A stretch of DNA of 63,747 nt, taken from contig CAWIYV010000012.1 of assembly GCA_963840455.1 (NCBI GenBank), positions 1 to 63,747 on the forward strand, in the 5' to 3' direction. This stretch comes from Nitrospirota bacterium. Its GTDB lineage: Bacteria; Nitrospirota; UBA9217. The notes beneath the pieces are model-generated. The model searched no databases. It saw only the letters and a list, made by a program, of their open reading frames with translations, and was not told the origin of the DNA. Positions 1 to 63,747 of the stretch are shown here, in pieces (position 1 is the stretch's first letter; the number at the start of each line of letters is the position of its first letter). Both the position numbers and the translations under genes were made by a program.

Positions 1-44
1 TGGCAGTCTTGGGGTCCGGGGTTCGATCCCCCGCAGCTCCACCA
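1..44 (+). tRNA. tRNA-Ala(GGC), 3' part only (window starts in the anticodon loop)
   Basis: T-GGC-A at 1-5, 3' anticodon stem GTCTT, variable loop GGGTC, T-arm CGGGG-TTCGATC-CCCCG, acceptor strand CAGCTCC (compatible with the Ala G3:U70 pair), discriminator A and CCA at 41-44. Confidence 0.88.
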
Positions 45-52
45 AGAATAAC

Positions 53-93
53 ATAGGGATGAGCGATCAATCGCTCATCCCTATTTCGTTTTC
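53..93 (+). terminator. Intrinsic terminator downstream of the tRNA
   Basis: Perfect 14-bp stem ATAGGGATGAGCGA / TCGCTCATCCCTAT (53-66, 71-84) followed by TTCGTTTTC. Confidence 0.8.
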
Positions 94-130
94 TTGTGCA
101 GTAATTGTGCAGTTGGTTGAAGGTGTGCAA
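94..130. repeat. Short direct repeats TTGTGCAGT x2 plus GTGTGCAA; candidate integrase arm-type sites
   Basis: TTGTGCAGT at 94-102 and 105-113, related GTGTGCAA at 123-130, between the tRNA and the integrase remnant. Function is inferred. Confidence 0.4.
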
Positions 131-139
131 TCGGCAGGC

Positions 140-214
140 TCAAAATCTGTCCATCACGCTAGCAGCTTTCCGATTGTGTGCCGGGGCAAGGTGAGCATAT
201 CGAAGCGTCATCTC
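140..214 (-). pseudogene. Tyrosine recombinase/integrase C-terminal remnant
   Basis: Translates EMTLRYAHLAPAHNRKAASVMDRF*, matching the MTxRYAH catalytic-tyrosine box of phage-type integrases. The rest of ORF 140..439 is only antisense to the AsmA gene. Confidence 0.75.
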
Positions 215-281
215 ATTGTCCGGCTGCTTCGGTAGAATCACTATCGATAGCTCCTGCAGGTTGCTGAAAGGGTCTGACCGC

Positions 282-2678
282 ATGACGCGACAAAGAAGGA
301 TATTGTATTGGACCGCCGGCATCGGTATTGCACTGCTGGCCCTGTTGGCGATCGCCGTAATGCTCCTGCCGCGGCTTGTAAACACGGAACTGGTCAGGTT
401 GAAGATAGAAAGCACCATCTCCCGGGACCTCGGCGGCACGCTGACCTATGACCGCGTTGCCCTCTCGATCCTCCCCCGTCCACGCATCGTCCTTCACCGA
501 TTGAAGATCGAGATCCCCGGAAAGGTCTCTGCCGCGCTGGAGTCCCTGGATATCTATCCCGCACTCCTGCCGCTGCTTCGCGGGGACGTCCAGATCACCG
601 AGGTCCATCTCGAACGACCCGGGGTGACGGTTGCCCTTCCGGAGGTACCCGGGCCGAAACGGAAGCAGAAGAGGCCGGCATCGGGTCCGGGGAGCTCGCT
701 GGAACAGGTCCTTGCTGTAGCGTCGAAGAAGATGCCCGGCATCATCATCCTCATCGACGAAGGCAGGTTATCAGTGATGCGAGGTGACCGAACGACCCTG
801 ACGATCCGGGACCTGAATGGCCGCGTTGCATTCATTCCGGAAGAGAAAGGGATCGGCCCAACGGATCGTCCCCTCCAGGACTCCTTCCGGGTCGAGGGCA
901 ACGCGAAATGTTCCATCGACGCTCCGGGCATGCCGATGGGTCCTGTGCTCCTGTCTATCGAGCAGTTCGAGGCGCTCCCGGGCGTCTTCACGTTCTCGCG
1001 TGCCCGCGCCCGCGTTGCTGACCTGTCGGTCTCCCTGTCCGGCAGGTTCAATGACCTTCTTTCACCCCTCCCGAAGGCGGACCTCAGCGTCAGCGGAACG
1101 GCAGGTCCGAACGTCCTGCAGCGGCTCCGGGACAGTGCATCCCTCTCTCCCCTGCTGACCCTCAGGTCGCCCCTCGTCCTCTCAGACACCCGTATCCGCT
1201 GGGAACGGGGCGGCACGCTCCAGGTCACAGGCACTGCCTCGATCAAGAACGGCCCTTCCCTTGCTTTTGACGTGCAGCGCTCTCCCCAGAGCATTACGCT
1301 GAAGCGTCTCGCACTCCGCGACCGAGAATCACAGCTCACCATCGCCCTGCATATGAGCGAGCGCATCGTGGACCTTTCCCTTGCCGGCAATCTCACCCGG
1401 CAGACCCTGGACGACCTCTTCGGGCATACATTGTTCCAGTTCGGCTCGATCAAGGGGGACCTCAAGATGCACCTGCCGCTCGACCGCCTCTCGGCATCTT
1501 CTGCGGAGGGAGTGCTCGAAACGGAGCAGATGGTCGTTCCTTGGAAGTCGAAGGTCCCTTTCACCATTGATCGTCTGGTGCTCAGCGCCCGGGACAGGGA
1601 CGTGAAGCTGGACCCTGCTGCCATGACGCTGGGCAGGAGCAAGGGCGTATTTTCGGGAACGATCTCTGCGCGCAATGACGGGGTGGATGTGGACCTCGAC
1701 CTGGCTTCCCCGGAGGTCGAGTGGGATGATCTGCGGGAAATCTTTTCATCGAAGAAGGACAAGGAGGGATCAGAGAAGGACCGGGGGGAAGAAAAAAGCA
1801 AATCAAACAAAAAGCCAATCCCCCTCCGGGGAGCGCTCCGGGTGAATGTCGACGCTCTGCGCGTCAAACGGTTCGTTTTCCAACCGGTGCGCGGAACGAT
1901 CACGCTCGACCAGGACCGGATGCGCTATGACGTGCGTGAAGCAGCGGTCTGCGGCATCGGAATCGCCGGGGCCGCTGCTGTCTCCCGGGGAACAAGCGAC
2001 TTGTCGCTGAACGTCTCGGCGAAGCAGCAGGAGCTTGCCCCGACGCTGCTGTGCCTCGCCGGATCGGACCTCAAGGTCACGGGGAAGTTCGACCTGGAGG
2101 GCAGCATCGCGGGAGCGGGACCGAACGAAGGCCTGTCCCGGTCGCTGGGCGGGAAGATCTCCTTTTCGGCGAGGAACGGAAGGGTGTATAACGGCGTGAT
2201 TGTCGAGCCCATCCTCAAGTACAAAAAGATCGCCGACATTATGGGAGACAAGACGGCCGACGCGAAGAAGAACGGCATCCCCTACGACATCTTCAGTGTA
2301 CGGGGGATCATACAGGACGGAACGCTCGCGGTCTCGGAAGGCGTGATCAAGAGCCCGCTCATGAACCTTGCCGCGAACGGCAATATCGACCTGATGAATG
2401 ACCGGCTTGACGTAACGGTCCTGATCGCCCCCTTCAAGAAAGTTGACGCCGTGGTGAAAAAGATCCCCCTGCTCGGGGACATCCTGGGAGGCACGCTGGT
2501 CACGGTCCCCCTCCGCGTACAGGGGCCTTTCAAGGACCCCAAGGTGACCCCCCTTCCGCCATCAGCCATCGGTGAAGGCCTGCTCGGCATCATGAAAAGG
2601 ACCCTGGAGCTCCCCTTCGAGGTCATCGATGACGTCACACCCAAGGGACGATCTGCTGGGACGCCGTCAGTTCCATGA
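282..2678 (+). CDS. AsmA-family envelope protein
   Basis: ORF 216..2678, likely ATG at 282. One N-terminal hydrophobic anchor, beta-rich body and AsmA-type C-terminus (G.IDL...KIPLLGDILGG...V.GPFKDPKV). Only + strand gene. Confidence 0.8.
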   Translation: MTRQRRILYWTAGIGIALLALLAIAVMLLPRLVNTELVRLKIESTISRDLGGTLTYDRVALSILPRPRIVLHRLKIEIPGKVSAALESLDIYPALLPLLRGDVQITEVHLERPGVTVALPEVPGPKRKQKRPASGPGSSLEQVLAVASKKMPGIIILIDEGRLSVMRGDRTTLTIRDLNGRVAFIPEEKGIGPTDRPLQDSFRVEGNAKCSIDAPGMPMGPVLLSIEQFEALPGVFTFSRARARVADLSVSLSGRFNDLLSPLPKADLSVSGTAGPNVLQRLRDSASLSPLLTLRSPLVLSDTRIRWERGGTLQVTGTASIKNGPSLAFDVQRSPQSITLKRLALRDRESQLTIALHMSERIVDLSLAGNLTRQTLDDLFGHTLFQFGSIKGDLKMHLPLDRLSASSAEGVLETEQMVVPWKSKVPFTIDRLVLSARDRDVKLDPAAMTLGRSKGVFSGTISARNDGVDVDLDLASPEVEWDDLREIFSSKKDKEGSEKDRGEEKSKSNKKPIPLRGALRVNVDALRVKRFVFQPVRGTITLDQDRMRYDVREAAVCGIGIAGAAAVSRGTSDLSLNVSAKQQELAPTLLCLAGSDLKVTGKFDLEGSIAGAGPNEGLSRSLGGKISFSARNGRVYNGVIVEPILKYKKIADIMGDKTADAKKNGIPYDIFSVRGIIQDGTLAVSEGVIKSPLMNLAANGNIDLMNDRLDVTVLIAPFKKVDAVVKKIPLLGDILGGTLVTVPLRVQGPFKDPKVTPLPPSAIGEGLLGIMKRTLELPFEVIDDVTPKGRSAGTPSVP

Positions 2679-2740
2679 CCGTCACCGGCGGCATAGCGAT
2701 CTCACCCCCGCACAACCATTCATACCATGCCGGACAGGAG

Positions 2741-2779
2741 AAAACGCAAAAGGCACTGTCCCTTGGACAGTGCCTTTGC
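2741..2779 (-). terminator. Hairpin terminator between convergent genes
   Basis: GCAAAAGGCACTGTCC-CTT-GGACAGTGCCTTTGC with an A-run on the left (U-tail on the minus strand). Confidence 0.6.
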
Positions 2780-2908
2780 CTGAAGGTCGATCGATGGTTC
2801 CCAACTGGGGGACCGGTATAGTGTTCTTGATAGCGTACGCCAGCGTCTGCGTGGTCCAACTGATCCACGTGCCCGATGTGCGCTTCACGTTCCCCGGCGC
2901 CAGCCGCG

Positions 2909-3461
2909 TTACTTGCCTTTCCCCGGCGGGAACTGACTTGAGCAGTTCGGCGATCACCTGGTTGATGCGCTGCTGTTGTTCCTCAGGCGAGGCCTTTGCC
3001 TGGATGGCGGCGGTGGCCGTTCCCTGCCAGATCAGCGTCTTGGTCTTTGCATCAACGATGTTCAGGTTGAGCGTGCCCTCCTGCTTTTCCCGAGGCTTGC
3101 TTTTTCCTCCGCCCACGCGCACCGAGCCATGGCTGCCCACCGGCACGGCAATGGATGCGCCGACCCCCACGGAACCTCCGGTCACCGTCTTCCTGATCCC
3201 CTCCACGGAAACCAGAAAATCGGGGGCATCAGCGGAACGGTTGTATCCCTTTGCCTGCAGCTGGCTGTTCACGGAGCCCTGGACGCGCTTCTCCGTCATT
3301 TCTTCCATCTGGTCGCCCGGAGGAGACGGCATCCATTCAAAGGTCCTGAGCTTCGAGAAATCGTACGTCGTGTCGTAATCATGCTCAACGGCGAGCGGAG
3401 TCGCACAGCCAAGCGTTAGAACGAGTCCAACCAGTACAAACAGAGACGACAGCAGTTTCAT
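2909..3461 (-). CDS. DUF4136-family lipoprotein (1-nt frameshift near the C-terminus)
   Basis: Lipobox LTLGC, DYD..YDFSKLRTFEW and EGTLNLNIVDAKTKTLIWQG motifs. Removing one base near 2936 gives a typical end LLKQFPPGKGK* with stop at 2909-2911; otherwise it reads through to 2682. Confidence 0.78.
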
Positions 3462-3580
3462 ATGACCTCCCTTCGAGGTCCGCTCGCCCCAACGGACGGC
3501 GGAAAGAAGAACGATGTCCCGGTGCTGCCGGTGATCACACCGGCAGACTCCGGAGCCATCTGTCGAGCCCGGTTCCTGCC

Positions 3581-4222
3581 CTACGGCACCACCTTGTCCT
3601 TGCGAATGGCATCCATCATCATTGCAACGTAGTCCTTGATCATCTTCTGGTCCTTGCCCCCGATCCGTGTTGCTGCCGCGGCAGACCAGATCAGCTTCTC
3701 GGAGACTACATCGAACAGGCTCGTCTCTGTCATGACGTAGAGGTCTTCGACCGTATAGCTCGGCGTGTACATTGCATTGTACCCGGCGTTATAATATCCT
3801 GGATAGGAACGGTAATAGGGCGCCGGCTGATACATCGGAGTATACATGGGCTGATAGTTGACCGTGCCGGGCACCTGGACCAGCTCCGTCTTCGTGCCGG
3901 TGACCTGCGTGAGCAGCAGCGCATCGAAGCCTTGTGACTTGAGCTTTTCCTGCAGGACCTCTATCTTCGCCAGTTCCGCCCCGGGAACGACCGTGTACCC
4001 GGGTACCGCATTGACCCCCCGATACTTTAAATGTGCGACGAACTCGTCTTCAAAGATCCGGCGTTGCATCTGGTTCTTCAGGACCGTATAGACCAATATC
4101 TTCTTCGGCTTTCCCTGGTAGTCGGGGTCTTTCCAGACCGAGGTCACTTCCGTGGCCGCGCAGCCGGTGAACAGGGCCGCCGCTGCAAGCAGGAACAACA
4201 GGTATCCAGCCGTTCTCTTCAT
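3581..4222 (-). CDS. DUF4136-like lipoprotein
   Basis: Likely start MKRTAG, lipobox LFTGC, SVWKDPDY and ETSLFDV..EKLIWSA motifs, Tyr/Pro-rich insert. Confidence 0.72.
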   Translation of the reverse strand: MKRTAGYLLFLLAAAALFTGCAATEVTSVWKDPDYQGKPKKILVYTVLKNQMQRRIFEDEFVAHLKYRGVNAVPGYTVVPGAELAKIEVLQEKLKSQGFDALLLTQVTGTKTELVQVPGTVNYQPMYTPMYQPAPYYRSYPGYYNAGYNAMYTPSYTVEDLYVMTETSLFDVVSEKLIWSAAAATRIGGKDQKMIKDYVAMMMDAIRKDKVVP

Positions 4223-4342
4223 CTTCCGCTCCCCTTTATTCGTTCGGACGTCCTGGTCCTTACCGCAGTCCATTATAGCCAATCCGTCAGTGTAATGCCA
4301 GTACCGATCCGGTTCGCCTCCCCTTTCTGCCGTACTGTCTTT

Positions 4343-5443
4343 TCAGAACCCGTATCCGAACTTGAGATAGACGCCGTAATTGTCAGATTTGCCCTGCGCG
4401 TATTCGAAGCTTACCACCATCCCCTCCTTCGGCTTGATGATGTACTGGATGCCCGCTCCATAGGAAGGATAGAGGTTTGCACTGTCCGTACAGTCATTGC
4501 CATTCCCGTAGAGACAGGCTATTCCGGTGAAGACTGTGGCGCCCCAGCTCTTCGCCAGCCGCAACCGCTCTTCGCCCTCGATCGAAGACATGTACCTGCC
4601 CAGATACTGCCCCATCTTGTACCCTCTCAGAACGACCGGGGCATAGGCGCTCGGCGGGGCGTCGACGGTCCACTGGTTTTTCTGCTGCACTGCGAGCACC
4701 TGGCCATTCCAATGCTCCCAGAAGCCCTTGATATCCAGCCGGTAGACGTCGAAATTGTAGTCTCCCGCAAGCCAGTCACGATAGGCGATATTGTTCGCGT
4801 TCAGATACCATCCCTGGGTCGGGCTGAACTCGTTGTTCCGGGAGTCGTGTTGCGCAATAATGCCGATGCCACCCGCCTGGAACCCCGTCAAGCCGAGCAC
4901 GTGCAGGGCTTGGTCGTCAAGGGCGCTCTGCCCGATGATCTGATAGTTGGTATTCAGCGCCTGCATGCCTGCGAACCAGTCGCCCTTCACGCGGTACAGG
5001 TAGCGACCGACGAGCGCGCGGAGGTCGTCCTCGGTCTTTAGTGGCTTGCCTGTGCCGAGGAAATCCTCATAGTCGTTCTTAATGACCCCGCCTGCCGCAA
5101 GGGCGATCAACCGATGATGGTCGGCATCCCACGATGCTTTGCCAACGAGAGCCGCGATCACCGAATCGGTTGAGGTGTATTGCCCGTTCATGCCGAACAT
5201 AGACACCTGTGACTTCTCGTCGAAATAGTGCATATAGAAAGCCATGAACCCTAACGACGTGCCGAGTTTCGGGTCCGACGAGAATGTGGGCATGAGGAGC
5301 CAAGGTGACTTCTTTCCGGAAGGTTCATCCTTCTTTTCTTCCGCAGCAGCCGTTGCCGCCCCCGTCGCAACGGCGGCCTGGGTCCGGCCCGGAGCGAACA
5401 GCACGAGCGCACACACAACGAGCACAACGGCAGGACGCATCAT
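4343..5443 (-). CDS. BamA/TamA (Omp85)-like outer-membrane barrel lacking POTRA domains
   Basis: Signal peptide, HDSRNN and LRGY motifs, C-terminal YLKFGYGF beta-signal; only 366 aa. Confidence 0.72.
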   Translation of the reverse strand: MMRPAVVLVVCALVLFAPGRTQAAVATGAATAAAEEKKDEPSGKKSPWLLMPTFSSDPKLGTSLGFMAFYMHYFDEKSQVSMFGMNGQYTSTDSVIAALVGKASWDADHHRLIALAAGGVIKNDYEDFLGTGKPLKTEDDLRALVGRYLYRVKGDWFAGMQALNTNYQIIGQSALDDQALHVLGLTGFQAGGIGIIAQHDSRNNEFSPTQGWYLNANNIAYRDWLAGDYNFDVYRLDIKGFWEHWNGQVLAVQQKNQWTVDAPPSAYAPVVLRGYKMGQYLGRYMSSIEGEERLRLAKSWGATVFTGIACLYGNGNDCTDSANLYPSYGAGIQYIIKPKEGMVVSFEYAQGKSDNYGVYLKFGYGF

Positions 5444-5469
5444 TCCTTGAATCTCCGATCATCGTGAGA

Positions 5470-6036
5470 TCACTTCACGGACAACTTTATGGTCTGCGAA
5501 TACTCCACCCACAGCATGTCCCCGCGCCGGATCTCATCGAACCGTTTTGCCTCAGGCCCGATCTTGTAGGTCATCATGACGCCGGTGCGGCCCTTGAAGG
5601 TGACCATGCGTTTTTCGTAGTCGATGGACTCGATCTTGGTCCTCAGCGTCCCCTCGATCGTGCGAATGCCCGATGGCTTCTCGCCCGGCAAGGGCGCCGT
5701 CTGCCCTTCAACACCGATATTCATCGGGTCTCCCGGACCGGGCTTGACCTCCGCCTCGATGGTCTGGAAGGTCTCAATGGTCACTTCGTCCCCGATCTTC
5801 AATCGGTTGAGGTTCTGGATATCGGCCCCTACCTTCACGATCCGCACCTTCCCTGATTCGTCCTTCAACGTGACCTTCCGCGTCGCATATTCGACGTCCT
5901 CCACCTTCTCCTTCGTCACCTTGGCCTCGGTGATGGTGAAACTCGGATTCCCGTCGGCCAATTGCGACTGTGCGGCAACTGCGTTCCACGCAAGAAGCAG
6001 CAGGAACGCACTCCCTGCAATTCCAATCATTCTCAT
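5470..6036 (-). CDS. Exported hypothetical protein with two repeated beta-rich units
   Basis: Signal peptide after RBS GGAGG. Internal repeat V..V.Y..RKVTLK...KVG....LKIGD / I..IDY..RMVTFK...KIG....IRRGD. Confidence 0.65.
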   Translation of the reverse strand: MRMIGIAGSAFLLLLAWNAVAAQSQLADGNPSFTITEAKVTKEKVEDVEYATRKVTLKDESGKVRIVKVGADIQNLNRLKIGDEVTIETFQTIEAEVKPGPGDPMNIGVEGQTAPLPGEKPSGIRTIEGTLRTKIESIDYEKRMVTFKGRTGVMMTYKIGPEAKRFDEIRRGDMLWVEYSQTIKLSVK

Positions 6037-6121
6037 GGCATCCCTCCTAGAATTGTTTTCGCTATCATGGCGCCGAGCATCGAAGACGGCGCCGTTCATT
6101 TCCCGGTGTATATAGCGTCCA

Positions 6122-7318
6122 TCACGTATCCCTGGCATCCGGCAGCGTCCGGTCCAGGATCACGTAACCGGCGATCGCCGACAGGAACGACCCGGCGAGG
6201 ATGCCGATGCGTTCATCGACGCTCTGGCCGAGCGATCCCGGCTCGAAGGCAAGCGCACTGATGAACAGGCTCATGGTGAACCCGATCCCGCAGAGCACTG
6301 CAACGCCATAGAAGGACGTCCAGGTCACATTCTCCGGCAGCCGGGATAGCCCCATCTTCACCGCGAGGCAGCTGAACAGAAAAACGCCCGCCTGCTTGCC
6401 CAGGAAGAGGCCGGCAGCGATCCCGAGGGGCAGTGGATGCAGGAGCGACGACAAACGGACCCCTTCCAGCGATATCCCGGCGTTCGCGAATGCGAAGAGC
6501 GGCAAAATGCCGAAGGCGACTGTCGCGTGAAGGTCCTGCTCCAGCTCGCGCAAAGGTGACAACCGGCCATCCGCCCCTCCCCGTAATGGGATGAACAGAG
6601 CGAGGACGACACCGGCGATCGTGGCATGGACGCCGGACTTCAGCACCGCCAGCCAGAGCGCGATGCCGACGATGAGATAGGGCGCCTTGCTCGTCACATC
6701 CCAGCGGTTCAGGAGCAGGAGCACGATGATCATCGCCGCGGCGAACAGGAGCGCCGCCGCCGTCAGCTGCTCGGTGTAGAACAGTGCAATGATCAGGATC
6801 GCACCGACGTCGTCGAAGATGGCGAGCGAGGTCAGGAACACCTTCAGCGACAGCGGCACGCGGCTTCCGAGCAAAGCCATCACGCCAAGCGCGAAGGCGA
6901 TGTCCGTCGCCGCCGGGATCGCCCATCCGCGCAAGGCCGCAGAGCTATCGTGATTCAGCACGACAAAGACCGCGACCGGAACGATCATCCCTCCCAGCGC
7001 GCCCATTGCCGGCAGTGCCACCTGGCGCCAGCTCGCCAGCTCCCCTTCCAGGAACTCCCGCTTCAGCTCCATGCCGATGAGGAAGAAGAAGACCGCCATC
7101 AGACCGTCATTGATCCAGAGCAATGCGGGCTTTGCCACGCTGATCGCGCCCACCCGGACCTCGACCGGAGCATCGAGAAAGGAATCGTACATGGTCACCG
7201 CGGACGAATTCGCGGCGGCAATGGCGAGCGCGGTCGCGGCCATCAGGACTATGCCGCCCGCTGACTCGAGATTGAGGAAATCCCGGACGCTCTTGGCCAC
7301 TCTGTTGATCATAGGCAA
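6122..7318 (-). CDS. nhaA: Na+/H+ antiporter NhaA
   Basis: WINDGLMAVFFFLIGMELKRE, GWAIPAATDIAFALG, LAIFDD, KSGVHAT and LCGIGFTMSLFI motifs. Confidence 0.95.
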   Translation of the reverse strand: MPMINRVAKSVRDFLNLESAGGIVLMAATALAIAAANSSAVTMYDSFLDAPVEVRVGAISVAKPALLWINDGLMAVFFFLIGMELKREFLEGELASWRQVALPAMGALGGMIVPVAVFVVLNHDSSAALRGWAIPAATDIAFALGVMALLGSRVPLSLKVFLTSLAIFDDVGAILIIALFYTEQLTAAALLFAAAMIIVLLLLNRWDVTSKAPYLIVGIALWLAVLKSGVHATIAGVVLALFIPLRGGADGRLSPLRELEQDLHATVAFGILPLFAFANAGISLEGVRLSSLLHPLPLGIAAGLFLGKQAGVFLFSCLAVKMGLSRLPENVTWTSFYGVAVLCGIGFTMSLFISALAFEPGSLGQSVDERIGILAGSFLSAIAGYVILDRTLPDARDT

Positions 7319-7461
7319 TGCAGTTCTGGTTCCCTTGATCCCGCTTCAGCGCTGCCTTGGCTCACATACGCTCAGCTTCCACCTTACCAAACTTCCCGGT
7401 AGATCTGCTCTACACCTTCGATCCGTACCGGGACTTCCAGATCTGCGTATCAGTTGCCCTG

Positions 7462-7767
7462 TCAGCTCGGCCCGCCGGGCTTCTTGAACTTCTCTTTTGC
7501 TGCGGTGACGGCGTTCTGAAGTTCCGCCCATGCCGTTTCCGCGCCCGCCTTCAGCGCGTCCCAAGCCTCGGTGCTCGCGCCCTTCAGCTCCTGCAGTTTC
7601 TGCTTCGCGGCATCGCGCTGGTCCTTGAGCTGCTTGATCTGGTTCTCATAGCCGGACTTCGCATCAGCCTTGGCCGCACGGGCCTTGGACTCAAGCTCAT
7701 CGATCTTGGTGGACCACTCTTTGAGCTGCGCTGCCAGTTTATCGATATACTCCTCTCTGCTCTTCAT
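7462..7767 (-). CDS. Small coiled-coil protein (Sll1863-like)
   Basis: 101 aa, helical and Lys/Glu/Ala-rich (REEYIDKLAAQLKEW...EAWDALKAG), with a good RBS. Confidence 0.72.
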   Translation of the reverse strand: MKSREEYIDKLAAQLKEWSTKIDELESKARAAKADAKSGYENQIKQLKDQRDAAKQKLQELKGASTEAWDALKAGAETAWAELQNAVTAAKEKFKKPGGPS

Positions 7768-7863
7768 ACTGGTTTCCTCCTTTCAAATGAACATGAGATG
7801 GTATTGTTGACTCACCATACCTATCGCGTTCTCGTGCGAAGCCATGCCCTGGCATCCATCCCG

Positions 7864-9369
7864 TCACGGAGATGCGCCGTGGCACTCATGGCACAGCATC
7901 TCTTTCCAGGAATTCCCGATGTCCACGGGATGGGGGTTCTTCATGACCTGGAAGAGGGCCTTGTCCTGCCCGCCTGTGCCCGCGTCCCCGACCCGCTCGA
8001 TCAGGAGATGGCAGAGGCTGCAGTCCCGGGACAGGACCGCTCCGTCATCGCTCCGGTGTTTGCCGTCGTGGCAGCGGAAGCAGCCCGGTGAAAAGCGGTG
8101 TCCCTGGTTGTCCGGAAAGTTCTTCCAGCTGACCTTCATGTGCGGATCATAGTTGCGTTCATAGGCGCTCTGGAGCGATTGTATCGCCCTGCTGATCGAC
8201 CGCTTCGCCTCTTGCAGCCAGGGCAGGATATGATGTCTTGTAGAACTCCCTGAGCGACGCCCCGATGCGTTCACGAGCCTCTTCCCTCGACGCGTACACT
8301 CCCTCGAGCGCCTTCACCGCGACGCTTTTCACCTCGGGAAGCGCCGGATCGATGAGCTTTGCGGCCAGCAGAGCGTTCACGATGACATCAGGCGGACGAT
8401 AAGGATGCCCCGGCCGGTTGTGGCAATCGACACAGTCCATCCTGCGCTTTTCAACCTTGTTCAACTCAGCGTCGGTCATCCCTGCGTCCGTGCTGCGGTA
8501 CACCCGCTCCTTCCCGTCCAGCCGCTTCACCCGTATCCAGGGGATCAACATCCGCTTCGGGTCCGTCGCAACATAGACGATCTCCTCAGTCGTGCTGGAA
8601 TGCCAGTGCATCTTCGGCGGACGTTCCGTCGAAATCTCCGCCTTGCCCATTCGCAGGAGCAGGTTGATCGTTTTCCGCGTGTTCTTCTTGTCCGAGAGGA
8701 AGTAGGTCCTGCTCTCCAGCCGCTGGTTGATCTGGTACTGCGGACCGTGGCAGTTCTCGCAGACATCCTGTGACGGCCTGAGGTCTGCGACGGGCGTCGG
8801 GATCGGCCGCGGGTAGCGGCCGGCCAGGACATCGAAAAGCTGCCGCGTCCCCTTCAGCTTATAGAGAAGGAAATACTTCGCGCCTGGCCCCACGTGGCAG
8901 TCGACGCAGGCTATCTCGGCATGGACCGAGTAGGCATGGGACCGCAGTTCCGGACCCATGACCTGATGGCACATTTTCCCGCAGAAGGTTTCCGATTCAG
9001 TGAACTCATAGGCCTTGTAGCCGGCAAAAGCATAGAGCAGCGACAGCAGCACGAATGCCGTCAGCACGAGAATGGCGGTCTTTCGATGCCTGGGATCGTT
9101 GAAGTCAACGACCAGGAAGCGACGCTCTACGCCCGCGCCTTCCCGCTCCCTTCGCCGCTCGCGCCTGATGCCGATGATGATGAGGACCACGCCGAAAAGG
9201 ACGAGGCTGGCAGCAGGAGCCAGATGACAAGATCGGCGTAGGGGTGAACACGTTTGGAGAACGCTTCAACGACCGACAAGAAGACGATGAAGGCGATGTT
9301 GAAGACCGCGATGATCAGGCCGGTCAGGGAAACCGGGCTGGAAAAGACCTTCGGGAATCGTCCGTTCAT
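7864..9369 (-). CDS. Membrane-anchored NapC/NirT-like multiheme cytochrome c (7 heme motifs), split by two frameshifts
   Basis: Joined from ORFs 9127..9396, 8159..9190 and 7864..8274. Three N-terminal TM helices, then CGKMCH, CVDCH, CENCH, CVDCH, CFRCH, CSLCH, CHECH. Shifts near 9207 and 8205. Confidence 0.82.
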
Positions 9370-9477
9370 TGCTGTTCGTGACCTCCTCGGCGGCACAACC
9401 GCCGCCGCGCAGAGACCGTATCGGGACCTGCGCTTCGAACCCGCCTCGCCGGGAGCAGTCCTCCGTTCATCGCTCGG

Positions 9478-9873
9478 TCACTGCATCCGATCCTTGATCT
9501 CACGCAGTTTGTCGCGGCATGCCGATTTCAGGGCAACGTAATTTCCATCCAGGCAGATATAAATGCTGACGCTGTTTGCAGAACTGGCATTGCACAAGAC
9601 GGCGATCTCCTCGGTGCACGCCACGTTCAGCTCCTTCAAGCTCTTGTTCTGTTCCTCCAGCCAGTCCTTGCATGCGATGCTCTGGTCGTCCCGGTGGTCG
9701 TTCAGGCATTTCATGATCCGGCCGCCTCCCGGGACCACGTCCTTGCAGTATTTCGCAATGGTCTCATTGCAGGGCGTGGCGGTCTGTGCAGGCGAAGGCA
9801 GCGCGGCAAGGACGATGGCAATGACCGCTGCCGCAAGGGCGAGCCGTTTTCCGTAGACGTGCATGGTGACCAT
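9478..9873 (-). CDS. Exported cysteine-rich-repeat (GLG1-like) protein
   Basis: Signal peptide, then C...I.KYCKDVVPGGGRIMKCL...C repeats; RBS GGAGG upstream of 9873. Confidence 0.72.
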   Translation of the reverse strand: MVTMHVYGKRLALAAAVIAIVLAALPSPAQTATPCNETIAKYCKDVVPGGGRIMKCLNDHRDDQSIACKDWLEEQNKSLKELNVACTEEIAVLCNASSANSVSIYICLDGNYVALKSACRDKLREIKDRMQ

Positions 9874-10074
9874 GGCATTGCCTCCTTGGATGCCCTCGGT
9901 GCGGGGCAATTGCGGTGAACGTGGAGTTGTCCGCTGCGGGGGCGAACAGAGCGAGACAGAAACAGCCGTTCTCGCATCGTATCCCGGCGGGCTCGGGATG
10001 GAATACTTGGCTTCTCTGCGGTTCAGCGGGGCCCTCGTTCCTGTCATGGGGCTATGTGTCCCCCTGGTCCCGGG

Positions 10075-10671
10075 TCAGGGTATCATCCCGTCCGATGCAA
10101 GCCGATCGATCATAAGCGCGATGAATTCAGAAACGGCCTTTTGATCGATCACGTCAACCTTCGTCACTGACCGCGCTGCCCAGATGCGCCGCTCGGTCTT
10201 CACATCAAAGAGGATCGTTTCCAGGTACGCCGGCCCTGATGGGTCCACCGTAGGCGCATCGTAGATATATTGATAATAGCCGGCCTGGTTCGAGGGGTCG
10301 GTTGTGCCGGGCTTGGGGATCGGAGATTGGACCGTCTGCTTATCGGTCACGCGCAGGGTCAGAAGAGCCTCAACTCCGAGGTCCTTGATCTTCTTAATAG
10401 CCGTATCCCTATCGACGAGCTTGTCAGGCTCGATGATGACGTAGGCCGGCAGAGCACTGAGCCCCCGCGCCTTCAGCTGACGCACAAATTCATTCTCAGC
10501 GAGGAGCCTGCTCTGTGGGGCCTGAAGGATCCAGAAGACCGCGATCTTCTTTACGACAACGCGATGGTCCTTATCCTTCCAGACATCGGTCAGCACGGTC
10601 TCGGCCGGAACGGCCACCTCCGGCAGGATCGTAACTGCCAGCAATGACAGGAGCAATAAGATCCGCTTCAT
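10075..10671 (-). CDS. Exported DUF4136-like protein (paralog of 3581..4222)
   Basis: MKRILLLL signal; VWKD.D, ENEFV..LK.RG and ETILFDV....IWAA motifs shared with 3581..4222. Confidence 0.7.
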   Translation of the reverse strand: MKRILLLLSLLAVTILPEVAVPAETVLTDVWKDKDHRVVVKKIAVFWILQAPQSRLLAENEFVRQLKARGLSALPAYVIIEPDKLVDRDTAIKKIKDLGVEALLTLRVTDKQTVQSPIPKPGTTDPSNQAGYYQYIYDAPTVDPSGPAYLETILFDVKTERRIWAARSVTKVDVIDQKAVSEFIALMIDRLASDGMIP

Positions 10672-10691
10672 AGAGCTAGACCTCTCAACGG

Positions 10692-12149
10692 TTATTTCCC
10701 GCTGCCCGGCGACGGTGCCGGCCGGGTTCCCGTCGGCTGCGACGAGAGCTTGTCCGCTTCCACGACCCATCCGCCGCCCATTGCCTTGTAGACGTTCACC
10801 AGCGCACGGAGCAGCACATCCTGTGTCTGGGCATAGGAGAGCTGGCTGTTGAACAGACTCCGTTCAGCGTCGAGCACCTCGATATAGCTTGTGTAGCCGT
10901 TCTCATAGCGGAGGCGTGAAAGCCGGGCATATACTGCGAGCGCCTCAACCTGCTGCGCCTGAGCGTCGAGCTGCACGCGCGTACGGTCCTGGTCGATGAG
11001 GGCGTCCTCGAACTCACGGAAACTGTTCCGGATGGCCTGCTCATATCCGAACAAGGCTTCCTGCTGGACCGCCTGCGCGGCCTTCACGGTCCCTTTGATC
11101 TTGCCGGCCGTGAAGATCGGACCCGCCAGCATGCCGGCGTAGCTCCAGGACTTCGCCGGTCCGGTGAAAAGGTCCGAGAGCTCCGTGCTCGCCGAACCGA
11201 AAAATCCCGTGAGTGAGATGGACGGGAAGTACTGCGCTTTTGCCACGCCGATGCGGGCGTTCGCGGCGATCAGCTGCTGCTCGGCCTGACGGATGTCGGG
11301 ACGGCGGGCCAGGAGGTCGGAGGGCAAACCGGCAGGCACTGTTGGCAGTGCGATCTCGTTGATAGCCTTGCCCCGAGCGATCGGACCGGGATTTCTGCCC
11401 AGCAGGAGGTTGATGAAGTTCTCCTGCTGCCGCACACGCTTTTCCAGGTCCGGGATCGCGGCCAGGGCAACGTAGTATTCCGACTTTACCTGGCTCAATT
11501 CCATCTCCGAGATGTTGCCGCCCTTGAAGCGGATATCGAAGAGCTTCACCGATTCCTCGCGGCTCTTTGCGGTCTGTTTGGCGATCTCAAGCTGCTGATC
11601 CAGGGACCGGAGGTCAACATACGCCGTCGCCACCGACGTGACGAGTGACAGGATCACACCGCTCCGGAAGTCCTCGACAGCCATGAGGTCGGCCCGCGCC
11701 GCCTCGGTCGCACGCCGGATCTTGCCCCACAGGTCGATCTCCCAGCTCGCATTGAACTCAGCCTGGTAACTATTATAGATTGAGCTCGTCCCTGGTGTCA
11801 GCGTTATGGGGCCCTTTCCAGTCAACTGTGTCCTGCTGCCGCTCGCGCCGTAGCCGACCTGCGGAAAGAGGTCTGCCCGCGTTGCGCCATACCTGCCGTA
11901 GTACTCCTCGACCCGGGCCGTGGCGATTCGGAGGTCATAGTTTTCCTTAAGCGCGGTCGTGATAAGTTCGTTAAGTGTTGGATCGTTGAACTGCTCCCAC
12001 CAGGCGGTGTTCGCCGTGTCCTTTGCCTGCTGCATATCGACTAACCAGGCGGGCGGCGAGGTGACCTCCGGCTTCCGGTAATCAGGCCCGATGGCGCACC
12101 CCCCCAGCAGCAGGATGGTCATGACAATGACGATCGATCGATTCATCAA
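10692..12149 (-). CDS. RND efflux outer-membrane lipoprotein (NodT/OprM family)
   Basis: Lipobox LGGC, WWEQFNDP, SWEIDLWG, PSDLLARRPDI and YKAMGGGW motifs. Confidence 0.93.
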   Translation of the reverse strand: MMNRSIVIVMTILLLGGCAIGPDYRKPEVTSPPAWLVDMQQAKDTANTAWWEQFNDPTLNELITTALKENYDLRIATARVEEYYGRYGATRADLFPQVGYGASGSRTQLTGKGPITLTPGTSSIYNSYQAEFNASWEIDLWGKIRRATEAARADLMAVEDFRSGVILSLVTSVATAYVDLRSLDQQLEIAKQTAKSREESVKLFDIRFKGGNISEMELSQVKSEYYVALAAIPDLEKRVRQQENFINLLLGRNPGPIARGKAINEIALPTVPAGLPSDLLARRPDIRQAEQQLIAANARIGVAKAQYFPSISLTGFFGSASTELSDLFTGPAKSWSYAGMLAGPIFTAGKIKGTVKAAQAVQQEALFGYEQAIRNSFREFEDALIDQDRTRVQLDAQAQQVEALAVYARLSRLRYENGYTSYIEVLDAERSLFNSQLSYAQTQDVLLRALVNVYKAMGGGWVVEADKLSSQPTGTRPAPSPGSGK

Positions 12150-15100
12150 TGGTCTCCCTTTTCCGTTTTCGTCTCCGCTGCCGTCCCCTGCGTCCCCTTC
12201 TTATGGGACAGCTTCTCGATCACCGTGAAGGCCACGGGGATCATGAACACACCGATACCGGTCGCGGCGAGCATGCCGCCGATCACGGCCAAGCCCATGA
12301 CGTTCCGCGATAGCGCGCCGGCGCCCGATGCCGTGGCGAGCGGTACGCACCCGAGGATGAAGGCGAAGGAGGTCATCAGGATCGGCCGCAGCCGGAGTTT
12401 GGCACCTTCCAGAGCCGCGTCCTCGGCGCTCTTGCCCTTGTCGTACTCGATCTTCGCGAACTCGACGATCAGGATGGCGTTCTTGGCCGCCAGGCCGATC
12501 AGCATGACGAGGCCGATCTGTGCGTAGATGTTCAGCTCCATCCGGCCGACGAAGAGGGCCGCAAAGGCGCCGAACACGGCGATCGGCGTGCCCATGAGCA
12601 CGCTGAAAGGCAGCGACCAGCTCTCATACTGCGCCGCCAGGATCAGGAAGACGAAAAGGAGCGAGAGCGCGAAGACCACCGACGCGGGCACGCCCTCCTG
12701 CGCCTTTTTCTCCTGATAGGACATGCCGAGGTAGTCATAGCCCATCTCCTGCGGCATCGTCGCCTTGAAGACCTCCTCGAGCGCCTTCATGGCCTGCGTC
12801 GAGCTGTAGCCCGGCTTCGGCGTAACGTTGATCTGGGCGGAGCGGTAGAGGTTGTACCGCATGGTGAACTCCGGCCCCGAACGCTGCTCGATGCTCGTGA
12901 GCGCCGAGAGCGGCACGGGCTGGCCTTTGTTGTTCCGCACGTAGAACTGTCCAAGCTGCTCTGCGCGGACGCGCGCGTCGCCCTCGGCCTGCACATAGAC
13001 CTGCCATTGCCTGCCGAAGCGGGTGAAATAGTTCACGAACGAGCCGCCCATGAATGACTGGAGCGTGCCGTAGACGTTCTGGAGATCAACGCCCTGCTTC
13101 AGCACCTTGTCGCGGTCCACGTTGATGAAGATCTGCGGCACCGCCGGCAGGAAGGTCGTCGTGGCGCGCGCGATCTCGGGCCGCTTGACCGCCTCGGCCA
13201 TGAACTTCTGCATGTTCTGGGCAAGGAAAGCGATGTCCTTGCCAACCCTATCCTGTAAGAGGAAGGTGACGCCGCCCGCTGTACCGATACCCGGAATTGC
13301 CGGCGGCGAGAAGGCGAAAGCCACGCCCTGGGGCAGCTTGGCGAGCTTTGCGTTCAGCTCCGCCATGAGCCTGGCGTACTTCTCCTCGGGAGCCTTCCGC
13401 TCGCCCCAGGGTTTCAGCGTGACGAAGAAGAATCCGCTGTACGTGTTCACGACGCCGCTCAGCATGCTGTATCCCATGACGCTGGTGCAGTACTCCACGC
13501 CGGGAGTTTCCATGATGATCTTTTCCATTTCCTTGACCGCCGCGTCGGTCCGCTGGAGCGACGAGGCGTTCGGAAGCTGGATGCCGGCATAAAAATAGCC
13601 CTGGTCCTCCTCGGGCAGGAACCCGCCGGGCAGCCCCTTGCCCAGGCCGGCGACCAGCAGCGTGATGATGCCAAGGAAGATGAGGCTCATGGCCGACTTG
13701 CGGATCAAGATGCCGCAGAACCGGACATACCCGTTCGTCGACTTGCCGAACATGTCATTGAACCAGGCATAGAACTTCCCGAGCAGGCCGCGGGCCTGTT
13801 TCCTCGGCTTCAGGATCAGGGCCGAGAGCGCCGGGCTGAGCGATAGCGCCACGAAGACCGAGATCATCATCGAGATGGCGATGGTGACGGCGAACTGCTG
13901 GTAGAGCTTGCCCGTGATGCCCGGGATGAAGACCGTGGGAAGGAAGACCGCCGAGAGCACGAGGCCGATGGCAACAACAGGCCCGGCCACCTCTTCCATG
14001 GCCTTGATGGCCGCCTCTTTCGGCGTCTTGCCCTTCTCGATGTGGTGCTCCACCGCTTCCACCACCACGATGGCATCGTCAACCACGAGACCGATGGCAA
14101 GCACCATGCCCATGAGCGCGATCGTGTTGATCGAGAACCCGATGACCGGGAAGAATGCGAAGGTACCGATGAGCGAGACCGGCACGGCAAGCGCCGGGAT
14201 GAGCGTGGCCCGCCATCCCTGCAGGAAGATGAAGACCACGATGATCACGAGGATGAGCGCCTCAAAGAGCGTCTGCATGATCTCGTTGATGCCCTCGCGC
14301 ACCGCCTCGGTCGTGTCCAGGGAGACCACGTACTCCAGGTCCTGGGGGAAGTTCTTGCTGACCTGCGTCATCAATTTTTTGACCCCGTCCACAGCGTTGA
14401 TGGCATTCGTGCCGGGAAGCTGGTACAAGGCGAGCACTGCCGACGGTTTTCCGTTCAGCCTTCCGGACATCTCGTAGGTCTGGGAACCGAGCTCGATGCG
14501 GGCAACATCCTTGAGCCGAACCAGCGATCCGTCGGGATTGGCCCGCAGGACGACCTGGCCGAACTCCTCGGGCGTCACGAGCCGTCCCTGGGCGCGGACC
14601 GCGTAGGTGAACTCCATGCCGGCCGGCGCAGGCTCGGCGCCCACCTTTCCTGCCGGGTTCACGGTGTTCTGCTTCTGGATGGCAGCCGTGATCTCGGGGA
14701 TGGTGATGTTCAAGGTCGCAAGCCGGTCCGGCCGGACCCAGACGCGCATGGCGTACTGCCCCGCGCCGAAGACCGTGACGCTGGCGATGCCGGGGACGCG
14801 CGTAAGCTGGTCGTTGATGTTGATGTTGGCGTAGTTGGCCAGGAACGTGGCGTCATAGGTCCCCTTGGGTGAATAGAGCGAAACGACCATGAGCGGCGAT
14901 GACGTTGACTTCTTCACCGTGACACCGAAGTTGCGGACGTCCGAGGGAAGCTGGGAGGATGCCTGGCCCTGGCGCATCTGGGCCAGCACCTGGTCAATGT
15001 TCGGGTCCGTCTTCACGTCGAAGTTGACGTACATCTTCATCTGCCCGTTGTTCGCGTTGAGCGAATACATGTAGTTCATGTTGTCCACGCCGCTCATCTG

Positions 15101-15301
15101 CTGCTCGATGGGGGTTGCAACAGATTGCTCCACGGTCTGGGCATCGGCGCCCACATAGGTCGTGTCGATCAGGATCTCGGGTGGAACGATGTCCGGGTAC
15201 TGGGCGATGGGAAGTCCGAGGATCGAGACGATCCCGACGATCACGATGATGATCGAGATGACGATGGCCACGATGGGCCGGTTGATGAAGAAATTGACCA
15301 T
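12146..15301 (-). CDS. RND efflux permease (HAE1/AcrB family)
   Basis: 1051 aa; FFINRP, GLVVDDAIVVVE, GLAAKNAILIVEFA and RLRPILMTS motifs. Confidence 0.96.
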   Translation of the reverse strand: MVNFFINRPIVAIVISIIIVIVGIVSILGLPIAQYPDIVPPEILIDTTYVGADAQTVEQSVATPIEQQMSGVDNMNYMYSLNANNGQMKMYVNFDVKTDPNIDQVLAQMRQGQASSQLPSDVRNFGVTVKKSTSSPLMVVSLYSPKGTYDATFLANYANININDQLTRVPGIASVTVFGAGQYAMRVWVRPDRLATLNITIPEITAAIQKQNTVNPAGKVGAEPAPAGMEFTYAVRAQGRLVTPEEFGQVVLRANPDGSLVRLKDVARIELGSQTYEMSGRLNGKPSAVLALYQLPGTNAINAVDGVKKLMTQVSKNFPQDLEYVVSLDTTEAVREGINEIMQTLFEALILVIIVVFIFLQGWRATLIPALAVPVSLIGTFAFFPVIGFSINTIALMGMVLAIGLVVDDAIVVVEAVEHHIEKGKTPKEAAIKAMEEVAGPVVAIGLVLSAVFLPTVFIPGITGKLYQQFAVTIAISMMISVFVALSLSPALSALILKPRKQARGLLGKFYAWFNDMFGKSTNGYVRFCGILIRKSAMSLIFLGIITLLVAGLGKGLPGGFLPEEDQGYFYAGIQLPNASSLQRTDAAVKEMEKIIMETPGVEYCTSVMGYSMLSGVVNTYSGFFFVTLKPWGERKAPEEKYARLMAELNAKLAKLPQGVAFAFSPPAIPGIGTAGGVTFLLQDRVGKDIAFLAQNMQKFMAEAVKRPEIARATTTFLPAVPQIFINVDRDKVLKQGVDLQNVYGTLQSFMGGSFVNYFTRFGRQWQVYVQAEGDARVRAEQLGQFYVRNNKGQPVPLSALTSIEQRSGPEFTMRYNLYRSAQINVTPKPGYSSTQAMKALEEVFKATMPQEMGYDYLGMSYQEKKAQEGVPASVVFALSLLFVFLILAAQYESWSLPFSVLMGTPIAVFGAFAALFVGRMELNIYAQIGLVMLIGLAAKNAILIVEFAKIEYDKGKSAEDAALEGAKLRLRPILMTSFAFILGCVPLATASGAGALSRNVMGLAVIGGMLAATGIGVFMIPVAFTVIEKLSHKKGTQGTAAETKTEKGDH

Positions 15302-15518
15302 AGATTACCTCGCGAAGAAATATTGTCAGGTCACTGACAACTGAAAAGACAACACCGAGAAACAAGGCTTCTTTTTCGGCAGCCGCGCTGCTCCGACGGG
15401 CTAAGCATGCAGGTAGCCGGTACACGTTCCATGAACTGCCATGCTGCTCCCGGCAGCGCTTCCCCTCCCTAAAAAGCCGAATCAGGTCGGACGCGCTGCT
15501 GAAAAGCTTCTGTGGTCA

Positions 15519-15635
15519 TTGAAGCTTCCTGCAGCAAGCTGCAGGGAATCTTCGATCCTCAAGGTAGTAGTTTTATTCTAATCGCTCGCTAACCCCGCAG
15601 CAAGCTACGGGGAATGCGCTCGCTCCTGGATTCAA
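15519..15635. mobile_element. 117-bp non-autonomous element with two subterminal hairpins (IS200/IS605-like), copy 1
   Basis: TTGAAG-(hairpin TTCCTGCAGC-AA-GCTGCAGGGAA)...(hairpin CCCCGCAGC-AA-GCTACGGGG)...GGATTCAA. A same-length copy lies at 60354..60470. Confidence 0.65.
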
Positions 15636-15724
15636 AGCGTCAGCCGGCATGCTCAACGCACCTGTCGTCGCAGCGGACTGCCCGGGGTTTAAGAAAAGCC
15701 ATGGAACCTCATTGCACCAACCCA

Positions 15725-15900
15725 TGCGAACATTCCCGGCAGGCGACCGAGTCCGAGGGTTAAACATTTCGGATGTCTGAGCCCGAAGGGCGAGTTTCCG
15801 AAATGTACCGAGGACGATCGAGCATGCCGGACCAGAATGTTCGCCGGGTGCCCTTCTTGGGCGCCACCCTTCTTCGGGCAAGCAAGAAGGGTGGCAATAC
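15725..15900. repeat. Structured palindromic intergenic element
   Basis: ACATTTCGGA...TCCGAAATGT around TGTCTGAGCCCGAAGGGCGAGTT; GCGAACATTC...GAATGTTCGC arms; terminal hairpin GCCACCCTTCTT...AAGAAGGGTGGC. Confidence 0.55.
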
Positions 15901-15966
15901 GCAATGGATACGGCTACACTACCCTCCTCGTTAGTTACAAGTGTCACTAGATGTAACTTTGGTATC

Positions 15967-17187
15967 CTACCTCTGCTCGTGGCCCGCGACGGGCTTGCCC
16001 GACGAGGTCGGCGCAGGCTGCGCGGACGGCTGTGCGGGCTGAGCAGCTGACTGCGCCGTTGACGATTCCATCGACACCACCTTGGGATTGACGGTCATGC
16101 CGTCCTTCACCTTCTGCAGGCCCTCGACCACGATGCGCTCGCCGGGCTGCAGCCCCTCCGAGATCACCACGAGCGACCCGGTCTTCACGCCGGGCTTGAC
16201 GGTCCGAACCGAGACCTTATTATCGGCGCCGACGACCGCCACCTGGAAATTGCCCTGCAGTTCGTTGACGGCGCGCTGCGGCACTACTACCGCGCCCGGG
16301 ATCGTCTGCATGACCGCGCGGACCTTGGCATACTGGCCCGGCCGGAGCACGTTCCCGGGATTCGGGAAAAGGATCGCAAGCTTGAGCGTTCCGGTCATGG
16401 CGTCCACCTGCCGGTCAGCAAAGCCGAACTCGCCCTGCTTCGGATAAACGCTCCCGTCAGAAAGGACCAGGTCGATCTGCCGCTTCGGCGCGCCTGGCGC
16501 CGGCTTGCTCGCCTGGGCATGAAGGAATTCCTGCTCGCTGATCGGCACCCAGACCTTGATGGGGTCCACGGTCGAGACCGTGGTCAGCTCATCGACCGTT
16601 CCCGGCCCCACAAGGTTCCCGATCTGGGCCTTGGCAACACCCGCGACGCCGTCGATGGGTGAGGTGATCCGCGTGAACCCCAGGTCCAACTGCGCCTTGT
16701 CCAGGGCGGCCTTCGCCGCATCGTAGGCTGAATGAGCCGATGACTCGTTCCCGATCGCGTCATCAAGGTCCTTTTTGCTCACCGCGTTCTGCTCCGCCAG
16801 CGGCTTGATGCGCGCCAGGTTCGCCTGGGTCTGGTCCCAGCGCGCCTTCTTCTGCGCCACGTCTGCCTTGGCCTGGTCTACAGCGGCCTGGAAGGTCCGG
16901 GGGTCGATCTGGAACAGCACCTGCCCCTTCTTGACGAACTGGCCCTCGGTGTAGACCTGCTTGGTCAGGTAACCCTGGACCTGGGCGCGTATCACGGCGT
17001 TGACCGACCCGTCCATGCTGCCCACCCACTCCCTCTCAACTTTCACGTCCTGCTTGGCAACCTCGGCAACTTCGACGTCTGTCGGACCGGCCACCTTGAC
17101 TTCTTTCTTGCATCCCGTTGCTGCCACCACGAGCAGGACCAGGACCATGAGGCCGGGAATCATCCTTTTCGGCGAACTACAGCGCAT
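15967..17187 (-). CDS. RND efflux periplasmic adaptor (MFP)
   Basis: Likely start 17187 (RBS GGAGG), lipobox ATGC, IRAQVQG, FTRITSPIDG, LRPGQY and GLQPGERIVVEG motifs. Confidence 0.93.
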   Translation of the reverse strand: MRCSSPKRMIPGLMVLVLLVVAATGCKKEVKVAGPTDVEVAEVAKQDVKVEREWVGSMDGSVNAVIRAQVQGYLTKQVYTEGQFVKKGQVLFQIDPRTFQAAVDQAKADVAQKKARWDQTQANLARIKPLAEQNAVSKKDLDDAIGNESSAHSAYDAAKAALDKAQLDLGFTRITSPIDGVAGVAKAQIGNLVGPGTVDELTTVSTVDPIKVWVPISEQEFLHAQASKPAPGAPKRQIDLVLSDGSVYPKQGEFGFADRQVDAMTGTLKLAILFPNPGNVLRPGQYAKVRAVMQTIPGAVVVPQRAVNELQGNFQVAVVGADNKVSVRTVKPGVKTGSLVVISEGLQPGERIVVEGLQKVKDGMTVNPKVVSMESSTAQSAAQPAQPSAQPAPTSSGKPVAGHEQR

Positions 17188-17446
17188 GAAACACCTCCCT
17201 GAGATAAAAGAATCTGAACGCAGGTCCTGCACGATGTAAGCGATGCAAAATCTAATAAACGATGGCATGCAGAGAAGATCTACAATTGTTAAGGAGAAAA
17301 TCCGAAGGAACGGTTTAAATCTATCATGCGTGGCAGCAAGAGTCAATCGGGAATACCAGGGAAAAACCGCCAAATCCGCGGATCGCAGTGGTCCCGTCCC
17401 TTTCATCACGCAACTGGGCTGCGTGGTCGCCGGAGGTCCGTCATTC

Positions 17447-19705
17447 TCACGGCCTTCCGAGAAAGAAGTAGAAGCTTCTATTGCTGTCTTCCCCCATGCC
17501 ATAGCCGATATAGATCGGGCCGAGCGGCGTGTCGGCCGCAAGGAACAGCGATCCCGACGTCAGCGTCCCGGTCGGGTTGCCGGGGACCAACTGGCCGCCG
17601 ATCCGGCCGACCTCGAGGGAAGCTCCGGCATACACGCCTTCCGTCATCACCGCCTTCGACAGTTTCCGGTAATACACCAGCCGCCCGAAGGCAAGGGAAT
17701 CGCCGTAGAACTGCCCGGTCCGGTACCCGGACAATCTCAAGAATCCGCCGAAGGAGAACTGATCGTAGACAGGCAGCGGAGAGGAGCCGATCGTCCCGCC
17801 CCCCTTGAGCCCGATCTGCACGGTGTTGTCGCCGAAGGAAACGGCGGATTGGACATCGCCTTCCCAGCGCGTATAGTTGTCGCGAGCGCCCAATCCGGTT
17901 TGCGAATCAAATATCTCCGCAGTGGCGGCATAGCCGCTGCGCGGGAACTTTATGCTGTCAAGCTGGTCTATGCGCAGGCGGGCGCGCACCGCGCCTATGT
18001 CCGCCTGGTCTTCCGCCGGCACCATGTACGAAGGCCCCGAATTCAGCTTGAAAGACTGTTGGCCGCCGACAAGGCCGACGCGCAATTCGCCGTACTTGGT
18101 GATCTGGCTGCCCAGGTCCAGACCCGCGGTCGTGCTGCGGTTGTTGTACTTGGCGAGAACCGTGCTCCCCTGGAATATCTGCACATAATTCTGGTCGTAC
18201 TCCACCATCGGCGCCACGAAAAGGTACCGGTGGACGGACAAGGGCTGGTAGAACTCCGAGAAGAATTGGGTCGCCTGTCCCACCTGGACATCGTTGCGCC
18301 ATTCAGCTCCCAGGCTGTTGACCCATGTTTTCCGGTAGCTGCCGAGCACATTGAAGTACGCATCGCCTCCGGATTCAGCGGACAGCCCGAGGCCGAAACG
18401 CAGATAGTCGGGCCCCCAGGATTTCTCCACTGCGTCGACCACCAGGATCCGCTTCCCCGGCTCCTCGATGAGCCGGTATCCGACATGCTCGAAATCCCCC
18501 CTCCCGTAGATGCGCCGCATGTCGGCGTCCACGACCTTGATATCCAGCGGTTTGCCGACCTGCGTTTCCATGTTCTCTGCAATGACCTTGGGATTGACGC
18601 GCTTCAGGCCTTCCACACGGATCTCGTTGATCGGCCTGGTGTCGGCGGCCGCCGCACGCGTCTGCCGGCGCCGGTGCTCCTCATACTGCTGTGGTGAGAT
18701 GCTGTAGCGCGACAGCTGGTCCTTGACCTTTCGCGCGGCGGCCTCGCCGATAGGCACGGTGTCCGGCATGTGGTCGAAATCGGTGGCAGAATAATCTCCC
18801 AGCTCGGGCACGATGAGGATGTCATCGGGTTTGAGCGAATCAAGCGAGGCCGAAACGTTCTGCTCGGTCAGGATGTTGATCATCTGGCCCGTGACGCCGA
18901 GCAGCGAACTGATCTCGTCGCGCTTCATGAGCGGCGTGCCGAGGTTGACCGCGATGATGATGTCGGCGCCCATGTCGCGCGCCACGTTCACCGGCAGGTT
19001 GCGGGTCAGGCCTCCATCCACCAGCATCTTGCCATCGATCTCAGCCGGCGCTATCGCGCCCGGCACCGACATGCTTGCGCGCATGACCGCAGCCAGGTCG
19101 CCCGAACGGAACACCACACTCTTGCCGAACTCGATATCCGTGGCGCAGGCCCGGAACGGGATCGGCAGCGTATCGAAGTCAACGGGGCCCTTGACCTTGG
19201 CCAGGTCGCGCAGCACGGCCTCCAGTCCGATGCCGGTCACGACGCCTTTCGGCAGAAGCAGCTTGCCGCGGCGGAATCCCAGTTCAGGCCCGATGTAGTT
19301 CTTCAGATCATCCTCCTTGCGCCGTATGGAGATATCCTGCCGCGGTGGTGAGTCCGTTGCCAGGTCCGCCGACTTGATGGTGCTGATGTCGCGCAGCATC
19401 TGGTCCACGGTATTGCCCGAGGCGTAGGAACCTCCCACGATAGAGCCCATGCTGGTGCCGGCAATGTAGTCGACGGGCACGCGCATTTCTTCGAGCACCT
19501 TCAGCACACCAATGTGCGCTGCTCCGCGTGCGCCGCCGCCGGAGAGGACAAGGCCGATGCGCGGCCTCGGTTTGGCGGCCGCAGTGGTGTCAGTTTTCTC
19601 GGCGGCGGATACAGGTGCCGCTCCCGCCGCCAGGACCAAAGCGAGCATGCATGCCGCCCTCCACCATCCTGTCTTCCTGATGCGCTTCGTCATCAAGGTT
19701 TCCAT
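17447..19705 (-). CDS. Patatin-POTRA-beta-barrel protein (PlpD/type Vd-like)
   Basis: Signal peptide; GGGARG, GTSMG and DGG patatin motifs; POTRA-like linker; C-terminal barrel ending DTPLGPIYIGYG...FYFFLGRP. Confidence 0.88.
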   Translation of the reverse strand: METLMTKRIRKTGWWRAACMLALVLAAGAAPVSAAEKTDTTAAAKPRPRIGLVLSGGGARGAAHIGVLKVLEEMRVPVDYIAGTSMGSIVGGSYASGNTVDQMLRDISTIKSADLATDSPPRQDISIRRKEDDLKNYIGPELGFRRGKLLLPKGVVTGIGLEAVLRDLAKVKGPVDFDTLPIPFRACATDIEFGKSVVFRSGDLAAVMRASMSVPGAIAPAEIDGKMLVDGGLTRNLPVNVARDMGADIIIAVNLGTPLMKRDEISSLLGVTGQMINILTEQNVSASLDSLKPDDILIVPELGDYSATDFDHMPDTVPIGEAAARKVKDQLSRYSISPQQYEEHRRRQTRAAAADTRPINEIRVEGLKRVNPKVIAENMETQVGKPLDIKVVDADMRRIYGRGDFEHVGYRLIEEPGKRILVVDAVEKSWGPDYLRFGLGLSAESGGDAYFNVLGSYRKTWVNSLGAEWRNDVQVGQATQFFSEFYQPLSVHRYLFVAPMVEYDQNYVQIFQGSTVLAKYNNRSTTAGLDLGSQITKYGELRVGLVGGQQSFKLNSGPSYMVPAEDQADIGAVRARLRIDQLDSIKFPRSGYAATAEIFDSQTGLGARDNYTRWEGDVQSAVSFGDNTVQIGLKGGGTIGSSPLPVYDQFSFGGFLRLSGYRTGQFYGDSLAFGRLVYYRKLSKAVMTEGVYAGASLEVGRIGGQLVPGNPTGTLTSGSLFLAADTPLGPIYIGYGMGEDSNRSFYFFLGRP

Positions 19706-19750
19706 TGGTCCTCCCCTTACTATGGTCGTTCAGCAGATCCGCTCTGAGCG

Positions 19751-19835
19751 GTCATTGCGAGAAACGTTAGCGACGAAGCAATCTCGCAGTACATATACGA
19801 TCAAGCCGCGATTGCTTCGCTGCGCTCGCAAAGAC
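19751..19835. repeat. GTCATTGCGAG-type palindromic repeat
   Basis: GTCATTGCGAG...CGACGAAGCAATCTC and inverted arm GCGATTGCTTCGCTGCGCTCGCAAAGAC. Confidence 0.7.
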
Positions 19836-20009
19836 ACCCTAACCTAAATCGTTGTCGGGCAATCTGTCAGTTCCTACGTCTGATGCGTTTCAGGTCTAGG
19901 AACCCGGTGATGACGCGGTCCATGACGGTATAGATAGCCTTGTTAAACCATTACCTGCATCACTGCACCTGTCGAGCAGCCACAAAAGCGGACAGCAGGA
20001 AAACAGCTC

Positions 20010-21386
20010 CTAGCGCTCCGATTGAAGGTCCTTGAGCAGCCTCTGGTAGGCGGGCGCCTCGCGCAGGAGCCGGCCGGCAACCTCGCGGAGCTTGTCCACC
20101 TGCTCCTTGGGCAGCGTCAAGCTGGTCTTCACCTTCTTGAAATAGAGACGTTCGGCCGGGTCCTTCAGGTTGTCGAAGGTGACCTGCGCCACGTATCCGC
20201 GCCGCTCAGGGCCGCTGGCCGGAGATTCAGCCTGCCAGGCCACAAGCTTGTCCCGCACCTGCTCCACCGCGTCAAGGGAGATCCGGTCGACGGGGATCGA
20301 CCACATCTGGTCCGTTACTATGTCGGTATCCGGCGGCGCGGGGGAGCGGTCCCAATCCACTACAGGGAAGCGCAGCGCGTTCACAATGATGACCACCACC
20401 TTTTTGGCCCGGCGGAGCGCCGGCAGCACTGTCTCGTCCGGGTCGACCTTCAGGACCTCGAAGGCCATTATCACTTCGGTGAGGCCGATATTTTCTGAGA
20501 GGCCGCCGTCGAAGAGGTGAACGTAGGGGCGGTTCGGGTTCTCGTAGGACTGCAGCGCGCGTGCGCGGAGCAGGGCGCGGCCCGGCGTCTCGGACTGGCC
20601 GATAGCGGCCTCGGCAGCGGCTATCCAGGCCGGCGCCTTCCTGCCGCAGGTCCCGCCGCGGTTCTCCAGGGTGATGGGTGTGAGCAGCGGCGGCAGCGCC
20701 GTCGAGGTGGCAATGGCCCGTCCCAGCGTCATCTTCGAGAGATCGCCGCAGATAGCGTCGAAGTAGTCCTGCGTATAGCTGAACCGCGCGCCGGTGGTGA
20801 CATCGGTGCCGTTGATGATCACGAAGGGCCCCTTGGCTTTCTTCAGGTCGTCGAAGGTTGCGTGGTCGAACACCGTCTCATCGTAGAGCTCGGCGAAGAG
20901 GTCCGACTTTCCGAAGGTCCCGGAGGGAAGCCGGAACCAGTTGACCGGGTTCAGGATGATGCGCTTTGCCAGTTCGCTCTCGAGGTTGCGCGACAGCACC
21001 TTCGACTCGAACTCCTCGAAGGTCTTCTCGCCGCGCAGGCTGTAATAGGTGGCGGGCAGCGTGCCTCCCGACACCGCTGAGATCACGTCCACCTCGTCGA
21101 GGAGGCGGCGCTTTACGCCGTTCACCATCACCTCGGTGCGGCGCAGCTCTTCCAGGACGCCGTAGCCCAGCGCCGCAGCGCGCGTGCCGCCGCCGGAGAT
21201 GGCAAGGACCACCAGCAGGTCGTCGGACTGGCCGGGGCGGGGAGCCTCGGCGAGGCGGTAGCCCGGCGCGCCTGCCTGCTCCAGCCGCGGTGTGGCGGGC
21301 CAGTGGGCGCAGCCGCCGGCGAATACGCAGAGTGACGCCAGCAGGGTGACAGCGCACGACGAAGTGAAGATCGAGTTGTGTTTCAT
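20010..21386 (-). CDS. Patatin-like phospholipase, lipoprotein
   Basis: Lipobox-like AGGC; SGGGTRA, AVSGG nucleophile elbow and DGG motifs. Confidence 0.85.
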   Translation of the reverse strand: MKHNSIFTSSCAVTLLASLCVFAGGCAHWPATPRLEQAGAPGYRLAEAPRPGQSDDLLVVLAISGGGTRAAALGYGVLEELRRTEVMVNGVKRRLLDEVDVISAVSGGTLPATYYSLRGEKTFEEFESKVLSRNLESELAKRIILNPVNWFRLPSGTFGKSDLFAELYDETVFDHATFDDLKKAKGPFVIINGTDVTTGARFSYTQDYFDAICGDLSKMTLGRAIATSTALPPLLTPITLENRGGTCGRKAPAWIAAAEAAIGQSETPGRALLRARALQSYENPNRPYVHLFDGGLSENIGLTEVIMAFEVLKVDPDETVLPALRRAKKVVVIIVNALRFPVVDWDRSPAPPDTDIVTDQMWSIPVDRISLDAVEQVRDKLVAWQAESPASGPERRGYVAQVTFDNLKDPAERLYFKKVKTSLTLPKEQVDKLREVAGRLLREAPAYQRLLKDLQSER

Positions 21387-21448
21387 GGTCTTCCTCCTTA
21401 ATTAATTATACCTTGCGCATGGGCCTCTGCGGTTGCCGGCTCCAGACG

Positions 21449-21979
21449 CTAGTTCGATATCAGGCCCGCATTGAGCCGCCATAGCACGTAGTTCAAGTAC
21501 GATGCGAAGGTGACCCAAGCCACGTAGGGCAACATCAACCCGCCGGCAAGCCGATCCACGCGCCAGAACAACACCACGACGATCAGGATCACTACCCAAA
21601 GAGCCACGATATCGAAGAACGCCAATTCGGGCCGATGCAACCCGAAGAACAGATACGACCACAGTGTGTTGAGGACAAGCTGGACTATGAACAAGACCAG
21701 AGCCGCGCCGGCGCCGCTGAAACCCGCCTTTCGCCATACGAGCCACGCGGCCATCCCCATGAGAACATAGAGCACAGACCAGACGGGAGCGAAGATGGCG
21801 TTCGGCGGATTCCAGGAAGGTTTGGCAAGCGATGCATACCATGCGCCCGGCATAGACCGGGAGCCGATCCACCCAGCGGCGAATGAAACCACCAACCAAC
21901 CTACGAGACCTGCTGTACTTTTCCCAATACCCACAAATCCTCCTGCTGTCTGACCGATCAGTGAATTACTCATCATCAT
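21449..21979 (-). CDS. tspO: TspO/MBR tryptophan-rich sensory protein
   Basis: WYASLAKPSWNPP..IFAPVW, QLVLN.LWSYLFFG and PYVAWVTFA.YLN motifs. Confidence 0.92.
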   Translation of the reverse strand: MMMSNSLIGQTAGGFVGIGKSTAGLVGWLVVSFAAGWIGSRSMPGAWYASLAKPSWNPPNAIFAPVWSVLYVLMGMAAWLVWRKAGFSGAGAALVLFIVQLVLNTLWSYLFFGLHRPELAFFDIVALWVVILIVVVLFWRVDRLAGGLMLPYVAWVTFASYLNYVLWRLNAGLISN

Positions 21980-22050
21980 AGCAGCATTTCAAATAGTTAG
22001 TCTGCTCCGACCCCGATTAACAGGTGCATAAAGGGGAATCGATGCCACTG

Positions 22051-22719
22051 CTAGAACTTCGCCCCGAGCGAGAATACGGCAAACCTGTTGTCGCTGTCGT
22101 CAGGATTGAAGATATAGGCCCCGAGCGTCGCTTTGTGGTACATGACCTGCGCGAAGAATCCGCGCTGGATATCGCGTTCGCTTTGATAGACCATCGTACG
22201 CTGGGTGACGATGCCGAAGCGCAGCCACTCGAGCGGACTGATGCCGAGCTCGTTCCACGAATAGGTGAAGCTGTCCTGCCTGACCTCAGTGTCGCGCACG
22301 TACTCCGTTTCCGTGTAGAAGTCCACGATGCCGTAGGCGAGGCTCGCCTCGAACCCGGGCGCGATCCCCTCCTTCTGGCCGAATACCGCTCCGATGATCG
22401 GCGTCAGCTCCCAGGTGATTTTTTGACCGCCCGAGAACTTCCAGCCAACGAAGAGCGAGCCGCTGTCGATGGCCTCGTAGTTGTACCGCGCCTCGATGTG
22501 CAGCGCCTCCTTGTCCGCCCGTGCGACAGCGAGCGTGAAGTCGTCCTGGTTGCGGAAGGAGTAGTAGGATGCCGTGATGTCGTATTTCCAGCCGGTTGCA
22601 TCCGCTGTCGATGAGGTCGAGGACGCGAGCCCGGCCTCCTGCGCGCTGCAGGTCAGCGCCCCCAGCAGCAGCGCTGCTGCCACAATAATAGTGATCGATA
22701 GTCGGTCCCGCATCATCAT
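22051..22719 (-). CDS. Exported, probable outer-membrane beta-barrel hypothetical protein
   Basis: Signal peptide, alternating aromatic beta strands, ends FSLGAKF; start overlaps the upstream stop. Confidence 0.65.
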   Translation of the reverse strand: MMMRDRLSITIIVAAALLLGALTCSAQEAGLASSTSSTADATGWKYDITASYYSFRNQDDFTLAVARADKEALHIEARYNYEAIDSGSLFVGWKFSGGQKITWELTPIIGAVFGQKEGIAPGFEASLAYGIVDFYTETEYVRDTEVRQDSFTYSWNELGISPLEWLRFGIVTQRTMVYQSERDIQRGFFAQVMYHKATLGAYIFNPDDSDNRFAVFSLGAKF

Positions 22720-23377
22720 CCCCCGAGCGCCATGATGATGGTCACCAGGACGCCTCCGACAGCAGCCATTGCCAGACCGGTCTTCCAAGCTATCCCGCCG
22801 GCATACTTACCGAGCTGATAGCCGCCGATGAACAGCATCGCCAGCGCGACGCCGTTCGAGACCCGCATGGCAAGCGCCAGCTTGGAAATAAAGATGAACG
22901 GCAACACGACGGGAAAGGTCGACAGGACCACGAGCAGGAACACGCCGAACGCTCCGGCGTAATCATCGCGGCCAAGCCTCATTCGGGTCGGCACATCGGG
23001 GAGCGCAATGAGCCGCCGACGCATGTCCTCCAGACCATCAGCGCCTACCGCCTCACCCAGTCTGCCGGGCAGGGCCTCGGCGATGGCTTCGTGCGCTGTC
23101 TGCCTGTCCTTGGCGTGCGGACCACGCCCAGGAGCGTCAGGTTACGCGCCCGGCCGGTCATCGTCGCCACGAGGTACATCACCGCATCGACCAGTCCCCA
23201 GGCGAGGTTGCACCCGAGCGCGGTCAGCATCACGGTACGGACCTCCTCGCGCCCTGCTGTCGCGGCATTAAGCGCTCCGGTGAACGACAGCGCCATGAGC
23301 ACGCCGAAGATGATCTCGGAAATGCGGCTGACCGGGTCCAGCACCCGCTCGCGCTGCTCTTTTTTCTGTTCAGGCAT
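22716..23377 (-). CDS. VIT1/CCC1-like membrane protein, one frameshift
   Basis: LDPVSRISEIIFGVLMAL...GCNLAWGLVDAVMY in ORF 23045..23467 continues after a shift near 23115 into ORF 22716..23024 (STFPVVLPF...IIMALGG). Confidence 0.72.
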
Positions 23378-23413
23378 GCAAGCCCCTTTCCGTTCGACGC
23401 GAATTGATGATCT

Positions 23414-23544
23414 TCTCCTGCAGAGAACGCTGAGATCGCGAGAGATTCCATCAGCAAATCCATTCATAATCGCGAGTCATTCTTTTATAGATTTCCAGGC
23501 TGATATTGAATCCCTCTGCGTGCTCTGCGCCCTCAGAGGTGAGA
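23414..23544. repeat. Inverted element built of ~9-bp CGCAGAG-type units
   Basis: Left arm CTGCAGAGAACGCTGAGATCGCGAGAG, AT-rich spacer, right arm CTCTGCGTGCTCTGCGCCCTCAGAGGTGAGA. Confidence 0.6.
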
Positions 23545-23561
23545 TACTGTCATGACCTGCA

Positions 23562-24658
23562 TTAATGCGCCAGGGGCGGCAGCAGGTAGAGCGTGATCGC
23601 GAAGGTCAGGTAGACTGTCAGCACCATCACGCCAATGAACCATGCCGAGCGGCCGCCGGTGGAGATGAGCGCCGCAGTCATGGTCGCCAGCAGGATCATG
23701 ACCACGGCGCCGGGCCAGAACTGCAGGGTCATCGGCGACGGACCGAGCACGTAGCTGAGCAGCACCAGGATCGGGACCACGCACACCGCTATCTGCGTGG
23801 CGCTTCCCAGCGCGATGCCGATGCTGATGTCGAGCCGGTTCTTCCGCGCCGCCGAAAAGGCCGACGCCATCTCCGGAATGCCGCCCACCAGCGACACGAC
23901 GACGAAACCGACGAAGGCCTTGGTCATCCCCAGCGTCTTTGCTGCTTCCTGCACTGACCCGACGAACACTTCGCTGATCAGCGCAGTCAGGACGGTGACG
24001 CCGCCAAGCCCCGAGCGCCAGGGCCATCGGCCAGGGCGCGCTCTCTTCTCCCCCCATGGGCCTCCGCGGAACCGAAGAACTCTTTGTGCGTCTTGAGCGA
24101 GAAGAGCAGCCCGAGGCCGTAGAGCGAGAGGAGGAGGATTGCCAGGGAAAAGCTAAGGTTCGCCGTGAACGCCGTGCCCTTCACGGCGTCCGCCGCTCCG
24201 ACGGCCGATGGGATGAGCAGCGCGACCACCGCAAGAAACAGCTGGCCCGCCTGGAGCCGCGCGCCCGCTTTATTGAATTCCTGCACATGGTTCCTGAGCC
24301 CGCCCAGCAGGAGCGACGCGCCGAGCACGAACAGCGATTTGGTCACGATCGCCCCGATCATGGTCGCCTTCACCAGCATGTACTCTCCGGCGCGCAGCGC
24401 GGCCAGCGCAATGATCATTTCGGTCAGGTTCCCCAGCGTGGCGCTGAGCATTCCGCCTACCGCGTCCCCGGTCTTTGCGGCCACCGCCTCCGTGGCGCGG
24501 CTCGTCAGCGCCGCGAGCGGCACGATGGCGAGGACGGACAGCACGAAGAGCAGCGTCGGCGAATCGGCCCACACATGTTCGGCAATGAAAACCACCGGCA
24601 CGAACACCAGCAGCCAGAGCATCGGATTATTGCGTATCTCTTTCAGGAGCAGGTTCAT
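23562..24658 (-). CDS. Ca2+/H+ exchanger (CaCA/CAX family), two frameshifts in G-runs
   Basis: ATLGNLTEMII alpha-1 repeat and VGGIPE...GSATQIA alpha-2 repeat, spread over ORFs 23987..24658, 23533..24057 and 23562..23969. Confidence 0.82.
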
Positions 24659-24694
24659 AGTGGTATTCTCCTCGCTCTCAACGTATAGTCAATC

Positions 24695-24860
24695 TTTTAC
24701 CACAGAGACCACCGAGGACACAGAGAGGTTCTTGATAACTGATAAGGAGCGTTATCACGAATCTCGCGAATGATACGAATGGCACGAATAAAAGACGTAA
24801 GACGACCAACGATAAAGAACCTATTCGTGTGAATCTATAATTCGTGTCATTCGTGTTGAT
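24695..24860. repeat. CACAGAG half-element plus CACGAAT/ATTCGTG inverted element
   Basis: ACCACAGAGACCACCGAGGACACAGAG (24699-24725). Four CACGAAT-like units at 24756-24789 and three inverted ATTCGTG units at 24823-24855. Confidence 0.62.
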
Positions 24861-24878
24861 GCATCTTGCGGTGATCGT

Positions 24879-26357
24879 TCATACTACAAGGACCTGGAAC
24901 AGGTGGCATTGCCAGGGCTTCATGTCGAAGTACACACCGCCATCCCGCATCTCGTCCCCGCTCCGGTCATAGGTCTCTCCATACAGCACATCGATGAGAC
25001 GCCATGTCTTTTCTCTCAGCTCATCCCACGGCACATGGACACGTGCCTGGGTGGCTTCCTGCCGGAAATTGATGATGACAAGAAAGCGCTCATCGCCCTT
25101 AACCCAGCACCAGGCCAGAATGTTCAGGAAGCTATTATTGTCCGGCCAGCCGCTCCGTTCACAGAGGCGCCATTCGCCGTTCCGAAATACAGCACGATTG
25201 GTCTCCTTCAACAAGCGTCCGTAGAAGGCCGCGAGGTCATGATCAGCCTGCTCTGCCGGGCGGCGGCCGAGAAAGACCGGCAGCCTCACCTTCCTTCCCT
25301 CGAACTGCCCTTCGTGCAGCAGTCTTGCCCCGGTGAGAGTGAGGACCGCCACAGCCGCGGCGCGACCTTTGCCGTCCGGAAACGTGGAAGCGGCCCTGGG
25401 CTCGTCATGGTTCTCGATGAATCGGACCATCCCCTTTTGGTAGGAGGGGTCCGCAAGGAGATGCAGACGCACGCTCTCGGCGTCCCCGTGTTCCATCCGG
25501 TCATAGAGCTTCTTGTCGTAGCAGTGATCGAAACCCTGCCGCTGCAGTTCCCATTCCAGGTCCCAGTATGCCTCTGCGATGAACTTGAACTCCCGATGCT
25601 TCTTCCTGATCGCCGGGATGACTGTCGTCCAGTAGTCGTTTACCGGCTTTGCTCCGGCACGAGCCCCCCAGGTGCGCTCGAAGATGTTGTTCAGCAGGAG
25701 CATGGCCATGTCGCACCGGATGCCGTCACATTGTTCGGCAATGTTTGAAACAGTATCGATCACCGCCTGCCGGAGCCCCGGCTGAAAGGCGTTCAGCTGG
25801 AGCACATCGGACCATGCGGGGAAGAATGGATCCCGTCCGCAGGCAAACACCTTCCCGCCCGCCTCGATGAAGGACGCCGGATCGTTCCTCGCGTCGTCAG
25901 CGCTCCCCTGAACGAAGTATTCCGGATGTTCGCTCACCCACGGGTGATCGGGCGCCACGTGATTGGGAACAAAATCGAGGATGAGGCGGATGTTGCGCTG
26001 TGCGAGGGTATTCCGGGCTGCTGCCAGCCCCTTCGGACCGCCGAGGTGCTGGTCCACGACATAACGCCGCACGCAGTAGGGCGATCCGACGTTGTCTTCC
26101 GATGAAAAGTCAGAGAGGGCCCTCTTGAAATCCTCAAGGAGCCCCTTGTTCCGCATGGAGATCTCGATCCCGGCAGGGCTACGCTCCCAGACACCCATGA
26201 ACCAGACGGCGTCAAAGCCATAAGAGGCGATGGCATCCCACTCCTGTTCCGGGACCGTCGAGAGATCCACCGGTTGACCGTATTTCAGGCCGAGCTCACG
26301 GAGCCAGACCCAGGTATTGATCTCATAGATAATAGGGTATTTGGACCAGGCTCTCAT
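24879..26357 (-). CDS. Alpha-amylase family glycoside hydrolase (GH13)
   Basis: LDFVPNH, DGIRCDMA, FIAEAY and FIENHDE conserved regions. Confidence 0.9.
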   Translation of the reverse strand: MRAWSKYPIIYEINTWVWLRELGLKYGQPVDLSTVPEQEWDAIASYGFDAVWFMGVWERSPAGIEISMRNKGLLEDFKRALSDFSSEDNVGSPYCVRRYVVDQHLGGPKGLAAARNTLAQRNIRLILDFVPNHVAPDHPWVSEHPEYFVQGSADDARNDPASFIEAGGKVFACGRDPFFPAWSDVLQLNAFQPGLRQAVIDTVSNIAEQCDGIRCDMAMLLLNNIFERTWGARAGAKPVNDYWTTVIPAIRKKHREFKFIAEAYWDLEWELQRQGFDHCYDKKLYDRMEHGDAESVRLHLLADPSYQKGMVRFIENHDEPRAASTFPDGKGRAAAVAVLTLTGARLLHEGQFEGRKVRLPVFLGRRPAEQADHDLAAFYGRLLKETNRAVFRNGEWRLCERSGWPDNNSFLNILAWCWVKGDERFLVIINFRQEATQARVHVPWDELREKTWRLIDVLYGETYDRSGDEMRDGGVYFDMKPWQCHLFQVLVV

Positions 26358-26410
26358 GGTATGCCCCCTTACCAGTCAGTCGATTTTCTCATCCCTTTTC
26401 CCGTACATCA

Positions 26411-26460
26411 TTGAGCACCCTGCAGCAAAATACAGGGAATGTGCTCCCTCCTGGATTCAT
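26411..26460. mobile_element. 50-bp single-hairpin derivative of the 117-bp element
   Basis: TTGAGCA-CCCTGCAGCAAAATACAGGG-AATGTGCTCCCTCCTGGATTCA joins the left start and right end of the 15519/60354 element. Confidence 0.55.
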
Positions 26461-26466
26461 GCCCGT

Positions 26467-27327
26467 TCAGAAGCGGATCGTCGCGCCGAGCGCGGGGCCG
26501 CTGAAGCGCAAGTTCTGGAGAAGTTTATCATTCCCTTGATCGTAATAAAGATCGCGATAAGCGAGCGTCGCCTCGCCCCACTTGAACGAGTAGGCGATGC
26601 CGAGCATCACCTGACATGTCGGGCTCGACGATCCTGCCCCGATGTCGAAGTAGTACGGGATCGACCAGTCGCTGCTGCCGAGCGGAACGCGCCCTCGGAT
26701 ACCAATGATCGCATCCCAGAGGTCCGCCCGCTCGGAGATCCCGCCGGTCCGCGGGAACGTCTGCACTCCTCCCGGCCCGGCGACATCTAGCGTGAGCTGC
26801 CAGTCCGTCGTGGCCATAAGGCCGAAGTAACGCACACCTCCGAACACGTCGAGCGTCACGGCACTGCCGGTCTGGATCGCGTAACCCGTGCCGAGCGTCC
26901 AGGTCATGCCCCGAAACGTCGTGCTGGTCGCAAGGTTCACGCTGGAGCTCACAAGACTGCCGCCGAAATCGATCGCTCTTGACTGTGCTTTCCTCGTCGG
27001 CGAAGCTCAGATAGATGAGATCGGTGAACACCGACCACCGGCCCCTGCGAGCCTCGCGCCGAGAGCAGCATGAGCCCCTGAAGGTTCTGGAGATATTCGT
27101 TCGGTCCCGTCTCGACCTCCGGGCTCCCACTCCGCCGCCCTGCGGAATGTTGTACTTCAGCTGCCGTTGATATTCGGCAGCCAGAGGTAGGGTGTTATCG
27201 AGAACTTCCACTGGTCGGCGGGCGCAACGGTTTGTGCCTGCGCCGGGGCCGTGAAGATCATGGCAGTCATCGCGGCCAGCAAAACCATTCCCATCACAAC
27301 GCGCTGCAGGCGGATCAACGAGTTCAT
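26467..27327 (-). CDS. Outer-membrane beta-barrel hypothetical protein with several frameshifts
   Basis: Signal peptide MNSLIRLQ...AQAQ from 27327; pieces (W.VFTDLIYL) in ORF 26528..27211; C-terminus GPALGATIRF in ORF 26467..26952. Confidence 0.65.
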
Positions 27328-27437
27328 CCTGTGCTCCTTTGCAAGTGCCGTATTAAGCCTTCTTTATTGTATTAGTGTACCATAGGCATCGGTAAATTCC
27401 CCACCCCCTGTGCTCAAAGCGGGGCGGGGAAGGTCAG

Positions 27438-27836
27438 TTATTTCGTACCGCTTGGCGCAGAACTCGGCTCTGCTGTTGGCGCCGGAGCAGGTGCTGCCGC
27501 CGGTGCTGGAGCCTCTGCCGGGGCGGGTGCTACTGTCGGTGCCACGACCGCTGCCGGGGCCGCTGTCGGTGTAGGCTTGCTCACGGGAGCAGCAAGGCCG
27601 GCTTTATATTCTTTCTCACTGATCTCCTTCACTTGCGAATTCTGGAGCGTGACGATGCTGCCGGTGCGAGTATCCATCACTTTTACCGCACCACCTGCGA
27701 GAGTATCAACTTTCTCAGTATAATACTCCTTGCCCGATTGTGGATCCGTCACCTTGTAATATGATGCGCATCCAATGACAATCAGCCCAACGCACAGACT
27801 TACCACAAGCCATCCATACCTCATATGTCGTTTCAT
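27438..27836 (-). CDS. Small lipoprotein with Ala/Pro-rich tail
   Basis: Lipobox VIGC-ASYYKVTDP, with a low-complexity APA tail. Confidence 0.7.
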   Translation of the reverse strand: MKRHMRYGWLVVSLCVGLIVIGCASYYKVTDPQSGKEYYTEKVDTLAGGAVKVMDTRTGSIVTLQNSQVKEISEKEYKAGLAAPVSKPTPTAAPAAVVAPTVAPAPAEAPAPAAAPAPAPTAEPSSAPSGTK

Positions 27837-27993
27837 GGTTATTTCTCCTTTCATCATAAATACAGCGTTTAGTTTCAGGTTGGCGCGGAAAGAACAAAGG
27901 ACCGCGCCATGCACATCAGCTTATCAACGTTAGGACTATGTCTGACGTCACCTCCTTCCCGCAGAGGTCTGAAGAGGATCATTCAGGGACCGC

Positions 27994-28404
27994 TTATTTC
28001 AACCCCGTGTCCTTCATGGACTGTTTGCACCGCTTGCTGACCTTCGCGTCGTTCTTGTCGAGGCACTGGAGCAGCCGCCCCTCGCCGGGCTTGATATCGG
28101 CGCAATAGTTCATCAGATCGTCGCGGCACTCGTTCGCCACGTAGGTCAGAGCGGTCAGCGCCCGCTCAAGCTGGGCTACTGCATCATAGAGCGCATACTC
28201 GCACTGGCCTGACAATTTGTCCTCATGAGCATAGAGACAGGCGAGAACACGCCCCTCGCCGGGCGTCACCTCCTTGCAGTAGGTCGTGATCTCCTTATCA
28301 CAGCCCCTTGTCACGCTTTCTACCAGCGAATACCTGGTAGAGGCGCATCCACCGAACACCAGCGCAAGACACGTCACCAGAATCCACATCGATGTTTGCT
28401 TCAT
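27994..28404 (-). CDS. Cysteine-rich-repeat lipoprotein
   Basis: Lipobox FGGC; two C..E...YC..V.PGEGR...CL repeats; tandem paralog of 28428..28841. Confidence 0.8.
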   Translation of the reverse strand: MKQTSMWILVTCLALVFGGCASTRYSLVESVTRGCDKEITTYCKEVTPGEGRVLACLYAHEDKLSGQCEYALYDAVAQLERALTALTYVANECRDDLMNYCADIKPGEGRLLQCLDKNDAKVSKRCKQSMKDTGLK

Positions 28405-28427
28405 GATCTTATCTTGCCCCCCTTCTG

Positions 28428-28841
28428 TTATTTCTTCAGCCCCGTGTCCTTCAAGGCCTGCTTGCAACGACTGCTAACCTTCGCATCGTTCCTGTCGATG
28501 CACTGGAGCAGCCGCCCTTGTCCAGGTTTGATATCGGCGCAGTACTTCGTCAGGTCGTCCCTGCACTCGTTCGCCACGTAGGCCAGGGCGTTTATGGCCC
28601 GCTCAAGCTGCACCGCGGCATCGTAAAGCGCGTACTCGCACTGGGCCGACAGCTTGTCGCTGAACGCGTACAGGCAGGCAAGCCCTCTCCCTTCGCCCGG
28701 CGTCACGTCCTTGCAGAAGGTCTTGAGCTCCTTGTCGCATCCCTTGACCACGCTGTCGATCAGCGCCTGCTGGGCCGAGGTGACCCCACTGAACACCAAC
28801 ACCATACCGATGACCACCATCCACACCATTGCATACCGCAT
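28428..28841 (-). CDS. Exported cysteine-rich-repeat protein, copy A
   Basis: Signal peptide and 8 Cys in two repeats; near-duplicate at 39068..39481. Confidence 0.85.
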   Translation of the reverse strand: MRYAMVWMVVIGMVLVFSGVTSAQQALIDSVVKGCDKELKTFCKDVTPGEGRGLACLYAFSDKLSAQCEYALYDAAVQLERAINALAYVANECRDDLTKYCADIKPGQGRLLQCIDRNDAKVSSRCKQALKDTGLKK

Positions 28842-28880
28842 GTTTACTTCCTCCTTTGCTCCTGTGATATACGTCGCTGA

Positions 28881-28922
28881 TTATGCCGACGCTCTTGCCT
28901 TCTCGAGGGTCTCGGTCTCGCT
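28881..28922 (-). pseudogene. Orphan 3' end of an unknown gene (...ETLEKARASA*)
   Basis: The same C-terminal peptide and stop precede copy B at 39521; no parent gene in the window. Confidence 0.5.
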
Positions 28923-28965
28923 CACACTGCCTCTGCCTTCTCCCCCTCTGACCATGCTCCTCCGG

Positions 28966-30162
28966 CTACCCGAGCCGCTCTCCGGATTGCAGCGCTGCAG
29001 CCGTCTGCGGAAGCTTTGACGTAGTTGTTTTCTTCCATTGCTCTTCCAGCAGTTCTCTGGCCGCCTTCTCAAGGAACTCCGGTGCGGCCCACTTCTGCAC
29101 ATCGAAGTCGTTCTTTATGTAGCCGTGGCTCAGCATGAAATTTTTGCCGATCTCGACGGCGGCCAGGTTCTGAAGTGACAGGTTCGGCACCAGATCCACG
29201 TCCCTGATGCCTTGGTAGGTGTGCTCGATGTCGCGGTAGAAGGTCTGCTGGTCGAGGATTTCCGCAGCGGCGCGCTTGTTCTCGTTGGCCCAGCGCCCGG
29301 CGCGGATCATGCCTTTCATGAACGTAACGGCGAGTTCGGGATGTTGCTCGGCCATGACATCGGTACATGTGATGGCCGCGGGAATGTTGGCCACCTGCAG
29401 GCGCCAGTCCGGATAGCGGGAAAGATCTTCGATCGCCGCGAACTTGCCCGTCGCCTCGGAAACCTGCTGGAGCGGTTTGGTTTGCATGTACATCGCATCG
29501 ATGACTCCCTTTTCCAGCGCGGACTCCAACGGACGGAAGGCCAAGTCGCGCTTGTGGTCACGCTTCAGCCACAGATCAATCGAGAGTTCCATGACCGGGC
29601 CCATCATCGCCAGATCGTTGTACCAGTCGTCCGCGTAGGGGAACTCGACGAGTTCAATGTCGTCCATGGTCATGCCGTTCATCCGGAGCATGAGTTCGAT
29701 CCCCTGGTGCTCCTGAATGCGCCACCAGTCGTTCTTGATCTTGTTCATGCTCTTGGAAAGGCCGATCTTTTTGCCCTTCAGATCCTGCATGCGGTAGATG
29801 TTGTCCTTGGCGCGCACCATCATGACACCGCCTTCGGCCGGCATTTGGGTGACGCCCAGCAGCCTGGTCCGACGGATGTCCGCGTGCACTTCGATCGGGG
29901 GGAACAGCCCGCCGAAGCGGATGAGATTGTCCAAGTTGTGGATGTAGTGCGGATACCAGTCGTTCTCAGGGGTGGAACGCATGTAAGCAAACTTCACGCC
30001 GATTTTCTTATACTCTTTCTTGGTCAAGCCCAGTCCCTCGTCCACATTGGACGCGGAAACAAGTGGGCAGTTGGTGTAGTACACTTCTTTCCAATCTAGC
30101 TTCACCACGTTTAATTTTGTGTTATCGAGTGTTGTCTCTTTTATTTTCTTTTCGTCAGCCAT
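28966..30162 (-). CDS. DszB-like desulfinase / substrate-binding-fold protein
   Basis: YTNCP, H...L...IRFGG..PP and DLKGKKIG motifs; no signal peptide; no ABC permease or ATPase adjacent. Confidence 0.72.
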   Translation of the reverse strand: MADEKKIKETTLDNTKLNVVKLDWKEVYYTNCPLVSASNVDEGLGLTKKEYKKIGVKFAYMRSTPENDWYPHYIHNLDNLIRFGGLFPPIEVHADIRRTRLLGVTQMPAEGGVMMVRAKDNIYRMQDLKGKKIGLSKSMNKIKNDWWRIQEHQGIELMLRMNGMTMDDIELVEFPYADDWYNDLAMMGPVMELSIDLWLKRDHKRDLAFRPLESALEKGVIDAMYMQTKPLQQVSEATGKFAAIEDLSRYPDWRLQVANIPAAITCTDVMAEQHPELAVTFMKGMIRAGRWANENKRAAAEILDQQTFYRDIEHTYQGIRDVDLVPNLSLQNLAAVEIGKNFMLSHGYIKNDFDVQKWAAPEFLEKAARELLEEQWKKTTTSKLPQTAAALQSGERLG

Positions 30163-30347
30163 GATCAGTCTCTCCTTTTTAATGTGATTTTTCATCACCG
30201 GACCGGCGGTGATGACGATCTGTTCGGATTCCAGGCCCGTCGCATGGTGAAACTATTCCTTCATGTGTCACTGAGCTTATATTTTTATCATCCCCTTTCT
30301 TTTATAAGAGCAGTTAACTTGATCTCTCTATAACGGGGCGCATATAC

Positions 30348-32117
30348 CTACGCTGTAGCTTCCGGCTTAGCTTGAACTTTCTCCTTACGATATGCCTCGA
30401 TCGCATGTCGATTGGTCGGGTACAGCCGGTTTTCCTCGATCAATTTCATGAGATGATACCGTTCCAGCAAAGCAGTGGTCGGCTGATTGGCACGGCTAAC
30501 GGCAACGGTTACGCCACGTTTGACTAGCCACGTCAGGACTTGATGCAGTACTTCCTGACCAGTGGTGTCGATATCATTCATCGCTTCCGCGTCCAGCACA
30601 AACCATTTGACCGGCGTGGCGGCCTGCGTGACAAGTTTTTCCACCTCTTCCTCAAACAACGTGGCGTTGGCAAAATAGAGTGATGCGCCAAAACGATAAA
30701 AGAGTATCCCGGAAGTATCAGGGGCCTGGCCTGGTTCCTCGGGGACAAAATGACTGCCGTCCGGTGCTTCCTGCAGCACCCAGGTGCCGGGCCGGGACGC
30801 CCGCCGGAGTAGATCGATCGTGGCAAGCAGAAATGCAATGATGACAGCCTGCAACGGTCCGAACACCAGGACACTGAGCAGGCAGACGGCAGCGACCCAG
30901 AATTCAGACCGTCGCATCTGCCAAAATTCCCGAAGCTCCTCGACTTCGATCAGGTTCAACACGGCACTGGCGACGACCCCGGCCAATGCCGCAGTGGGCA
31001 GATACGCAAGCTGATCGGTAAAGAAGACCATGACCAGCGCGACCGTCACAGCCGCGATCAAACTCGAGAGCTGCGTGCGGGACCCTGCTGCGTCCATTGC
31101 CGCGGTGCGCGAGGCGCTGGGGCCCGAGACCAGCGAACCCGTGAACCCGCTTGCGATACTGGCCATGCCGTAGGCAAACAATACCTGGTTCCCATCAGCC
31201 TTGGTGTTGTTCTTTCGGCTGCAACTGCGGACCAGCAGCAGTGCCTCGCACAAAGTGATGCCGACCACGGCCATGGCACCGGGCAGCAGGCGCAGATAGT
31301 CTGCCAGCGGTATGCTGGGTATCGTCAGGGCGGGCAGTCCCGACGGCATTGCACCCAGCACTTTCACCCCATATTTATCCAGGCCGAACACTGCCACGAT
31401 GATCGTCGTCAGTATCAATGCTATCAGCGCCGCCGGTGCTTTGGGTGCGTGTGCTTTCATGAGACGTACGATAGCAAACGTGCCCAATCCGATACCGACG
31501 GAATAGATGTTCGCATGAGGTATGGACTCGACCAGGACAACGAGTTCCGCAAAATAACCCGTGGTGTTGACGGAAGTAGCCATCGCACCATGGAGTTGCT
31601 CGGCCATCGCCCCTAATCCCGATCCTCCGGCGTGAACGGCCCCCAGTATCCTCCTGGCCTGGTTGGTCAACACCTCGATCCCCAGACCGGTGATGAAACC
31701 GGCCAGTACCGCGCGGGAGAGAAAATTGGCGAGAAAGGCCAGCCGGAAGAACCAAAATACAAAAAAAAGCAGGCCGCACATCACCGCAAGGGCCAAAGCA
31801 TACTGCACACGCAGCGGGTCTCCAATCGGAGCAAAGCCGATAAGCATTGCTCCCATGATCGCAGCAATAGGGGCATCCGGGCTTCCCACGACATGGCGCG
31901 AGCTGGTGAAGAGCGCAAATATCGCGAGTGGTATGATGCCCGCATACAGGCCAAACACCGGGGGCAACCCGGCCACCTGCGCATATCCGATATTAAGGGG
32001 GATGATCAAGGCCGCCAGGGTGATGCCGGCGGAGATCTCGCTGGGCAAATTTGTCCACGTCATTCCCTGCAAACCCGAGAACATCGTGGGCCATTGGAAT
32101 CTAGGCGTCGTACTCAT
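30348..32117 (-). CDS. SulP/SLC26 anion transporter with STAS domain
   Basis: AGITLAALIIP..GYAQVAGLPP..GLY and SASRT motifs; C-terminal LYFANA...VLDAEAMNDIDTTG. Confidence 0.92.
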   Translation of the reverse strand: MSTTPRFQWPTMFSGLQGMTWTNLPSEISAGITLAALIIPLNIGYAQVAGLPPVFGLYAGIIPLAIFALFTSSRHVVGSPDAPIAAIMGAMLIGFAPIGDPLRVQYALALAVMCGLLFFVFWFFRLAFLANFLSRAVLAGFITGLGIEVLTNQARRILGAVHAGGSGLGAMAEQLHGAMATSVNTTGYFAELVVLVESIPHANIYSVGIGLGTFAIVRLMKAHAPKAPAALIALILTTIIVAVFGLDKYGVKVLGAMPSGLPALTIPSIPLADYLRLLPGAMAVVGITLCEALLLVRSCSRKNNTKADGNQVLFAYGMASIASGFTGSLVSGPSASRTAAMDAAGSRTQLSSLIAAVTVALVMVFFTDQLAYLPTAALAGVVASAVLNLIEVEELREFWQMRRSEFWVAAVCLLSVLVFGPLQAVIIAFLLATIDLLRRASRPGTWVLQEAPDGSHFVPEEPGQAPDTSGILFYRFGASLYFANATLFEEEVEKLVTQAATPVKWFVLDAEAMNDIDTTGQEVLHQVLTWLVKRGVTVAVSRANQPTTALLERYHLMKLIEENRLYPTNRHAIEAYRKEKVQAKPEATA

Positions 32118-32132
32118 GCATCAATCTCCTCT

Positions 32133-32666
32133 TTATTCGTGCACCGCGACGTCTCTTCTCCGGAAAAAAAGCGCCTGTATCTTGTCCTGTCCCAATACCC
32201 GACCCAGTTCCTTGACGCCGAAGAAGGGAATAAAAGCAACAAAAACGACCAGAGCATTGGCGATAAATTCATAGGGCCCTTTCCCCAGGAAATCGACAAG
32301 GCCCCCCGTGAACCCCGTCCCCTTCCAAAGGACCTTGACCACATTCTCGAGTACGGTAAAGATACCGAGAAAGAGCGTGAAGACGGCAGTCTTGTAGAGA
32401 GTAGGAAAGATCAAGGGCTTCTGTTCAAGACCGCGGCCGAGGCGAAACACCGCTCCGATCATGATGACCTTTGCAAGGACCAGCGCTTCGATCACGGCAA
32501 ACCCGTAATTCGTGTACGTGATATCATGAGCAGCCAGAATAAGTCTTCGGTACACCGTGAACGATGCGAACACGATGGTGAGATAAACGACATTGATCCA
32601 GTACTCGACCATCTCATGAACCAATTTTTTCTTCCAGCTGACCTTGCTTGTATCAGTGTTGCTCAT
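32133..32666 (-). CDS. Hypothetical membrane protein (about 4 TM)
   Basis: 177-aa ORF with RBS and hydrophobic segments. Confidence 0.7.
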   Translation of the reverse strand: MSNTDTSKVSWKKKLVHEMVEYWINVVYLTIVFASFTVYRRLILAAHDITYTNYGFAVIEALVLAKVIMIGAVFRLGRGLEQKPLIFPTLYKTAVFTLFLGIFTVLENVVKVLWKGTGFTGGLVDFLGKGPYEFIANALVVFVAFIPFFGVKELGRVLGQDKIQALFFRRRDVAVHE

Positions 32667-32758
32667 GATCTATGCCTCCTCGCGCAAAACTGCGTTGCCC
32701 TTGTTCGAATGCTCAGTACTGAATTTGGATCTGTCAGCAGCAAGGTCCTTCCCTTCCC

Positions 32759-34483
32759 TCAGCTCTCCCAGAAGGTCGTAGAATGAGCCCGCGACAGGAG
32801 ACCTCCGGAGACATTCCGCGCTTTGAATCCGTTCTGCAGAAGGATCCGCGTCGCGTAGTACGCTCGTCCGCCGGAGCGGCAAATAACGTGGATATCCCGA
32901 TCGCGGGGCAGCTCGTTGAGACGGGCCCTGAGTTGGCCCAGCGGGATGTTGACAGCGCCCTCCGCATTCTCCAGAACGAGTTCCACGGGCTCGCGCACAT
33001 CGAGGAGAAAGTCCTTTCCAAGGGAGTCCCAATGACTGATCGGCATGTCACCGCGCAGGACATCGGCTGCGATCATCCCCGCGAAATTGACGGGGTCCTT
33101 CGCGCTGCCGAATTGGGGCGAATAGCACATCTCCGCTTCCTCGAGGTCGTAGATCGTCGCACCCATCTGGAGCGCCACGGCCAGGGCGCTGATCCGCTTG
33201 TCCACGCCGTCCAGGCCGACCGCCTGCGCTCCGAGCAGGCGTCCGTCGGATTTCCGGAACAGGACCTTCATCGCTATCGGCCTGGCTCCCGGGTAGTACC
33301 CCGCATGGGAATTCGGGTAGAAGTATATCTTCTCGAAGTCCTTGTCGCCGATCCGTGCGAGCGTCTTTTCGCTTGCCCCGGTCCAAGCGGCCGCTCCGTC
33401 GAAGAGTCCGATGATCGAGGTGCCCTGGGTGCCCCGGAAGCGGGAGTCGCGCCCGGCGATCACGTCGGCCGCGATGCGGCCCTGCCGGTTTGCCGGGCCG
33501 GCGAGCGGGATAAGGCTCCACTCGCCTGTTATGTGGTCCTTGACCTCGACAGCGTCGCCGACGGCGAAGATGTCCGGATTGCTCGTGCGCATGTGATCGT
33601 CTACGCGGATCCCTCCGCGGTCGCCGATCTTCAGGCCCGCGGACTTTGCCAGCGCGGTGTCCGGTCGAACGCCGATCGCGAGGATCACGATGTCCGCCGG
33701 ATACATCTTGCCGGACTTCGTGAGAACCTCGAGCGAGCCGTTCGCGGCCTGTTTGAACCCGGCCACTCCGTCATTGAGCGCCAGACGGATACCATGCCGC
33801 TCCACGTAACCCTCTACAATGCGCGCCAGCTCATGATCGAGCGGCGTCAGGACCTGAGCGGCCATCTCGACGATCGTTACGTCGAATCCCCGGTGGACGA
33901 GGTTCTCCGCCGTCTCCAGGCCGATGAAACCGCCCCCGACGACCACCGCGCGGGTCTTCGGCCGCAACGTCTGGAAGCCGGAATATTTGTGCATCCCGGC
34001 CAGGAACGAGGTGCCTCGTTCGATCCACTCGCGGATCGCCTTTGCGTCAGGCACGGTCCTGACGTGGAAGATACCCGGGAGGTCGATCCCCGGAAGGGGC
34101 GGGCGGACCGATGACGCTCCGGGCGAGAGCACGAGTTTGTCGTATGACTCGGTCGTCACCTCGCCGGTCGCGACATTGCGCAGGTCCACGGTCTTCTTAT
34201 CCGGTGCGATCTTGATCGCTTCGCAGTTCGTCCGCGCTTCGACCGCGAACCAATCGCGGAACATCGCCGCGCTCGCGACGAGAAGGCTTGACTCCTTTTC
34301 TATCACGCCGCCAATATGATAGGGCAGCCCGCAATTCGCGTATGAAACATAGGGTCCCTTTTCAACCATGAGGATCTCCGCATGTTCATCCAACCTGCGC
34401 AGCCGCGCCGCGCACGATGCGCCGCCTGCCACTCCGCCAACAATGATGACCTTCATTTTCGCAGCCTTGCCTTTGCCTTCCAT
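32759..34483 (-). CDS. CoA-disulfide/persulfide reductase-like flavoprotein with rhodanese domain
   Basis: GGVAGG, SYANCGLPY, GGGFIGLE, AVGD, CYSPQF and C-terminal LDVREP...ICRSGGRA motifs. Confidence 0.88.
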   Translation of the reverse strand: MEGKGKAAKMKVIIVGGVAGGASCAARLRRLDEHAEILMVEKGPYVSYANCGLPYHIGGVIEKESSLLVASAAMFRDWFAVEARTNCEAIKIAPDKKTVDLRNVATGEVTTESYDKLVLSPGASSVRPPLPGIDLPGIFHVRTVPDAKAIREWIERGTSFLAGMHKYSGFQTLRPKTRAVVVGGGFIGLETAENLVHRGFDVTIVEMAAQVLTPLDHELARIVEGYVERHGIRLALNDGVAGFKQAANGSLEVLTKSGKMYPADIVILAIGVRPDTALAKSAGLKIGDRGGIRVDDHMRTSNPDIFAVGDAVEVKDHITGEWSLIPLAGPANRQGRIAADVIAGRDSRFRGTQGTSIIGLFDGAAAWTGASEKTLARIGDKDFEKIYFYPNSHAGYYPGARPIAMKVLFRKSDGRLLGAQAVGLDGVDKRISALAVALQMGATIYDLEEAEMCYSPQFGSAKDPVNFAGMIAADVLRGDMPISHWDSLGKDFLLDVREPVELVLENAEGAVNIPLGQLRARLNELPRDRDIHVICRSGGRAYYATRILLQNGFKARNVSGGLLSRAHSTTFWES

Positions 34484-34568
34484 GAGTATCTCCTTGTCAA
34501 TTCTATTTATCGTTCTAAGTTACTTATCGGCCTTTCAGGCGATGATCTCCGGGTCTTCTCGAATTCCG

Positions 34569-35537
34569 CTATTCGTCTCCGCGATAGATGTCACCCACAC
34601 GGCCCTCACGCCTCTCCTGGCGGGTGGCGGCGTCAGCGCCATAAGCATGTCCGCCAAAGCCATGGCGCATCATTGCAATGGCCCGCGCCCAGTTTTTCTT
34701 CTCATCACGGGAGGCGAAAAGCTGCATCACAGCCTGCGAGATGACGGGGATCGGCACCTCCATGCGCATGGCATCGCCTACCAGCCAGTTGACCTCGCCC
34801 GTGTCCTCTACATAGGACGGCACCTTCTCCAGCCCGCCATCGGCGCGGTAGGCCGCTTCCATGAGATCGATGAGCCAGGAGCGGACCACTGAGCCATGCT
34901 GCCAGCATCGCAGGATATCGGCGATGACCAGCCGATCGTGGTAGTGTTCCATAATATCGATGCCTTCGCCAATCGCCTGGAGCATGCCGAACTCGATGCC
35001 ATTGTGCACGAGCTTGGTAAAGTGACCGGCGCCGGGAGGCCCGGCGTGCACATAGCCGCCCTCGACCGCCAAAGACCGGAGAATTGGCTCGATGCGCGCA
35101 ACAGCCGTTTTTTCACCGCCGACCATGAAGCAGGCTCCCTGTCGCGCGCCTTCAACGCCGCCGCTGGTCCCAAGGTCCACCAGCTGGATGCCGCGATCTT
35201 TGAGTTCGCGATGGCGCCTGATCGAGTCACCCCAGTAGGAATTACCGCCGTCGACAATAATGTCTCCCGACTCGAGTTCTTTCGCCAGATCATTGATGAC
35301 CTTGTCGACGAGCGGCCCTGCCGGCACGTACACGAAAATGGCCCGCGAAGGCTTCAGCGCCGTACGAAATCCGGCGAGGCCGGAAACCTCCTTGAGGCCG
35401 GCTTTGCGCAGCTCCGCCGATGCGCCCCTGAGCTCGAAGCCCGCCACTTCCATTTTTTTCCCGAGGGCCTGCATCGCCAACCCACCGCCCATGCGGCCAA
35501 GACCAACAACTCCGAACTCCTGCATGACCTGTACCAT
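34569..35537 (-). CDS. gnd: 6-phosphogluconate dehydrogenase, short (YqeC-like) form
   Basis: GLGRMG, DGGNS, GTSGG, GHFTKLVHNGIEFG and MRHGFGGH motifs. Confidence 0.88.
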   Translation of the reverse strand: MVQVMQEFGVVGLGRMGGGLAMQALGKKMEVAGFELRGASAELRKAGLKEVSGLAGFRTALKPSRAIFVYVPAGPLVDKVINDLAKELESGDIIVDGGNSYWGDSIRRHRELKDRGIQLVDLGTSGGVEGARQGACFMVGGEKTAVARIEPILRSLAVEGGYVHAGPPGAGHFTKLVHNGIEFGMLQAIGEGIDIMEHYHDRLVIADILRCWQHGSVVRSWLIDLMEAAYRADGGLEKVPSYVEDTGEVNWLVGDAMRMEVPIPVISQAVMQLFASRDEKKNWARAIAMMRHGFGGHAYGADAATRQERREGRVGDIYRGDE

Positions 35538-35548
35538 GTTCGCTCTCC

Positions 35549-36283
35549 TTATCTTCGTGCCGCGCCTTGCCTGCTCCCCCGACGACCGCTCGGCCGCAGA
35601 ATGGCCCGTGCGGGTGCTCCATCCGCTCCGGCAACCCGCAGCGGCAGACAGACGAGCTCATACGCTCCGGGTTTCGCCGCAGACAGGTTGAGCCCTTCGA
35701 TGAGCCAGATCCCCGCGCCGAGGAGTATCCGATGGGTCTCGACGCCATCGTGCATATAGCCGCCGACCGAGAGGTAATCGATACCAACCGTGCGCACCTT
35801 TCGCTCAACGAGGAATTGCGCAGCCGCCGCACTGATATAGACAAAATCTTCGACAAACCGGCTGCTGTTCCAGCAGCGTTCGGAGTTCCGGGTGAGGAAC
35901 AGCACACGCTCCCCCGCCCGCAGGCGGTGTGCCTCAAGCTCCTCGGGAAGGATCGCCTGGGGGTGCTCGATGCGAATCACGCGCGCCGGCCCGATCACGG
36001 CGTCGAGAGGCATCTCATCGAGCCCCGCGCCGTCAGCAATGAAATGCCGCGGCGCATCCATATGCGTGCCTGTATGCGCACCAAGTTCCAGCTTGGATAC
36101 GTTGGCCGCATCTCCACGCGACAGGTCCTGAACGCGCTCGACGCTCACGCCTGGATCGTCGGGCCAGTGCACCATTCCCGAATAGATCGGCACCGAGATA
36201 TCGATCCACGCCGCGGTCCTCTCGCCACTCACTGACGAAAGGCGCGTCGCCCTCGGAATGTTCCGTTTCTTCGATTTTTCCAT
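35549..36283 (-). CDS. Cyclase-family (KynB-like) metal hydrolase
   Basis: HTGTHMDAP.H, GIDYLS, IEGL and DGAPARA motifs. Confidence 0.88.
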   Translation of the reverse strand: MEKSKKRNIPRATRLSSVSGERTAAWIDISVPIYSGMVHWPDDPGVSVERVQDLSRGDAANVSKLELGAHTGTHMDAPRHFIADGAGLDEMPLDAVIGPARVIRIEHPQAILPEELEAHRLRAGERVLFLTRNSERCWNSSRFVEDFVYISAAAAQFLVERKVRTVGIDYLSVGGYMHDGVETHRILLGAGIWLIEGLNLSAAKPGAYELVCLPLRVAGADGAPARAILRPSGRRGSRQGAARR

Positions 36284-37332
36284 CAGATCTCCGCGAATTG
36301 GATAACGACCTTGATGTCGTCGGGTTTCCGCTCCAGCGCCTTTTTGAAATTCTCCGGTTTTTCACGGCGCGTGATCAGACGGCTCAGCCACGCCCGGTCT
36401 GCTCGAGCCAGCATATTTCCCGCCTTATACCAGTGCCGCTTATTGGCGTTTACGCTGCCCACGACCACGTTGTTCTTTAACACCGCTGATGCCGCAATAT
36501 CTGCGCAGGCTGCCGGCGTGACTACGCCGCCATGGCCGACGCCGGTCAGGCAAACGATCCCGCTTGAGCCGATCGCCTGTATCGAATCGGAGATCACCTG
36601 TCCCACACCTGTGCATTCAATGATGGCGTCCGGTTCCAAGCCGGTCTTCTTGACCGATCCGGCATGATAGGTCGCACCAAGGGCGCGCACCAGATCCGGC
36701 TTGGTACCGGATTCCATCCGGTCAAGGACATGGACGTCGAGGCCGAACAACTTGGCGGCGAGAGCAGCCAGAAGACCGATCGGGCCCGCACCCGTCACGA
36801 GCACGGTCCGCGGTTCCCAGAACGACCGCCGGCCAATGACCGCCACTTGTTCCAGGGCTTTTGTGATCACCGTGGCCGGCTCCAGGAGCACACCGAGGAT
36901 CCCCAGGGAAGGGTCCACCTTAATGGCGTATTCGGGCTCGATGCGCCAGCGTTCCGACATAAATCCGTGGATCTCCTTGATCCCTCGCTCGGTGTACTGG
37001 CCGTTGCGGCACATGTCCCATTCACCTACCGCACAATTAGGGCAGGGAACCGGGTCCGGGCGTCGGACGATCCCGACCACCAGGTCACCTTTTTTGAGGG
37101 AACTGCTCGGCCCTGGATCAATGACGCGGCCCAGTGACTCGTGGCCCAGCACCAGGCGTTCTTTGCCGGGAGGGGCCCAACCGTATTTCCCTTCAGCGAT
37201 CTCAACATCGGTCCCGCATACCCCGACGGCCACTGCCTCCACGAGGACCGAACCCTCATGCACATCAGGCTCTGGAAAATCTTCGTATCGGGCTGACCCG
37301 GGCTTTTTTGGTTCTACGGTGATCGCTTTCAT
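36283..37332 (-). CDS. Zn-dependent glucose 1-dehydrogenase (MDR family)
   Basis: GVCGTD, GHE, VRRP..C..C....WDMC...ERGI, GAGPIG and GSVNA motifs. Confidence 0.88.
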   Translation of the reverse strand: MKAITVEPKKPGSARYEDFPEPDVHEGSVLVEAVAVGVCGTDVEIAEGKYGWAPPGKERLVLGHESLGRVIDPGPSSSLKKGDLVVGIVRRPDPVPCPNCAVGEWDMCRNGQYTERGIKEIHGFMSERWRIEPEYAIKVDPSLGILGVLLEPATVITKALEQVAVIGRRSFWEPRTVLVTGAGPIGLLAALAAKLFGLDVHVLDRMESGTKPDLVRALGATYHAGSVKKTGLEPDAIIECTGVGQVISDSIQAIGSSGIVCLTGVGHGGVVTPAACADIAASAVLKNNVVVGSVNANKRHWYKAGNMLARADRAWLSRLITRREKPENFKKALERKPDDIKVVIQFAEI

Positions 37333-37372
37333 GAGCTTTTACCTCCAAGGTAACGATATAAAGCCAAAAAAC

Positions 37373-37487
37373 TTTCACCGCAGAGCACGCGGAGGACGCA
37401 GAGTGAAACTAAAATCTTTAAGTCTTAGCTTTAATCCAAAAAATTTCTAAGCTTTTCTCTGCGATCTCTGCGACCTCTGCGGTAAAA
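37373..37487. repeat. Inverted CGCAGAG-unit element
   Basis: TTTCACCGCAGAGCACGCGGAGGACGCAGAG, AT-rich spacer, CTCTGCGATCTCTGCGACCTCTGCGGTAAAA. Confidence 0.68.
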
Positions 37488-37519
37488 TATCTTTGTTTTT
37501 TTCATAGCACTAACGTGCT

Positions 37520-37753
37520 TCATGTCTTCCTGACTCGTTGAGGAGTCGTGCCCACCGATTTTGCTTTGCCCTCACTGAGCATCTCTTGCGCATCAGAGGA
37601 CGCAAAGAGATGCATGATACGCGCTATCGCCCCGGACCAACCCGTCTGGTGGCTCGCGCCGACCCCCGCGCCGATGTCTCCGTAGAAGTACTCATAGAAC
37701 AAGGGGCAATCTCTCCAATTAGGATCTTCCTGGAATGTTCGTGCTGTTCCATG
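37520..37753 (-). pseudogene. Orphan 3' fragment of an MGH1/GH63-like glucosidase
   Basis: Translates [41 protein letters not shown]..., aligning to the C-terminus of 43369..46110. It begins 1 nt after the AI-2E stop codon. Confidence 0.88.
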
Positions 37754-37754
37754 T

Positions 37755-38828
37755 TCAGGCCGCTTCCTCCTGCGCGCTTCCGGACACCCATACCTTAAGG
37801 AGCGTATAGATGACGGCCAGAATCACGGGACCGATGAAGAGCCCGATGACCCCGAAGGCGATGAGGCCGCCGATGACGCCTGAGAATATCAGCACGAGCG
37901 GCAGGTCTGCTCCCTTCTTGATCAGGAACGGGCGCAGGACATTATCGAGCAAGACGGCAATAACCGAAATGACGAGAAGCATCGTCCCCCAGACCGGCTG
38001 GCCCGACCAGTAGACCCAGATAACCGCCGGTACCAGCACCAGGACAGGCCCGAGCTGTGCAAGGCTGAGCATGAACATCAACGCGGTCAGCAATCCTACC
38101 GCCGGAACTCCGGCGATGAGAAGTCCGAAGCCTCCCACAGCCGACTGGATGAGCGCCGTCAGGACGACCCCCAGCATGACGCTCCGCACCGTCTTTGCCG
38201 CGAGGACCGTGACCTCCTCTCCCTGCTGTCCGGCAAGGCGCCGAGCAAAGCTCAGGATCCCCTTTTCCACGACCTCGCCCTTCGCGTACAGGATCGCCGC
38301 GATGATCACCGTCAGCAGGAATTGCAGTATCGTCATGCCAATGCCCCCGGTCTTGACAACGAACCATTCAAATGCGTTGCGCACATAGGGGACGACACTG
38401 GCCGAACGTTCCTCGGAGCTGAGAGCGGCGAACGCTCTCCATCGAGCCGCGAGTTTTTCACCAGCCAGCGGAATCTGCTCGAGCCATTCCGGCGGCGAGG
38501 ACAGGGGGAGGGTAGCAAGGGACCTGGCCTGCTCCTTGATGGTGTCCGCATTGACGATGATGACAATAACAGAGAGCGCTATCGGGATTAGAACAGTGAG
38601 CAGGAGAACAAACGTCATCAGGGTGACGGCACGGCCCCGCTTCTTGACAAACCGCGTCTCGAGCTTTTCCAGGACCGGCCACGTTGCAATGACAATCAAG
38701 GCCGCCCAGATGATGGCGGTCAGAAAGGGGAGCATGATCCAAATACTGCCTACGATGAGCACGCCGATGAAGAGCGCTGACAGGATCGTGTGGGCAATGT
38801 CACGAGTTACGGGATTCTTTGCGTTCAT
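37755..38828 (-). CDS. AI-2E family transporter (YdiK-like)
   Basis: [31 protein letters not shown] and GLFIGPV motifs. Confidence 0.9.
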
Positions 38829-38884
38829 ATTCAGGTCACTCCTTTGTAGGGCTCATGCGGTTCGATTGTCGACAGTTGCCTCTT

Positions 38885-38983
38885 ACCGAACGATCCCGCC
38901 TTAAAGGCGAGCACCAGCTGCCCTATGCCGCCGATCAGCAGCATCACTCCCGCGAACAGGGAAAACGACAATCCTGCAACTGC
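38885..38983 (-). pseudogene. Internal fragment of an HdeD-like membrane gene
   Basis: AVAGLSFSLFAGVMLLIGGIGQLVLAFKAGSFG resembles PAVAGSALMIVIGFILLIAGIVAVVRELKAG of 49744..50286. Confidence 0.5.
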
Positions 38984-39067
38984 ACCATTTCCATCATCTT
39001 TCAACACCCGGACATACCTGCGTTCCTCCCCTCCCGGAAAGGACCGCAAAGTGTATTTAAGTATCAC

Positions 39068-39481
39068 CTAGTTCTTCAGCCCGACGTCTTTCATGGCCGA
39101 CTTACACCGCTTGGTGACCTTCGCGTCGTTCTTCTCGATGCACTTGAGCAGCCGCCCCTCGCCAGGTTTGATATCGGCGCAGTACTTCGTCAGGTCGTCC
39201 CTGCACTCGTTCGCCACGTAGGCCAGGGCGTTTATGGCCCGCTCAAGCTGCACCGCGGCGTCGTAGAGCGCGTACTCGCACTGGGCTGACAGCTTGTCGC
39301 TGAACGCGTACAGGCAGGCAAGCCCCCTCCCTTCGCCCGGCGTCACGTCCTTGCAGTACGTCTTGAGCTCCTTGTCGCAGCCTTTTACAACGCTCTCGAC
39401 CAGCGCCTGCTGGGCCGAAGCGACCCCACTGAACACCAGCACCATACCGATGACCACCATCCACACCATTGCATACCGCAT
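39068..39481 (-). CDS. Exported cysteine-rich-repeat protein, copy B
   Basis: Same length as copy A and offset by exactly 10640 nt. Confidence 0.85.
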   Translation of the reverse strand: MRYAMVWMVVIGMVLVFSGVASAQQALVESVVKGCDKELKTYCKDVTPGEGRGLACLYAFSDKLSAQCEYALYDAAVQLERAINALAYVANECRDDLTKYCADIKPGEGRLLKCIEKNDAKVTKRCKSAMKDVGLKN

Positions 39482-39520
39482 GTTTACTTCCTCCTTTGCT
39501 CCTGTGATATACGTCGCTGA

Positions 39521-39589
39521 TTATGCCGACGCTCTTGCCTTCTCGATGGTTTCCTCTCTCTTGAAATTCGAGGCTGCCTCGATGGTTAC
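39521..39589 (-). pseudogene. Orphan 3' end of an unknown gene (VTIEAASNFKREETIEKARASA*)
   Basis: Longer version of the 28881 remnant, starting about 20 nt after the stop of 39610..40785. Confidence 0.5.
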
Positions 39590-39609
39590 CCTGCTTGTTC
39601 CGGCCCCGA

Positions 39610-40785
39610 TCAGGGCCTCATCCAGGCGCTGCCAAACTGCACGTAAATGGCCGTGACATCGGGTCCGAACGCAAGGTCCACGCCCATGTGCAGCCCGTAT
39701 GCACGCGCGATCTCGTAACGGAATCCTGTGCCGCCGGTCACGACCGTGAGCTTGTTGTCGACACGCTCGAAGTCATTCCACGCCGCGCCGTAGCCGGCAA
39801 AGCCGATGATGCTGAAGCGCTTCCAGCATTGCCATCTCAATTCCGCTTCTGCCTGGGCCACCTCCTCGCCCTGGTAACGCATGACCGGCGCGCCGCGCAA
39901 AGCGATAAAAGGCCGCATATAGAACGGCACGTCGCCGGAGCTGACCGTAGCGTCGCCGCGCAGGCCCATCGACACATCCTCATGGAGCGGGATATATTGC
40001 ATCGCGGTCAGGCTGTGGCGCTGGAACTCGTCGTCACCGCCAAAGGCCGGGGCGAAGAATCCGGCCGTCAACTCGACGAACGAACCCTTGGCCGGCGTGA
40101 ACATATTGTCCCGAGAATCGTAGGAGAGCGTCGGTGCCACTCCTCCCACGCGGGACTCCCGTTGCAGGTCCGGCAGACCGGGTATCGTGTCCGGCGTATC
40201 AAAGGTGACCTGCGTGGAAGCCAGCGCGTAGCCGAGCCCGGCCCAGAACTTCGAGCCGCCGAGCCGGTACTTCGCCCGGACCAGGCCTACCAGGGGTTCG
40301 AGGTTGTAGGACCTTGGATGGTTCTGCAGAACGTTGTCCCGGCCGATACCGTAGAAATCGAGGTTCACCGAGGCTCGGACCACGCCAACGAGCGTCTGCA
40401 GCCGTTCATCCATCCAGTGGCGTATGTCGCCGGCCATCACGCCCCACGTGCCGTTCTCGGTGCCCAATCCTCCGACGAAGGTGATGTTCGGGCGCCCATA
40501 GCCGGCCTGTGCTTTGCCCAGGGGCTTGTCAATGAACGCCAGTCCGCCCGCGGCACCGTAGCCGACTGCCGGCTCGGTGATGGGGATCACCACCGGGAGG
40601 AAGCCGTAGGCCTTATCCAGGAACGCGCTCACGTCCAGCCAGCCGTCGTCGGCCGACCGGAAGTTGGATGCAGTATCCGTTGCAGCACTCTTTAACGCTT
40701 CACCATCCGCAGGAGGCGGTGATGCCGCAGCCACAAGGGGCCGTAATATGCTCAACCACAGGACGATCCATACAGCGCACCTCAA
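39610..40785 (-). CDS. BamA/TamA (Omp85)-like barrel lacking POTRA domains
   Basis: Signal peptide; ITEPAVGYG, YDSRDN.F.P..G, LRG...RYQG and GTGFRY motifs; ends YVQFGSAW. Confidence 0.75.
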   Translation of the reverse strand: MRCAVWIVLWLSILRPLVAAASPPPADGEALKSAATDTASNFRSADDGWLDVSAFLDKAYGFLPVVIPITEPAVGYGAAGGLAFIDKPLGKAQAGYGRPNITFVGGLGTENGTWGVMAGDIRHWMDERLQTLVGVVRASVNLDFYGIGRDNVLQNHPRSYNLEPLVGLVRAKYRLGGSKFWAGLGYALASTQVTFDTPDTIPGLPDLQRESRVGGVAPTLSYDSRDNMFTPAKGSFVELTAGFFAPAFGGDDEFQRHSLTAMQYIPLHEDVSMGLRGDATVSSGDVPFYMRPFIALRGAPVMRYQGEEVAQAEAELRWQCWKRFSIIGFAGYGAAWNDFERVDNKLTVVTGGTGFRYEIARAYGLHMGVDLAFGPDVTAIYVQFGSAWMRP

Positions 40786-40814
40786 TAGGTTCGGTCTCCT
40801 TCTGAGAACGACGT

Positions 40815-43221
40815 CTACTGGCCCGGAGGGACGATCTTCACGGCGATCGGACCCTGCGCATCGATGTGGACATCCCGCTGAGGGAAAGCGATCACCACAC
40901 CGGCGCGGGCGAGGGCCTCGGATATGCGATGGCGGATCTCGCTCACGATGGCACGGTTGTCCCTGACCGAAATGAGATCAAGCCAGAAGTAGACCGTAAA
41001 GGTGAGCGCATTGTCGGCAAAATCCTCGAACAGCACCGCTACGGGCGGGTCCTTCAGCACCGTTGCATGGCCTTCAACAGTCTCGAGGAGGATTTGTGAA
41101 ACCTTCCTCGTGGGAGAGCCGTAGGCGACACCGACTGCAATGGAGTACCGCATCCTTTTGTCGGAAAGTGTCCAGTTCGTCACTTTCTGCTGGATGAACT
41201 GGCTGTTCGGGACCAGCAGTTCCACACCGTCGAAACGCTTGATATGGGAACTCCTCATGCCGATCGCGGTGACCTTTCCCCCCTGCCCGTCCACCTCGAT
41301 AATATCACCGACGGTGATCGACCGGTCAAAGAGCAGGATCAGCCCGCTGATGAAATTGTTGATGAGATGCTGGGCCCCGAATCCGACGCCGATGACCAGA
41401 GCGCCGCCGAGGAAGGCAAAGACGGCAAGCGGGATGTTCACGGTTACCAGTGAGAGCACGAGCACAGCGACGAACATGATGAGGAGGAATACCTTGCTTA
41501 CCTGGTCCGCAAAGCTATCGTCCTTCTTGAACCTCGTGGTCACGATCCAGTGTATCGGCCTGATGAGGTGCCGTGCCAGCCACCAGCCCACAACGAGGAT
41601 CACGATGGCCTGGAGCACCTTGCCCAGGGTGACACCGACCGGCTTTACGATCTTCGTGCCCTCGGCAATGACCGTCTCCTCGGCCACATAGAGCTCAATG
41701 TTCCACATCCTTTGAATAAAGGAAAATACATCAGCGAAAAGCTTTTTTACGCGACTTGCTAAGGGGGCATGCTTCTGCCGCTCCCTGAGCTCATCGATCA
41801 TGCTGTTTGCCAGTTGTTCAACCCGGCCAAGCGTCTCTGCCGCCCTGAGGAGCAAGGCCTGCCGGTCCTCGTAGGCCTTGAGGATGACGCGATCAGTGCT
41901 GCGTTCTGCCTCGGTCCTGTCCACTTTTTCGATCTTTTCCCGTTGGCTCTGAATGAGCGTCGCCCACTTCGTAATTCTGGTCGAGACGAAATTTTTTCCA
42001 TATCTGCATGCTGGCCATCACCAGCTGCGTCTGATCGATCTTTTCCCTGACCTGTGAGATGTCCTGGTTTTGGGTGAGCCAATAGCGATCTTCCCACATC
42101 GTCCGGGAGATGTCATAGAGCTGGAGCAGTCTCCGCATGACGTCAGCCTGCCCTCCAGCGGCTTCGGCCAGGGCCTGTTCTCTCTCGACAGCGGATTGGA
42201 TCCGGGCCACTTCTGCGAGCTGCTTCGAAGAAGGCTTCTTTCCCGGCTTGATGCCGGTGAGGGCCCCGGCCAATACATCGCGGGATTTCTGAAGGGACGC
42301 TTTTAGCTCGTCCTCTTCTTTCACGGTACGGCCGAGGTCGCGCTCCAGCGCCCTTCGCTGGTTGTCCAGTTCCTGAAGTTTCTGCTCGAGGTCTGTCTTC
42401 GAAAGCGGAGAGACCTGTTCCGCAACCGTGAGCTTCTGCTCGAGGAACCGGATGTACTCCTTTTTGTCAGAGGTCGCCTTCTCGAGCATCAGCCGCTGGG
42501 TCTCGGCGTTTGCTATCGCAACCTCGTTCAGATCGTTCTGCAGCCGCATCAGATCAAGGAGCCAGCGCTGCCGGCCCTCCGCGGCCGTTCCGACGCTCTT
42601 TTCGAGCCGCTCGCTCGCGAGGCGCAGCTCCTTTTGCGACTCACTCAGGTCCTTCGTAAATTTCCGGAGGTTTCCCCTGGCAACGGTGAGCCTCAGTTCA
42701 AGCGTCTCGAGGTCCAGCCGCTGCGCGAGGATCGAGTCACGCAAACCGTCCAGAAACGAGATCGGGAAAGGCGGTTTCTCGGTAAAACCCTGCCAGGCCC
42801 TCATCTCTGCGGAACGCTCAATGCTCGTCTTGCGGATATCCTTCAACTCCCTGAGGCCCTGGGCATATCTGTCGAGCGTATTCATCAGTTCACCCAGAAG
42901 CCGCTGCCGCTTCCGGAGCTCTTCCGGAGACGCCGTAAGCAGTCCCCCCTTCTCAGCGTCCGCCGCCTCGGCAGCTGCCGCCGACTCCTTCCGGAGAGCA
43001 ACAAGCCGGGATTCTATCCGGGCAACGGCCTTGTCGATCTCTTCGTCTGTAGCAGGAAGCGATGCCTGTGCGACAGTGCCCTGAGCGGGCGTTTGCTCCT
43101 TTTCAGACAGAAAGGCGGGAAGCTTCTGGGCCGAGACAGGGGAAGGCACGGTGAGCACAACAAGCATGCTCACAACGATCAGGGAGAGCACACCATCAGA
43201 GTACCTCCGCAGAGCGCGCAT
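40815..43221 (-). CDS. Mechanosensitive channel, MscS/MscK-like with long coiled-coil N-terminus; frameshifted near 41900-42000
   Basis: ORF 41893..43356 gives signal and coiled coil (start uncertain). ORF 40815..41924 has GVGFGAQ..INNFISG, VPNS, NWT, GVAYGS and IAFPQRDVH. Confidence 0.82.
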
Positions 43222-43368
43222 CAACCGAGAGCCGCACTGTTCATCTGCGGTCATTGGTACGACGGACGAGAATCTGGACATGCTTGCAGCTATCGGTCGT
43301 ATCAGGCCGCACGTCCTGAAGTAAATGAGAAGACCTTGCATAGACGACGCGCTCATGCTCTTATGTCC

Positions 43369-46110
43369 TCATTTCCCCTTCGTCCCCGCGCTTGGACCGC
43401 CCTTCACGAACGCCGCTGCCTTGCCCTCGCCCAGCGCCGTCCTGGGATCCAGAAGACCGTAGAGCTGGATCAGCTTCGCCACAAGTCCGGTCCAGCCGGT
43501 CTGGTGACTCGCGCCAAGACCTGCGCCGTTGTCACCGTGGAAGTATTCATAGAACAGGATGTGGTCTCGCCAGTTGGGATCGGACTGGAACTTCTCCGCG
43601 CCTCCGTACACCGGACGCCGTCCATCCTTGTCGCGGAGGAAGATGCGGGTGAGCCGGTCTGCGATCTCCTTGCTCACCTCGAAGAGGTTCATCATCTTCC
43701 CTGATCCCGTGGGGCACTCGATCTTGAAGTTGTCACCGTAATAGAGGTAGTACTGCAGAAGCGCACGGATGATGAGCGCGTTCACGGGCATCCAGACCGG
43801 CCCGCGCCAGTTGGAATTGCCCCCGAACATTCCAGTGTTCGACTCTGCGGGGAGATAATCCACGCGGTGCTCCTGGCCGCCCGCATAGAACACATAGGGA
43901 TGCTTCTCATGGTACTTTGAGAGCGACCGGATGCCGTAGGGCCCCAGGAATTCGTTCTCGTCCAGCATTTTGGAGAGCACCCGGCGCAGCCGCTCCGGAT
44001 TCAGCAGCGCCATGATCCCCCGGTCCGCCACGCCGAAATGGCCCGGCCCGGTCGGATGAATGGTCTTCAGGAGCTCCGGCATCCTCTGCTGGCGCTTCAG
44101 GATCATTTCCACGGCTCGCGGGACGCGCTCGCGCTGCGACTTCTCGATGACCGTGACGGCGCAGAGCGGCAGCAAACCTACCATCGAACGGACCTTCAGC
44201 CGCGTGGCGCTTCCGTCAGGCAGCCGCAGGATGTCGTAGTAGAAGCCGTCCTCGTCGTCCCACATGCCGTCCCCGCCGGGACGGTTCATGGCCGCGGCGA
44301 TGTAATAGAAATGCTCAACGAACTTCACGACCAGGTCCTCGTAGGAGCGGTCGTGGAGGGCGCACTCGAAGGCGAGCTCCAGCATGTTCTGGCTGAAGAG
44401 CGCCATCCAGGCCGTGCCGTCCGCCTGCTCCAGGTTGCCGCCCGTGGGCAGCGGCGCGCTGCGGTCGAAGACGCCGATGTTGTCGAGGCCGAGGAAGCCG
44501 CCTTCGAAGACGTTCTTGCCGAAACGGTCCTTCCGATTCACCCACCAGGTGAAGTTCAGCATCAGCTTGTTGAACGCCGACTTGAGGAACTCGACATCGG
44601 TCTCGCCGCGCAGAGCCTGCTCGGTGCGATGCAGGAAGAGCGTCGCGAAGGCATGGACCGGGGGGTTCACGTCGCTGAAGTTCCACTCGTACGCGGGCAT
44701 CTGGCCGTTGGGGTGCAGGTAGAATCCGCGCAGCATGAGCTCCATCTGCTCCTTGGCGAAGTCCGGGTCCACGATCGAGATCGGGAGCGTGTGGAACGCG
44801 AGGTCCCAGGCCGCGTACCAGGGGTACTCCCACTTGTCGGGCATGGAGATGATGTCCTCGTTCAGCATGTGGAACCACTCCGAGTTCCGGGAGGGACGGT
44901 ATCCGTGATGGAGCGGATGGGAGTGGTGCTCCTCCAGCCAATTGTCGCCGTCGAAGAAGAAGAACTGCTTGCTCCAGAGCATGCCGGCGATGGCCTGACG
45001 CATCACGCTGGCCTCGTCCGGAGAGACCGCGGGCGGCGTCACGGCCTTGTAGAACTCGTCCGTCTCCCTGAGCCGGTCTGCGAAGGTCGCGTCGAACTCG
45101 GGGCCGAAGGCACCCACATCACCTGCCTTCGCGAGCCGCAGCCGAACGACCGCGCTCTTGCCGCCGCCGATCGAGAGCTTGTAATGCGCCGCCGCCTTGG
45201 TGCCCTGCTTTTCCGGGTTCACTGCGTTCGTTCTGCCGTTCACCACGCAGTCGTTGATGCCGTCCTTGAGATACGGACCGACGTCCGGGTAGTCGAGGCC
45301 GAGCCGCTTGTGGTTCGTCGAGTTCTCGGTGAAGAGCATCGGCACCTCGCCCTCGCAGGAGAAGGTGAACTCGCCCAGGACCGCGTGTTTCGCCTGTGCC
45401 GCGATCGCGCCCTTCGCGGCCTTCACCTGCCGGATCTCCGGCCGCGCAGGCGCACGGTTCTCCTTGGTGATCCACTCGGCCCAGTCGTTCCGGAACCAGA
45501 GCGTCGGCAGGAGATGCAGCTCCGCGGCCTCGGGCCCCCGGTTGAAGGCCGTGATCTTGACGAGGATGTCCTCGGGCCCGGCCTTTGCGTACTCCACGAA
45601 GACGTCGAAGTACCGGTCTTCGTTGAAGACACCGGTGTCGAGGAGTTCGTACTCCATCTCGTCCCGCGTGCGGCGCTTGTTCGTCTCGATCAGGTCAGCG
45701 TAGGGATAGGCCGCCTGCGGGTACTTGTAGAGGTACTTCATGTACGAATGCGTCGGCGTGCTGTCGAGGTAGAAGTAGTACTCCTTCACGTCCTCGCCGT
45801 GGTTGCCTTCGCTGTTCGTGAGACCGAAAAGCCGCTCTTTCAGGACCGCGTCCTTCCCGTTCCACAGGGCGAGGGCAAAGCAGAGGTGCTGTTTGTCGTC
45901 GGAGATGCCGGCGATGCCGTCCTCACCCCAGCGATAGGCGCGCGAACGGGCATGGTCGTGGGTGAAGAAGTTCCAGGCGTCGCCGTTCGGGCTGTAGTCC
46001 TCGCGCACGGTCCCCCACTGCCGCTCGCTCAAATAGGGGCCCCACTTTTTCCAAAGAACTTTCCCTTCTCTCGCCTCTTCCAGTCTTTTTATTTCTTCGT
46101 TGTTCTTCAT
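43369..46110 (-). CDS. MGH1/GH63-like glucosidase
   Basis: [41 protein letters not shown] and [19 protein letters not shown] motifs. Confidence 0.9.
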
Positions 46111-46155
46111 GATCTTTCACCTCCGATGGTCACCTTGGGATCGTATATAATCTCA

Positions 46156-47964
46156 TCACCGAGCCGGGACCGACTTCGCCAGCTTCGCAGCGTTGGCGCC
46201 CGCGATCCTGCCGAAGGTGATTGTCTCGGATATGGAATTACCGCCGAGCCGGTTCGTGCCGTGGACCCCTCCGGTCACCTCGCCTGCGGCGTAGAAGCCA
46301 GCGATCGGCTTGCCGTCCTTGGCCATCACCTGGGTATCGGTGTTGATCTTGAGCCCGCCCATGGTGTAATGGATGCCCGGCTTGATCGCGATGGCATAGT
46401 ACTTGGGCGTCCTGAGCGGCCGCGGCAGGTCGGAACGCTTGAACTCTGCGTCGTCCTTCTTGTCGAAGGCCTGGTTGTAAGTATCGATCGTCGCCTTGAG
46501 CGCCTGCCCCGGCACCTTGATCGCTGCGGCCAGAGCTTCGGGGGTCTCACCCTCCTTGACCAGTTCGAGGTGGAAGTACCCGTCGATTTGCTTCAGGCTC
46601 TGCCTCACGCCTTCGTCAAAGACGAGGTAGGCCGATTTGCCCGTCTGGGCAAGTATGGCGGCCGATGCTTTGTCCCTCGTCGTCAGCTCGTTCATGAACC
46701 GCCTGCCTTCCTGGTTCACCACGATGGCGCCGTTGCCCCGGACCGCTTCCGTGATCAGGATCTTGCTGCCCGCGGACACGGTGGGGTGGATCTGGATCTC
46801 TTTCATGTCCTTCAGCTCGCCGCCTGCCGCGGCTCCGATGTCCAGACCGTCACCGGTCGCCCCGGGCTGGTTGGAGGTCGTCATACCCTTGAACTCAGGC
46901 CGATAGTAAGCGACCTTTTCCGGATTGGCGGAGAATCCCCCCGCAGTCAGGACCACCGCCTTTGCGTTGATCGTGTACAGGCCGCGGTGCTTGCCTTCCA
47001 CCTGGACGCCCGTGACCGCTCCCTTCCCATCCTCGATAAGCTTCACCACCTTGCTGTTCACGCGCACGTCTATGTTGCGCTCTGCAGCGTTCCGGCGAAG
47101 GGTATCCACGATATTAGCACCCACGGCAGCGCCACCCTTGGGCCCGTGCCTTCTGTCCACGCTTGCGCCGGCCATGCGGCCCACATTGCTCAGGTCTGCT
47201 CCCAGCGAGGTGAGCCAGTCCACGGAGGAGGCGGAGTTCTTTGCCAGAATCTTCACCAGCTCGGGATCGTTCGCGTTGTTGCCGCCGGTCATGGTGTCCT
47301 TGATCATGAGATCGACCGAGTCCTGGATGCCCTTCTCCTTCTGGTACTTCGTCTCCGCCGCGTTCATGCCGCCTGCGGCCAGCATGCTGTTGCCGCCGGT
47401 GATCGGCTGCTTTTCGAGAACGATCACTTTAGCCCCTGCGTCGTGGGCCGTGATGGCAGCCGTCATACCCGCCGCGCCTGCGCCGATGACCACCACATCC
47501 GCCTGTTCAGCTGCCTGCTGTCCGGCAGGCTTCGCTGCCGCCATCGGACTCCCCGTGCCTTCTGCTGCCGGGATCCTCATCGCGAAGTCGTGGCAGTTCA
47601 AGCAATAGACCTGGGACGCCGCGTGACCATGATGGCAGGCAGTGCAGTTGATCTCGCCGAGATGGGATCTGTGAGGGTTGATGTGGCCCGTGGCCTTCTT
47701 CCCCACTTCCGAGAGGGGGCCATGGCACTTGACGCAGTTGCTGTTCACCGGTTGTTCATTGTCATCCACAATGTTGCCGCTTGTGCCGTGGCAGGCATCA
47801 CAATTGATCTGCTTCTTGGCATGTATATCCGCGAGAAATAAGGTTGCTGGGGCAGGCTGCGCAGATTTTCCTGCTACCGGCCCTTCCTTCGGCGTTGATG
47901 CGCAGGACCACGAGAACAGCGACAGGATGAGCACTGATAGAACTAAATATTTGACCGATTTCAT
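46156..47964 (-). CDS. Tetraheme flavocytochrome c (Fcc3/FccA-like reductase), probable lipoprotein
   Basis: CDACH, CVKCH, CTACH, CLNCH; GAGAAG; IHPT, TEAVRG, TTRD, HYTMGG and NRLGGNS motifs; signal ending SWSC. Confidence 0.9.
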   Translation of the reverse strand: MKSVKYLVLSVLILSLFSWSCASTPKEGPVAGKSAQPAPATLFLADIHAKKQINCDACHGTSGNIVDDNEQPVNSNCVKCHGPLSEVGKKATGHINPHRSHLGEINCTACHHGHAASQVYCLNCHDFAMRIPAAEGTGSPMAAAKPAGQQAAEQADVVVIGAGAAGMTAAITAHDAGAKVIVLEKQPITGGNSMLAAGGMNAAETKYQKEKGIQDSVDLMIKDTMTGGNNANDPELVKILAKNSASSVDWLTSLGADLSNVGRMAGASVDRRHGPKGGAAVGANIVDTLRRNAAERNIDVRVNSKVVKLIEDGKGAVTGVQVEGKHRGLYTINAKAVVLTAGGFSANPEKVAYYRPEFKGMTTSNQPGATGDGLDIGAAAGGELKDMKEIQIHPTVSAGSKILITEAVRGNGAIVVNQEGRRFMNELTTRDKASAAILAQTGKSAYLVFDEGVRQSLKQIDGYFHLELVKEGETPEALAAAIKVPGQALKATIDTYNQAFDKKDDAEFKRSDLPRPLRTPKYYAIAIKPGIHYTMGGLKINTDTQVMAKDGKPIAGFYAAGEVTGGVHGTNRLGGNSISETITFGRIAGANAAKLAKSVPAR

Positions 47965-48019
47965 AGTTCCTCCTTGTTCGAATAGAAATACTATCAATTA
48001 CGCTGGGAACGGTGGATAC

Positions 48020-49336
48020 TTACGTCTCCTTCTTCTTGGACCTTTCCATCCGTTCGCGGACCAGCGTGATGTGCATCCGCAAGGTATACAGCATGTTCGA
48101 GTAAAATACGGGCACCCGGAGATGGTTTGTTTTTTCTTCGAGCCGGTCAAGCCGCGAACTCAGATCGCCAATATCCTGTCCAGCACCATGGGCTTCCAGA
48201 TCCCTTTCAAGGAACCTCAACTCACCGTACAGCCGGAAGATCCGCCGCTGCATTTGCAGGCCATATAAGGCCGGCGCGAACCGCACCAATGGATAGATCA
48301 CGCCGACCACCGGAATGAGCAGGACCAGCAGCCGGTCCACCAGTACTGCCAGCCAGAACGGGAGATGGCGCTGGAGGAAAGGTCGTCCCGACTTATGGAA
48401 CTGGCGAGCTTCATCGCTCAGCGGGAGATCGATAGACTCCGCTGCAGGGAACTGCCCCGCTTTATTGAAGATCCCCGGTCCTGAATGGATATTCTCCGCA
48501 GCGTCGAGAAGCAGATACTGGATCGCCGGATGAAGGTCTTGACGCACCACCAGGCTGGCCTTCGGCGCAAACAGCAGCACATCCGTAGGCGGCCGGTTCT
48601 TCGCCAGGTCACCCACCCCGGCGGGCACTGTCAACTTGTTCAGGAACGGGTACAGCGCAATATAGGCATCCGTGCGGGGGAAGCTCGCGAGCTCGATGTT
48701 CTTGCCGACAATCAGCCGCTGCACCACGGGAGAGTCCCAGGAGGTCAGCATGAACGCCGCGTCGATCTCGTTCCGGAGCAGTCTTTCGCCGGCCTGCTGG
48801 GGCGTGAGCGAAAGCAGTTGCGCGAAGCTCTCGTTGATCCCATTCAGCGAGAGCAGTTTGAGCGCAATCGCCCGCGTGCCGCTGCCCTCGGGCCCGATCG
48901 AGATCTTCTTGCCCCGCAAGCCCTGTATCCCTTTTGCCCGGTATTCTGTCCGATAGAAGAACCACAGGGGCTCATAGAAGACCGTGCCGAGGGACTCGAG
49001 TCCGGGCGAATCCTTCCTGCTCGTCATGCCGCTCTGCAGAAAACCGACCTGCACGTTCGACCGGGGGTCGCGCAACCGTGCCAGGTTCTCCACAGAACCC
49101 GCGGTCGGGAGAAGCCGAAGATCGATCCCCTGGTGCGCGAGAAGTTCACGGTAGCGTTTCCCAACCTCGTAAGTCGCGCCGCCTTCAGGCCCGGTGGCCA
49201 TGGTAACCGTACGCGGCGGCATCGGACGCAGGGCAGCGATGGCCACCCACAGCACTGCGACGATGAGCGCCGCCACGGCGAGCACCGCGATCATGAGATA
49301 AGGCCGATGTGTTCGGAAGTAGTCTCTTACCATCAT
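48020..49336 (-). CDS. TAXI-family solute-binding protein with C-terminal membrane extension
   Basis: MATGPEGG.Y, TAGSVENL, YEPLW and GPEGSGT motifs; C-terminal LPFW..V...TM segment. Confidence 0.82.
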   Translation of the reverse strand: MMVRDYFRTHRPYLMIAVLAVAALIVAVLWVAIAALRPMPPRTVTMATGPEGGATYEVGKRYRELLAHQGIDLRLLPTAGSVENLARLRDPRSNVQVGFLQSGMTSRKDSPGLESLGTVFYEPLWFFYRTEYRAKGIQGLRGKKISIGPEGSGTRAIALKLLSLNGINESFAQLLSLTPQQAGERLLRNEIDAAFMLTSWDSPVVQRLIVGKNIELASFPRTDAYIALYPFLNKLTVPAGVGDLAKNRPPTDVLLFAPKASLVVRQDLHPAIQYLLLDAAENIHSGPGIFNKAGQFPAAESIDLPLSDEARQFHKSGRPFLQRHLPFWLAVLVDRLLVLLIPVVGVIYPLVRFAPALYGLQMQRRIFRLYGELRFLERDLEAHGAGQDIGDLSSRLDRLEEKTNHLRVPVFYSNMLYTLRMHITLVRERMERSKKKET

Positions 49337-49375
49337 GTCCGCACCCTATCCCCTTCTCAAGCCCCTGACCGCTCT

Positions 49376-49672
49376 CTACAGCGCTTTCTTTTCCTGCTGC
49401 TCTCGTTCCTCCTGGGCGCTGCATCCGCAGGCCGAAAAGACAAGAGCGTCTAGATCATTTCCGTTGTAGCTCCCTGCCGGACCATCACAGGTTATTCCTT
49501 CGCCTGCGACGAATGAACAGGATATCGGCGCTCCGTTGTTCGAGCACAGACCCGTGACTCCCTTGCTGTCACCGACCTGCACGTCCTTCCGGTCCTGAAT
49601 GGAACATGCTGATGCAACTCCATGCAGCAGCAATACGGCAGCTACGGTACATCCAATGACCGTTCGATTCAT
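49376..49672 (-). CDS. Small exported Cys-rich hypothetical protein
   Basis: Likely start MNRTVIG with RBS GAGGAG, signal peptide and 6 Cys in the mature part. Confidence 0.58.
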   Translation of the reverse strand: MNRTVIGCTVAAVLLLHGVASACSIQDRKDVQVGDSKGVTGLCSNNGAPISCSFVAGEGITCDGPAGSYNGNDLDALVFSACGCSAQEEREQQEKKAL

Positions 49673-49743
49673 ATCAGTTTCTCCTCTCATACATCCCCGC
49701 ACAGCGCCGAGAATGTTTGTTGCACGGCTGGTTTTCATCATCG

Positions 49744-50286
49744 TCAGGCACCGCGGCCGAGCGACTTGTTCAGCGTCGACGCCAGCGTTACCAATGCCAG
49801 CCCGGTCCCCAGCAGATTGACGCCCACCAGCACGCCCACTGCCCACATGCCGGACACGGGCCATTGACTCCAGATCAACAGCCCAAGGATCAACGACAGC
49901 ACACCGCTGGCCAACAGCCACTTCCAGCCGGTGGCCGGCTTATAGCGGAATGAAACGACGATCTTCCAGACGCCTTCCGCAACAAAATATCCCACCAGCA
50001 ACAAGGTGAGAAACGCCAGGCCGAAGAGCGGGTGGCCGATGACCGCGATTCCGGCCAATGCAGTGATGATGCCCAGGGTGAGCCCCATTGCCTTTTCCAT
50101 CGAGGCCCCGGCCTTCAGTTCCCGAACGACGGCCACGATCCCGGCGATGAGCAGAATGAATCCGATCACGATCATCAGGGCGCTGCCGGCCACAGCGGGA
50201 GACACCACCGCAGCCACACCGAGGGCTATAAACACAATGCCCAGCCAATGCAAATGCTCGATCGCAGATCGTCTTTCATTTCCCAT
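49744..50286 (-). CDS. HdeD/DUF308 membrane protein
   Basis: Six hydrophobic segments; GWKWLLASGVLS.ILG...WP.SG.WAVG.LVG motif. Confidence 0.85.
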   Translation of the reverse strand: MGNERRSAIEHLHWLGIVFIALGVAAVVSPAVAGSALMIVIGFILLIAGIVAVVRELKAGASMEKAMGLTLGIITALAGIAVIGHPLFGLAFLTLLLVGYFVAEGVWKIVVSFRYKPATGWKWLLASGVLSLILGLLIWSQWPVSGMWAVGVLVGVNLLGTGLALVTLASTLNKSLGRGA

Positions 50287-50373
50287 TGTTGTTCTCCTTG
50301 AAGAATCGTTTCGTGTATTGAGCAAAATACCCTGTTGCACATTCGTGAACCGTCAATGCACCTTCTCACTATT

Positions 50374-50450
50374 CACTCGACTTCCTGAACCCTCAGTCCC
50401 TTAACTCAGTCTTTCTTATTCCACTCGACCTCTTGAACCTTTGCCCCTCG
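50374..50450. repeat. Right-arm remnants of the octamer (GGTTCAAG-type) element
   Basis: CACTCGACTTCCTGAACCCT and CACTCGACCTCTTGAACCTT resemble the right arms at 54386 and 63592. Confidence 0.5.
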
Positions 50451-50466
50451 CCGCCCGTATTCCCGT

Positions 50467-52437
50467 TCACCCCACCTTGATCGCCCGGACCTCTGCGGCC
50501 CTTTCATCGACCGGGACCAAGGGCAGATCGCCCTTTTTCTTGACCGGAAGGTTTCGGAGGAAGTCCATGATCGCCTGCCATTCCTTGATCTCTCGGACAC
50601 TGCCGTTCTCCGTCACGGTGTCTACGCTCGCCTTGTCCATTATCGTGCCCGGCGGCGGCAGCAGGTAACCAGAGTTTTCGCGGGGCGCGTCGAGTGCCTC
50701 GACTCTGGACTTGAGGGGCTGCCCCGCCTTGTTCTTGGGAACAAGAGCCAGCTTACCTTTGGTGTTCTTGGGGATGTCCACTATAAATTTGCCGAGCATC
50801 AGGGGACACGTGAGGCTGTACAACCGTTCATCCCTGCCTGTGATGTCGATCTCTTTGTAGCCGCGGTCCAGATCCCCCAGTTCGATAGCAGTGACGACGT
50901 CGAACTTCGGACGCGACTGGTCGTAGCGGAACCTCAGGCCGGATGCGCGGGGAAAGAACTCACCCGGATGGGCGGGGTTGTCTACGAGCCAGAACTCGAG
51001 CAGGTTCTTCAGGTCCAGGCCCGTGAACCAGCCGGTCACCAGAGCGCTGCCCGCCGTCGTATCCACCACACCGTAACCGAGGGGTGCCACGGCGAATATA
51101 TCGTAGACCGTTTGTACGCCGGACTTTCCCCGGGACAGGCCGGCTCGCATCAGCCCGTTGACGCTGAATCCGATGTCTGCTTTCGTCGCGCCGCGGAAGG
51201 CGTCGGTGCAGAGGTTGGCGAGGATCGTGCCGGCTGCGATATCGGCATACGCATTGGGCAGGTCCTGAGGAATGATCGCCAGCTGCTGGTCGACGCTATA
51301 GCCGCGTGAAGCGAAAACAGCCGCGGTGACGGACTTCTTGAGCTTTTCGATCTCGTCGGCGATTGCCTTGTCGCCGGCAATGGTGTCGTCGATCGGATAC
51401 AGGTGATAGGACTCGACCTTAAGTTTGCCGCTGTCCAATGTGATCACCAACTCGCCCAGGTTCTTCCCTTCCTTTCCGGTCTGGACCACAGGCGTGCGAT
51501 CGTTGACAATGATCGCCTCATTAAGGAAGGTATGGCTGTGACCTCCGATCACCACGTCGATGCCAGGCACAGAAGCAAGGCTCACGTCATCCCCCTCGCT
51601 GAAACGCCCATCCTTGCCTTTCTGCACGCCGCCGTGGCTGAGAGCGATGACCACATCCACTTTCTCGACTTCTCGGAGAACTTTCACCATTTCTCGGGAA
51701 GTCTCGATGAAGTCAGTGAAGGTTACCGCACCGCCATTGGCGTAGAAGATGGCTTCTTTCCCGATCACTCCGAAGAGGCCAAAGCGAATGCCGCCTCGCT
51801 CTATCACCTGATAGCGTCGGACCACCCCCTCTTTTGCCAGGCGCTGGAGGTCGGCCAGTGTGGCGTCGCTCCCGGGGAAACTGGTATTCGAGGCGAGCAC
51901 TGAGGGAACATGGCCAGCTTTTGCCGCAACGTCGATCGATTTGCCCAGGCCTTCAGGCCCGTAATCAAATTCATGGTTGCCGTAAGTTGTGGCGTCGTAT
52001 CCCATTCTGCCCATGAGCTGCAGTTCACCGCCGATCTCGCGGGTGGCAGCGCCGAATGCGGTCCCCATGCTGTAGTCACCCGCGTCAAGCACCAGTACCG
52101 GCCCCTGGGCTTTGCGCGCTTCCTTCCTTTTCACGATCAGGGCGGCCAGGCGCGCATACCCGCCCTGTGTCTTGTCGTCGTTGAGCGCGAACGGCGTATA
52201 GTCCGAGGCCGGACCCAGCCCGATGAAGGCCGAGTGCATGTCATTGGTGTGCAGGATGGTGAAGGTCTTCTTCCCGTCCACTGCCGCGAACAGCCCTCCA
52301 GGCAACAAGATCGTCGCGCCGACTGCCGCTGAACCGATCAGGAAATCACGACGGGTGATCGTATTGCGCGATGCGGCGGTAATGATTTTTTTATTTTCCT
52401 CTACGGTTGGTTTCTTGTTTCTGATCTTCATCGACAA
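50467..52437 (-). CDS. Tat-exported 5'-nucleotidase/metallophosphoesterase
   Basis: TRRDFL Tat motif; HTNDMH, DAGD, GNHEFD, LSH and GGHSH motifs. Confidence 0.9.
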   Translation of the reverse strand: MSMKIRNKKPTVEENKKIITAASRNTITRRDFLIGSAAVGATILLPGGLFAAVDGKKTFTILHTNDMHSAFIGLGPASDYTPFALNDDKTQGGYARLAALIVKRKEARKAQGPVLVLDAGDYSMGTAFGAATREIGGELQLMGRMGYDATTYGNHEFDYGPEGLGKSIDVAAKAGHVPSVLASNTSFPGSDATLADLQRLAKEGVVRRYQVIERGGIRFGLFGVIGKEAIFYANGGAVTFTDFIETSREMVKVLREVEKVDVVIALSHGGVQKGKDGRFSEGDDVSLASVPGIDVVIGGHSHTFLNEAIIVNDRTPVVQTGKEGKNLGELVITLDSGKLKVESYHLYPIDDTIAGDKAIADEIEKLKKSVTAAVFASRGYSVDQQLAIIPQDLPNAYADIAAGTILANLCTDAFRGATKADIGFSVNGLMRAGLSRGKSGVQTVYDIFAVAPLGYGVVDTTAGSALVTGWFTGLDLKNLLEFWLVDNPAHPGEFFPRASGLRFRYDQSRPKFDVVTAIELGDLDRGYKEIDITGRDERLYSLTCPLMLGKFIVDIPKNTKGKLALVPKNKAGQPLKSRVEALDAPRENSGYLLPPPGTIMDKASVDTVTENGSVREIKEWQAIMDFLRNLPVKKKGDLPLVPVDERAAEVRAIKVG

Positions 52438-52470
52438 GGCCTCACTTTAAGGTTGTAATAATCTCTAATT

Positions 52471-52545
52471 CGCAGGCTAAAGCCTGCGGCTACCAAATCG
52501 TATCGTAATCACTTATTGCATGGTAGCCGCACCCTTTAGAATGCG
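52471..52545. repeat. Inverted pair of GTAG-type REP sequences (REPIN-like)
   Basis: CGCAGGCTAAAGCCTGCGGCTAC (52471-52493) and GTAGCCGCACCCTTTAGAATGCG (52523-52545). Confidence 0.68.
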
Positions 52546-52580
52546 TTTTCTGACGTTCAATATTTTTTCAACAGATAAGT

Positions 52581-52614
52581 GGGGCCGCACCCGCCTTGCG
52601 ACGGGCGCGGCCCC
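52581..52614 (-). terminator. GC-rich hairpin after the arylsulfatase
   Basis: GGGGCCGCACCCG / CGGGCGCGGCCCC stem; weak U-tail. Confidence 0.45.
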
Positions 52615-52646
52615 TGCTTCAAATAAGCGTTACCCTGAACGCGACA

Positions 52647-54278
52647 TCAGTTATTGCCACCCTTCGGATTTTCCATCTTCTTCATAGTTTCCTCAAGCGC
52701 CTTCTTGATGCTGAGCGTGTCCGCTTTCTGGCGCGGCGGGAACTCCGCCAGACTCTTCAGATGCTCCGCGATGAACGGGCCGGCTGCGTTCGGCGCCCAC
52801 AGGTGATTCGCGAAGAATTGCTTGCCAACGTATCCGAACTCTTCCGAGTCCGGGTCCATTTTTTCCAGCGGGTCCATCAGCAGGTTGAAGAGATGCGGAA
52901 CGCTGGGGTAGGTCTTCTCGTCGAACCAGGTTCCCTTCGACTTGACGCCGATGTGCATCTTCCAGGCATCCACGCGAATGGCCATCAGGTCGGTCTCGTC
53001 ATAGAAGAAGAATGCGCGGCGGGCGGTTTTGGGAGACTTGCCCGTCCAGTAGTCGAGCTGGTTGTAGCCGTCGAGATGCACCTTGTATGTCATGGTGCCC
53101 ATCTTCTTGCCTTTGAGCAGTTCTTCCTTCAGGTTCGGCATTCCCGCCGCAGCAGCCAAGGTGACAAAGAGGTCCTCGTGGCTCTGGAGGCCGTTGAATT
53201 CCGATCCGGGCGCGATAAGACCGGGCCATTTGATAAGGAGCGGCACGCGGAAGCCGCCTTCCCAGGTGGTTCCCTTTTCGCCGTGGAAAGGAGCATACCC
53301 GGCGTCGGGCCACATCATCATCTCGTTACCGTTGTCGGTGGAGTAGATAACGATGGTATTGTCCTCGACGCCAAGGTCTTTGAGCTTCTTCAAGAGCATT
53401 CCGACCTGCTCATCATGCTCGAGCATCTTGGCGCGGGCGACGTCGGATTCGGGGCGGCCTTCGTCCACTGCCATCTGGACATACTTCTTCGGCGAATGCG
53501 ACCAGATGTGGATGGCAGTGCTGTTGAACCAGACAAAGAAGGGCTTGTCGCCCTTGCCTACTTTGTCCAGGTATTTCAGGGTCATGTCGAGCACTTCGGC
53601 GTCAAAGGTCTCCATGCGCTTGCGCGTCAGCTGGCCGTCCTTTTCGATCTTTTGCTTGCCGACGCGGCCGAAGACCGGATCCACGGTCGGGTCGTCCACA
53701 TCGGTCGCCCAGGTATGCAGAATGTCGCGTGGGCCATACTTCTTCAGGTACTCCGGGTTCTTCTGACCGGGGTATGCGAGCTGTTCGGGCTCCTCCTGGG
53801 CGTTCAGGTGATAGAGATTGCCATACCACTCGTCGAAGCCGTGGACGGTCGGCAGGAACTCATTGCGGTCGCCCAGGTGGTTCTTGCCGAACTGGGCGGT
53901 CGCGTAGCCCTGCGACTTCAGCACCTCGGCAAGCGTCGGATCTTCCTTCTGGAGGCCAAGCGTCGACCCGGGGATGCCGATGGTGGTCTCGCCGGTCCTT
54001 AGCGGCATTTGCCCGGTGATGAATGCAGCACGCCCCGCGGTGCAGCTGCCCTGACCGTAGTGGTCGGTGAAGATCGCGCCTTGTTTGGCCAGGCTGTCAA
54101 TGCTCGGCGTCTTGCCCATCATGCCATGGGTGTAAGCGCCGACATTCCACATGCCGATGTCATCTCCCCAGATGACGAGGATGTTCGGCTTTTTCTGCTC
54201 CGCCGCAATTGCCGGGCTGACGATGAGAGCCAGACCGACAACCATCATGGCGAGCAATACTGTTATCTTCGTTCTCAT
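52647..54278 (-). CDS. Arylsulfatase (Cys-type), exported
   Basis: PNILVIWGDDIG, SCTAGRAAFITG (CxxxR), GKNHLG, STDNG and KGTTWEGG motifs. Confidence 0.92.
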   Translation of the reverse strand: MRTKITVLLAMMVVGLALIVSPAIAAEQKKPNILVIWGDDIGMWNVGAYTHGMMGKTPSIDSLAKQGAIFTDHYGQGSCTAGRAAFITGQMPLRTGETTIGIPGSTLGLQKEDPTLAEVLKSQGYATAQFGKNHLGDRNEFLPTVHGFDEWYGNLYHLNAQEEPEQLAYPGQKNPEYLKKYGPRDILHTWATDVDDPTVDPVFGRVGKQKIEKDGQLTRKRMETFDAEVLDMTLKYLDKVGKGDKPFFVWFNSTAIHIWSHSPKKYVQMAVDEGRPESDVARAKMLEHDEQVGMLLKKLKDLGVEDNTIVIYSTDNGNEMMMWPDAGYAPFHGEKGTTWEGGFRVPLLIKWPGLIAPGSEFNGLQSHEDLFVTLAAAAGMPNLKEELLKGKKMGTMTYKVHLDGYNQLDYWTGKSPKTARRAFFFYDETDLMAIRVDAWKMHIGVKSKGTWFDEKTYPSVPHLFNLLMDPLEKMDPDSEEFGYVGKQFFANHLWAPNAAGPFIAEHLKSLAEFPPRQKADTLSIKKALEETMKKMENPKGGNN

Positions 54279-54353
54279 ATGCTCCTCCTTAGTTAGAATG
54301 CGCAGGTCTTCTTTCAGATTTATGTGTCCCTTTCCTCACTTCCTTAGTAAGAA

Positions 54354-54413
54354 AGGATTCAAGGGGTCAAGTGAGAAGCACAAGTCACTTGACCCGTCGG
54401 ACCCTAGAACCCT
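54354..54413. repeat. Octamer inverted element
   Basis: AGGATTCAAGGGGTCAAGTGA...TCACTTGACCCGTCGGACCCTAGAACCCT. Confidence 0.62.
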
Positions 54414-54417
54414 GTCT

Positions 54418-55944
54418 TTATTTCTCGTTCTTCACCATTTCGATCTCACCGGGCCGCCAGGTCTTGTCGAACCACGGCTGGAGCGGTCCGTACAGCCGCA
54501 GAAGCGTGTTCCAGCCTTTGCCAGGGACAGTTTGTACCCAGTTGCTCTCTTTGCCTTTCGGAGCTTTCGGTCCGAAATAGACATCCACCGAACTGTCCGG
54601 ATTGACCTGAAGTCCTTTGGTCTGGCTGCTGACAGCCGGCCACTGCTGGTCGGTCTGGAGCATCGAGCGGGTCTGGTTGTCGTAGAGGATCACCGACCAG
54701 AAGTTGGCGACCGGGATATTGGGAGGCAGGTGCAGCTTGTAGTTCTTGCCGCCGTCAAGAAAATTGCCTTTGGAATCGACAAAGGCCGCCATATACTGCG
54801 ACCCCTGTCCAACCATCCTGGAATCCATGGCCGGCGTTACGCCGGTGGCGTAGAAGAAAAATCCTGAGTATGCGTCCAGAATGCGCGTGCCCTTCTCCTC
54901 GAACTTATAGCCGCCGACAAATCCCAGGCGCCAAGCGCTTTTCGTGTCCGGATAATAATATCCCTCGGGCGTCCGCCAGCGATACATGACAGCGCGCGCT
55001 GTCGCGTCGCCCACTAACGCCGCCTCGGTGAGGATCTTCTTCATCCGCGCATCGGGATTAAATGGCTTGCCCTTCTGAATGCCGATGGATGCCCAGAGGC
55101 CCAACGTAACCGGGTCAATCGATTCTGTCGGCTCCTCCTGGACCACCTGGTTGAGATACTCCCAGAACGGATAATCGGCCGGGCCAACCGTGTTGAAATC
55201 CCGCCCTGATACGTTGACGAAATTCAACTTAGGCGGATTTGCGGCCTGCGACAACGGGTAGATCTTCGTGAACTGCTTGACCCGGTCCACGCCCGGCTTC
55301 GGATCGCTGTTCTCCAGGAAGGTGCGCCATGCGATCCAGTTGCTGTACGTCGCCGACCGCACCACAAAGTAGCCCTCCGGGACCGCACCTGTATAGCCGG
55401 GGGGGAGGAGCAGATACTTGCCGCCCGCACCCTTATCCGGCCCCACCATGCCCACATCGGTGACAAAGTGGTACCACATATCGTCGAGCAGCCCGAGGAC
55501 CTTCGGCGGGACCTCAACGACCAGGGGCCCCTTGGTCAGGTCGAGCCAGAACCAGGTATACGGCGTGTTATTGTTCGGCGTCAGGAAGATAGACCGGGCG
55601 TTCATCATGGTCTCGAAGATCGGCACGGTCGTGTTGGCCGGCCCCACCTCGAGGATTCCCTTGCGGTTCGCCGCCTGGTTCACCGGCGCCAGCCCGAGCA
55701 TATATGCCTGTACGGCATTCTGGAAGTCCAGATTGTCGTAGAGCTTTTCGACCGTAGCATCATCCGGGAAGCCGTCGAAGAATTTGAGCGTACCCAGCCG
55801 GGTCTCCACCTTGTCCGGTATCTCGATCCCCTGCGGGACCTTCGTGCTCATCTTCATTTTGGGCGGCTCAGCCCGGCCCGGCAGGACCATGATGACGATC
55901 ATCATAGCCGCAAGAACCGCTTTCTCCATCCATGCTCTTCTCAT
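54418..55944 (-). CDS. DUF1254/DUF1214 exported protein
   Basis: LTPNNNTPY, GPDKGAGGKYLLLPP, FWSVILYD and LRLYGP motifs. Confidence 0.88.
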   Translation of the reverse strand: MRRAWMEKAVLAAMMIVIMVLPGRAEPPKMKMSTKVPQGIEIPDKVETRLGTLKFFDGFPDDATVEKLYDNLDFQNAVQAYMLGLAPVNQAANRKGILEVGPANTTVPIFETMMNARSIFLTPNNNTPYTWFWLDLTKGPLVVEVPPKVLGLLDDMWYHFVTDVGMVGPDKGAGGKYLLLPPGYTGAVPEGYFVVRSATYSNWIAWRTFLENSDPKPGVDRVKQFTKIYPLSQAANPPKLNFVNVSGRDFNTVGPADYPFWEYLNQVVQEEPTESIDPVTLGLWASIGIQKGKPFNPDARMKKILTEAALVGDATARAVMYRWRTPEGYYYPDTKSAWRLGFVGGYKFEEKGTRILDAYSGFFFYATGVTPAMDSRMVGQGSQYMAAFVDSKGNFLDGGKNYKLHLPPNIPVANFWSVILYDNQTRSMLQTDQQWPAVSSQTKGLQVNPDSSVDVYFGPKAPKGKESNWVQTVPGKGWNTLLRLYGPLQPWFDKTWRPGEIEMVKNEK

Positions 55945-56060
55945 CGTATTCCTCCTGTTCGACTGTCATGTTTCCTGACCTTCTCAAGATCTTGAATTGC
56001 GCTGAACACCCTTCGCGTCATGTTTCTCTGCCTGCCCGCGCTGCAGCCGGATCGTCGGAC

Positions 56061-56468
56061 CTACTTTCCCTGAACCTGCGGCGAGACCGACGATGACCCG
56101 TCCATAGGGAAGGCCTTTGACCACTCTTCACGCGACATCTTTGCCTTCAGAGCGAACCGGTACCGGACCATCTTGTCCTGGCACGCCGCGGTGTCAGCGC
56201 GGAGCTGTTCCAGCACCGGCAGAAAGTCCCCGGTCTTCGCATCATGCCGCTCCGTGATGCCCGCCAGTTCCTTGACGGCCTTTCGCCCGGTCTTCGCGTA
56301 CTCCTTTGACGTCTTCTCCGACTCATCGATCACGGCGAGCAGTTCCTTTGCGCGTGCCTTGTCCTCGACATCGTTCTTGGCGACGATTTTCACACCTTTA
56401 AAAGCATCGCTGAACGGCGCAGTGCCCGACGAACCGAACAGATACAGCGCCAAGAGCGCCCAGATCAT
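56061..56468 (-). CDS. Hypothetical helical protein
   Basis: Start MIWALLALYLFG with RBS; resembles 56507..56962 (V..D.ARA.E...I....EW). Confidence 0.65.
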   Translation of the reverse strand: MIWALLALYLFGSSGTAPFSDAFKGVKIVAKNDVEDKARAKELLAVIDESEKTSKEYAKTGRKAVKELAGITERHDAKTGDFLPVLEQLRADTAACQDKMVRYRFALKAKMSREEWSKAFPMDGSSSVSPQVQGK

Positions 56469-56506
56469 ATTTACCTTCCTTTCCGTTCCCTGCCTGTCGC
56501 GTGCCG

Positions 56507-56962
56507 CTACATTCCCTGCTCGGCCCGCGCGGCTGCTTCGAACGCGCGAACTCCTGCTTTGGCGATGGCCTTCCATTCCTTTTCCGTAGTAAGACTCCTC
56601 GCCCGCTGATCCATCGCAAGGAGCCGGTCCTGTCGCCCGACCTTTTTCTCGTTGAACTCGCGGAAAGCCGACCGGAAGTCCTCTTCCGGTGCGTCATAGT
56701 TCCTGATCAAGGCCCACAGTCTGACGTCGTGGGCCTTCCTGGCTTCGGTCGCCTCTTTCATCAACAGCTCCAATTGATCGACGATCCCTGCGACCTCTGC
56801 GGCCCTGGCCGGGTCCTTGATCTCGTCCCGGACGATGGTACGGAGATCGTCAAAGGCCTCCGTCGCCGACTCAAGCGCCGTTGGTTTGGGCTGATGGGAG
56901 CAGCCGGTCAGGACCAGGAGGACACCGAGTATTCGCACTGCGTTCAGCAAAGCTCTGTTCAT
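56507..56962 (-). CDS. Hypothetical helical lipoprotein
   Basis: Lipobox LTGC; RBS AAGGAG upstream of ATG 56962. Confidence 0.7.
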   Translation of the reverse strand: MNRALLNAVRILGVLLVLTGCSHQPKPTALESATEAFDDLRTIVRDEIKDPARAAEVAGIVDQLELLMKEATEARKAHDVRLWALIRNYDAPEEDFRSAFREFNEKKVGRQDRLLAMDQRARSLTTEKEWKAIAKAGVRAFEAAARAEQGM

Positions 56963-57163
56963 TTCCAATCTCCTTCGCCGGTTCGTCTTTCTGCTGCCAT
57001 GGTAGGAGCTCGGCCTTTCGAAGCTACTCCTTCAAATAACGCGACCTCCCGCGATTCGACTCCATCCCTCTCCCCGCGGAATCCGGCGGATCTCTGTCCC
57101 AGTGATCGAAAAACTGCACCGGGAAGGAAAGAGCATGTCACCCATTCCTTCCCGGCGGTAACA

Positions 57164-57320
57164 TCAATCCGACATCGCTTTCTTCTTGGCCGCTTCCTTC
57201 TGCCCCTGCTCCGCCTCCACCTTCTCCGGCGCTTTCATCGGTTTGACCTCGACAGTCACCTTAGTGATATGGCCGGTGAACTTCGACTTCGCTTCCGAAC
57301 CGATGGCCTCGACCACCGGC
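57164..57320 (-). pseudogene. Orphan 3' fragment of the large arylsulfatase
   Basis: PVVEAIGSEAKSKFTGHITKVTVEVKPMKAPEKVEAEQGQKEAAKKKAMSD*; about 19 mismatches in 157 nt versus 61057..61213. Confidence 0.92.
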
Positions 57321-57426
57321 TGTGCGTCAGGACGTGTACCAGATCGGCGACGGCCAGGCGCGCTCGAGAACCGTCACTTCACCTTTTCTTGGACCCCTCG
57401 CTCCTTGGACCCTTTTCTTTCCAACC

Positions 57427-58431
57427 TCATTTCCCCTCTGCCGGGAAAATCCGTTTCCAGTCGTTCTTCATGTCTACCACCGTCCAGCCTTTGGCCTTGG
57501 CCTCGTCAAGCGCCTTGTCCAGCCGACCGATTGAGGACGTACGGTCGTAGGCCCATTCACGCTCAGCGTCGGTGTGATGGACGATCAATGCGAAGCGCGG
57601 CCCGCTGCCGGCAGCCGTCCATTGCAGCATCTGCAAATCTCCATCGGAGTTGCCGAAAGCGGCGATGGGGCGACGACCGATGCGATTTTCTATGCCGACG
57701 GGCTTGCCTTCCTTGTCGTCATTCAGGTCAACGGAGGGCAGCTTTACTAGCACCGGCCTGCCCTCACGCATTTCGAACTGCAATTTTACGCTGCTGCCCA
57801 CGACCTGCTCCGGCGGGATGCCATAGACCTTTTCGGTCCACGGGCGCATGAACTCAATGCCGCCGCCGGAGACGATAAATGTCTTGAACCCGTTGGAGCG
57901 AAGATAAGCAAGTAGTTCGAGCATAGGCTGATAGACCATCTCCGTGTACAGCTTGCCGGTCTTCGGATGCCTTGCCGCCGCGATCCAGTCGCTCACGATC
58001 TTCTCGAATTCCTCGGTGGTCATGCCGGTGTGCGTGGCGGCCAGCATTTCCAGCAGGCCTTTTTCACCCGCAGCAGCGACACCCTTCATGTCGCCCTTGA
58101 GCAGCGAAGCGAAGGGTTCTTTTGTCTTCCACTCAGGATGCTGCGGCGCGAGGGCCTTCACACGGTCAATAAGGAACAGACCCTGGAAGTACATGGGCTG
58201 CTCGGCCCACAGAGTGCCGTCGTTGTCGAAGACGGCGAAGCGTTCGGGTACCGGCACGAACTCCGGCGAGCCTTCTTTTGTCACCTTCGCGACGAAAGTG
58301 ATTATGGCCTGCTTGGCCTTGCCGTCATTCCAGGAGGGCAGAATCTCTGCGGCGTGAACAATGGTAGTGGCGCAAACCAGCACACCGATGAGCGCGGCGG
58401 CAATGAGGTCTTGGATGCGTTTGGTTTTCAT
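57427..58431 (-). CDS. Exported HAD-family hydrolase
   Basis: Signal peptide; FDNDGTLW, IVSGG and FGNSDGD motifs. Confidence 0.9.
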   Translation of the reverse strand: MKTKRIQDLIAAALIGVLVCATTIVHAAEILPSWNDGKAKQAIITFVAKVTKEGSPEFVPVPERFAVFDNDGTLWAEQPMYFQGLFLIDRVKALAPQHPEWKTKEPFASLLKGDMKGVAAAGEKGLLEMLAATHTGMTTEEFEKIVSDWIAAARHPKTGKLYTEMVYQPMLELLAYLRSNGFKTFIVSGGGIEFMRPWTEKVYGIPPEQVVGSSVKLQFEMREGRPVLVKLPSVDLNDDKEGKPVGIENRIGRRPIAAFGNSDGDLQMLQWTAAGSGPRFALIVHHTDAEREWAYDRTSSIGRLDKALDEAKAKGWTVVDMKNDWKRIFPAEGK

Positions 58432-58541
58432 TTCGGCAGTCCTCCCACAGTCGTGACAATCCCTGTGATCCAAAAGAAATATGATAACGTTTTATCGAAT
58501 GAATTGTTCATGAGAGCGATGTTCCTTTTTGTCTAAGTAAT

Positions 58542-58569
58542 GCGCCCGCCGCCGTGAGACGGCGGGCGC
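58542..58569 (-). terminator. GC-rich hairpin after the arylsulfatase
   Basis: GCGCCCGCCG / CGGCGGGCGC perfect 10-bp stem. Confidence 0.5.
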
Positions 58570-58586
58570 CGTAGTGCTCTGTCGCG

Positions 58587-60251
58587 TTACTTGCTTGCGC
58601 CGCCAGCAGCTGCTTTTTCCATTTTAGCCTGCATTTCCTCCAGCGCCTTCTTGATGCTCAGTGTGTCGGCGCCCTGGCTCGGTGGGTATTCCATCAAACT
58701 CTTCAGGTGCGCACCGATGATCGGTCCGGATGCGTTCAACGCCCACATCTTGTGCGCGAAGAACTGCCGGCTAGCGGTGCCCCATTCATGCGACTCCTGA
58801 TCCATTTTCTCCATGGGGTCCATCTGCAAGTTGAAGAAATACGGAATGCTGGGATAATACTTGTCGTTCCACCAGCTGCCCTCTTTCTTTACCCCGATAT
58901 GCATCTTCCAACTGTCCACACGCAAGGCCATGAGATCGGTCTCGTCGTAGTAGAAAATTTCCCTGCGGGCGGATTTCTCGGACTTGCCGGTCCAGAGGTC
59001 GAGCTGGTTATAGCCGTCGAGGTGGACCTTGTAGGTCATGTCGCCCATCTTGTAGCCCTTGAGCAGGTCTTGTGTAAGGCTCGGCAAACCAGCCGCCGCC
59101 GCGAGGGTGACGTAAACATCTTCGTGGTTCTGGATGCCATTGACCACTTGCCCGGGCTTGATGTGGCCGGGCCACTTCACCATCATCGGGACGCGCACGC
59201 CGCCTTCCCAGGTGGTGCCCTTTTCACCGCGGAAGGGTGCGTAGCCACCGTCCGGCCAGAGCATCAGTTCGTTGCCGTTGTCGGTGCTGTAAATGACGAT
59301 GGTGTTGTCGGCGATACCGAGTTCGTCGAGTTTCTTGAGCAGCGAGCCGACCAGTTCGTCGTGCTCGATCATGCGGGCTCGGACCACGTCCTCTTCGGGC
59401 CGGCCCTCATCCACCGCCTTCTGAAGGTATTTCTGCGCGGGGCGAGAGCGGATGTGAATCGCCGTCGAGTTATACCAACAGAAGAACGGCTTGTCGCTCT
59501 TGCCATGCTTGTCCAGCCACTTCAACGTCTCAGCGGTTACCTCGGCGTCGACGGTCTCCATGCGCTTGCGAGTGAGCTTGCCGATGTCCTCGATCTTCTG
59601 TTTGCCGACACGGCCAAACTTCGGGTCAACCGTCGGGTCATCCACATTCGTGGCCCAGGTGTGGAGCATGCCGCGCGGCGCAAACATCTGGGTAAATTTG
59701 GCTGACTGCTCAGCTGTGCGAAGCTTGGGATTTACCTGCCCGGGGTAGTCGAGTTCTTCGGGCTCCTCTTCCGCGTTCAGGTGATAGAGGTTGCCATACC
59801 ATTCGTCAAACCCATGCACGGTGGGCAGGAACTCGTTGCGGTCACCCTGGTGGTTCTTGCCAAACTGCGCGGTCGCGTAGCCCAGCGATTTCAGCACCTC
59901 GGCCAGCGTGGGATCGGATTTTTGAATCCCGCGCGTCGAGCCGGGAATCCCGATGGTCGTCATCCCGGTGCGGATGGGCAACTGCCCCATGATGAACGCC
60001 GCGCGGCCGGCGGTGCAACTCGGCTGGCCGTAGTGGTCGGTGAAGAGCATGCCCTGCTTGGCGATACTATCGATTTGCGGCGTTTTCCCCATCATGCCGA
60101 GCGAATACGCGCCGACATTCCACATGCCGATGTCGTCGCCCCAGATGACGAGGATGTTCGGCTTCTTCTGTTCTGCCGCAGATGTTGGGCTGGCGATCAA
60201 AGCCAATCCGACAATGATTATGGCGAGCACTACTGCTATCTTTGTTCTCAT
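58587..60251 (-). CDS. Arylsulfatase (Cys-type), paralog of 52647..54278
   Basis: SCTAGRAAFIMG motif; very similar signal peptide and N-terminus. Confidence 0.92.
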   Translation of the reverse strand: MRTKIAVVLAIIIVGLALIASPTSAAEQKKPNILVIWGDDIGMWNVGAYSLGMMGKTPQIDSIAKQGMLFTDHYGQPSCTAGRAAFIMGQLPIRTGMTTIGIPGSTRGIQKSDPTLAEVLKSLGYATAQFGKNHQGDRNEFLPTVHGFDEWYGNLYHLNAEEEPEELDYPGQVNPKLRTAEQSAKFTQMFAPRGMLHTWATNVDDPTVDPKFGRVGKQKIEDIGKLTRKRMETVDAEVTAETLKWLDKHGKSDKPFFCWYNSTAIHIRSRPAQKYLQKAVDEGRPEEDVVRARMIEHDELVGSLLKKLDELGIADNTIVIYSTDNGNELMLWPDGGYAPFRGEKGTTWEGGVRVPMMVKWPGHIKPGQVVNGIQNHEDVYVTLAAAAGLPSLTQDLLKGYKMGDMTYKVHLDGYNQLDLWTGKSEKSARREIFYYDETDLMALRVDSWKMHIGVKKEGSWWNDKYYPSIPYFFNLQMDPMEKMDQESHEWGTASRQFFAHKMWALNASGPIIGAHLKSLMEYPPSQGADTLSIKKALEEMQAKMEKAAAGGASK

Positions 60252-60341
60252 AACACCTCCTTGTTGGTACGTTGCTCTCTGCGGAAATCCGTTAGACTAT
60301 GTTCCAGTGGTCACACAACCTCACCTCCTTATTTAAAATAC

Positions 60342-60590
60342 AGGGTCCAAGGATTGAAGCTCCCTGCAGCAAGCAGCAGGGAATCTTCGATCATCAAGGT
60401 ATTACTATTTATTCTAATCGCTCGCTAACCCCGCGTCATGCTGGGGGAATGCGCTCGCTCCTCGATTCGAGGGTTCGAAGGTTCAAGTGAAAACTCTAAA
60501 CGCTCACCCGTTCTAAATTCTGTCTTTCGTCTTTTCACGCGGACACTGGAACCCTTTGCCCCACAGACCCTGTTCTTTCCCCTCGACCCT
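60342..60590. repeat. Octamer inverted element interrupted by the 117-bp element
   Basis: AGGGTCCAAGGA[insert]GGGTTCGAAGGTTCAAGTGA...GGACACTGGAACCCTTTGCCCC...CCCTCGACCCT. Confidence 0.6.
60354..60470. mobile_element. 117-bp non-autonomous element, copy 2
   Basis: Same length as 15519..15635 and closely similar, sharing AGGGAATCTTCGATC, TTATTCTAATCGCTCGCTAACCCCGC and GGGGAATGCGCTCGCTCCT. Confidence 0.68.
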
Positions 60591-60597
60591 GTTGTTA

Positions 60598-60614
60598 TAA
60601 TCCGACATCGCCTT
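60598..60614. repeat. 17-bp direct repeat of the arylsulfatase 3' end
   Basis: TAATCCGACATCGCCTT occurs at 60598-60614 and 61058-61074, flanking gene 60636..61001. Confidence 0.85.
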
Positions 60615-60635
60615 GTCTCTCGTGTTATCTTTCCC

Positions 60636-61001
60636 TTAGTCCGTTGCTCGTTGCTCTTTACACCATGCGCGGGCCAGAAGAAACGTCAATAGTGCGTGAA
60701 GCGCCACCGTAGGCCACAACAGCATTCCTACCCGCTGACCTTCAATACCCAGATAGGCAAGATAAAGCGTGACGAGGGCGCTGTAAGTCAGCATGCCCCA
60801 AAGCGCCTGCGCCGCACCGCTGATCGGCCAGCAGGCCACTCCGAAGGCGATCAGGGCGATCCCGGCCACGCGGCTCATCACGACACCCGCGTCTGCGATC
60901 CGGGCATTGAACAACAGCCGGACCACGATCGACGGATACACCAGCAGGACCAGGCCCAAGCCCGCTTCGCCCGCAGCAGTAAATGTAAGTAATTTTTTCA
61001 T
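60636..61001 (-). CDS. Small 4-TM hypothetical membrane protein
   Basis: Start MKKLLTF, four hydrophobic segments, G.LLWP.VALH motif. Confidence 0.72.
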   Translation of the reverse strand: MKKLLTFTAAGEAGLGLVLLVYPSIVVRLLFNARIADAGVVMSRVAGIALIAFGVACWPISGAAQALWGMLTYSALVTLYLAYLGIEGQRVGMLLWPTVALHALLTFLLARAWCKEQRATD

Positions 61002-61056
61002 CGTGCTTTCCTTCGCTTGCCATGATCCTCGTTCCATCCTGACGAGCACACGTTTC

Positions 61057-63504
61057 TTAATCCGACATCGCCTTTTTCTTTGCCGTTTCCTTCTGGCCCT
61101 TCTCCGCCTCAGCCTTGTCGGTCGCCTTCATCGGTTTGACCTCGACGGTCACCTTCGTGATATGGCCCGTGAATTTCGACTTCGCTTCCGACCCGATCGC
61201 CTCGACCACCGGCGTGCCAAGGTCGATGCCCACGTCTGCTGTCTCGTCCGCCGAGAAGATCCCGGCCTGGGTATGTTCGATCCGTCCTTCGGCAACCTTC
61301 TCATTGTTCACGAAGAGGGTGCCGGTGCCGCCCTTGCCGGGTCCGCCTCCGTCATAGGCGAAGTCGAACTTGATCGTATTCTTGCCGGGTGCAAGTTTCT
61401 TGGTCGAGGCGATCGTTGTGTGCTGGAGACCAAGGAAGTTGTAATCGTACGCGGGAACTCCGTCCTTCACGTAGAGCGCCCAGCCGCCGAAGCGGCCGCC
61501 CTGCACCAGGATCGCGCCGTTCGCGCCTCCTGCAGGCACCTCGATCTCCGCAGTGATGGTTTTGGACTTGTTCTTCACGTTGATGAATACATTCTCCATC
61601 ATACCGGTCATGCCCTCGGCGAGCGCGAGCGAGGTCCGGTCGCCCATCAGTTCAGGGCGATGCACCATTTTGGCGCTCATACGCTCAAGCACGCGGTCGT
61701 CGATGGGCAGCACATGGTGCTCCTCGGCCTCTTTCATGAACAGTGCCTGCATCTCCGCAAGCTTCTTCGGGTTCTTTGCAGCCAGGTCATTGGAGAGGCT
61801 GAAATCGGAGCGTATGTCATAAAGCTCCCACACATCCTTATCGAGGGTCGCACGCGGCTTGTACTCCCACGGCGCCCTGTGTATGACGCGGGCCATCCAG
61901 CCGTCGTGGTAGATGGCCCGGTTGCCGGCGATCTCGAAGTACTGCGTGGTATGGCGCTCCTTTGCCTTGGCATCCTCGAAGGTGTAGACCATGCTCACGC
62001 CTTCCATCGGTATCTGCGGCGTGCCGTCGACCACCTTCGGCTCGGGCAGTTTTGCCGCCTCAAGTATCGTCGGCGCCACGTCGATCACGTGCGTGAACTG
62101 GCTGCGCATCTCGTTTTTCGCCTTGATCCCCTTGGGCCAGTAGACGACCATCCCGTTCCGCGTGCCGCCGAAGTCCGAGGCGACCTGCTTGGTCCAGGTG
62201 AACGGCGAGTCCATAGCGACTGCCCAGCCCGAGGCATAGTGCGGGTAGGTCTCGGGACCGCCCCACTTGTCCGCCAGCTTCAGCATGTCGGCAACCTTCT
62301 CCGGAACTGCGTTGAAGTAGGTATACTCGTTGAACATGCCGTTTTCGCCTCCTTCGGCACTGGCGCCGTTGTCTCCGGCAATGTAAAAGACAAGGGTATT
62401 GTCTGCCTGACCAGCCTCTTCGACAGCCTTGAGCATCCGGCCGATCTCATGATCGGTGAAGTCAAGATAGGCGGCGAACACTTCCATCTGGCGGGCATAC
62501 AGACGCTTCTCGTCGGCAGTGAGCTTATCCCAGTCCCTGATCGCAGCAGGCTTGGGCGCCAGCTTCGTGCCCGACGGGATGATCCCCGCCTTGAGCTGCC
62601 GGGCGAAGGTCTCCTCGCGCATCCTGTCCCAGCCTCCGTCGAACTTGCCCTTCCATTTGGCGATCCACTCCTGTGGTACGTGGTGCGGTGCGTGAGTGGC
62701 ACCTGGCGCGAAGTAGACAAAGAACGGCTTCTCCGGCGTCATGGCCTTCTGGTACTTGATCCAGGCCACCGCCTTGTCGGTCATATCGGTCATGAAGTGG
62801 TAGTTCGGGTCATGCGGCAGCTCGACCGGGGTGACGCCGTCGAAGATATACGGCGCCCACTGGTTCGTCTCGCCGCCGATGAATCCGTAGAACTTGTCGA
62901 AACCCTGATGAGTCGGCCAACGGTCGAAGGGTCCGGACACACTGGTCTCCCATGCCGCGGTCTCATGCCATTTGCCGAAGGCCGCGGTGCTGTAGCCGTT
63001 CAGGCGAAGCATTTCCGCCAACGGCGCAGTCGCGTTGGGGATCTGGCCTGTTGCACCGGGGAAGCCGGTCCCCATCTCGGTGATGAAACCCATGTTGACG
63101 GTGTGGTGATTGCGGCCGGACTTGAGCGCTGCACGCGTCGGCGAACACAGTGCCGTGGTATGGAAGTTGTTGTAGCGCAGGCCATCCTGCGCGAGGCGCC
63201 CGAGTGTCGGGGTGGGGATCGGGCCGCCAAAGGCATCGGTCGCGCCGAAGCCCAGATCATCGATCAGGATGATAATGACGTTCGGCGCGCCGGCAGGCGC
63301 CTTGACCTCGAAGTTCGGCGGCATCTTCGCGTTCCGTGCGTCCAGTTCTTTGTACAGCGGCCGCTTCGGTTCCTGGATCGGAAGCACCGTGCGGTCCGGC
63401 GCTGCTGTTTCGGACGACCCTTCTGCTGCGTACGAGCTGGATCCTATCACTAGAACGACCAACATAAGCAACATCATACTTACGAACTTCATGACCTGTT
63501 TCAT
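61057..63504 (-). CDS. Large arylsulfatase (AtsA-like) with C-terminal beta-sandwich extension
   Basis: PNVIIILIDDLG, LCSPTRAALKSG (CxPxR), GKWH, GATHAPH and GDNG motifs; signal peptide. Confidence 0.93.
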   Translation of the reverse strand: MKQVMKFVSMMLLMLVVLVIGSSSYAAEGSSETAAPDRTVLPIQEPKRPLYKELDARNAKMPPNFEVKAPAGAPNVIIILIDDLGFGATDAFGGPIPTPTLGRLAQDGLRYNNFHTTALCSPTRAALKSGRNHHTVNMGFITEMGTGFPGATGQIPNATAPLAEMLRLNGYSTAAFGKWHETAAWETSVSGPFDRWPTHQGFDKFYGFIGGETNQWAPYIFDGVTPVELPHDPNYHFMTDMTDKAVAWIKYQKAMTPEKPFFVYFAPGATHAPHHVPQEWIAKWKGKFDGGWDRMREETFARQLKAGIIPSGTKLAPKPAAIRDWDKLTADEKRLYARQMEVFAAYLDFTDHEIGRMLKAVEEAGQADNTLVFYIAGDNGASAEGGENGMFNEYTYFNAVPEKVADMLKLADKWGGPETYPHYASGWAVAMDSPFTWTKQVASDFGGTRNGMVVYWPKGIKAKNEMRSQFTHVIDVAPTILEAAKLPEPKVVDGTPQIPMEGVSMVYTFEDAKAKERHTTQYFEIAGNRAIYHDGWMARVIHRAPWEYKPRATLDKDVWELYDIRSDFSLSNDLAAKNPKKLAEMQALFMKEAEEHHVLPIDDRVLERMSAKMVHRPELMGDRTSLALAEGMTGMMENVFINVKNKSKTITAEIEVPAGGANGAILVQGGRFGGWALYVKDGVPAYDYNFLGLQHTTIASTKKLAPGKNTIKFDFAYDGGGPGKGGTGTLFVNNEKVAEGRIEHTQAGIFSADETADVGIDLGTPVVEAIGSEAKSKFTGHITKVTVEVKPMKATDKAEAEKGQKETAKKKAMSD

Positions 63505-63527
63505 TTTCTTTACTCCTTTCTATGAGT

Positions 63528-63690
63528 AGGGTCCAAGGATTCGGGGGTTCCAGGGTTCTAGGATTCAAGGATTCAAGTGAGAAGCGCAAATCACTCGACA
63601 CCTCGGATCTTGTTCTTTCACTCTTTTACTCGGCCCCTTGAATCCTTGGCCCCTTGAACCCTTCTTTTATTATTCCCCTCGAATCCTACC
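63528..63690. repeat. Best-preserved octamer inverted element
   Basis: GGGTCCAA GGATTCGG GGGTTCCA GGGTTCTA GGATTCAA GGATTCAA GTGA...TCACTCGACACC...CCCCTTGAATCCTTGGCCCCTTGAACCC. Confidence 0.72.
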
Positions 63691-63694
63691 ATCC

Positions 63695-63747
63695 TTATTT
63701 TGCTATTTCCTTAAGAAGCATCTCGGCGTCCTTGTACTGTGGATACT
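63695..63747 (-). CDS. 3' end of a gene cut by the window edge
   Basis: ...YPQYKDAEMLLKEIAK*; product cannot be assigned. Confidence 0.4.
   Translation of the reverse strand, partial: YPQYKDAEMLLKEIAK

Follow-up and report, generated by a model that had tools for sequence, protein, structure and literature searches.

Orphan gene ends in a one-directional gene array beside tRNA-Ala(GGC) point to ordinary recombination and deletion, not to a new gene-capture system

The window, i.e. the whole 63,747-nucleotide stretch analysed here, lies on contig C12 of a 14-contig assembly (source genome G000), and is best read as the tRNA-Ala(GGC)-proximal 64 kb of a chromosomal flexible region: a mosaic, strand-biased array bearing ordinary recombination scars, probably formed with no dedicated recombinase and no att or attC site (a reading given a probability of roughly 0.65). 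The initial annotation had proposed instead a gene-accumulating system, in which the genes of the array serve as interchangeable landing pads and incoming DNA from related arrays integrates at their 3′-ends, enforcing co-orientation and providing integron-like accumulation without attC sites. For the most part this system was not supported, the orphan gene ends being better explained as scars of ordinary recombination and deletion. The features concerned are listed in Table 1.

Table 1. Features of the window (positions 1 to 63,747), in order of position
Feature	Coordinates	Strand	Basis or remark
tRNA-Ala(GGC), 3′ half	1..44	+	5′ half at the end of contig C1
AsmA/YhdP-like gene	216..2678	+	Pfam PF05170, PF13116; convergent with the array
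Co-oriented run, about 50 genes	2682..63504	-	G-rich (leading) strand; ORFs, Pfam, GC skew
Dispersed two-hairpin repeat, 117 bp	15518..15633	-	Self-comparison
Duplicated block, copy 1	28429..28913	-	Cys-rich 137-aa gene plus 72-bp leader
Cross-phylum glucose-dehydrogenase module	28966..37332	-	Pfam
MITE-like dispersed repeat	37368..37512		Between remnant A and the start of the glucose dehydrogenase gene
Remnant A, GH63-type 3′ end, about 68 aa	37562..37765	-	Begins where the AI-2E gene stops
Duplicated block, copy 2	39069..39553	-	92% identical to copy 1
Intact GH63 (MGH1-like) glycosidase, clade 1 of the family	43369..46110	-	Pfam
DUF1254/DUF1214 gene	54418..55944	-	Pfam; usual downstream partner of the 815-aa sulfatase elsewhere
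Remnant B	57105..57325	-	Sulfatase-allele end (57166-57325) plus terminator hairpin flank (57105-57165)
Cargo: HAD-family hydrolase	57427-58473	-	Pfam
Cargo: 554-aa sulfatase	58587-60251	-	Pfam
17-nt sulfatase-end copy	60598..60614	-	Identical to the 17 nt that end the sulfatase gene, 61058-61074
ORF137, small membrane protein	60636..61049	-	No Pfam match
Intact 815-aa sulfatase	61057..63504	-	Pfam PF00884

The working list for the window contained 55 ORFs, 54 of them on the minus strand (2682 to 63504); the only plus-strand ORF is the AsmA-like gene, which is 90% identical at the nucleotide level in the sister species G003. The one-directional array of ∼61 kb that had been described was therefore recovered, with a count of about 50 genes rather than 45. 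Its contents, as assigned by Pfam, comprise DUF4136 lipoproteins, NhaA, multihaem cytochromes, an RND efflux operon, patatins, TspO, a GH13-like gene, a SulP transporter, the glucose-dehydrogenase module, AI-2E, an MscS channel, GH63, a flavocytochrome, a 5′-nucleotidase and three sulfatases. The description of these genes as mostly exported was roughly right, an N-terminal hydrophobic segment being present in 33 of the 55 ORFs according to a crude hydropathy rule. No transposase, integrase or regulator domain was detected by Pfam among the window ORFs, and none of the seven genome-wide matches to Phage_integrase (PF00589) falls on contig C12, in agreement with what had been noticed at the outset. 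The 117-bp two-hairpin repeat has a further copy at 60353-60468 and a short form at 26417-26459.

The array does stand beside a tRNA gene, as had been claimed. Bases 1-44 gave an Rfam match to a tmRNA-type 3′ end (E 3e-10); when the start of C12 was joined to the end of contig C1, with which it overlaps by 13 bases, ARAGORN called a tRNA-Ala(GGC), while no whole tRNA was found in the window by ARAGORN or by Rfam at gathering score. An array starting at this tRNA, within which the assembly breaks, might be the product of one or several islands accreted by integrases at tRNA-Ala, the integrases and att repeats having later been lost. Additive islands adjacent to tRNA genes are well known (PMC4898812, in excerpt), and decayed integrase fragments lie beside tRNAs at C14:532928-533158 and C7:444253-444345. 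Nevertheless, the contig contains no integrase match, a repeat of the tRNA 3′ end, allowing 3-4 mismatches, was found in neither the window nor the genome, and the neighbour of the tRNA is an AsmA-like gene of housekeeping type. Moreover, the tRNA-proximal 12 kb is collinear with G003 (251-12459, 77-93% identity) and thus vertically inherited with that species. A decayed tRNA island is thus very unlikely.

The orphan end of the 815-aa sulfatase is a genuine insertion scar. A 3.9-kb block separates the intact gene from a copy of its end, which is followed by the terminator and the DUF1254/DUF1214 gene. This copy, reported initially as 157 bp, extends over 160 bp up to the stop codon (57166-57325 versus 61059-61217, 88.1% identity), and 46 of its 51 encoded residues (90%) are identical to the sulfatase C-terminus. 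Within the block, ORF137 begins 8 bp past the sulfatase stop, and 22 bp after ORF137 lies the 17-bp orphan end, also confirmed, after which the sulfatase terminator flank recurs in degenerate form; the two nested end copies belong to the same sulfatase and have the same orientation. An ORF137 homologue follows the 815-aa sulfatase in G065 (37-41% amino acid identity) and at locus L154 (64%), and the cargo pair formed by the 554-aa sulfatase and the HAD hydrolase is adjacent in G033:C8 (51% and 66% amino acid identity) and at L205. No donor carrying exactly this cargo beside the sulfatase at high identity was found, that of G065 reaching 40-52% at the amino acid level.

The search for empty alleles that had been suggested gave a positive result for this gene, undisplaced alleles being present in two other genera (G050 and G033). 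In G050:C45, the sulfatase orthologue (86% nucleotide identity) runs into the sequence that follows the remnant in the window (87% over 221 bp), beyond which comes the DUF1254/DUF1214 gene (82% over 1742 bp). The flank of remnant B is homologous to the sequence after the sulfatase in G050, G033 and G031, and the stop-plus-hairpin of the gene is the same in G033 and G031. Among 59 metagenome loci, DUF1254/DUF1214 was the first neighbour downstream of the sulfatase in 10 and the second in 2. Were the cargo the later arrival, remnant B should keep the ancestral terminator and this partner gene, as it does. Between the two sulfatase ends, 19 of 160 positions differ; the 18 coding differences are distributed 3/1/14 by codon position (chi-square 16.3, p about 3e-4, by hand arithmetic), with 12 codons changed synonymously and 5 non-synonymously. 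This third-position excess indicates that both ends diverged as working genes before one of them was truncated.

Two other origins were considered for this scar. In a 14-contig assembly whose contig C12 starts inside a tRNA, two strains with different contexts after the sulfatase might have been stitched together. The 19 differences between the two ends speak against such an artefact, five other contigs bear scars of a similar kind, and the roughly 4 bases that the left joint has in common with the sulfatase are too few for an assembler jump; the idea is scarcely credible. The other origin is pure deletion, whereby two full sulfatase paralogues (one located after the HAD gene) and two GH63 genes would have been present and the second copies cut back. 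The third-position excess fits long-lived functional paralogues as well as it fits foreign alleles, and deletion is evidently at work in this array, since in G003 it produced both a 173-bp 3′ remnant of ORF 4343-5443 and an internally deleted gene. For the sulfatase, however, it requires three tandem copies cut to exact 3′-ends of 160 and 17 bp, and it has to accommodate a remnant that retains its ancestral terminator and partner gene. Further, a second full sulfatase downstream of HAD was seen in no relative (the second sulfatase of G057 is only 43% identical). As an explanation of the whole array, pure deletion is doubtful. The insertion scar at the sulfatase fits either a single crossover or homology-facilitated illegitimate recombination (HFIR), although HFIR, entry of a circle and deletion between paralogues are indistinguishable from one genome.

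For the orphan glucosidase end, the initial annotation was correct in recognizing a GH63-type 3′-end but not in deriving it from the intact GH63 of the window. The 68 residues of remnant A are 59% identical to amino acids 831-898 of that protein and 44-50% identical to the GH63 of clade 2 of the family, while they are 66-76% identical to GH63 proteins of other phyla whose genes immediately precede that of glucose dehydrogenase; an origin as a copy of the GH63 gene of the window was accordingly rejected. Remnant A is separated by a MITE-like repeat (73 HSPs in G000 and many copies in G001-G005) from a module encoding glucose dehydrogenase, a cyclase-family protein, a 6PGD-like protein, a CoA-disulfide-reductase-like PNDR-rhodanese, ORF177, SulP-STAS and an NMT1-like protein. 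Homologues of this module, 65-89% identical at the amino acid level, occur in many phyla, where those co-oriented with glucose dehydrogenase outnumber the others by 306 to 11 (80 loci); the best glucose dehydrogenase among 63 genomes of the same order showed 40% identity. A match to remnant A was present at 44 of the 80 glucose-dehydrogenase loci (best 70-76% amino acid identity). At 15 of 69 loci of other phyla a full GH63 gene ends ≤400 bp upstream of glucose dehydrogenase, and at 16 more one lies within 2.5 kb upstream. Full-length second copies, which had been named at the outset as a sign of simple deletion decay, therefore exist for GH63, and remnant A represents the decay of a second gene, in line with deletion. 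It is most probably what is left of the gene that headed the imported GH63-glucose-dehydrogenase module, of which many phyla have intact versions, its 5′ 2.5 kb having been lost either by deletion or because the acquired fragment ended there.

The two further orphan ends that had been read as 'EKARASA*' are not gene ends. The motif lies at 28884-28904 and 39524-39544, within the 72-bp upstream flank of a 485-bp block found by self-comparison to be duplicated; about 106 nt, covering the leader and the start of the Cys-rich small gene, are identical between the two copies, and nothing there marks the end of a gene.

The proposal that integration enforces co-orientation did not hold, as the orientation of genes follows a genome-wide leading-strand bias rather than their route of acquisition. 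The G-rich strand holds 70.7% of 2964 crude gene calls in the whole genome, GC skew correlates with the plus-strand fraction (r = 0.64 over 201 bins), and other contigs have one-strand runs of 44, 42, 36, 35 and 34 genes; genome-wide, 13 of 339 windows of 60 kb are ≥95% co-oriented. In the window, GC skew is negative in 29 of 31 2-kb bins, and the same crude caller found 42 of 44 genes co-oriented, split only by one spurious antisense ORF. Location on one replichore together with a strong leading-strand bias would make the genes face one way. Since the run in the window (about 50 genes, 61 kb) stands at the top of the distribution for the genome, strand bias may not be the whole story.

The bias of remnants towards 3′-ends was not observed either. 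Gene fragments in this genome amounted to 24 from 5′-ends, 20 internal and 15 from 3′-ends, and those in 196 related loci to 10 from 5′-ends and 8 from 3′-ends. All three scars of the window are 3′-ends, two of them nested at one gene, just as integration at landing pads predicts; with only two independent loci, it lies within what chance could give. At other places in G000, ordinary cargo of 0.9-9 kb is bracketed by partial copies, 72-392 bp long, of a gene end. Three of these concern 3′-ends and three, as mirror images, 5′-ends; two near-tandem 3′ partial copies also stand only 67-164 bp from their parents. Over these eight cases, the differences were distributed 35/28/74 by codon position. 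A few more 3′ fragments are present in related arrays, for example a HAD end upstream of the GH13-like gene (G031 and G033), an OMF end (L151) and a SulP end (L041).

The array is a mosaic, as seen with crude gene calls and with relatives that are species representatives, often fragmented into short contigs. Many of its modules recur at 65-95% amino acid identity in other genera of the same bacterial family, and the same families appear in other orders, on one strand, in G065:C1, G033:C6, G050:C27, L152 and others. Content varies within the genus, where the 815-aa sulfatase and the GH63 gene are each present in one of five genomes and the HAD hydrolase of the cargo in none of five. Gene sharing is out of step with phylogeny: sulfatase orthologues are 86-94% identical at the amino acid level in other genera, and GH63 is 84% identical in G065 and G075 (94% in G003). 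Such shuffled, co-oriented arrays in other genera, the nested sulfatase ends with their empty alleles, the additional scars in the genome and the proposal of the same mechanism for rhs tips (PMC2935791, in excerpt) all suit a landing-pad system. Even so, none of the 59 other sulfatase loci carries a remnant (the scar is present at 1 of 60 loci), so that the sulfatase is not a recurrent landing pad, nor are array genes supported as interchangeable ones. With co-orientation following GC skew, fragments showing no 3′ bias, 5′ scars present, remnant A derived from a different GH63 lineage, 'EKARASA*' explained otherwise and part of the array simply inherited, such a system is improbable; integration at a 3′-end stands as a fit to the one sulfatase locus that has empty alleles.

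The events are consistent with the idea that a flexible region (plasticity zone) arose as a mosaic of separately acquired modules, which recur shuffled but co-oriented in other genera and, in the case of the glucose-dehydrogenase module, across many phyla. At the sulfatase, the donor would have been a related array already carrying the order sulfatase - ORF137 - sulfatase - HAD. One join would have used homology within the sulfatase, the other being illegitimate (HFIR), or else a circle would have entered by a single Campbell-type crossover. Either route, if transfer ran in the direction and the events in the order proposed here, would leave an intact sulfatase, 3.9 kb of cargo, and then the last 160 bp of the resident allele with its terminator and DUF1254/DUF1214, while the nested 17-bp copy would mark a second, similar event around ORF137. 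None of these steps would call for a dedicated recombinase or an att or attC site.

Several known systems, described here from excerpts of the papers cited, resemble this arrangement. In the C-terminal displacement of rhs genes, for which homologous recombination and circular intermediates have been proposed (Jackson et al. 2009, BMC Genomics 10:584; PMC2935791), an intact gene is followed by displaced 3′-end copies in the same orientation, with acquired DNA between them. Displaced copies and undisplaced relatives are found here too, but different tips and recurrence are not: an incoming rhs tip brings a new toxic C-terminus and an immunity gene, and long tip arrays recur in many strains, whereas here the displaced sulfatase end is the same C-terminus, the cargo consists of unrelated enzymes, and the scar was seen at 1 of 60 loci. 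In the orphan immunity arrays of the Vibrio cholerae T6SS (Kirchberger et al. 2017, Sci Rep 7:45133; PMC5361080), formed by sequential displacement, a conserved upstream stretch anchors HFIR, and successive insertions push older material, including the effector 3′-end, downstream; their authors pointed to the likeness to integrons and to the absence of an integrase. That locus, however, is dedicated to effectors and their immunity genes, so that selection favours keeping displaced genes, while here a functional link between anchor and cargo is absent, as is recurrence. HFIR itself is a low-frequency process demonstrated by experiment in transformable bacteria (Acinetobacter, Streptococcus and Pseudomonas; de Vries & Wackernagel 2002, Prudhomme et al. 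2002, Meier & Wackernagel 2003, all via PMC5361080). Its one-sided homology anchor and illegitimate other end likewise yield an intact anchor gene plus cargo, although here the process is deduced from anatomy only; homologues of ComEC and DprA, both near-universal, are present in the genome.

Additive flexible genomic islands at tRNA/tmRNA genes (Lopez-Perez et al. 2016, GBE 8:1556; PMC4898812) are also tRNA-adjacent hotspots, with mixed-function cassettes that vary in order and number and whose sharing, up to the rank of family, does not follow phylogeny. The window shares the adjacency to a tRNA and a content that varies between relatives, but differs in having neither an integrase nor a second tRNA 3′-end, and in the vertical inheritance with G003 of its tRNA-proximal part. 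Integrons and CALINs resemble it in that acquired genes of diverse function stand in one orientation in an array. attC sites are conserved by structure rather than sequence; no cassette-boundary element was detected in the window by self-blastn, except for dispersed repeats at three joints, or by Rfam. There is no intI (PF00589 being absent from C12), and the units are not mostly short, promoterless single-ORF cassettes but include multi-gene ones, such as the three-gene RND operon and a translationally tight glucose dehydrogenase-cyclase-6PGD-like block, and genes of 2.4-3.2 kb.

At least nine partial gene-end duplications, at 3′- and 5′-ends and with divergence of the third-position type, were counted in the genome, at least six with 0.9-9 kb of accessory cargo between the copies. 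The divergence points to alleles that were probably foreign or once functional, and the DNA lying between such copies could excise in circular form and integrate again in related arrays. That integrase-free addition through gene-end homology is a regular route of flexible-genome growth in this bacterial family is a tentative suggestion, and on balance unlikely. Were it true, the displacement model of the rhs type would extend from toxin genes to metabolic genes. The window offers a well-documented case of a flexible region beside a tRNA built without visible mobile-element machinery, and comparison of empty with filled alleles allows one of its junctions to be reconstructed. It also advises caution, as under a strong leading-strand bias long one-strand runs and a few orphan 3′-ends do not amount to a capture system. 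If addition through end homology were frequent in the family, a recombinational origin of integrase-free islands, a question that concerns many environmental bacteria, would become testable.

The genome that holds the window (4.03 Mb in 14 contigs, 58% G+C) has it as an entire contig, C12 (63,747 bp). No RNA gene was called there by ARAGORN or by Rfam at the gathering score; a permissive Rfam search assigned bases 1-44 (E = 3e-10) to a tRNA-Ala-like molecule of the tmRNA type, of which the contig start leaves only the 3′ end. The complete tmRNA of the genome lies on C11 (703275-703624), not on C12. The terminus of contig C1 carries the 5′ half of a tRNA and overlaps the start of C12 by 13 bases; once the two ends were joined, ARAGORN called tRNA-Ala(GGC), and C12 therefore comes after C1. 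The tRNA-Ala proposed in the initial annotation is thus real, as is the one-directional array that it described. Some of the 54 listed minus-strand ORFs are not separate genes (15573-15947 consists of dispersed repeats, 26467-26952 and 26528-27211 are parts of a single frameshifted gene, and 49376-49921 and 49744-50340 are overlapping entries), so that the array amounts to ~50 genes. The parts at 26467-26952 and 26528-27211, with the upstream 27212-27437, jointly match one ~300-aa gene of relatives, which is either frameshifted in the window or affected by an indel error. Homology to the NapC-type cytochrome gene 8159-9190 runs on upstream in another frame (9191-9477).

Positions of features in the window
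Feature	Position	Strand	Remarks
Hairpin			between the tRNA and the AsmA/YhdP-like gene
AsmA/YhdP-like gene	216-2678	+	only plus-strand gene
Co-oriented run	2682-63504	-	54 ORFs in working list
117-bp dispersed repeat	15518-15633, 60353-60468; short form 26417-26459		two 8-bp-stem hairpins, both with CTTG loops
Glucose dehydrogenase gene	36283-37332		just downstream of remnant A
MITE-like element	37368-37512		~145 bp, inverted ends; in the short spacer between remnant A and the glucose dehydrogenase gene
Remnant A (GH63 3′ end)	37562-37765		begins at the stop of the AI-2E gene
Intact GH63 gene	43369-46110		
Remnant B (copy of X end)	57166-57325		160 bp
17-nt copy of X end	60598-60614		22 bp past ORF137
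ORF137	60636-61049		small ORF after X
X, sulfatase gene	61057-63504	-	815 aa

Pfam content comprised DUF4136 lipoproteins, NhaA, NapC-type and other multihaem cytochromes, small Cys-rich repeat proteins, an RND efflux operon, two patatins (one fused to Omp85), TspO, a Na/Ca exchanger, GH13-like, NMT1-like, SulP-STAS and PNDR-rhodanese proteins, a 6PGD-like dehydrogenase, a cyclase-family protein, glucose dehydrogenase, AI-2E, MscS, GH63, a flavocytochrome, a 5′-nucleotidase, DUF308, DUF1254/DUF1214, HAD and three sulfatases. An N-terminal hydrophobic segment was present in 33 of 55 ORFs (crude hydropathy rule). Pfam detected neither a regulator nor a transposase or recombinase domain among the window ORFs, and the seven PF00589 matches of the genome all lie outside C12, in agreement with what had been noticed from the sequence. 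The lack of a transcription-factor domain over ~50 consecutive genes (2682-63504) is unusual at such size; 13 ORFs had no Pfam match. Elsewhere in the genome, broken or partial Phage_integrase matches (C14:532928-533158, C7:444253-444345) adjoin tRNA-like hits (C14:532749-532824, C7:444507-444582) and look like decayed tRNA-integrated elements. A plasmid or phage origin of C12 was dropped, since Pfam returned no replication, partition, transfer or phage domains.

Internal similarities of the window were listed by self-blastn, tblastn and a 14-mer scan. Both orphan sulfatase 3′ ends that had been reported were recovered. The last 160 bp of X recur as remnant B (88.1% nt, 46/51 aa), the match stopping at the stop codon, and the 3.9 kb between X and this copy of its own end hold ORF137, an exact copy of the last 17 nt of X, a dispersed repeat, a 554-aa sulfatase gene and a HAD gene. 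Beyond the 17-mer lies a degenerate copy of the sequence found 3′ of X in relatives. A 17-mer match is near chance level for the whole window (the 14-mer scan gave one unrelated 17-mer pair), but a chance origin is implausible because it is the very end of X that recurs just past the next ORF. X itself is an accessory gene: it was matched in one of five same-genus genomes (the sister species G003, which holds only a paralogue at 34% and, at the end of a contig, a C-terminal piece at 61%), and in 9 of 64 genomes of the order at E ≤ 1e-50, with aa identities in other genera of the family of 86% (G057), 88-94% (G065) and 69% (G033).

The empty allele predicted in the initial annotation, in which X runs straight into the gene now beyond the remnant, was found in a relative (G050:C45). 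There, an X orthologue (86% nt over 2,469 bp) runs without interruption into a homologue of the remnant flank (87% over 221 bp, window 57325-57105), and the DUF1254/DUF1214 gene follows ~1.6 kb further (82% over 1,742 bp, window 56142-54422). Similarity also passes the X stop into the flank of remnant B in G033, and the hairpin that follows remnant B stands right after the X stop in G050, G031 and G033. Homologues of X were present in 80 metagenome loci (66-94% aa), 59 of them with at least 600 bp downstream; DUF1254/DUF1214 was the first same-strand downstream neighbour in 10 of the 59 and the second in 2 more. From the G050 context, the shared hairpin and the metagenome loci, the order X, terminator, DUF1254/DUF1214 is the common and probably the ancestral arrangement. 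A second context is represented by G065:C1 and the metagenome locus L154 (X 94% aa), both of which have an ORF137 homologue directly after X; in G065, a 528-aa sulfatase gene comes next with a 52-bp spacer, the same as that after the 554-aa sulfatase gene of the window. The sulfatase-HAD pair adjoins in G033:C8 and L205. Given these neighbours, the window appears to combine the two contexts, the second giving way to the first within the end of X.

Remnant B and X differ at 18 coding positions, distributed 3/1/14 over codon positions 1/2/3 (chi-square 16.3, 2 df, p ~3e-4), with 12 codons synonymous and 5 not. The third-position excess indicates that the two X ends diverged as working genes, in different lineages or as long-lived paralogues, and this pattern rules out the decay of a recent local duplicate. 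An origin of remnant B by tandem duplication was also rejected, since the cargo is not duplicated and the sulfatase 543/554 pair shares just 75% nt identity. No remnant of the X C-terminus was found downstream of X in the 59 other loci (tblastn, E ≤ 1). When the remnant and X's own end were compared with 17 homologues, affinities differed by at most 4 points and followed no pattern with downstream context, so that donor and resident alleles are not distinguishable. Four metagenome runs holding 5-12% of sampled words gave short unitigs and cross-matches between two paralogous sulfatases, none bridging 57326 or 61057, and are uninformative on misassembly, empty alleles and circles. The joint is best read as an addition of DNA from a related array, for which X would have supplied the homology at one end; the other end would have been closed by illegitimate joining within the resident X (homology-facilitated illegitimate recombination) or by single crossover of a circle, deletion between two paralogues being a further candidate route. 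The same route, 'homologous recombination with circular intermediates', is proposed for rhs tip arrays in an excerpt of PMC2935791, and the joint resembles in this respect the T6SS orphan-immunity arrays, for which an excerpt of PMC5361080 proposes it too. A 48-bp repeat (85% identical, 54354-54401 and 63560-63607) lies upstream of two different sulfatase genes and may be a shared regulatory site.

The glucosidase remnant is likewise an orphan 3′ end, although the reading of it as a landing pad did not hold. The 68 aa encoded by remnant A share 59% identity with aa 831-898 of the intact GH63 and just 44-50% with another clade of GH63 in the family (8/8 loci). The best match of the adjacent glucose dehydrogenase in 63 other genomes of the order was 40%, and it was 73-89% identical in the best 80 loci of a species-level genome collection, labelled as Acidobacteriota, Verrucomicrobia, Bacteroidota, Planctomycetota, Chloroflexi, Nitrospirota, delta- and other Proteobacteria and archaeal MAGs. 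The remnant A peptide matched GH63 in 44 of these best 80 loci, at up to 76% identity. Among the 69 loci with at least 3 kb upstream of the glucose dehydrogenase gene, a same-strand GH63 gene ended within 400 bp of it in 15; in another 16 the distance was up to 2.5 kb. Because relatives keep a full-length GH63 there, remnant A is the stump of the head gene of an imported module; full-length copies in relatives had been named beforehand as the sign of simple decay. The glucose dehydrogenase loci also hold GH13-like, PNDR-rhodanese, NMT1-like, SulP, cyclase, 6PGD-like, AI-2E and sulfatase homologues (65-89% aa). Homologues of window genes were co-oriented with glucose dehydrogenase in 306 of 317 hits, in varying order, whereas all ORFs of these loci showed the usual 74% (600/816); the set is a conserved functional cluster whose one-way orientation does not extend over the rest of each locus.

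Within this cluster, the GH63, GH13-like, glucose dehydrogenase, cyclase, 6PGD-like, PNDR-rhodanese, NMT1-like and SulP genes (28966-37765; loci L041-L120) recur co-oriented and shuffled at 65-89% aa identity across phyla, an identity far above what vertical descent would be expected to leave; the archaeal carriers are labelled as Methanosarcinales and Methanomassiliicoccaceae MAGs. A literature search found no paper combining GH63, glucose dehydrogenase and horizontal gene transfer. The GH63 proteins of L044, L094 and L104 are 79-90% identical to that of the window over their first 130-210 aa and ~58% over the remainder, those of other loci being ~76% or ~61% identical along their full length; this suggests mosaic genes arisen from recombination inside the gene. 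In G050:C27 (L141, 8964-16003; assembly frameshifted), a tandem GH63 pair encloses the 3′ part (aa 223-489) of a GH13-like gene, which makes another rearranged joint in a related array.

Nothing supported the reading of two 'EKARASA*' peptides as orphan gene ends. They are encoded at 28884-28904 and 39524-39544, both inside the 72-bp flank on the upstream side of a duplicated block of 485 bp (92% identical overall) that carries a 137-aa Cys-rich gene, a location that also rules out the 117-bp dispersed repeat, and they represent the shared leader of two paralogues. Leader and gene start are identical over ~106 nt in both copies (28795-28913, 39435-39553), including the first ~45 bp of the genes, the rest of which are ~90% identical, a pattern suggestive of gene conversion or of strong constraint on the leader. 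The leader was absent from the rest of the genome and from 196 related loci by blastn-short, and from 237 loci by exact match.

A 3′ bias of remnants, also anticipated, was not seen. Comparing all intergenic regions of the window by blastx with ORFs of the 196 related loci and proteins of the same genome revealed no further gene fragments, only N-terminal extensions of two genes and dispersed repeats. All crude proteins were searched against the gene-masked genome, with 22 repeat-like queries removed and hits dropped if below 45% identity or if at least 60% of the query lay nearby. Of 59 fragments, 24 were 5′ ends, 20 internal and 15 3′ ends, the gene calls being crude and tblastn counts dependent on the chosen thresholds. 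Local same-strand cases of an intact parent gene (any gene, not the sulfatase), cargo and a parental 3′ end occurred on C4 (108 bp, 88%), C11 (123 bp, 89%) and again C4 (72 bp, 86%; 9 kb of cargo), besides two near-tandem 3′ partial copies. Mirror cases, with a 5′ end, cargo and then the parent, were found on C11 (103 bp, 98%; MCRA hydratase and MazE as cargo), C4 (392 bp, 94%) and C9 (152 bp, 80%; fatty-acid cis/trans isomerase). Differences summed over eight local cases were 35/28/74 by codon position. The 108-bp case on C4 has a flavodoxin/Fe-S gene as cargo behind an NtrC-type regulator; in relatives the regulator has no flavodoxin gene beside it, but none of them offers a clean empty site. 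Under uniform criteria, the 196 related loci (one genome per species, many fragmented or with long-read frameshifts) held 10 5′ and 8 3′ fragments, three of the former probably being full-length shorter DUF4136 homologues and two HAD 3′ fragments (G031, G033) possibly one event. In G003, which is collinear with window 251-12459 (77-93% nt), a 956-bp deletion left a 173-bp 3′ stump of ORF 4343-5443, intact in the window and in G075, and a 544-bp deletion lies inside gene 10075-10770. All types of fragment are represented, and selection alone explains why partial copies next to an intact gene have to be 3′ pieces on its downstream side or 5′ pieces on its upstream side.

Enforced co-orientation was not supported either. 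Crude genome-wide calling by a simple codon-usage score gave 2,990 ORFs, with one-strandedness of 59-93% per contig. The sign of GC skew is almost constant along each contig, the locally G-rich strand carries 70.7% of 2,964 genes, and skew correlates with plus-strand fraction (r = 0.64, 201 bins). The longest one-strand runs comprise 44 genes (C14, 45 kb), 42 (C11, 77 kb), 36 (C8), 35 (C9, 69 kb) and 34 (C11, 62 kb); by the same caller, C12 has 42 of 44 genes on the minus strand, its run interrupted by a single spurious ORF that lies antisense to gene 10075-10770. At least 95% co-orientation was reached in 13 of 339 60-kb windows, and at least 90% in 37. The plus strand of the window is C-rich in 29 of 31 bins, so the array genes sit on the G-rich, presumably leading, strand. 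The array run lies at the long end of a genome-wide distribution, and a local mechanism is not needed.

Dispersed repeats are abundant. The 117-bp repeat has 183 copies of at least 100 bp in the genome, sometimes in tandem, 158 of them intergenic by the crude gene calls; its orientation was sense relative to both flanking genes in 98 instances and antisense in 31. It had no Rfam match and gave a fold z-score of only -2.0. Copies were also present in each of the five same-genus genomes and in several further genera, and swamped a first DNA search of the same-genus genomes (only nine candidates scored per genome). In the RND operon, the 665-bp spacer between the membrane-fusion and AcrB-type pump genes (15302-15966) is filled by this element and a ~170-bp unit at 15721-15892 (36 HSPs in the genome). 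The MITE-like element had 73 HSPs in this genome and was highly abundant in G005 and further genomes of the genus.

The region represents a flexible zone next to a tRNA, located on the leading strand. The 12 kb nearest the tRNA and the GH63-ORF487 pair are shared with G003, the closest species and, among five same-genus genomes, the only one close enough for synteny (77-93% nt, contigs of 2-8 kb). The remainder is a mosaic whose pieces recur in other order in other genera (G065:C1, G033:C6, G050:C27, G075:C56, G007:C26, L152), one module being shared across phyla. An excerpt of PMC4898812 describes tRNA-adjacent 'additive' islands in Alteromonas, with cassettes flowing up to family rank. Searches of C12 for an integrase and for a repeated tRNA end found neither, and no sequence element common to gene boundaries was found in the window. 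ComEC and DprA are encoded in the genome, but were matched in 10 and 11 of 14 control genomes and are therefore uninformative on competence. The initial annotation was largely accurate as an observation, and one of its predictions was borne out; its integron-like system, like the orientation and the bias ascribed to it, was not supported. The sulfatase case is a new example of known processes acting at an ordinary gene.
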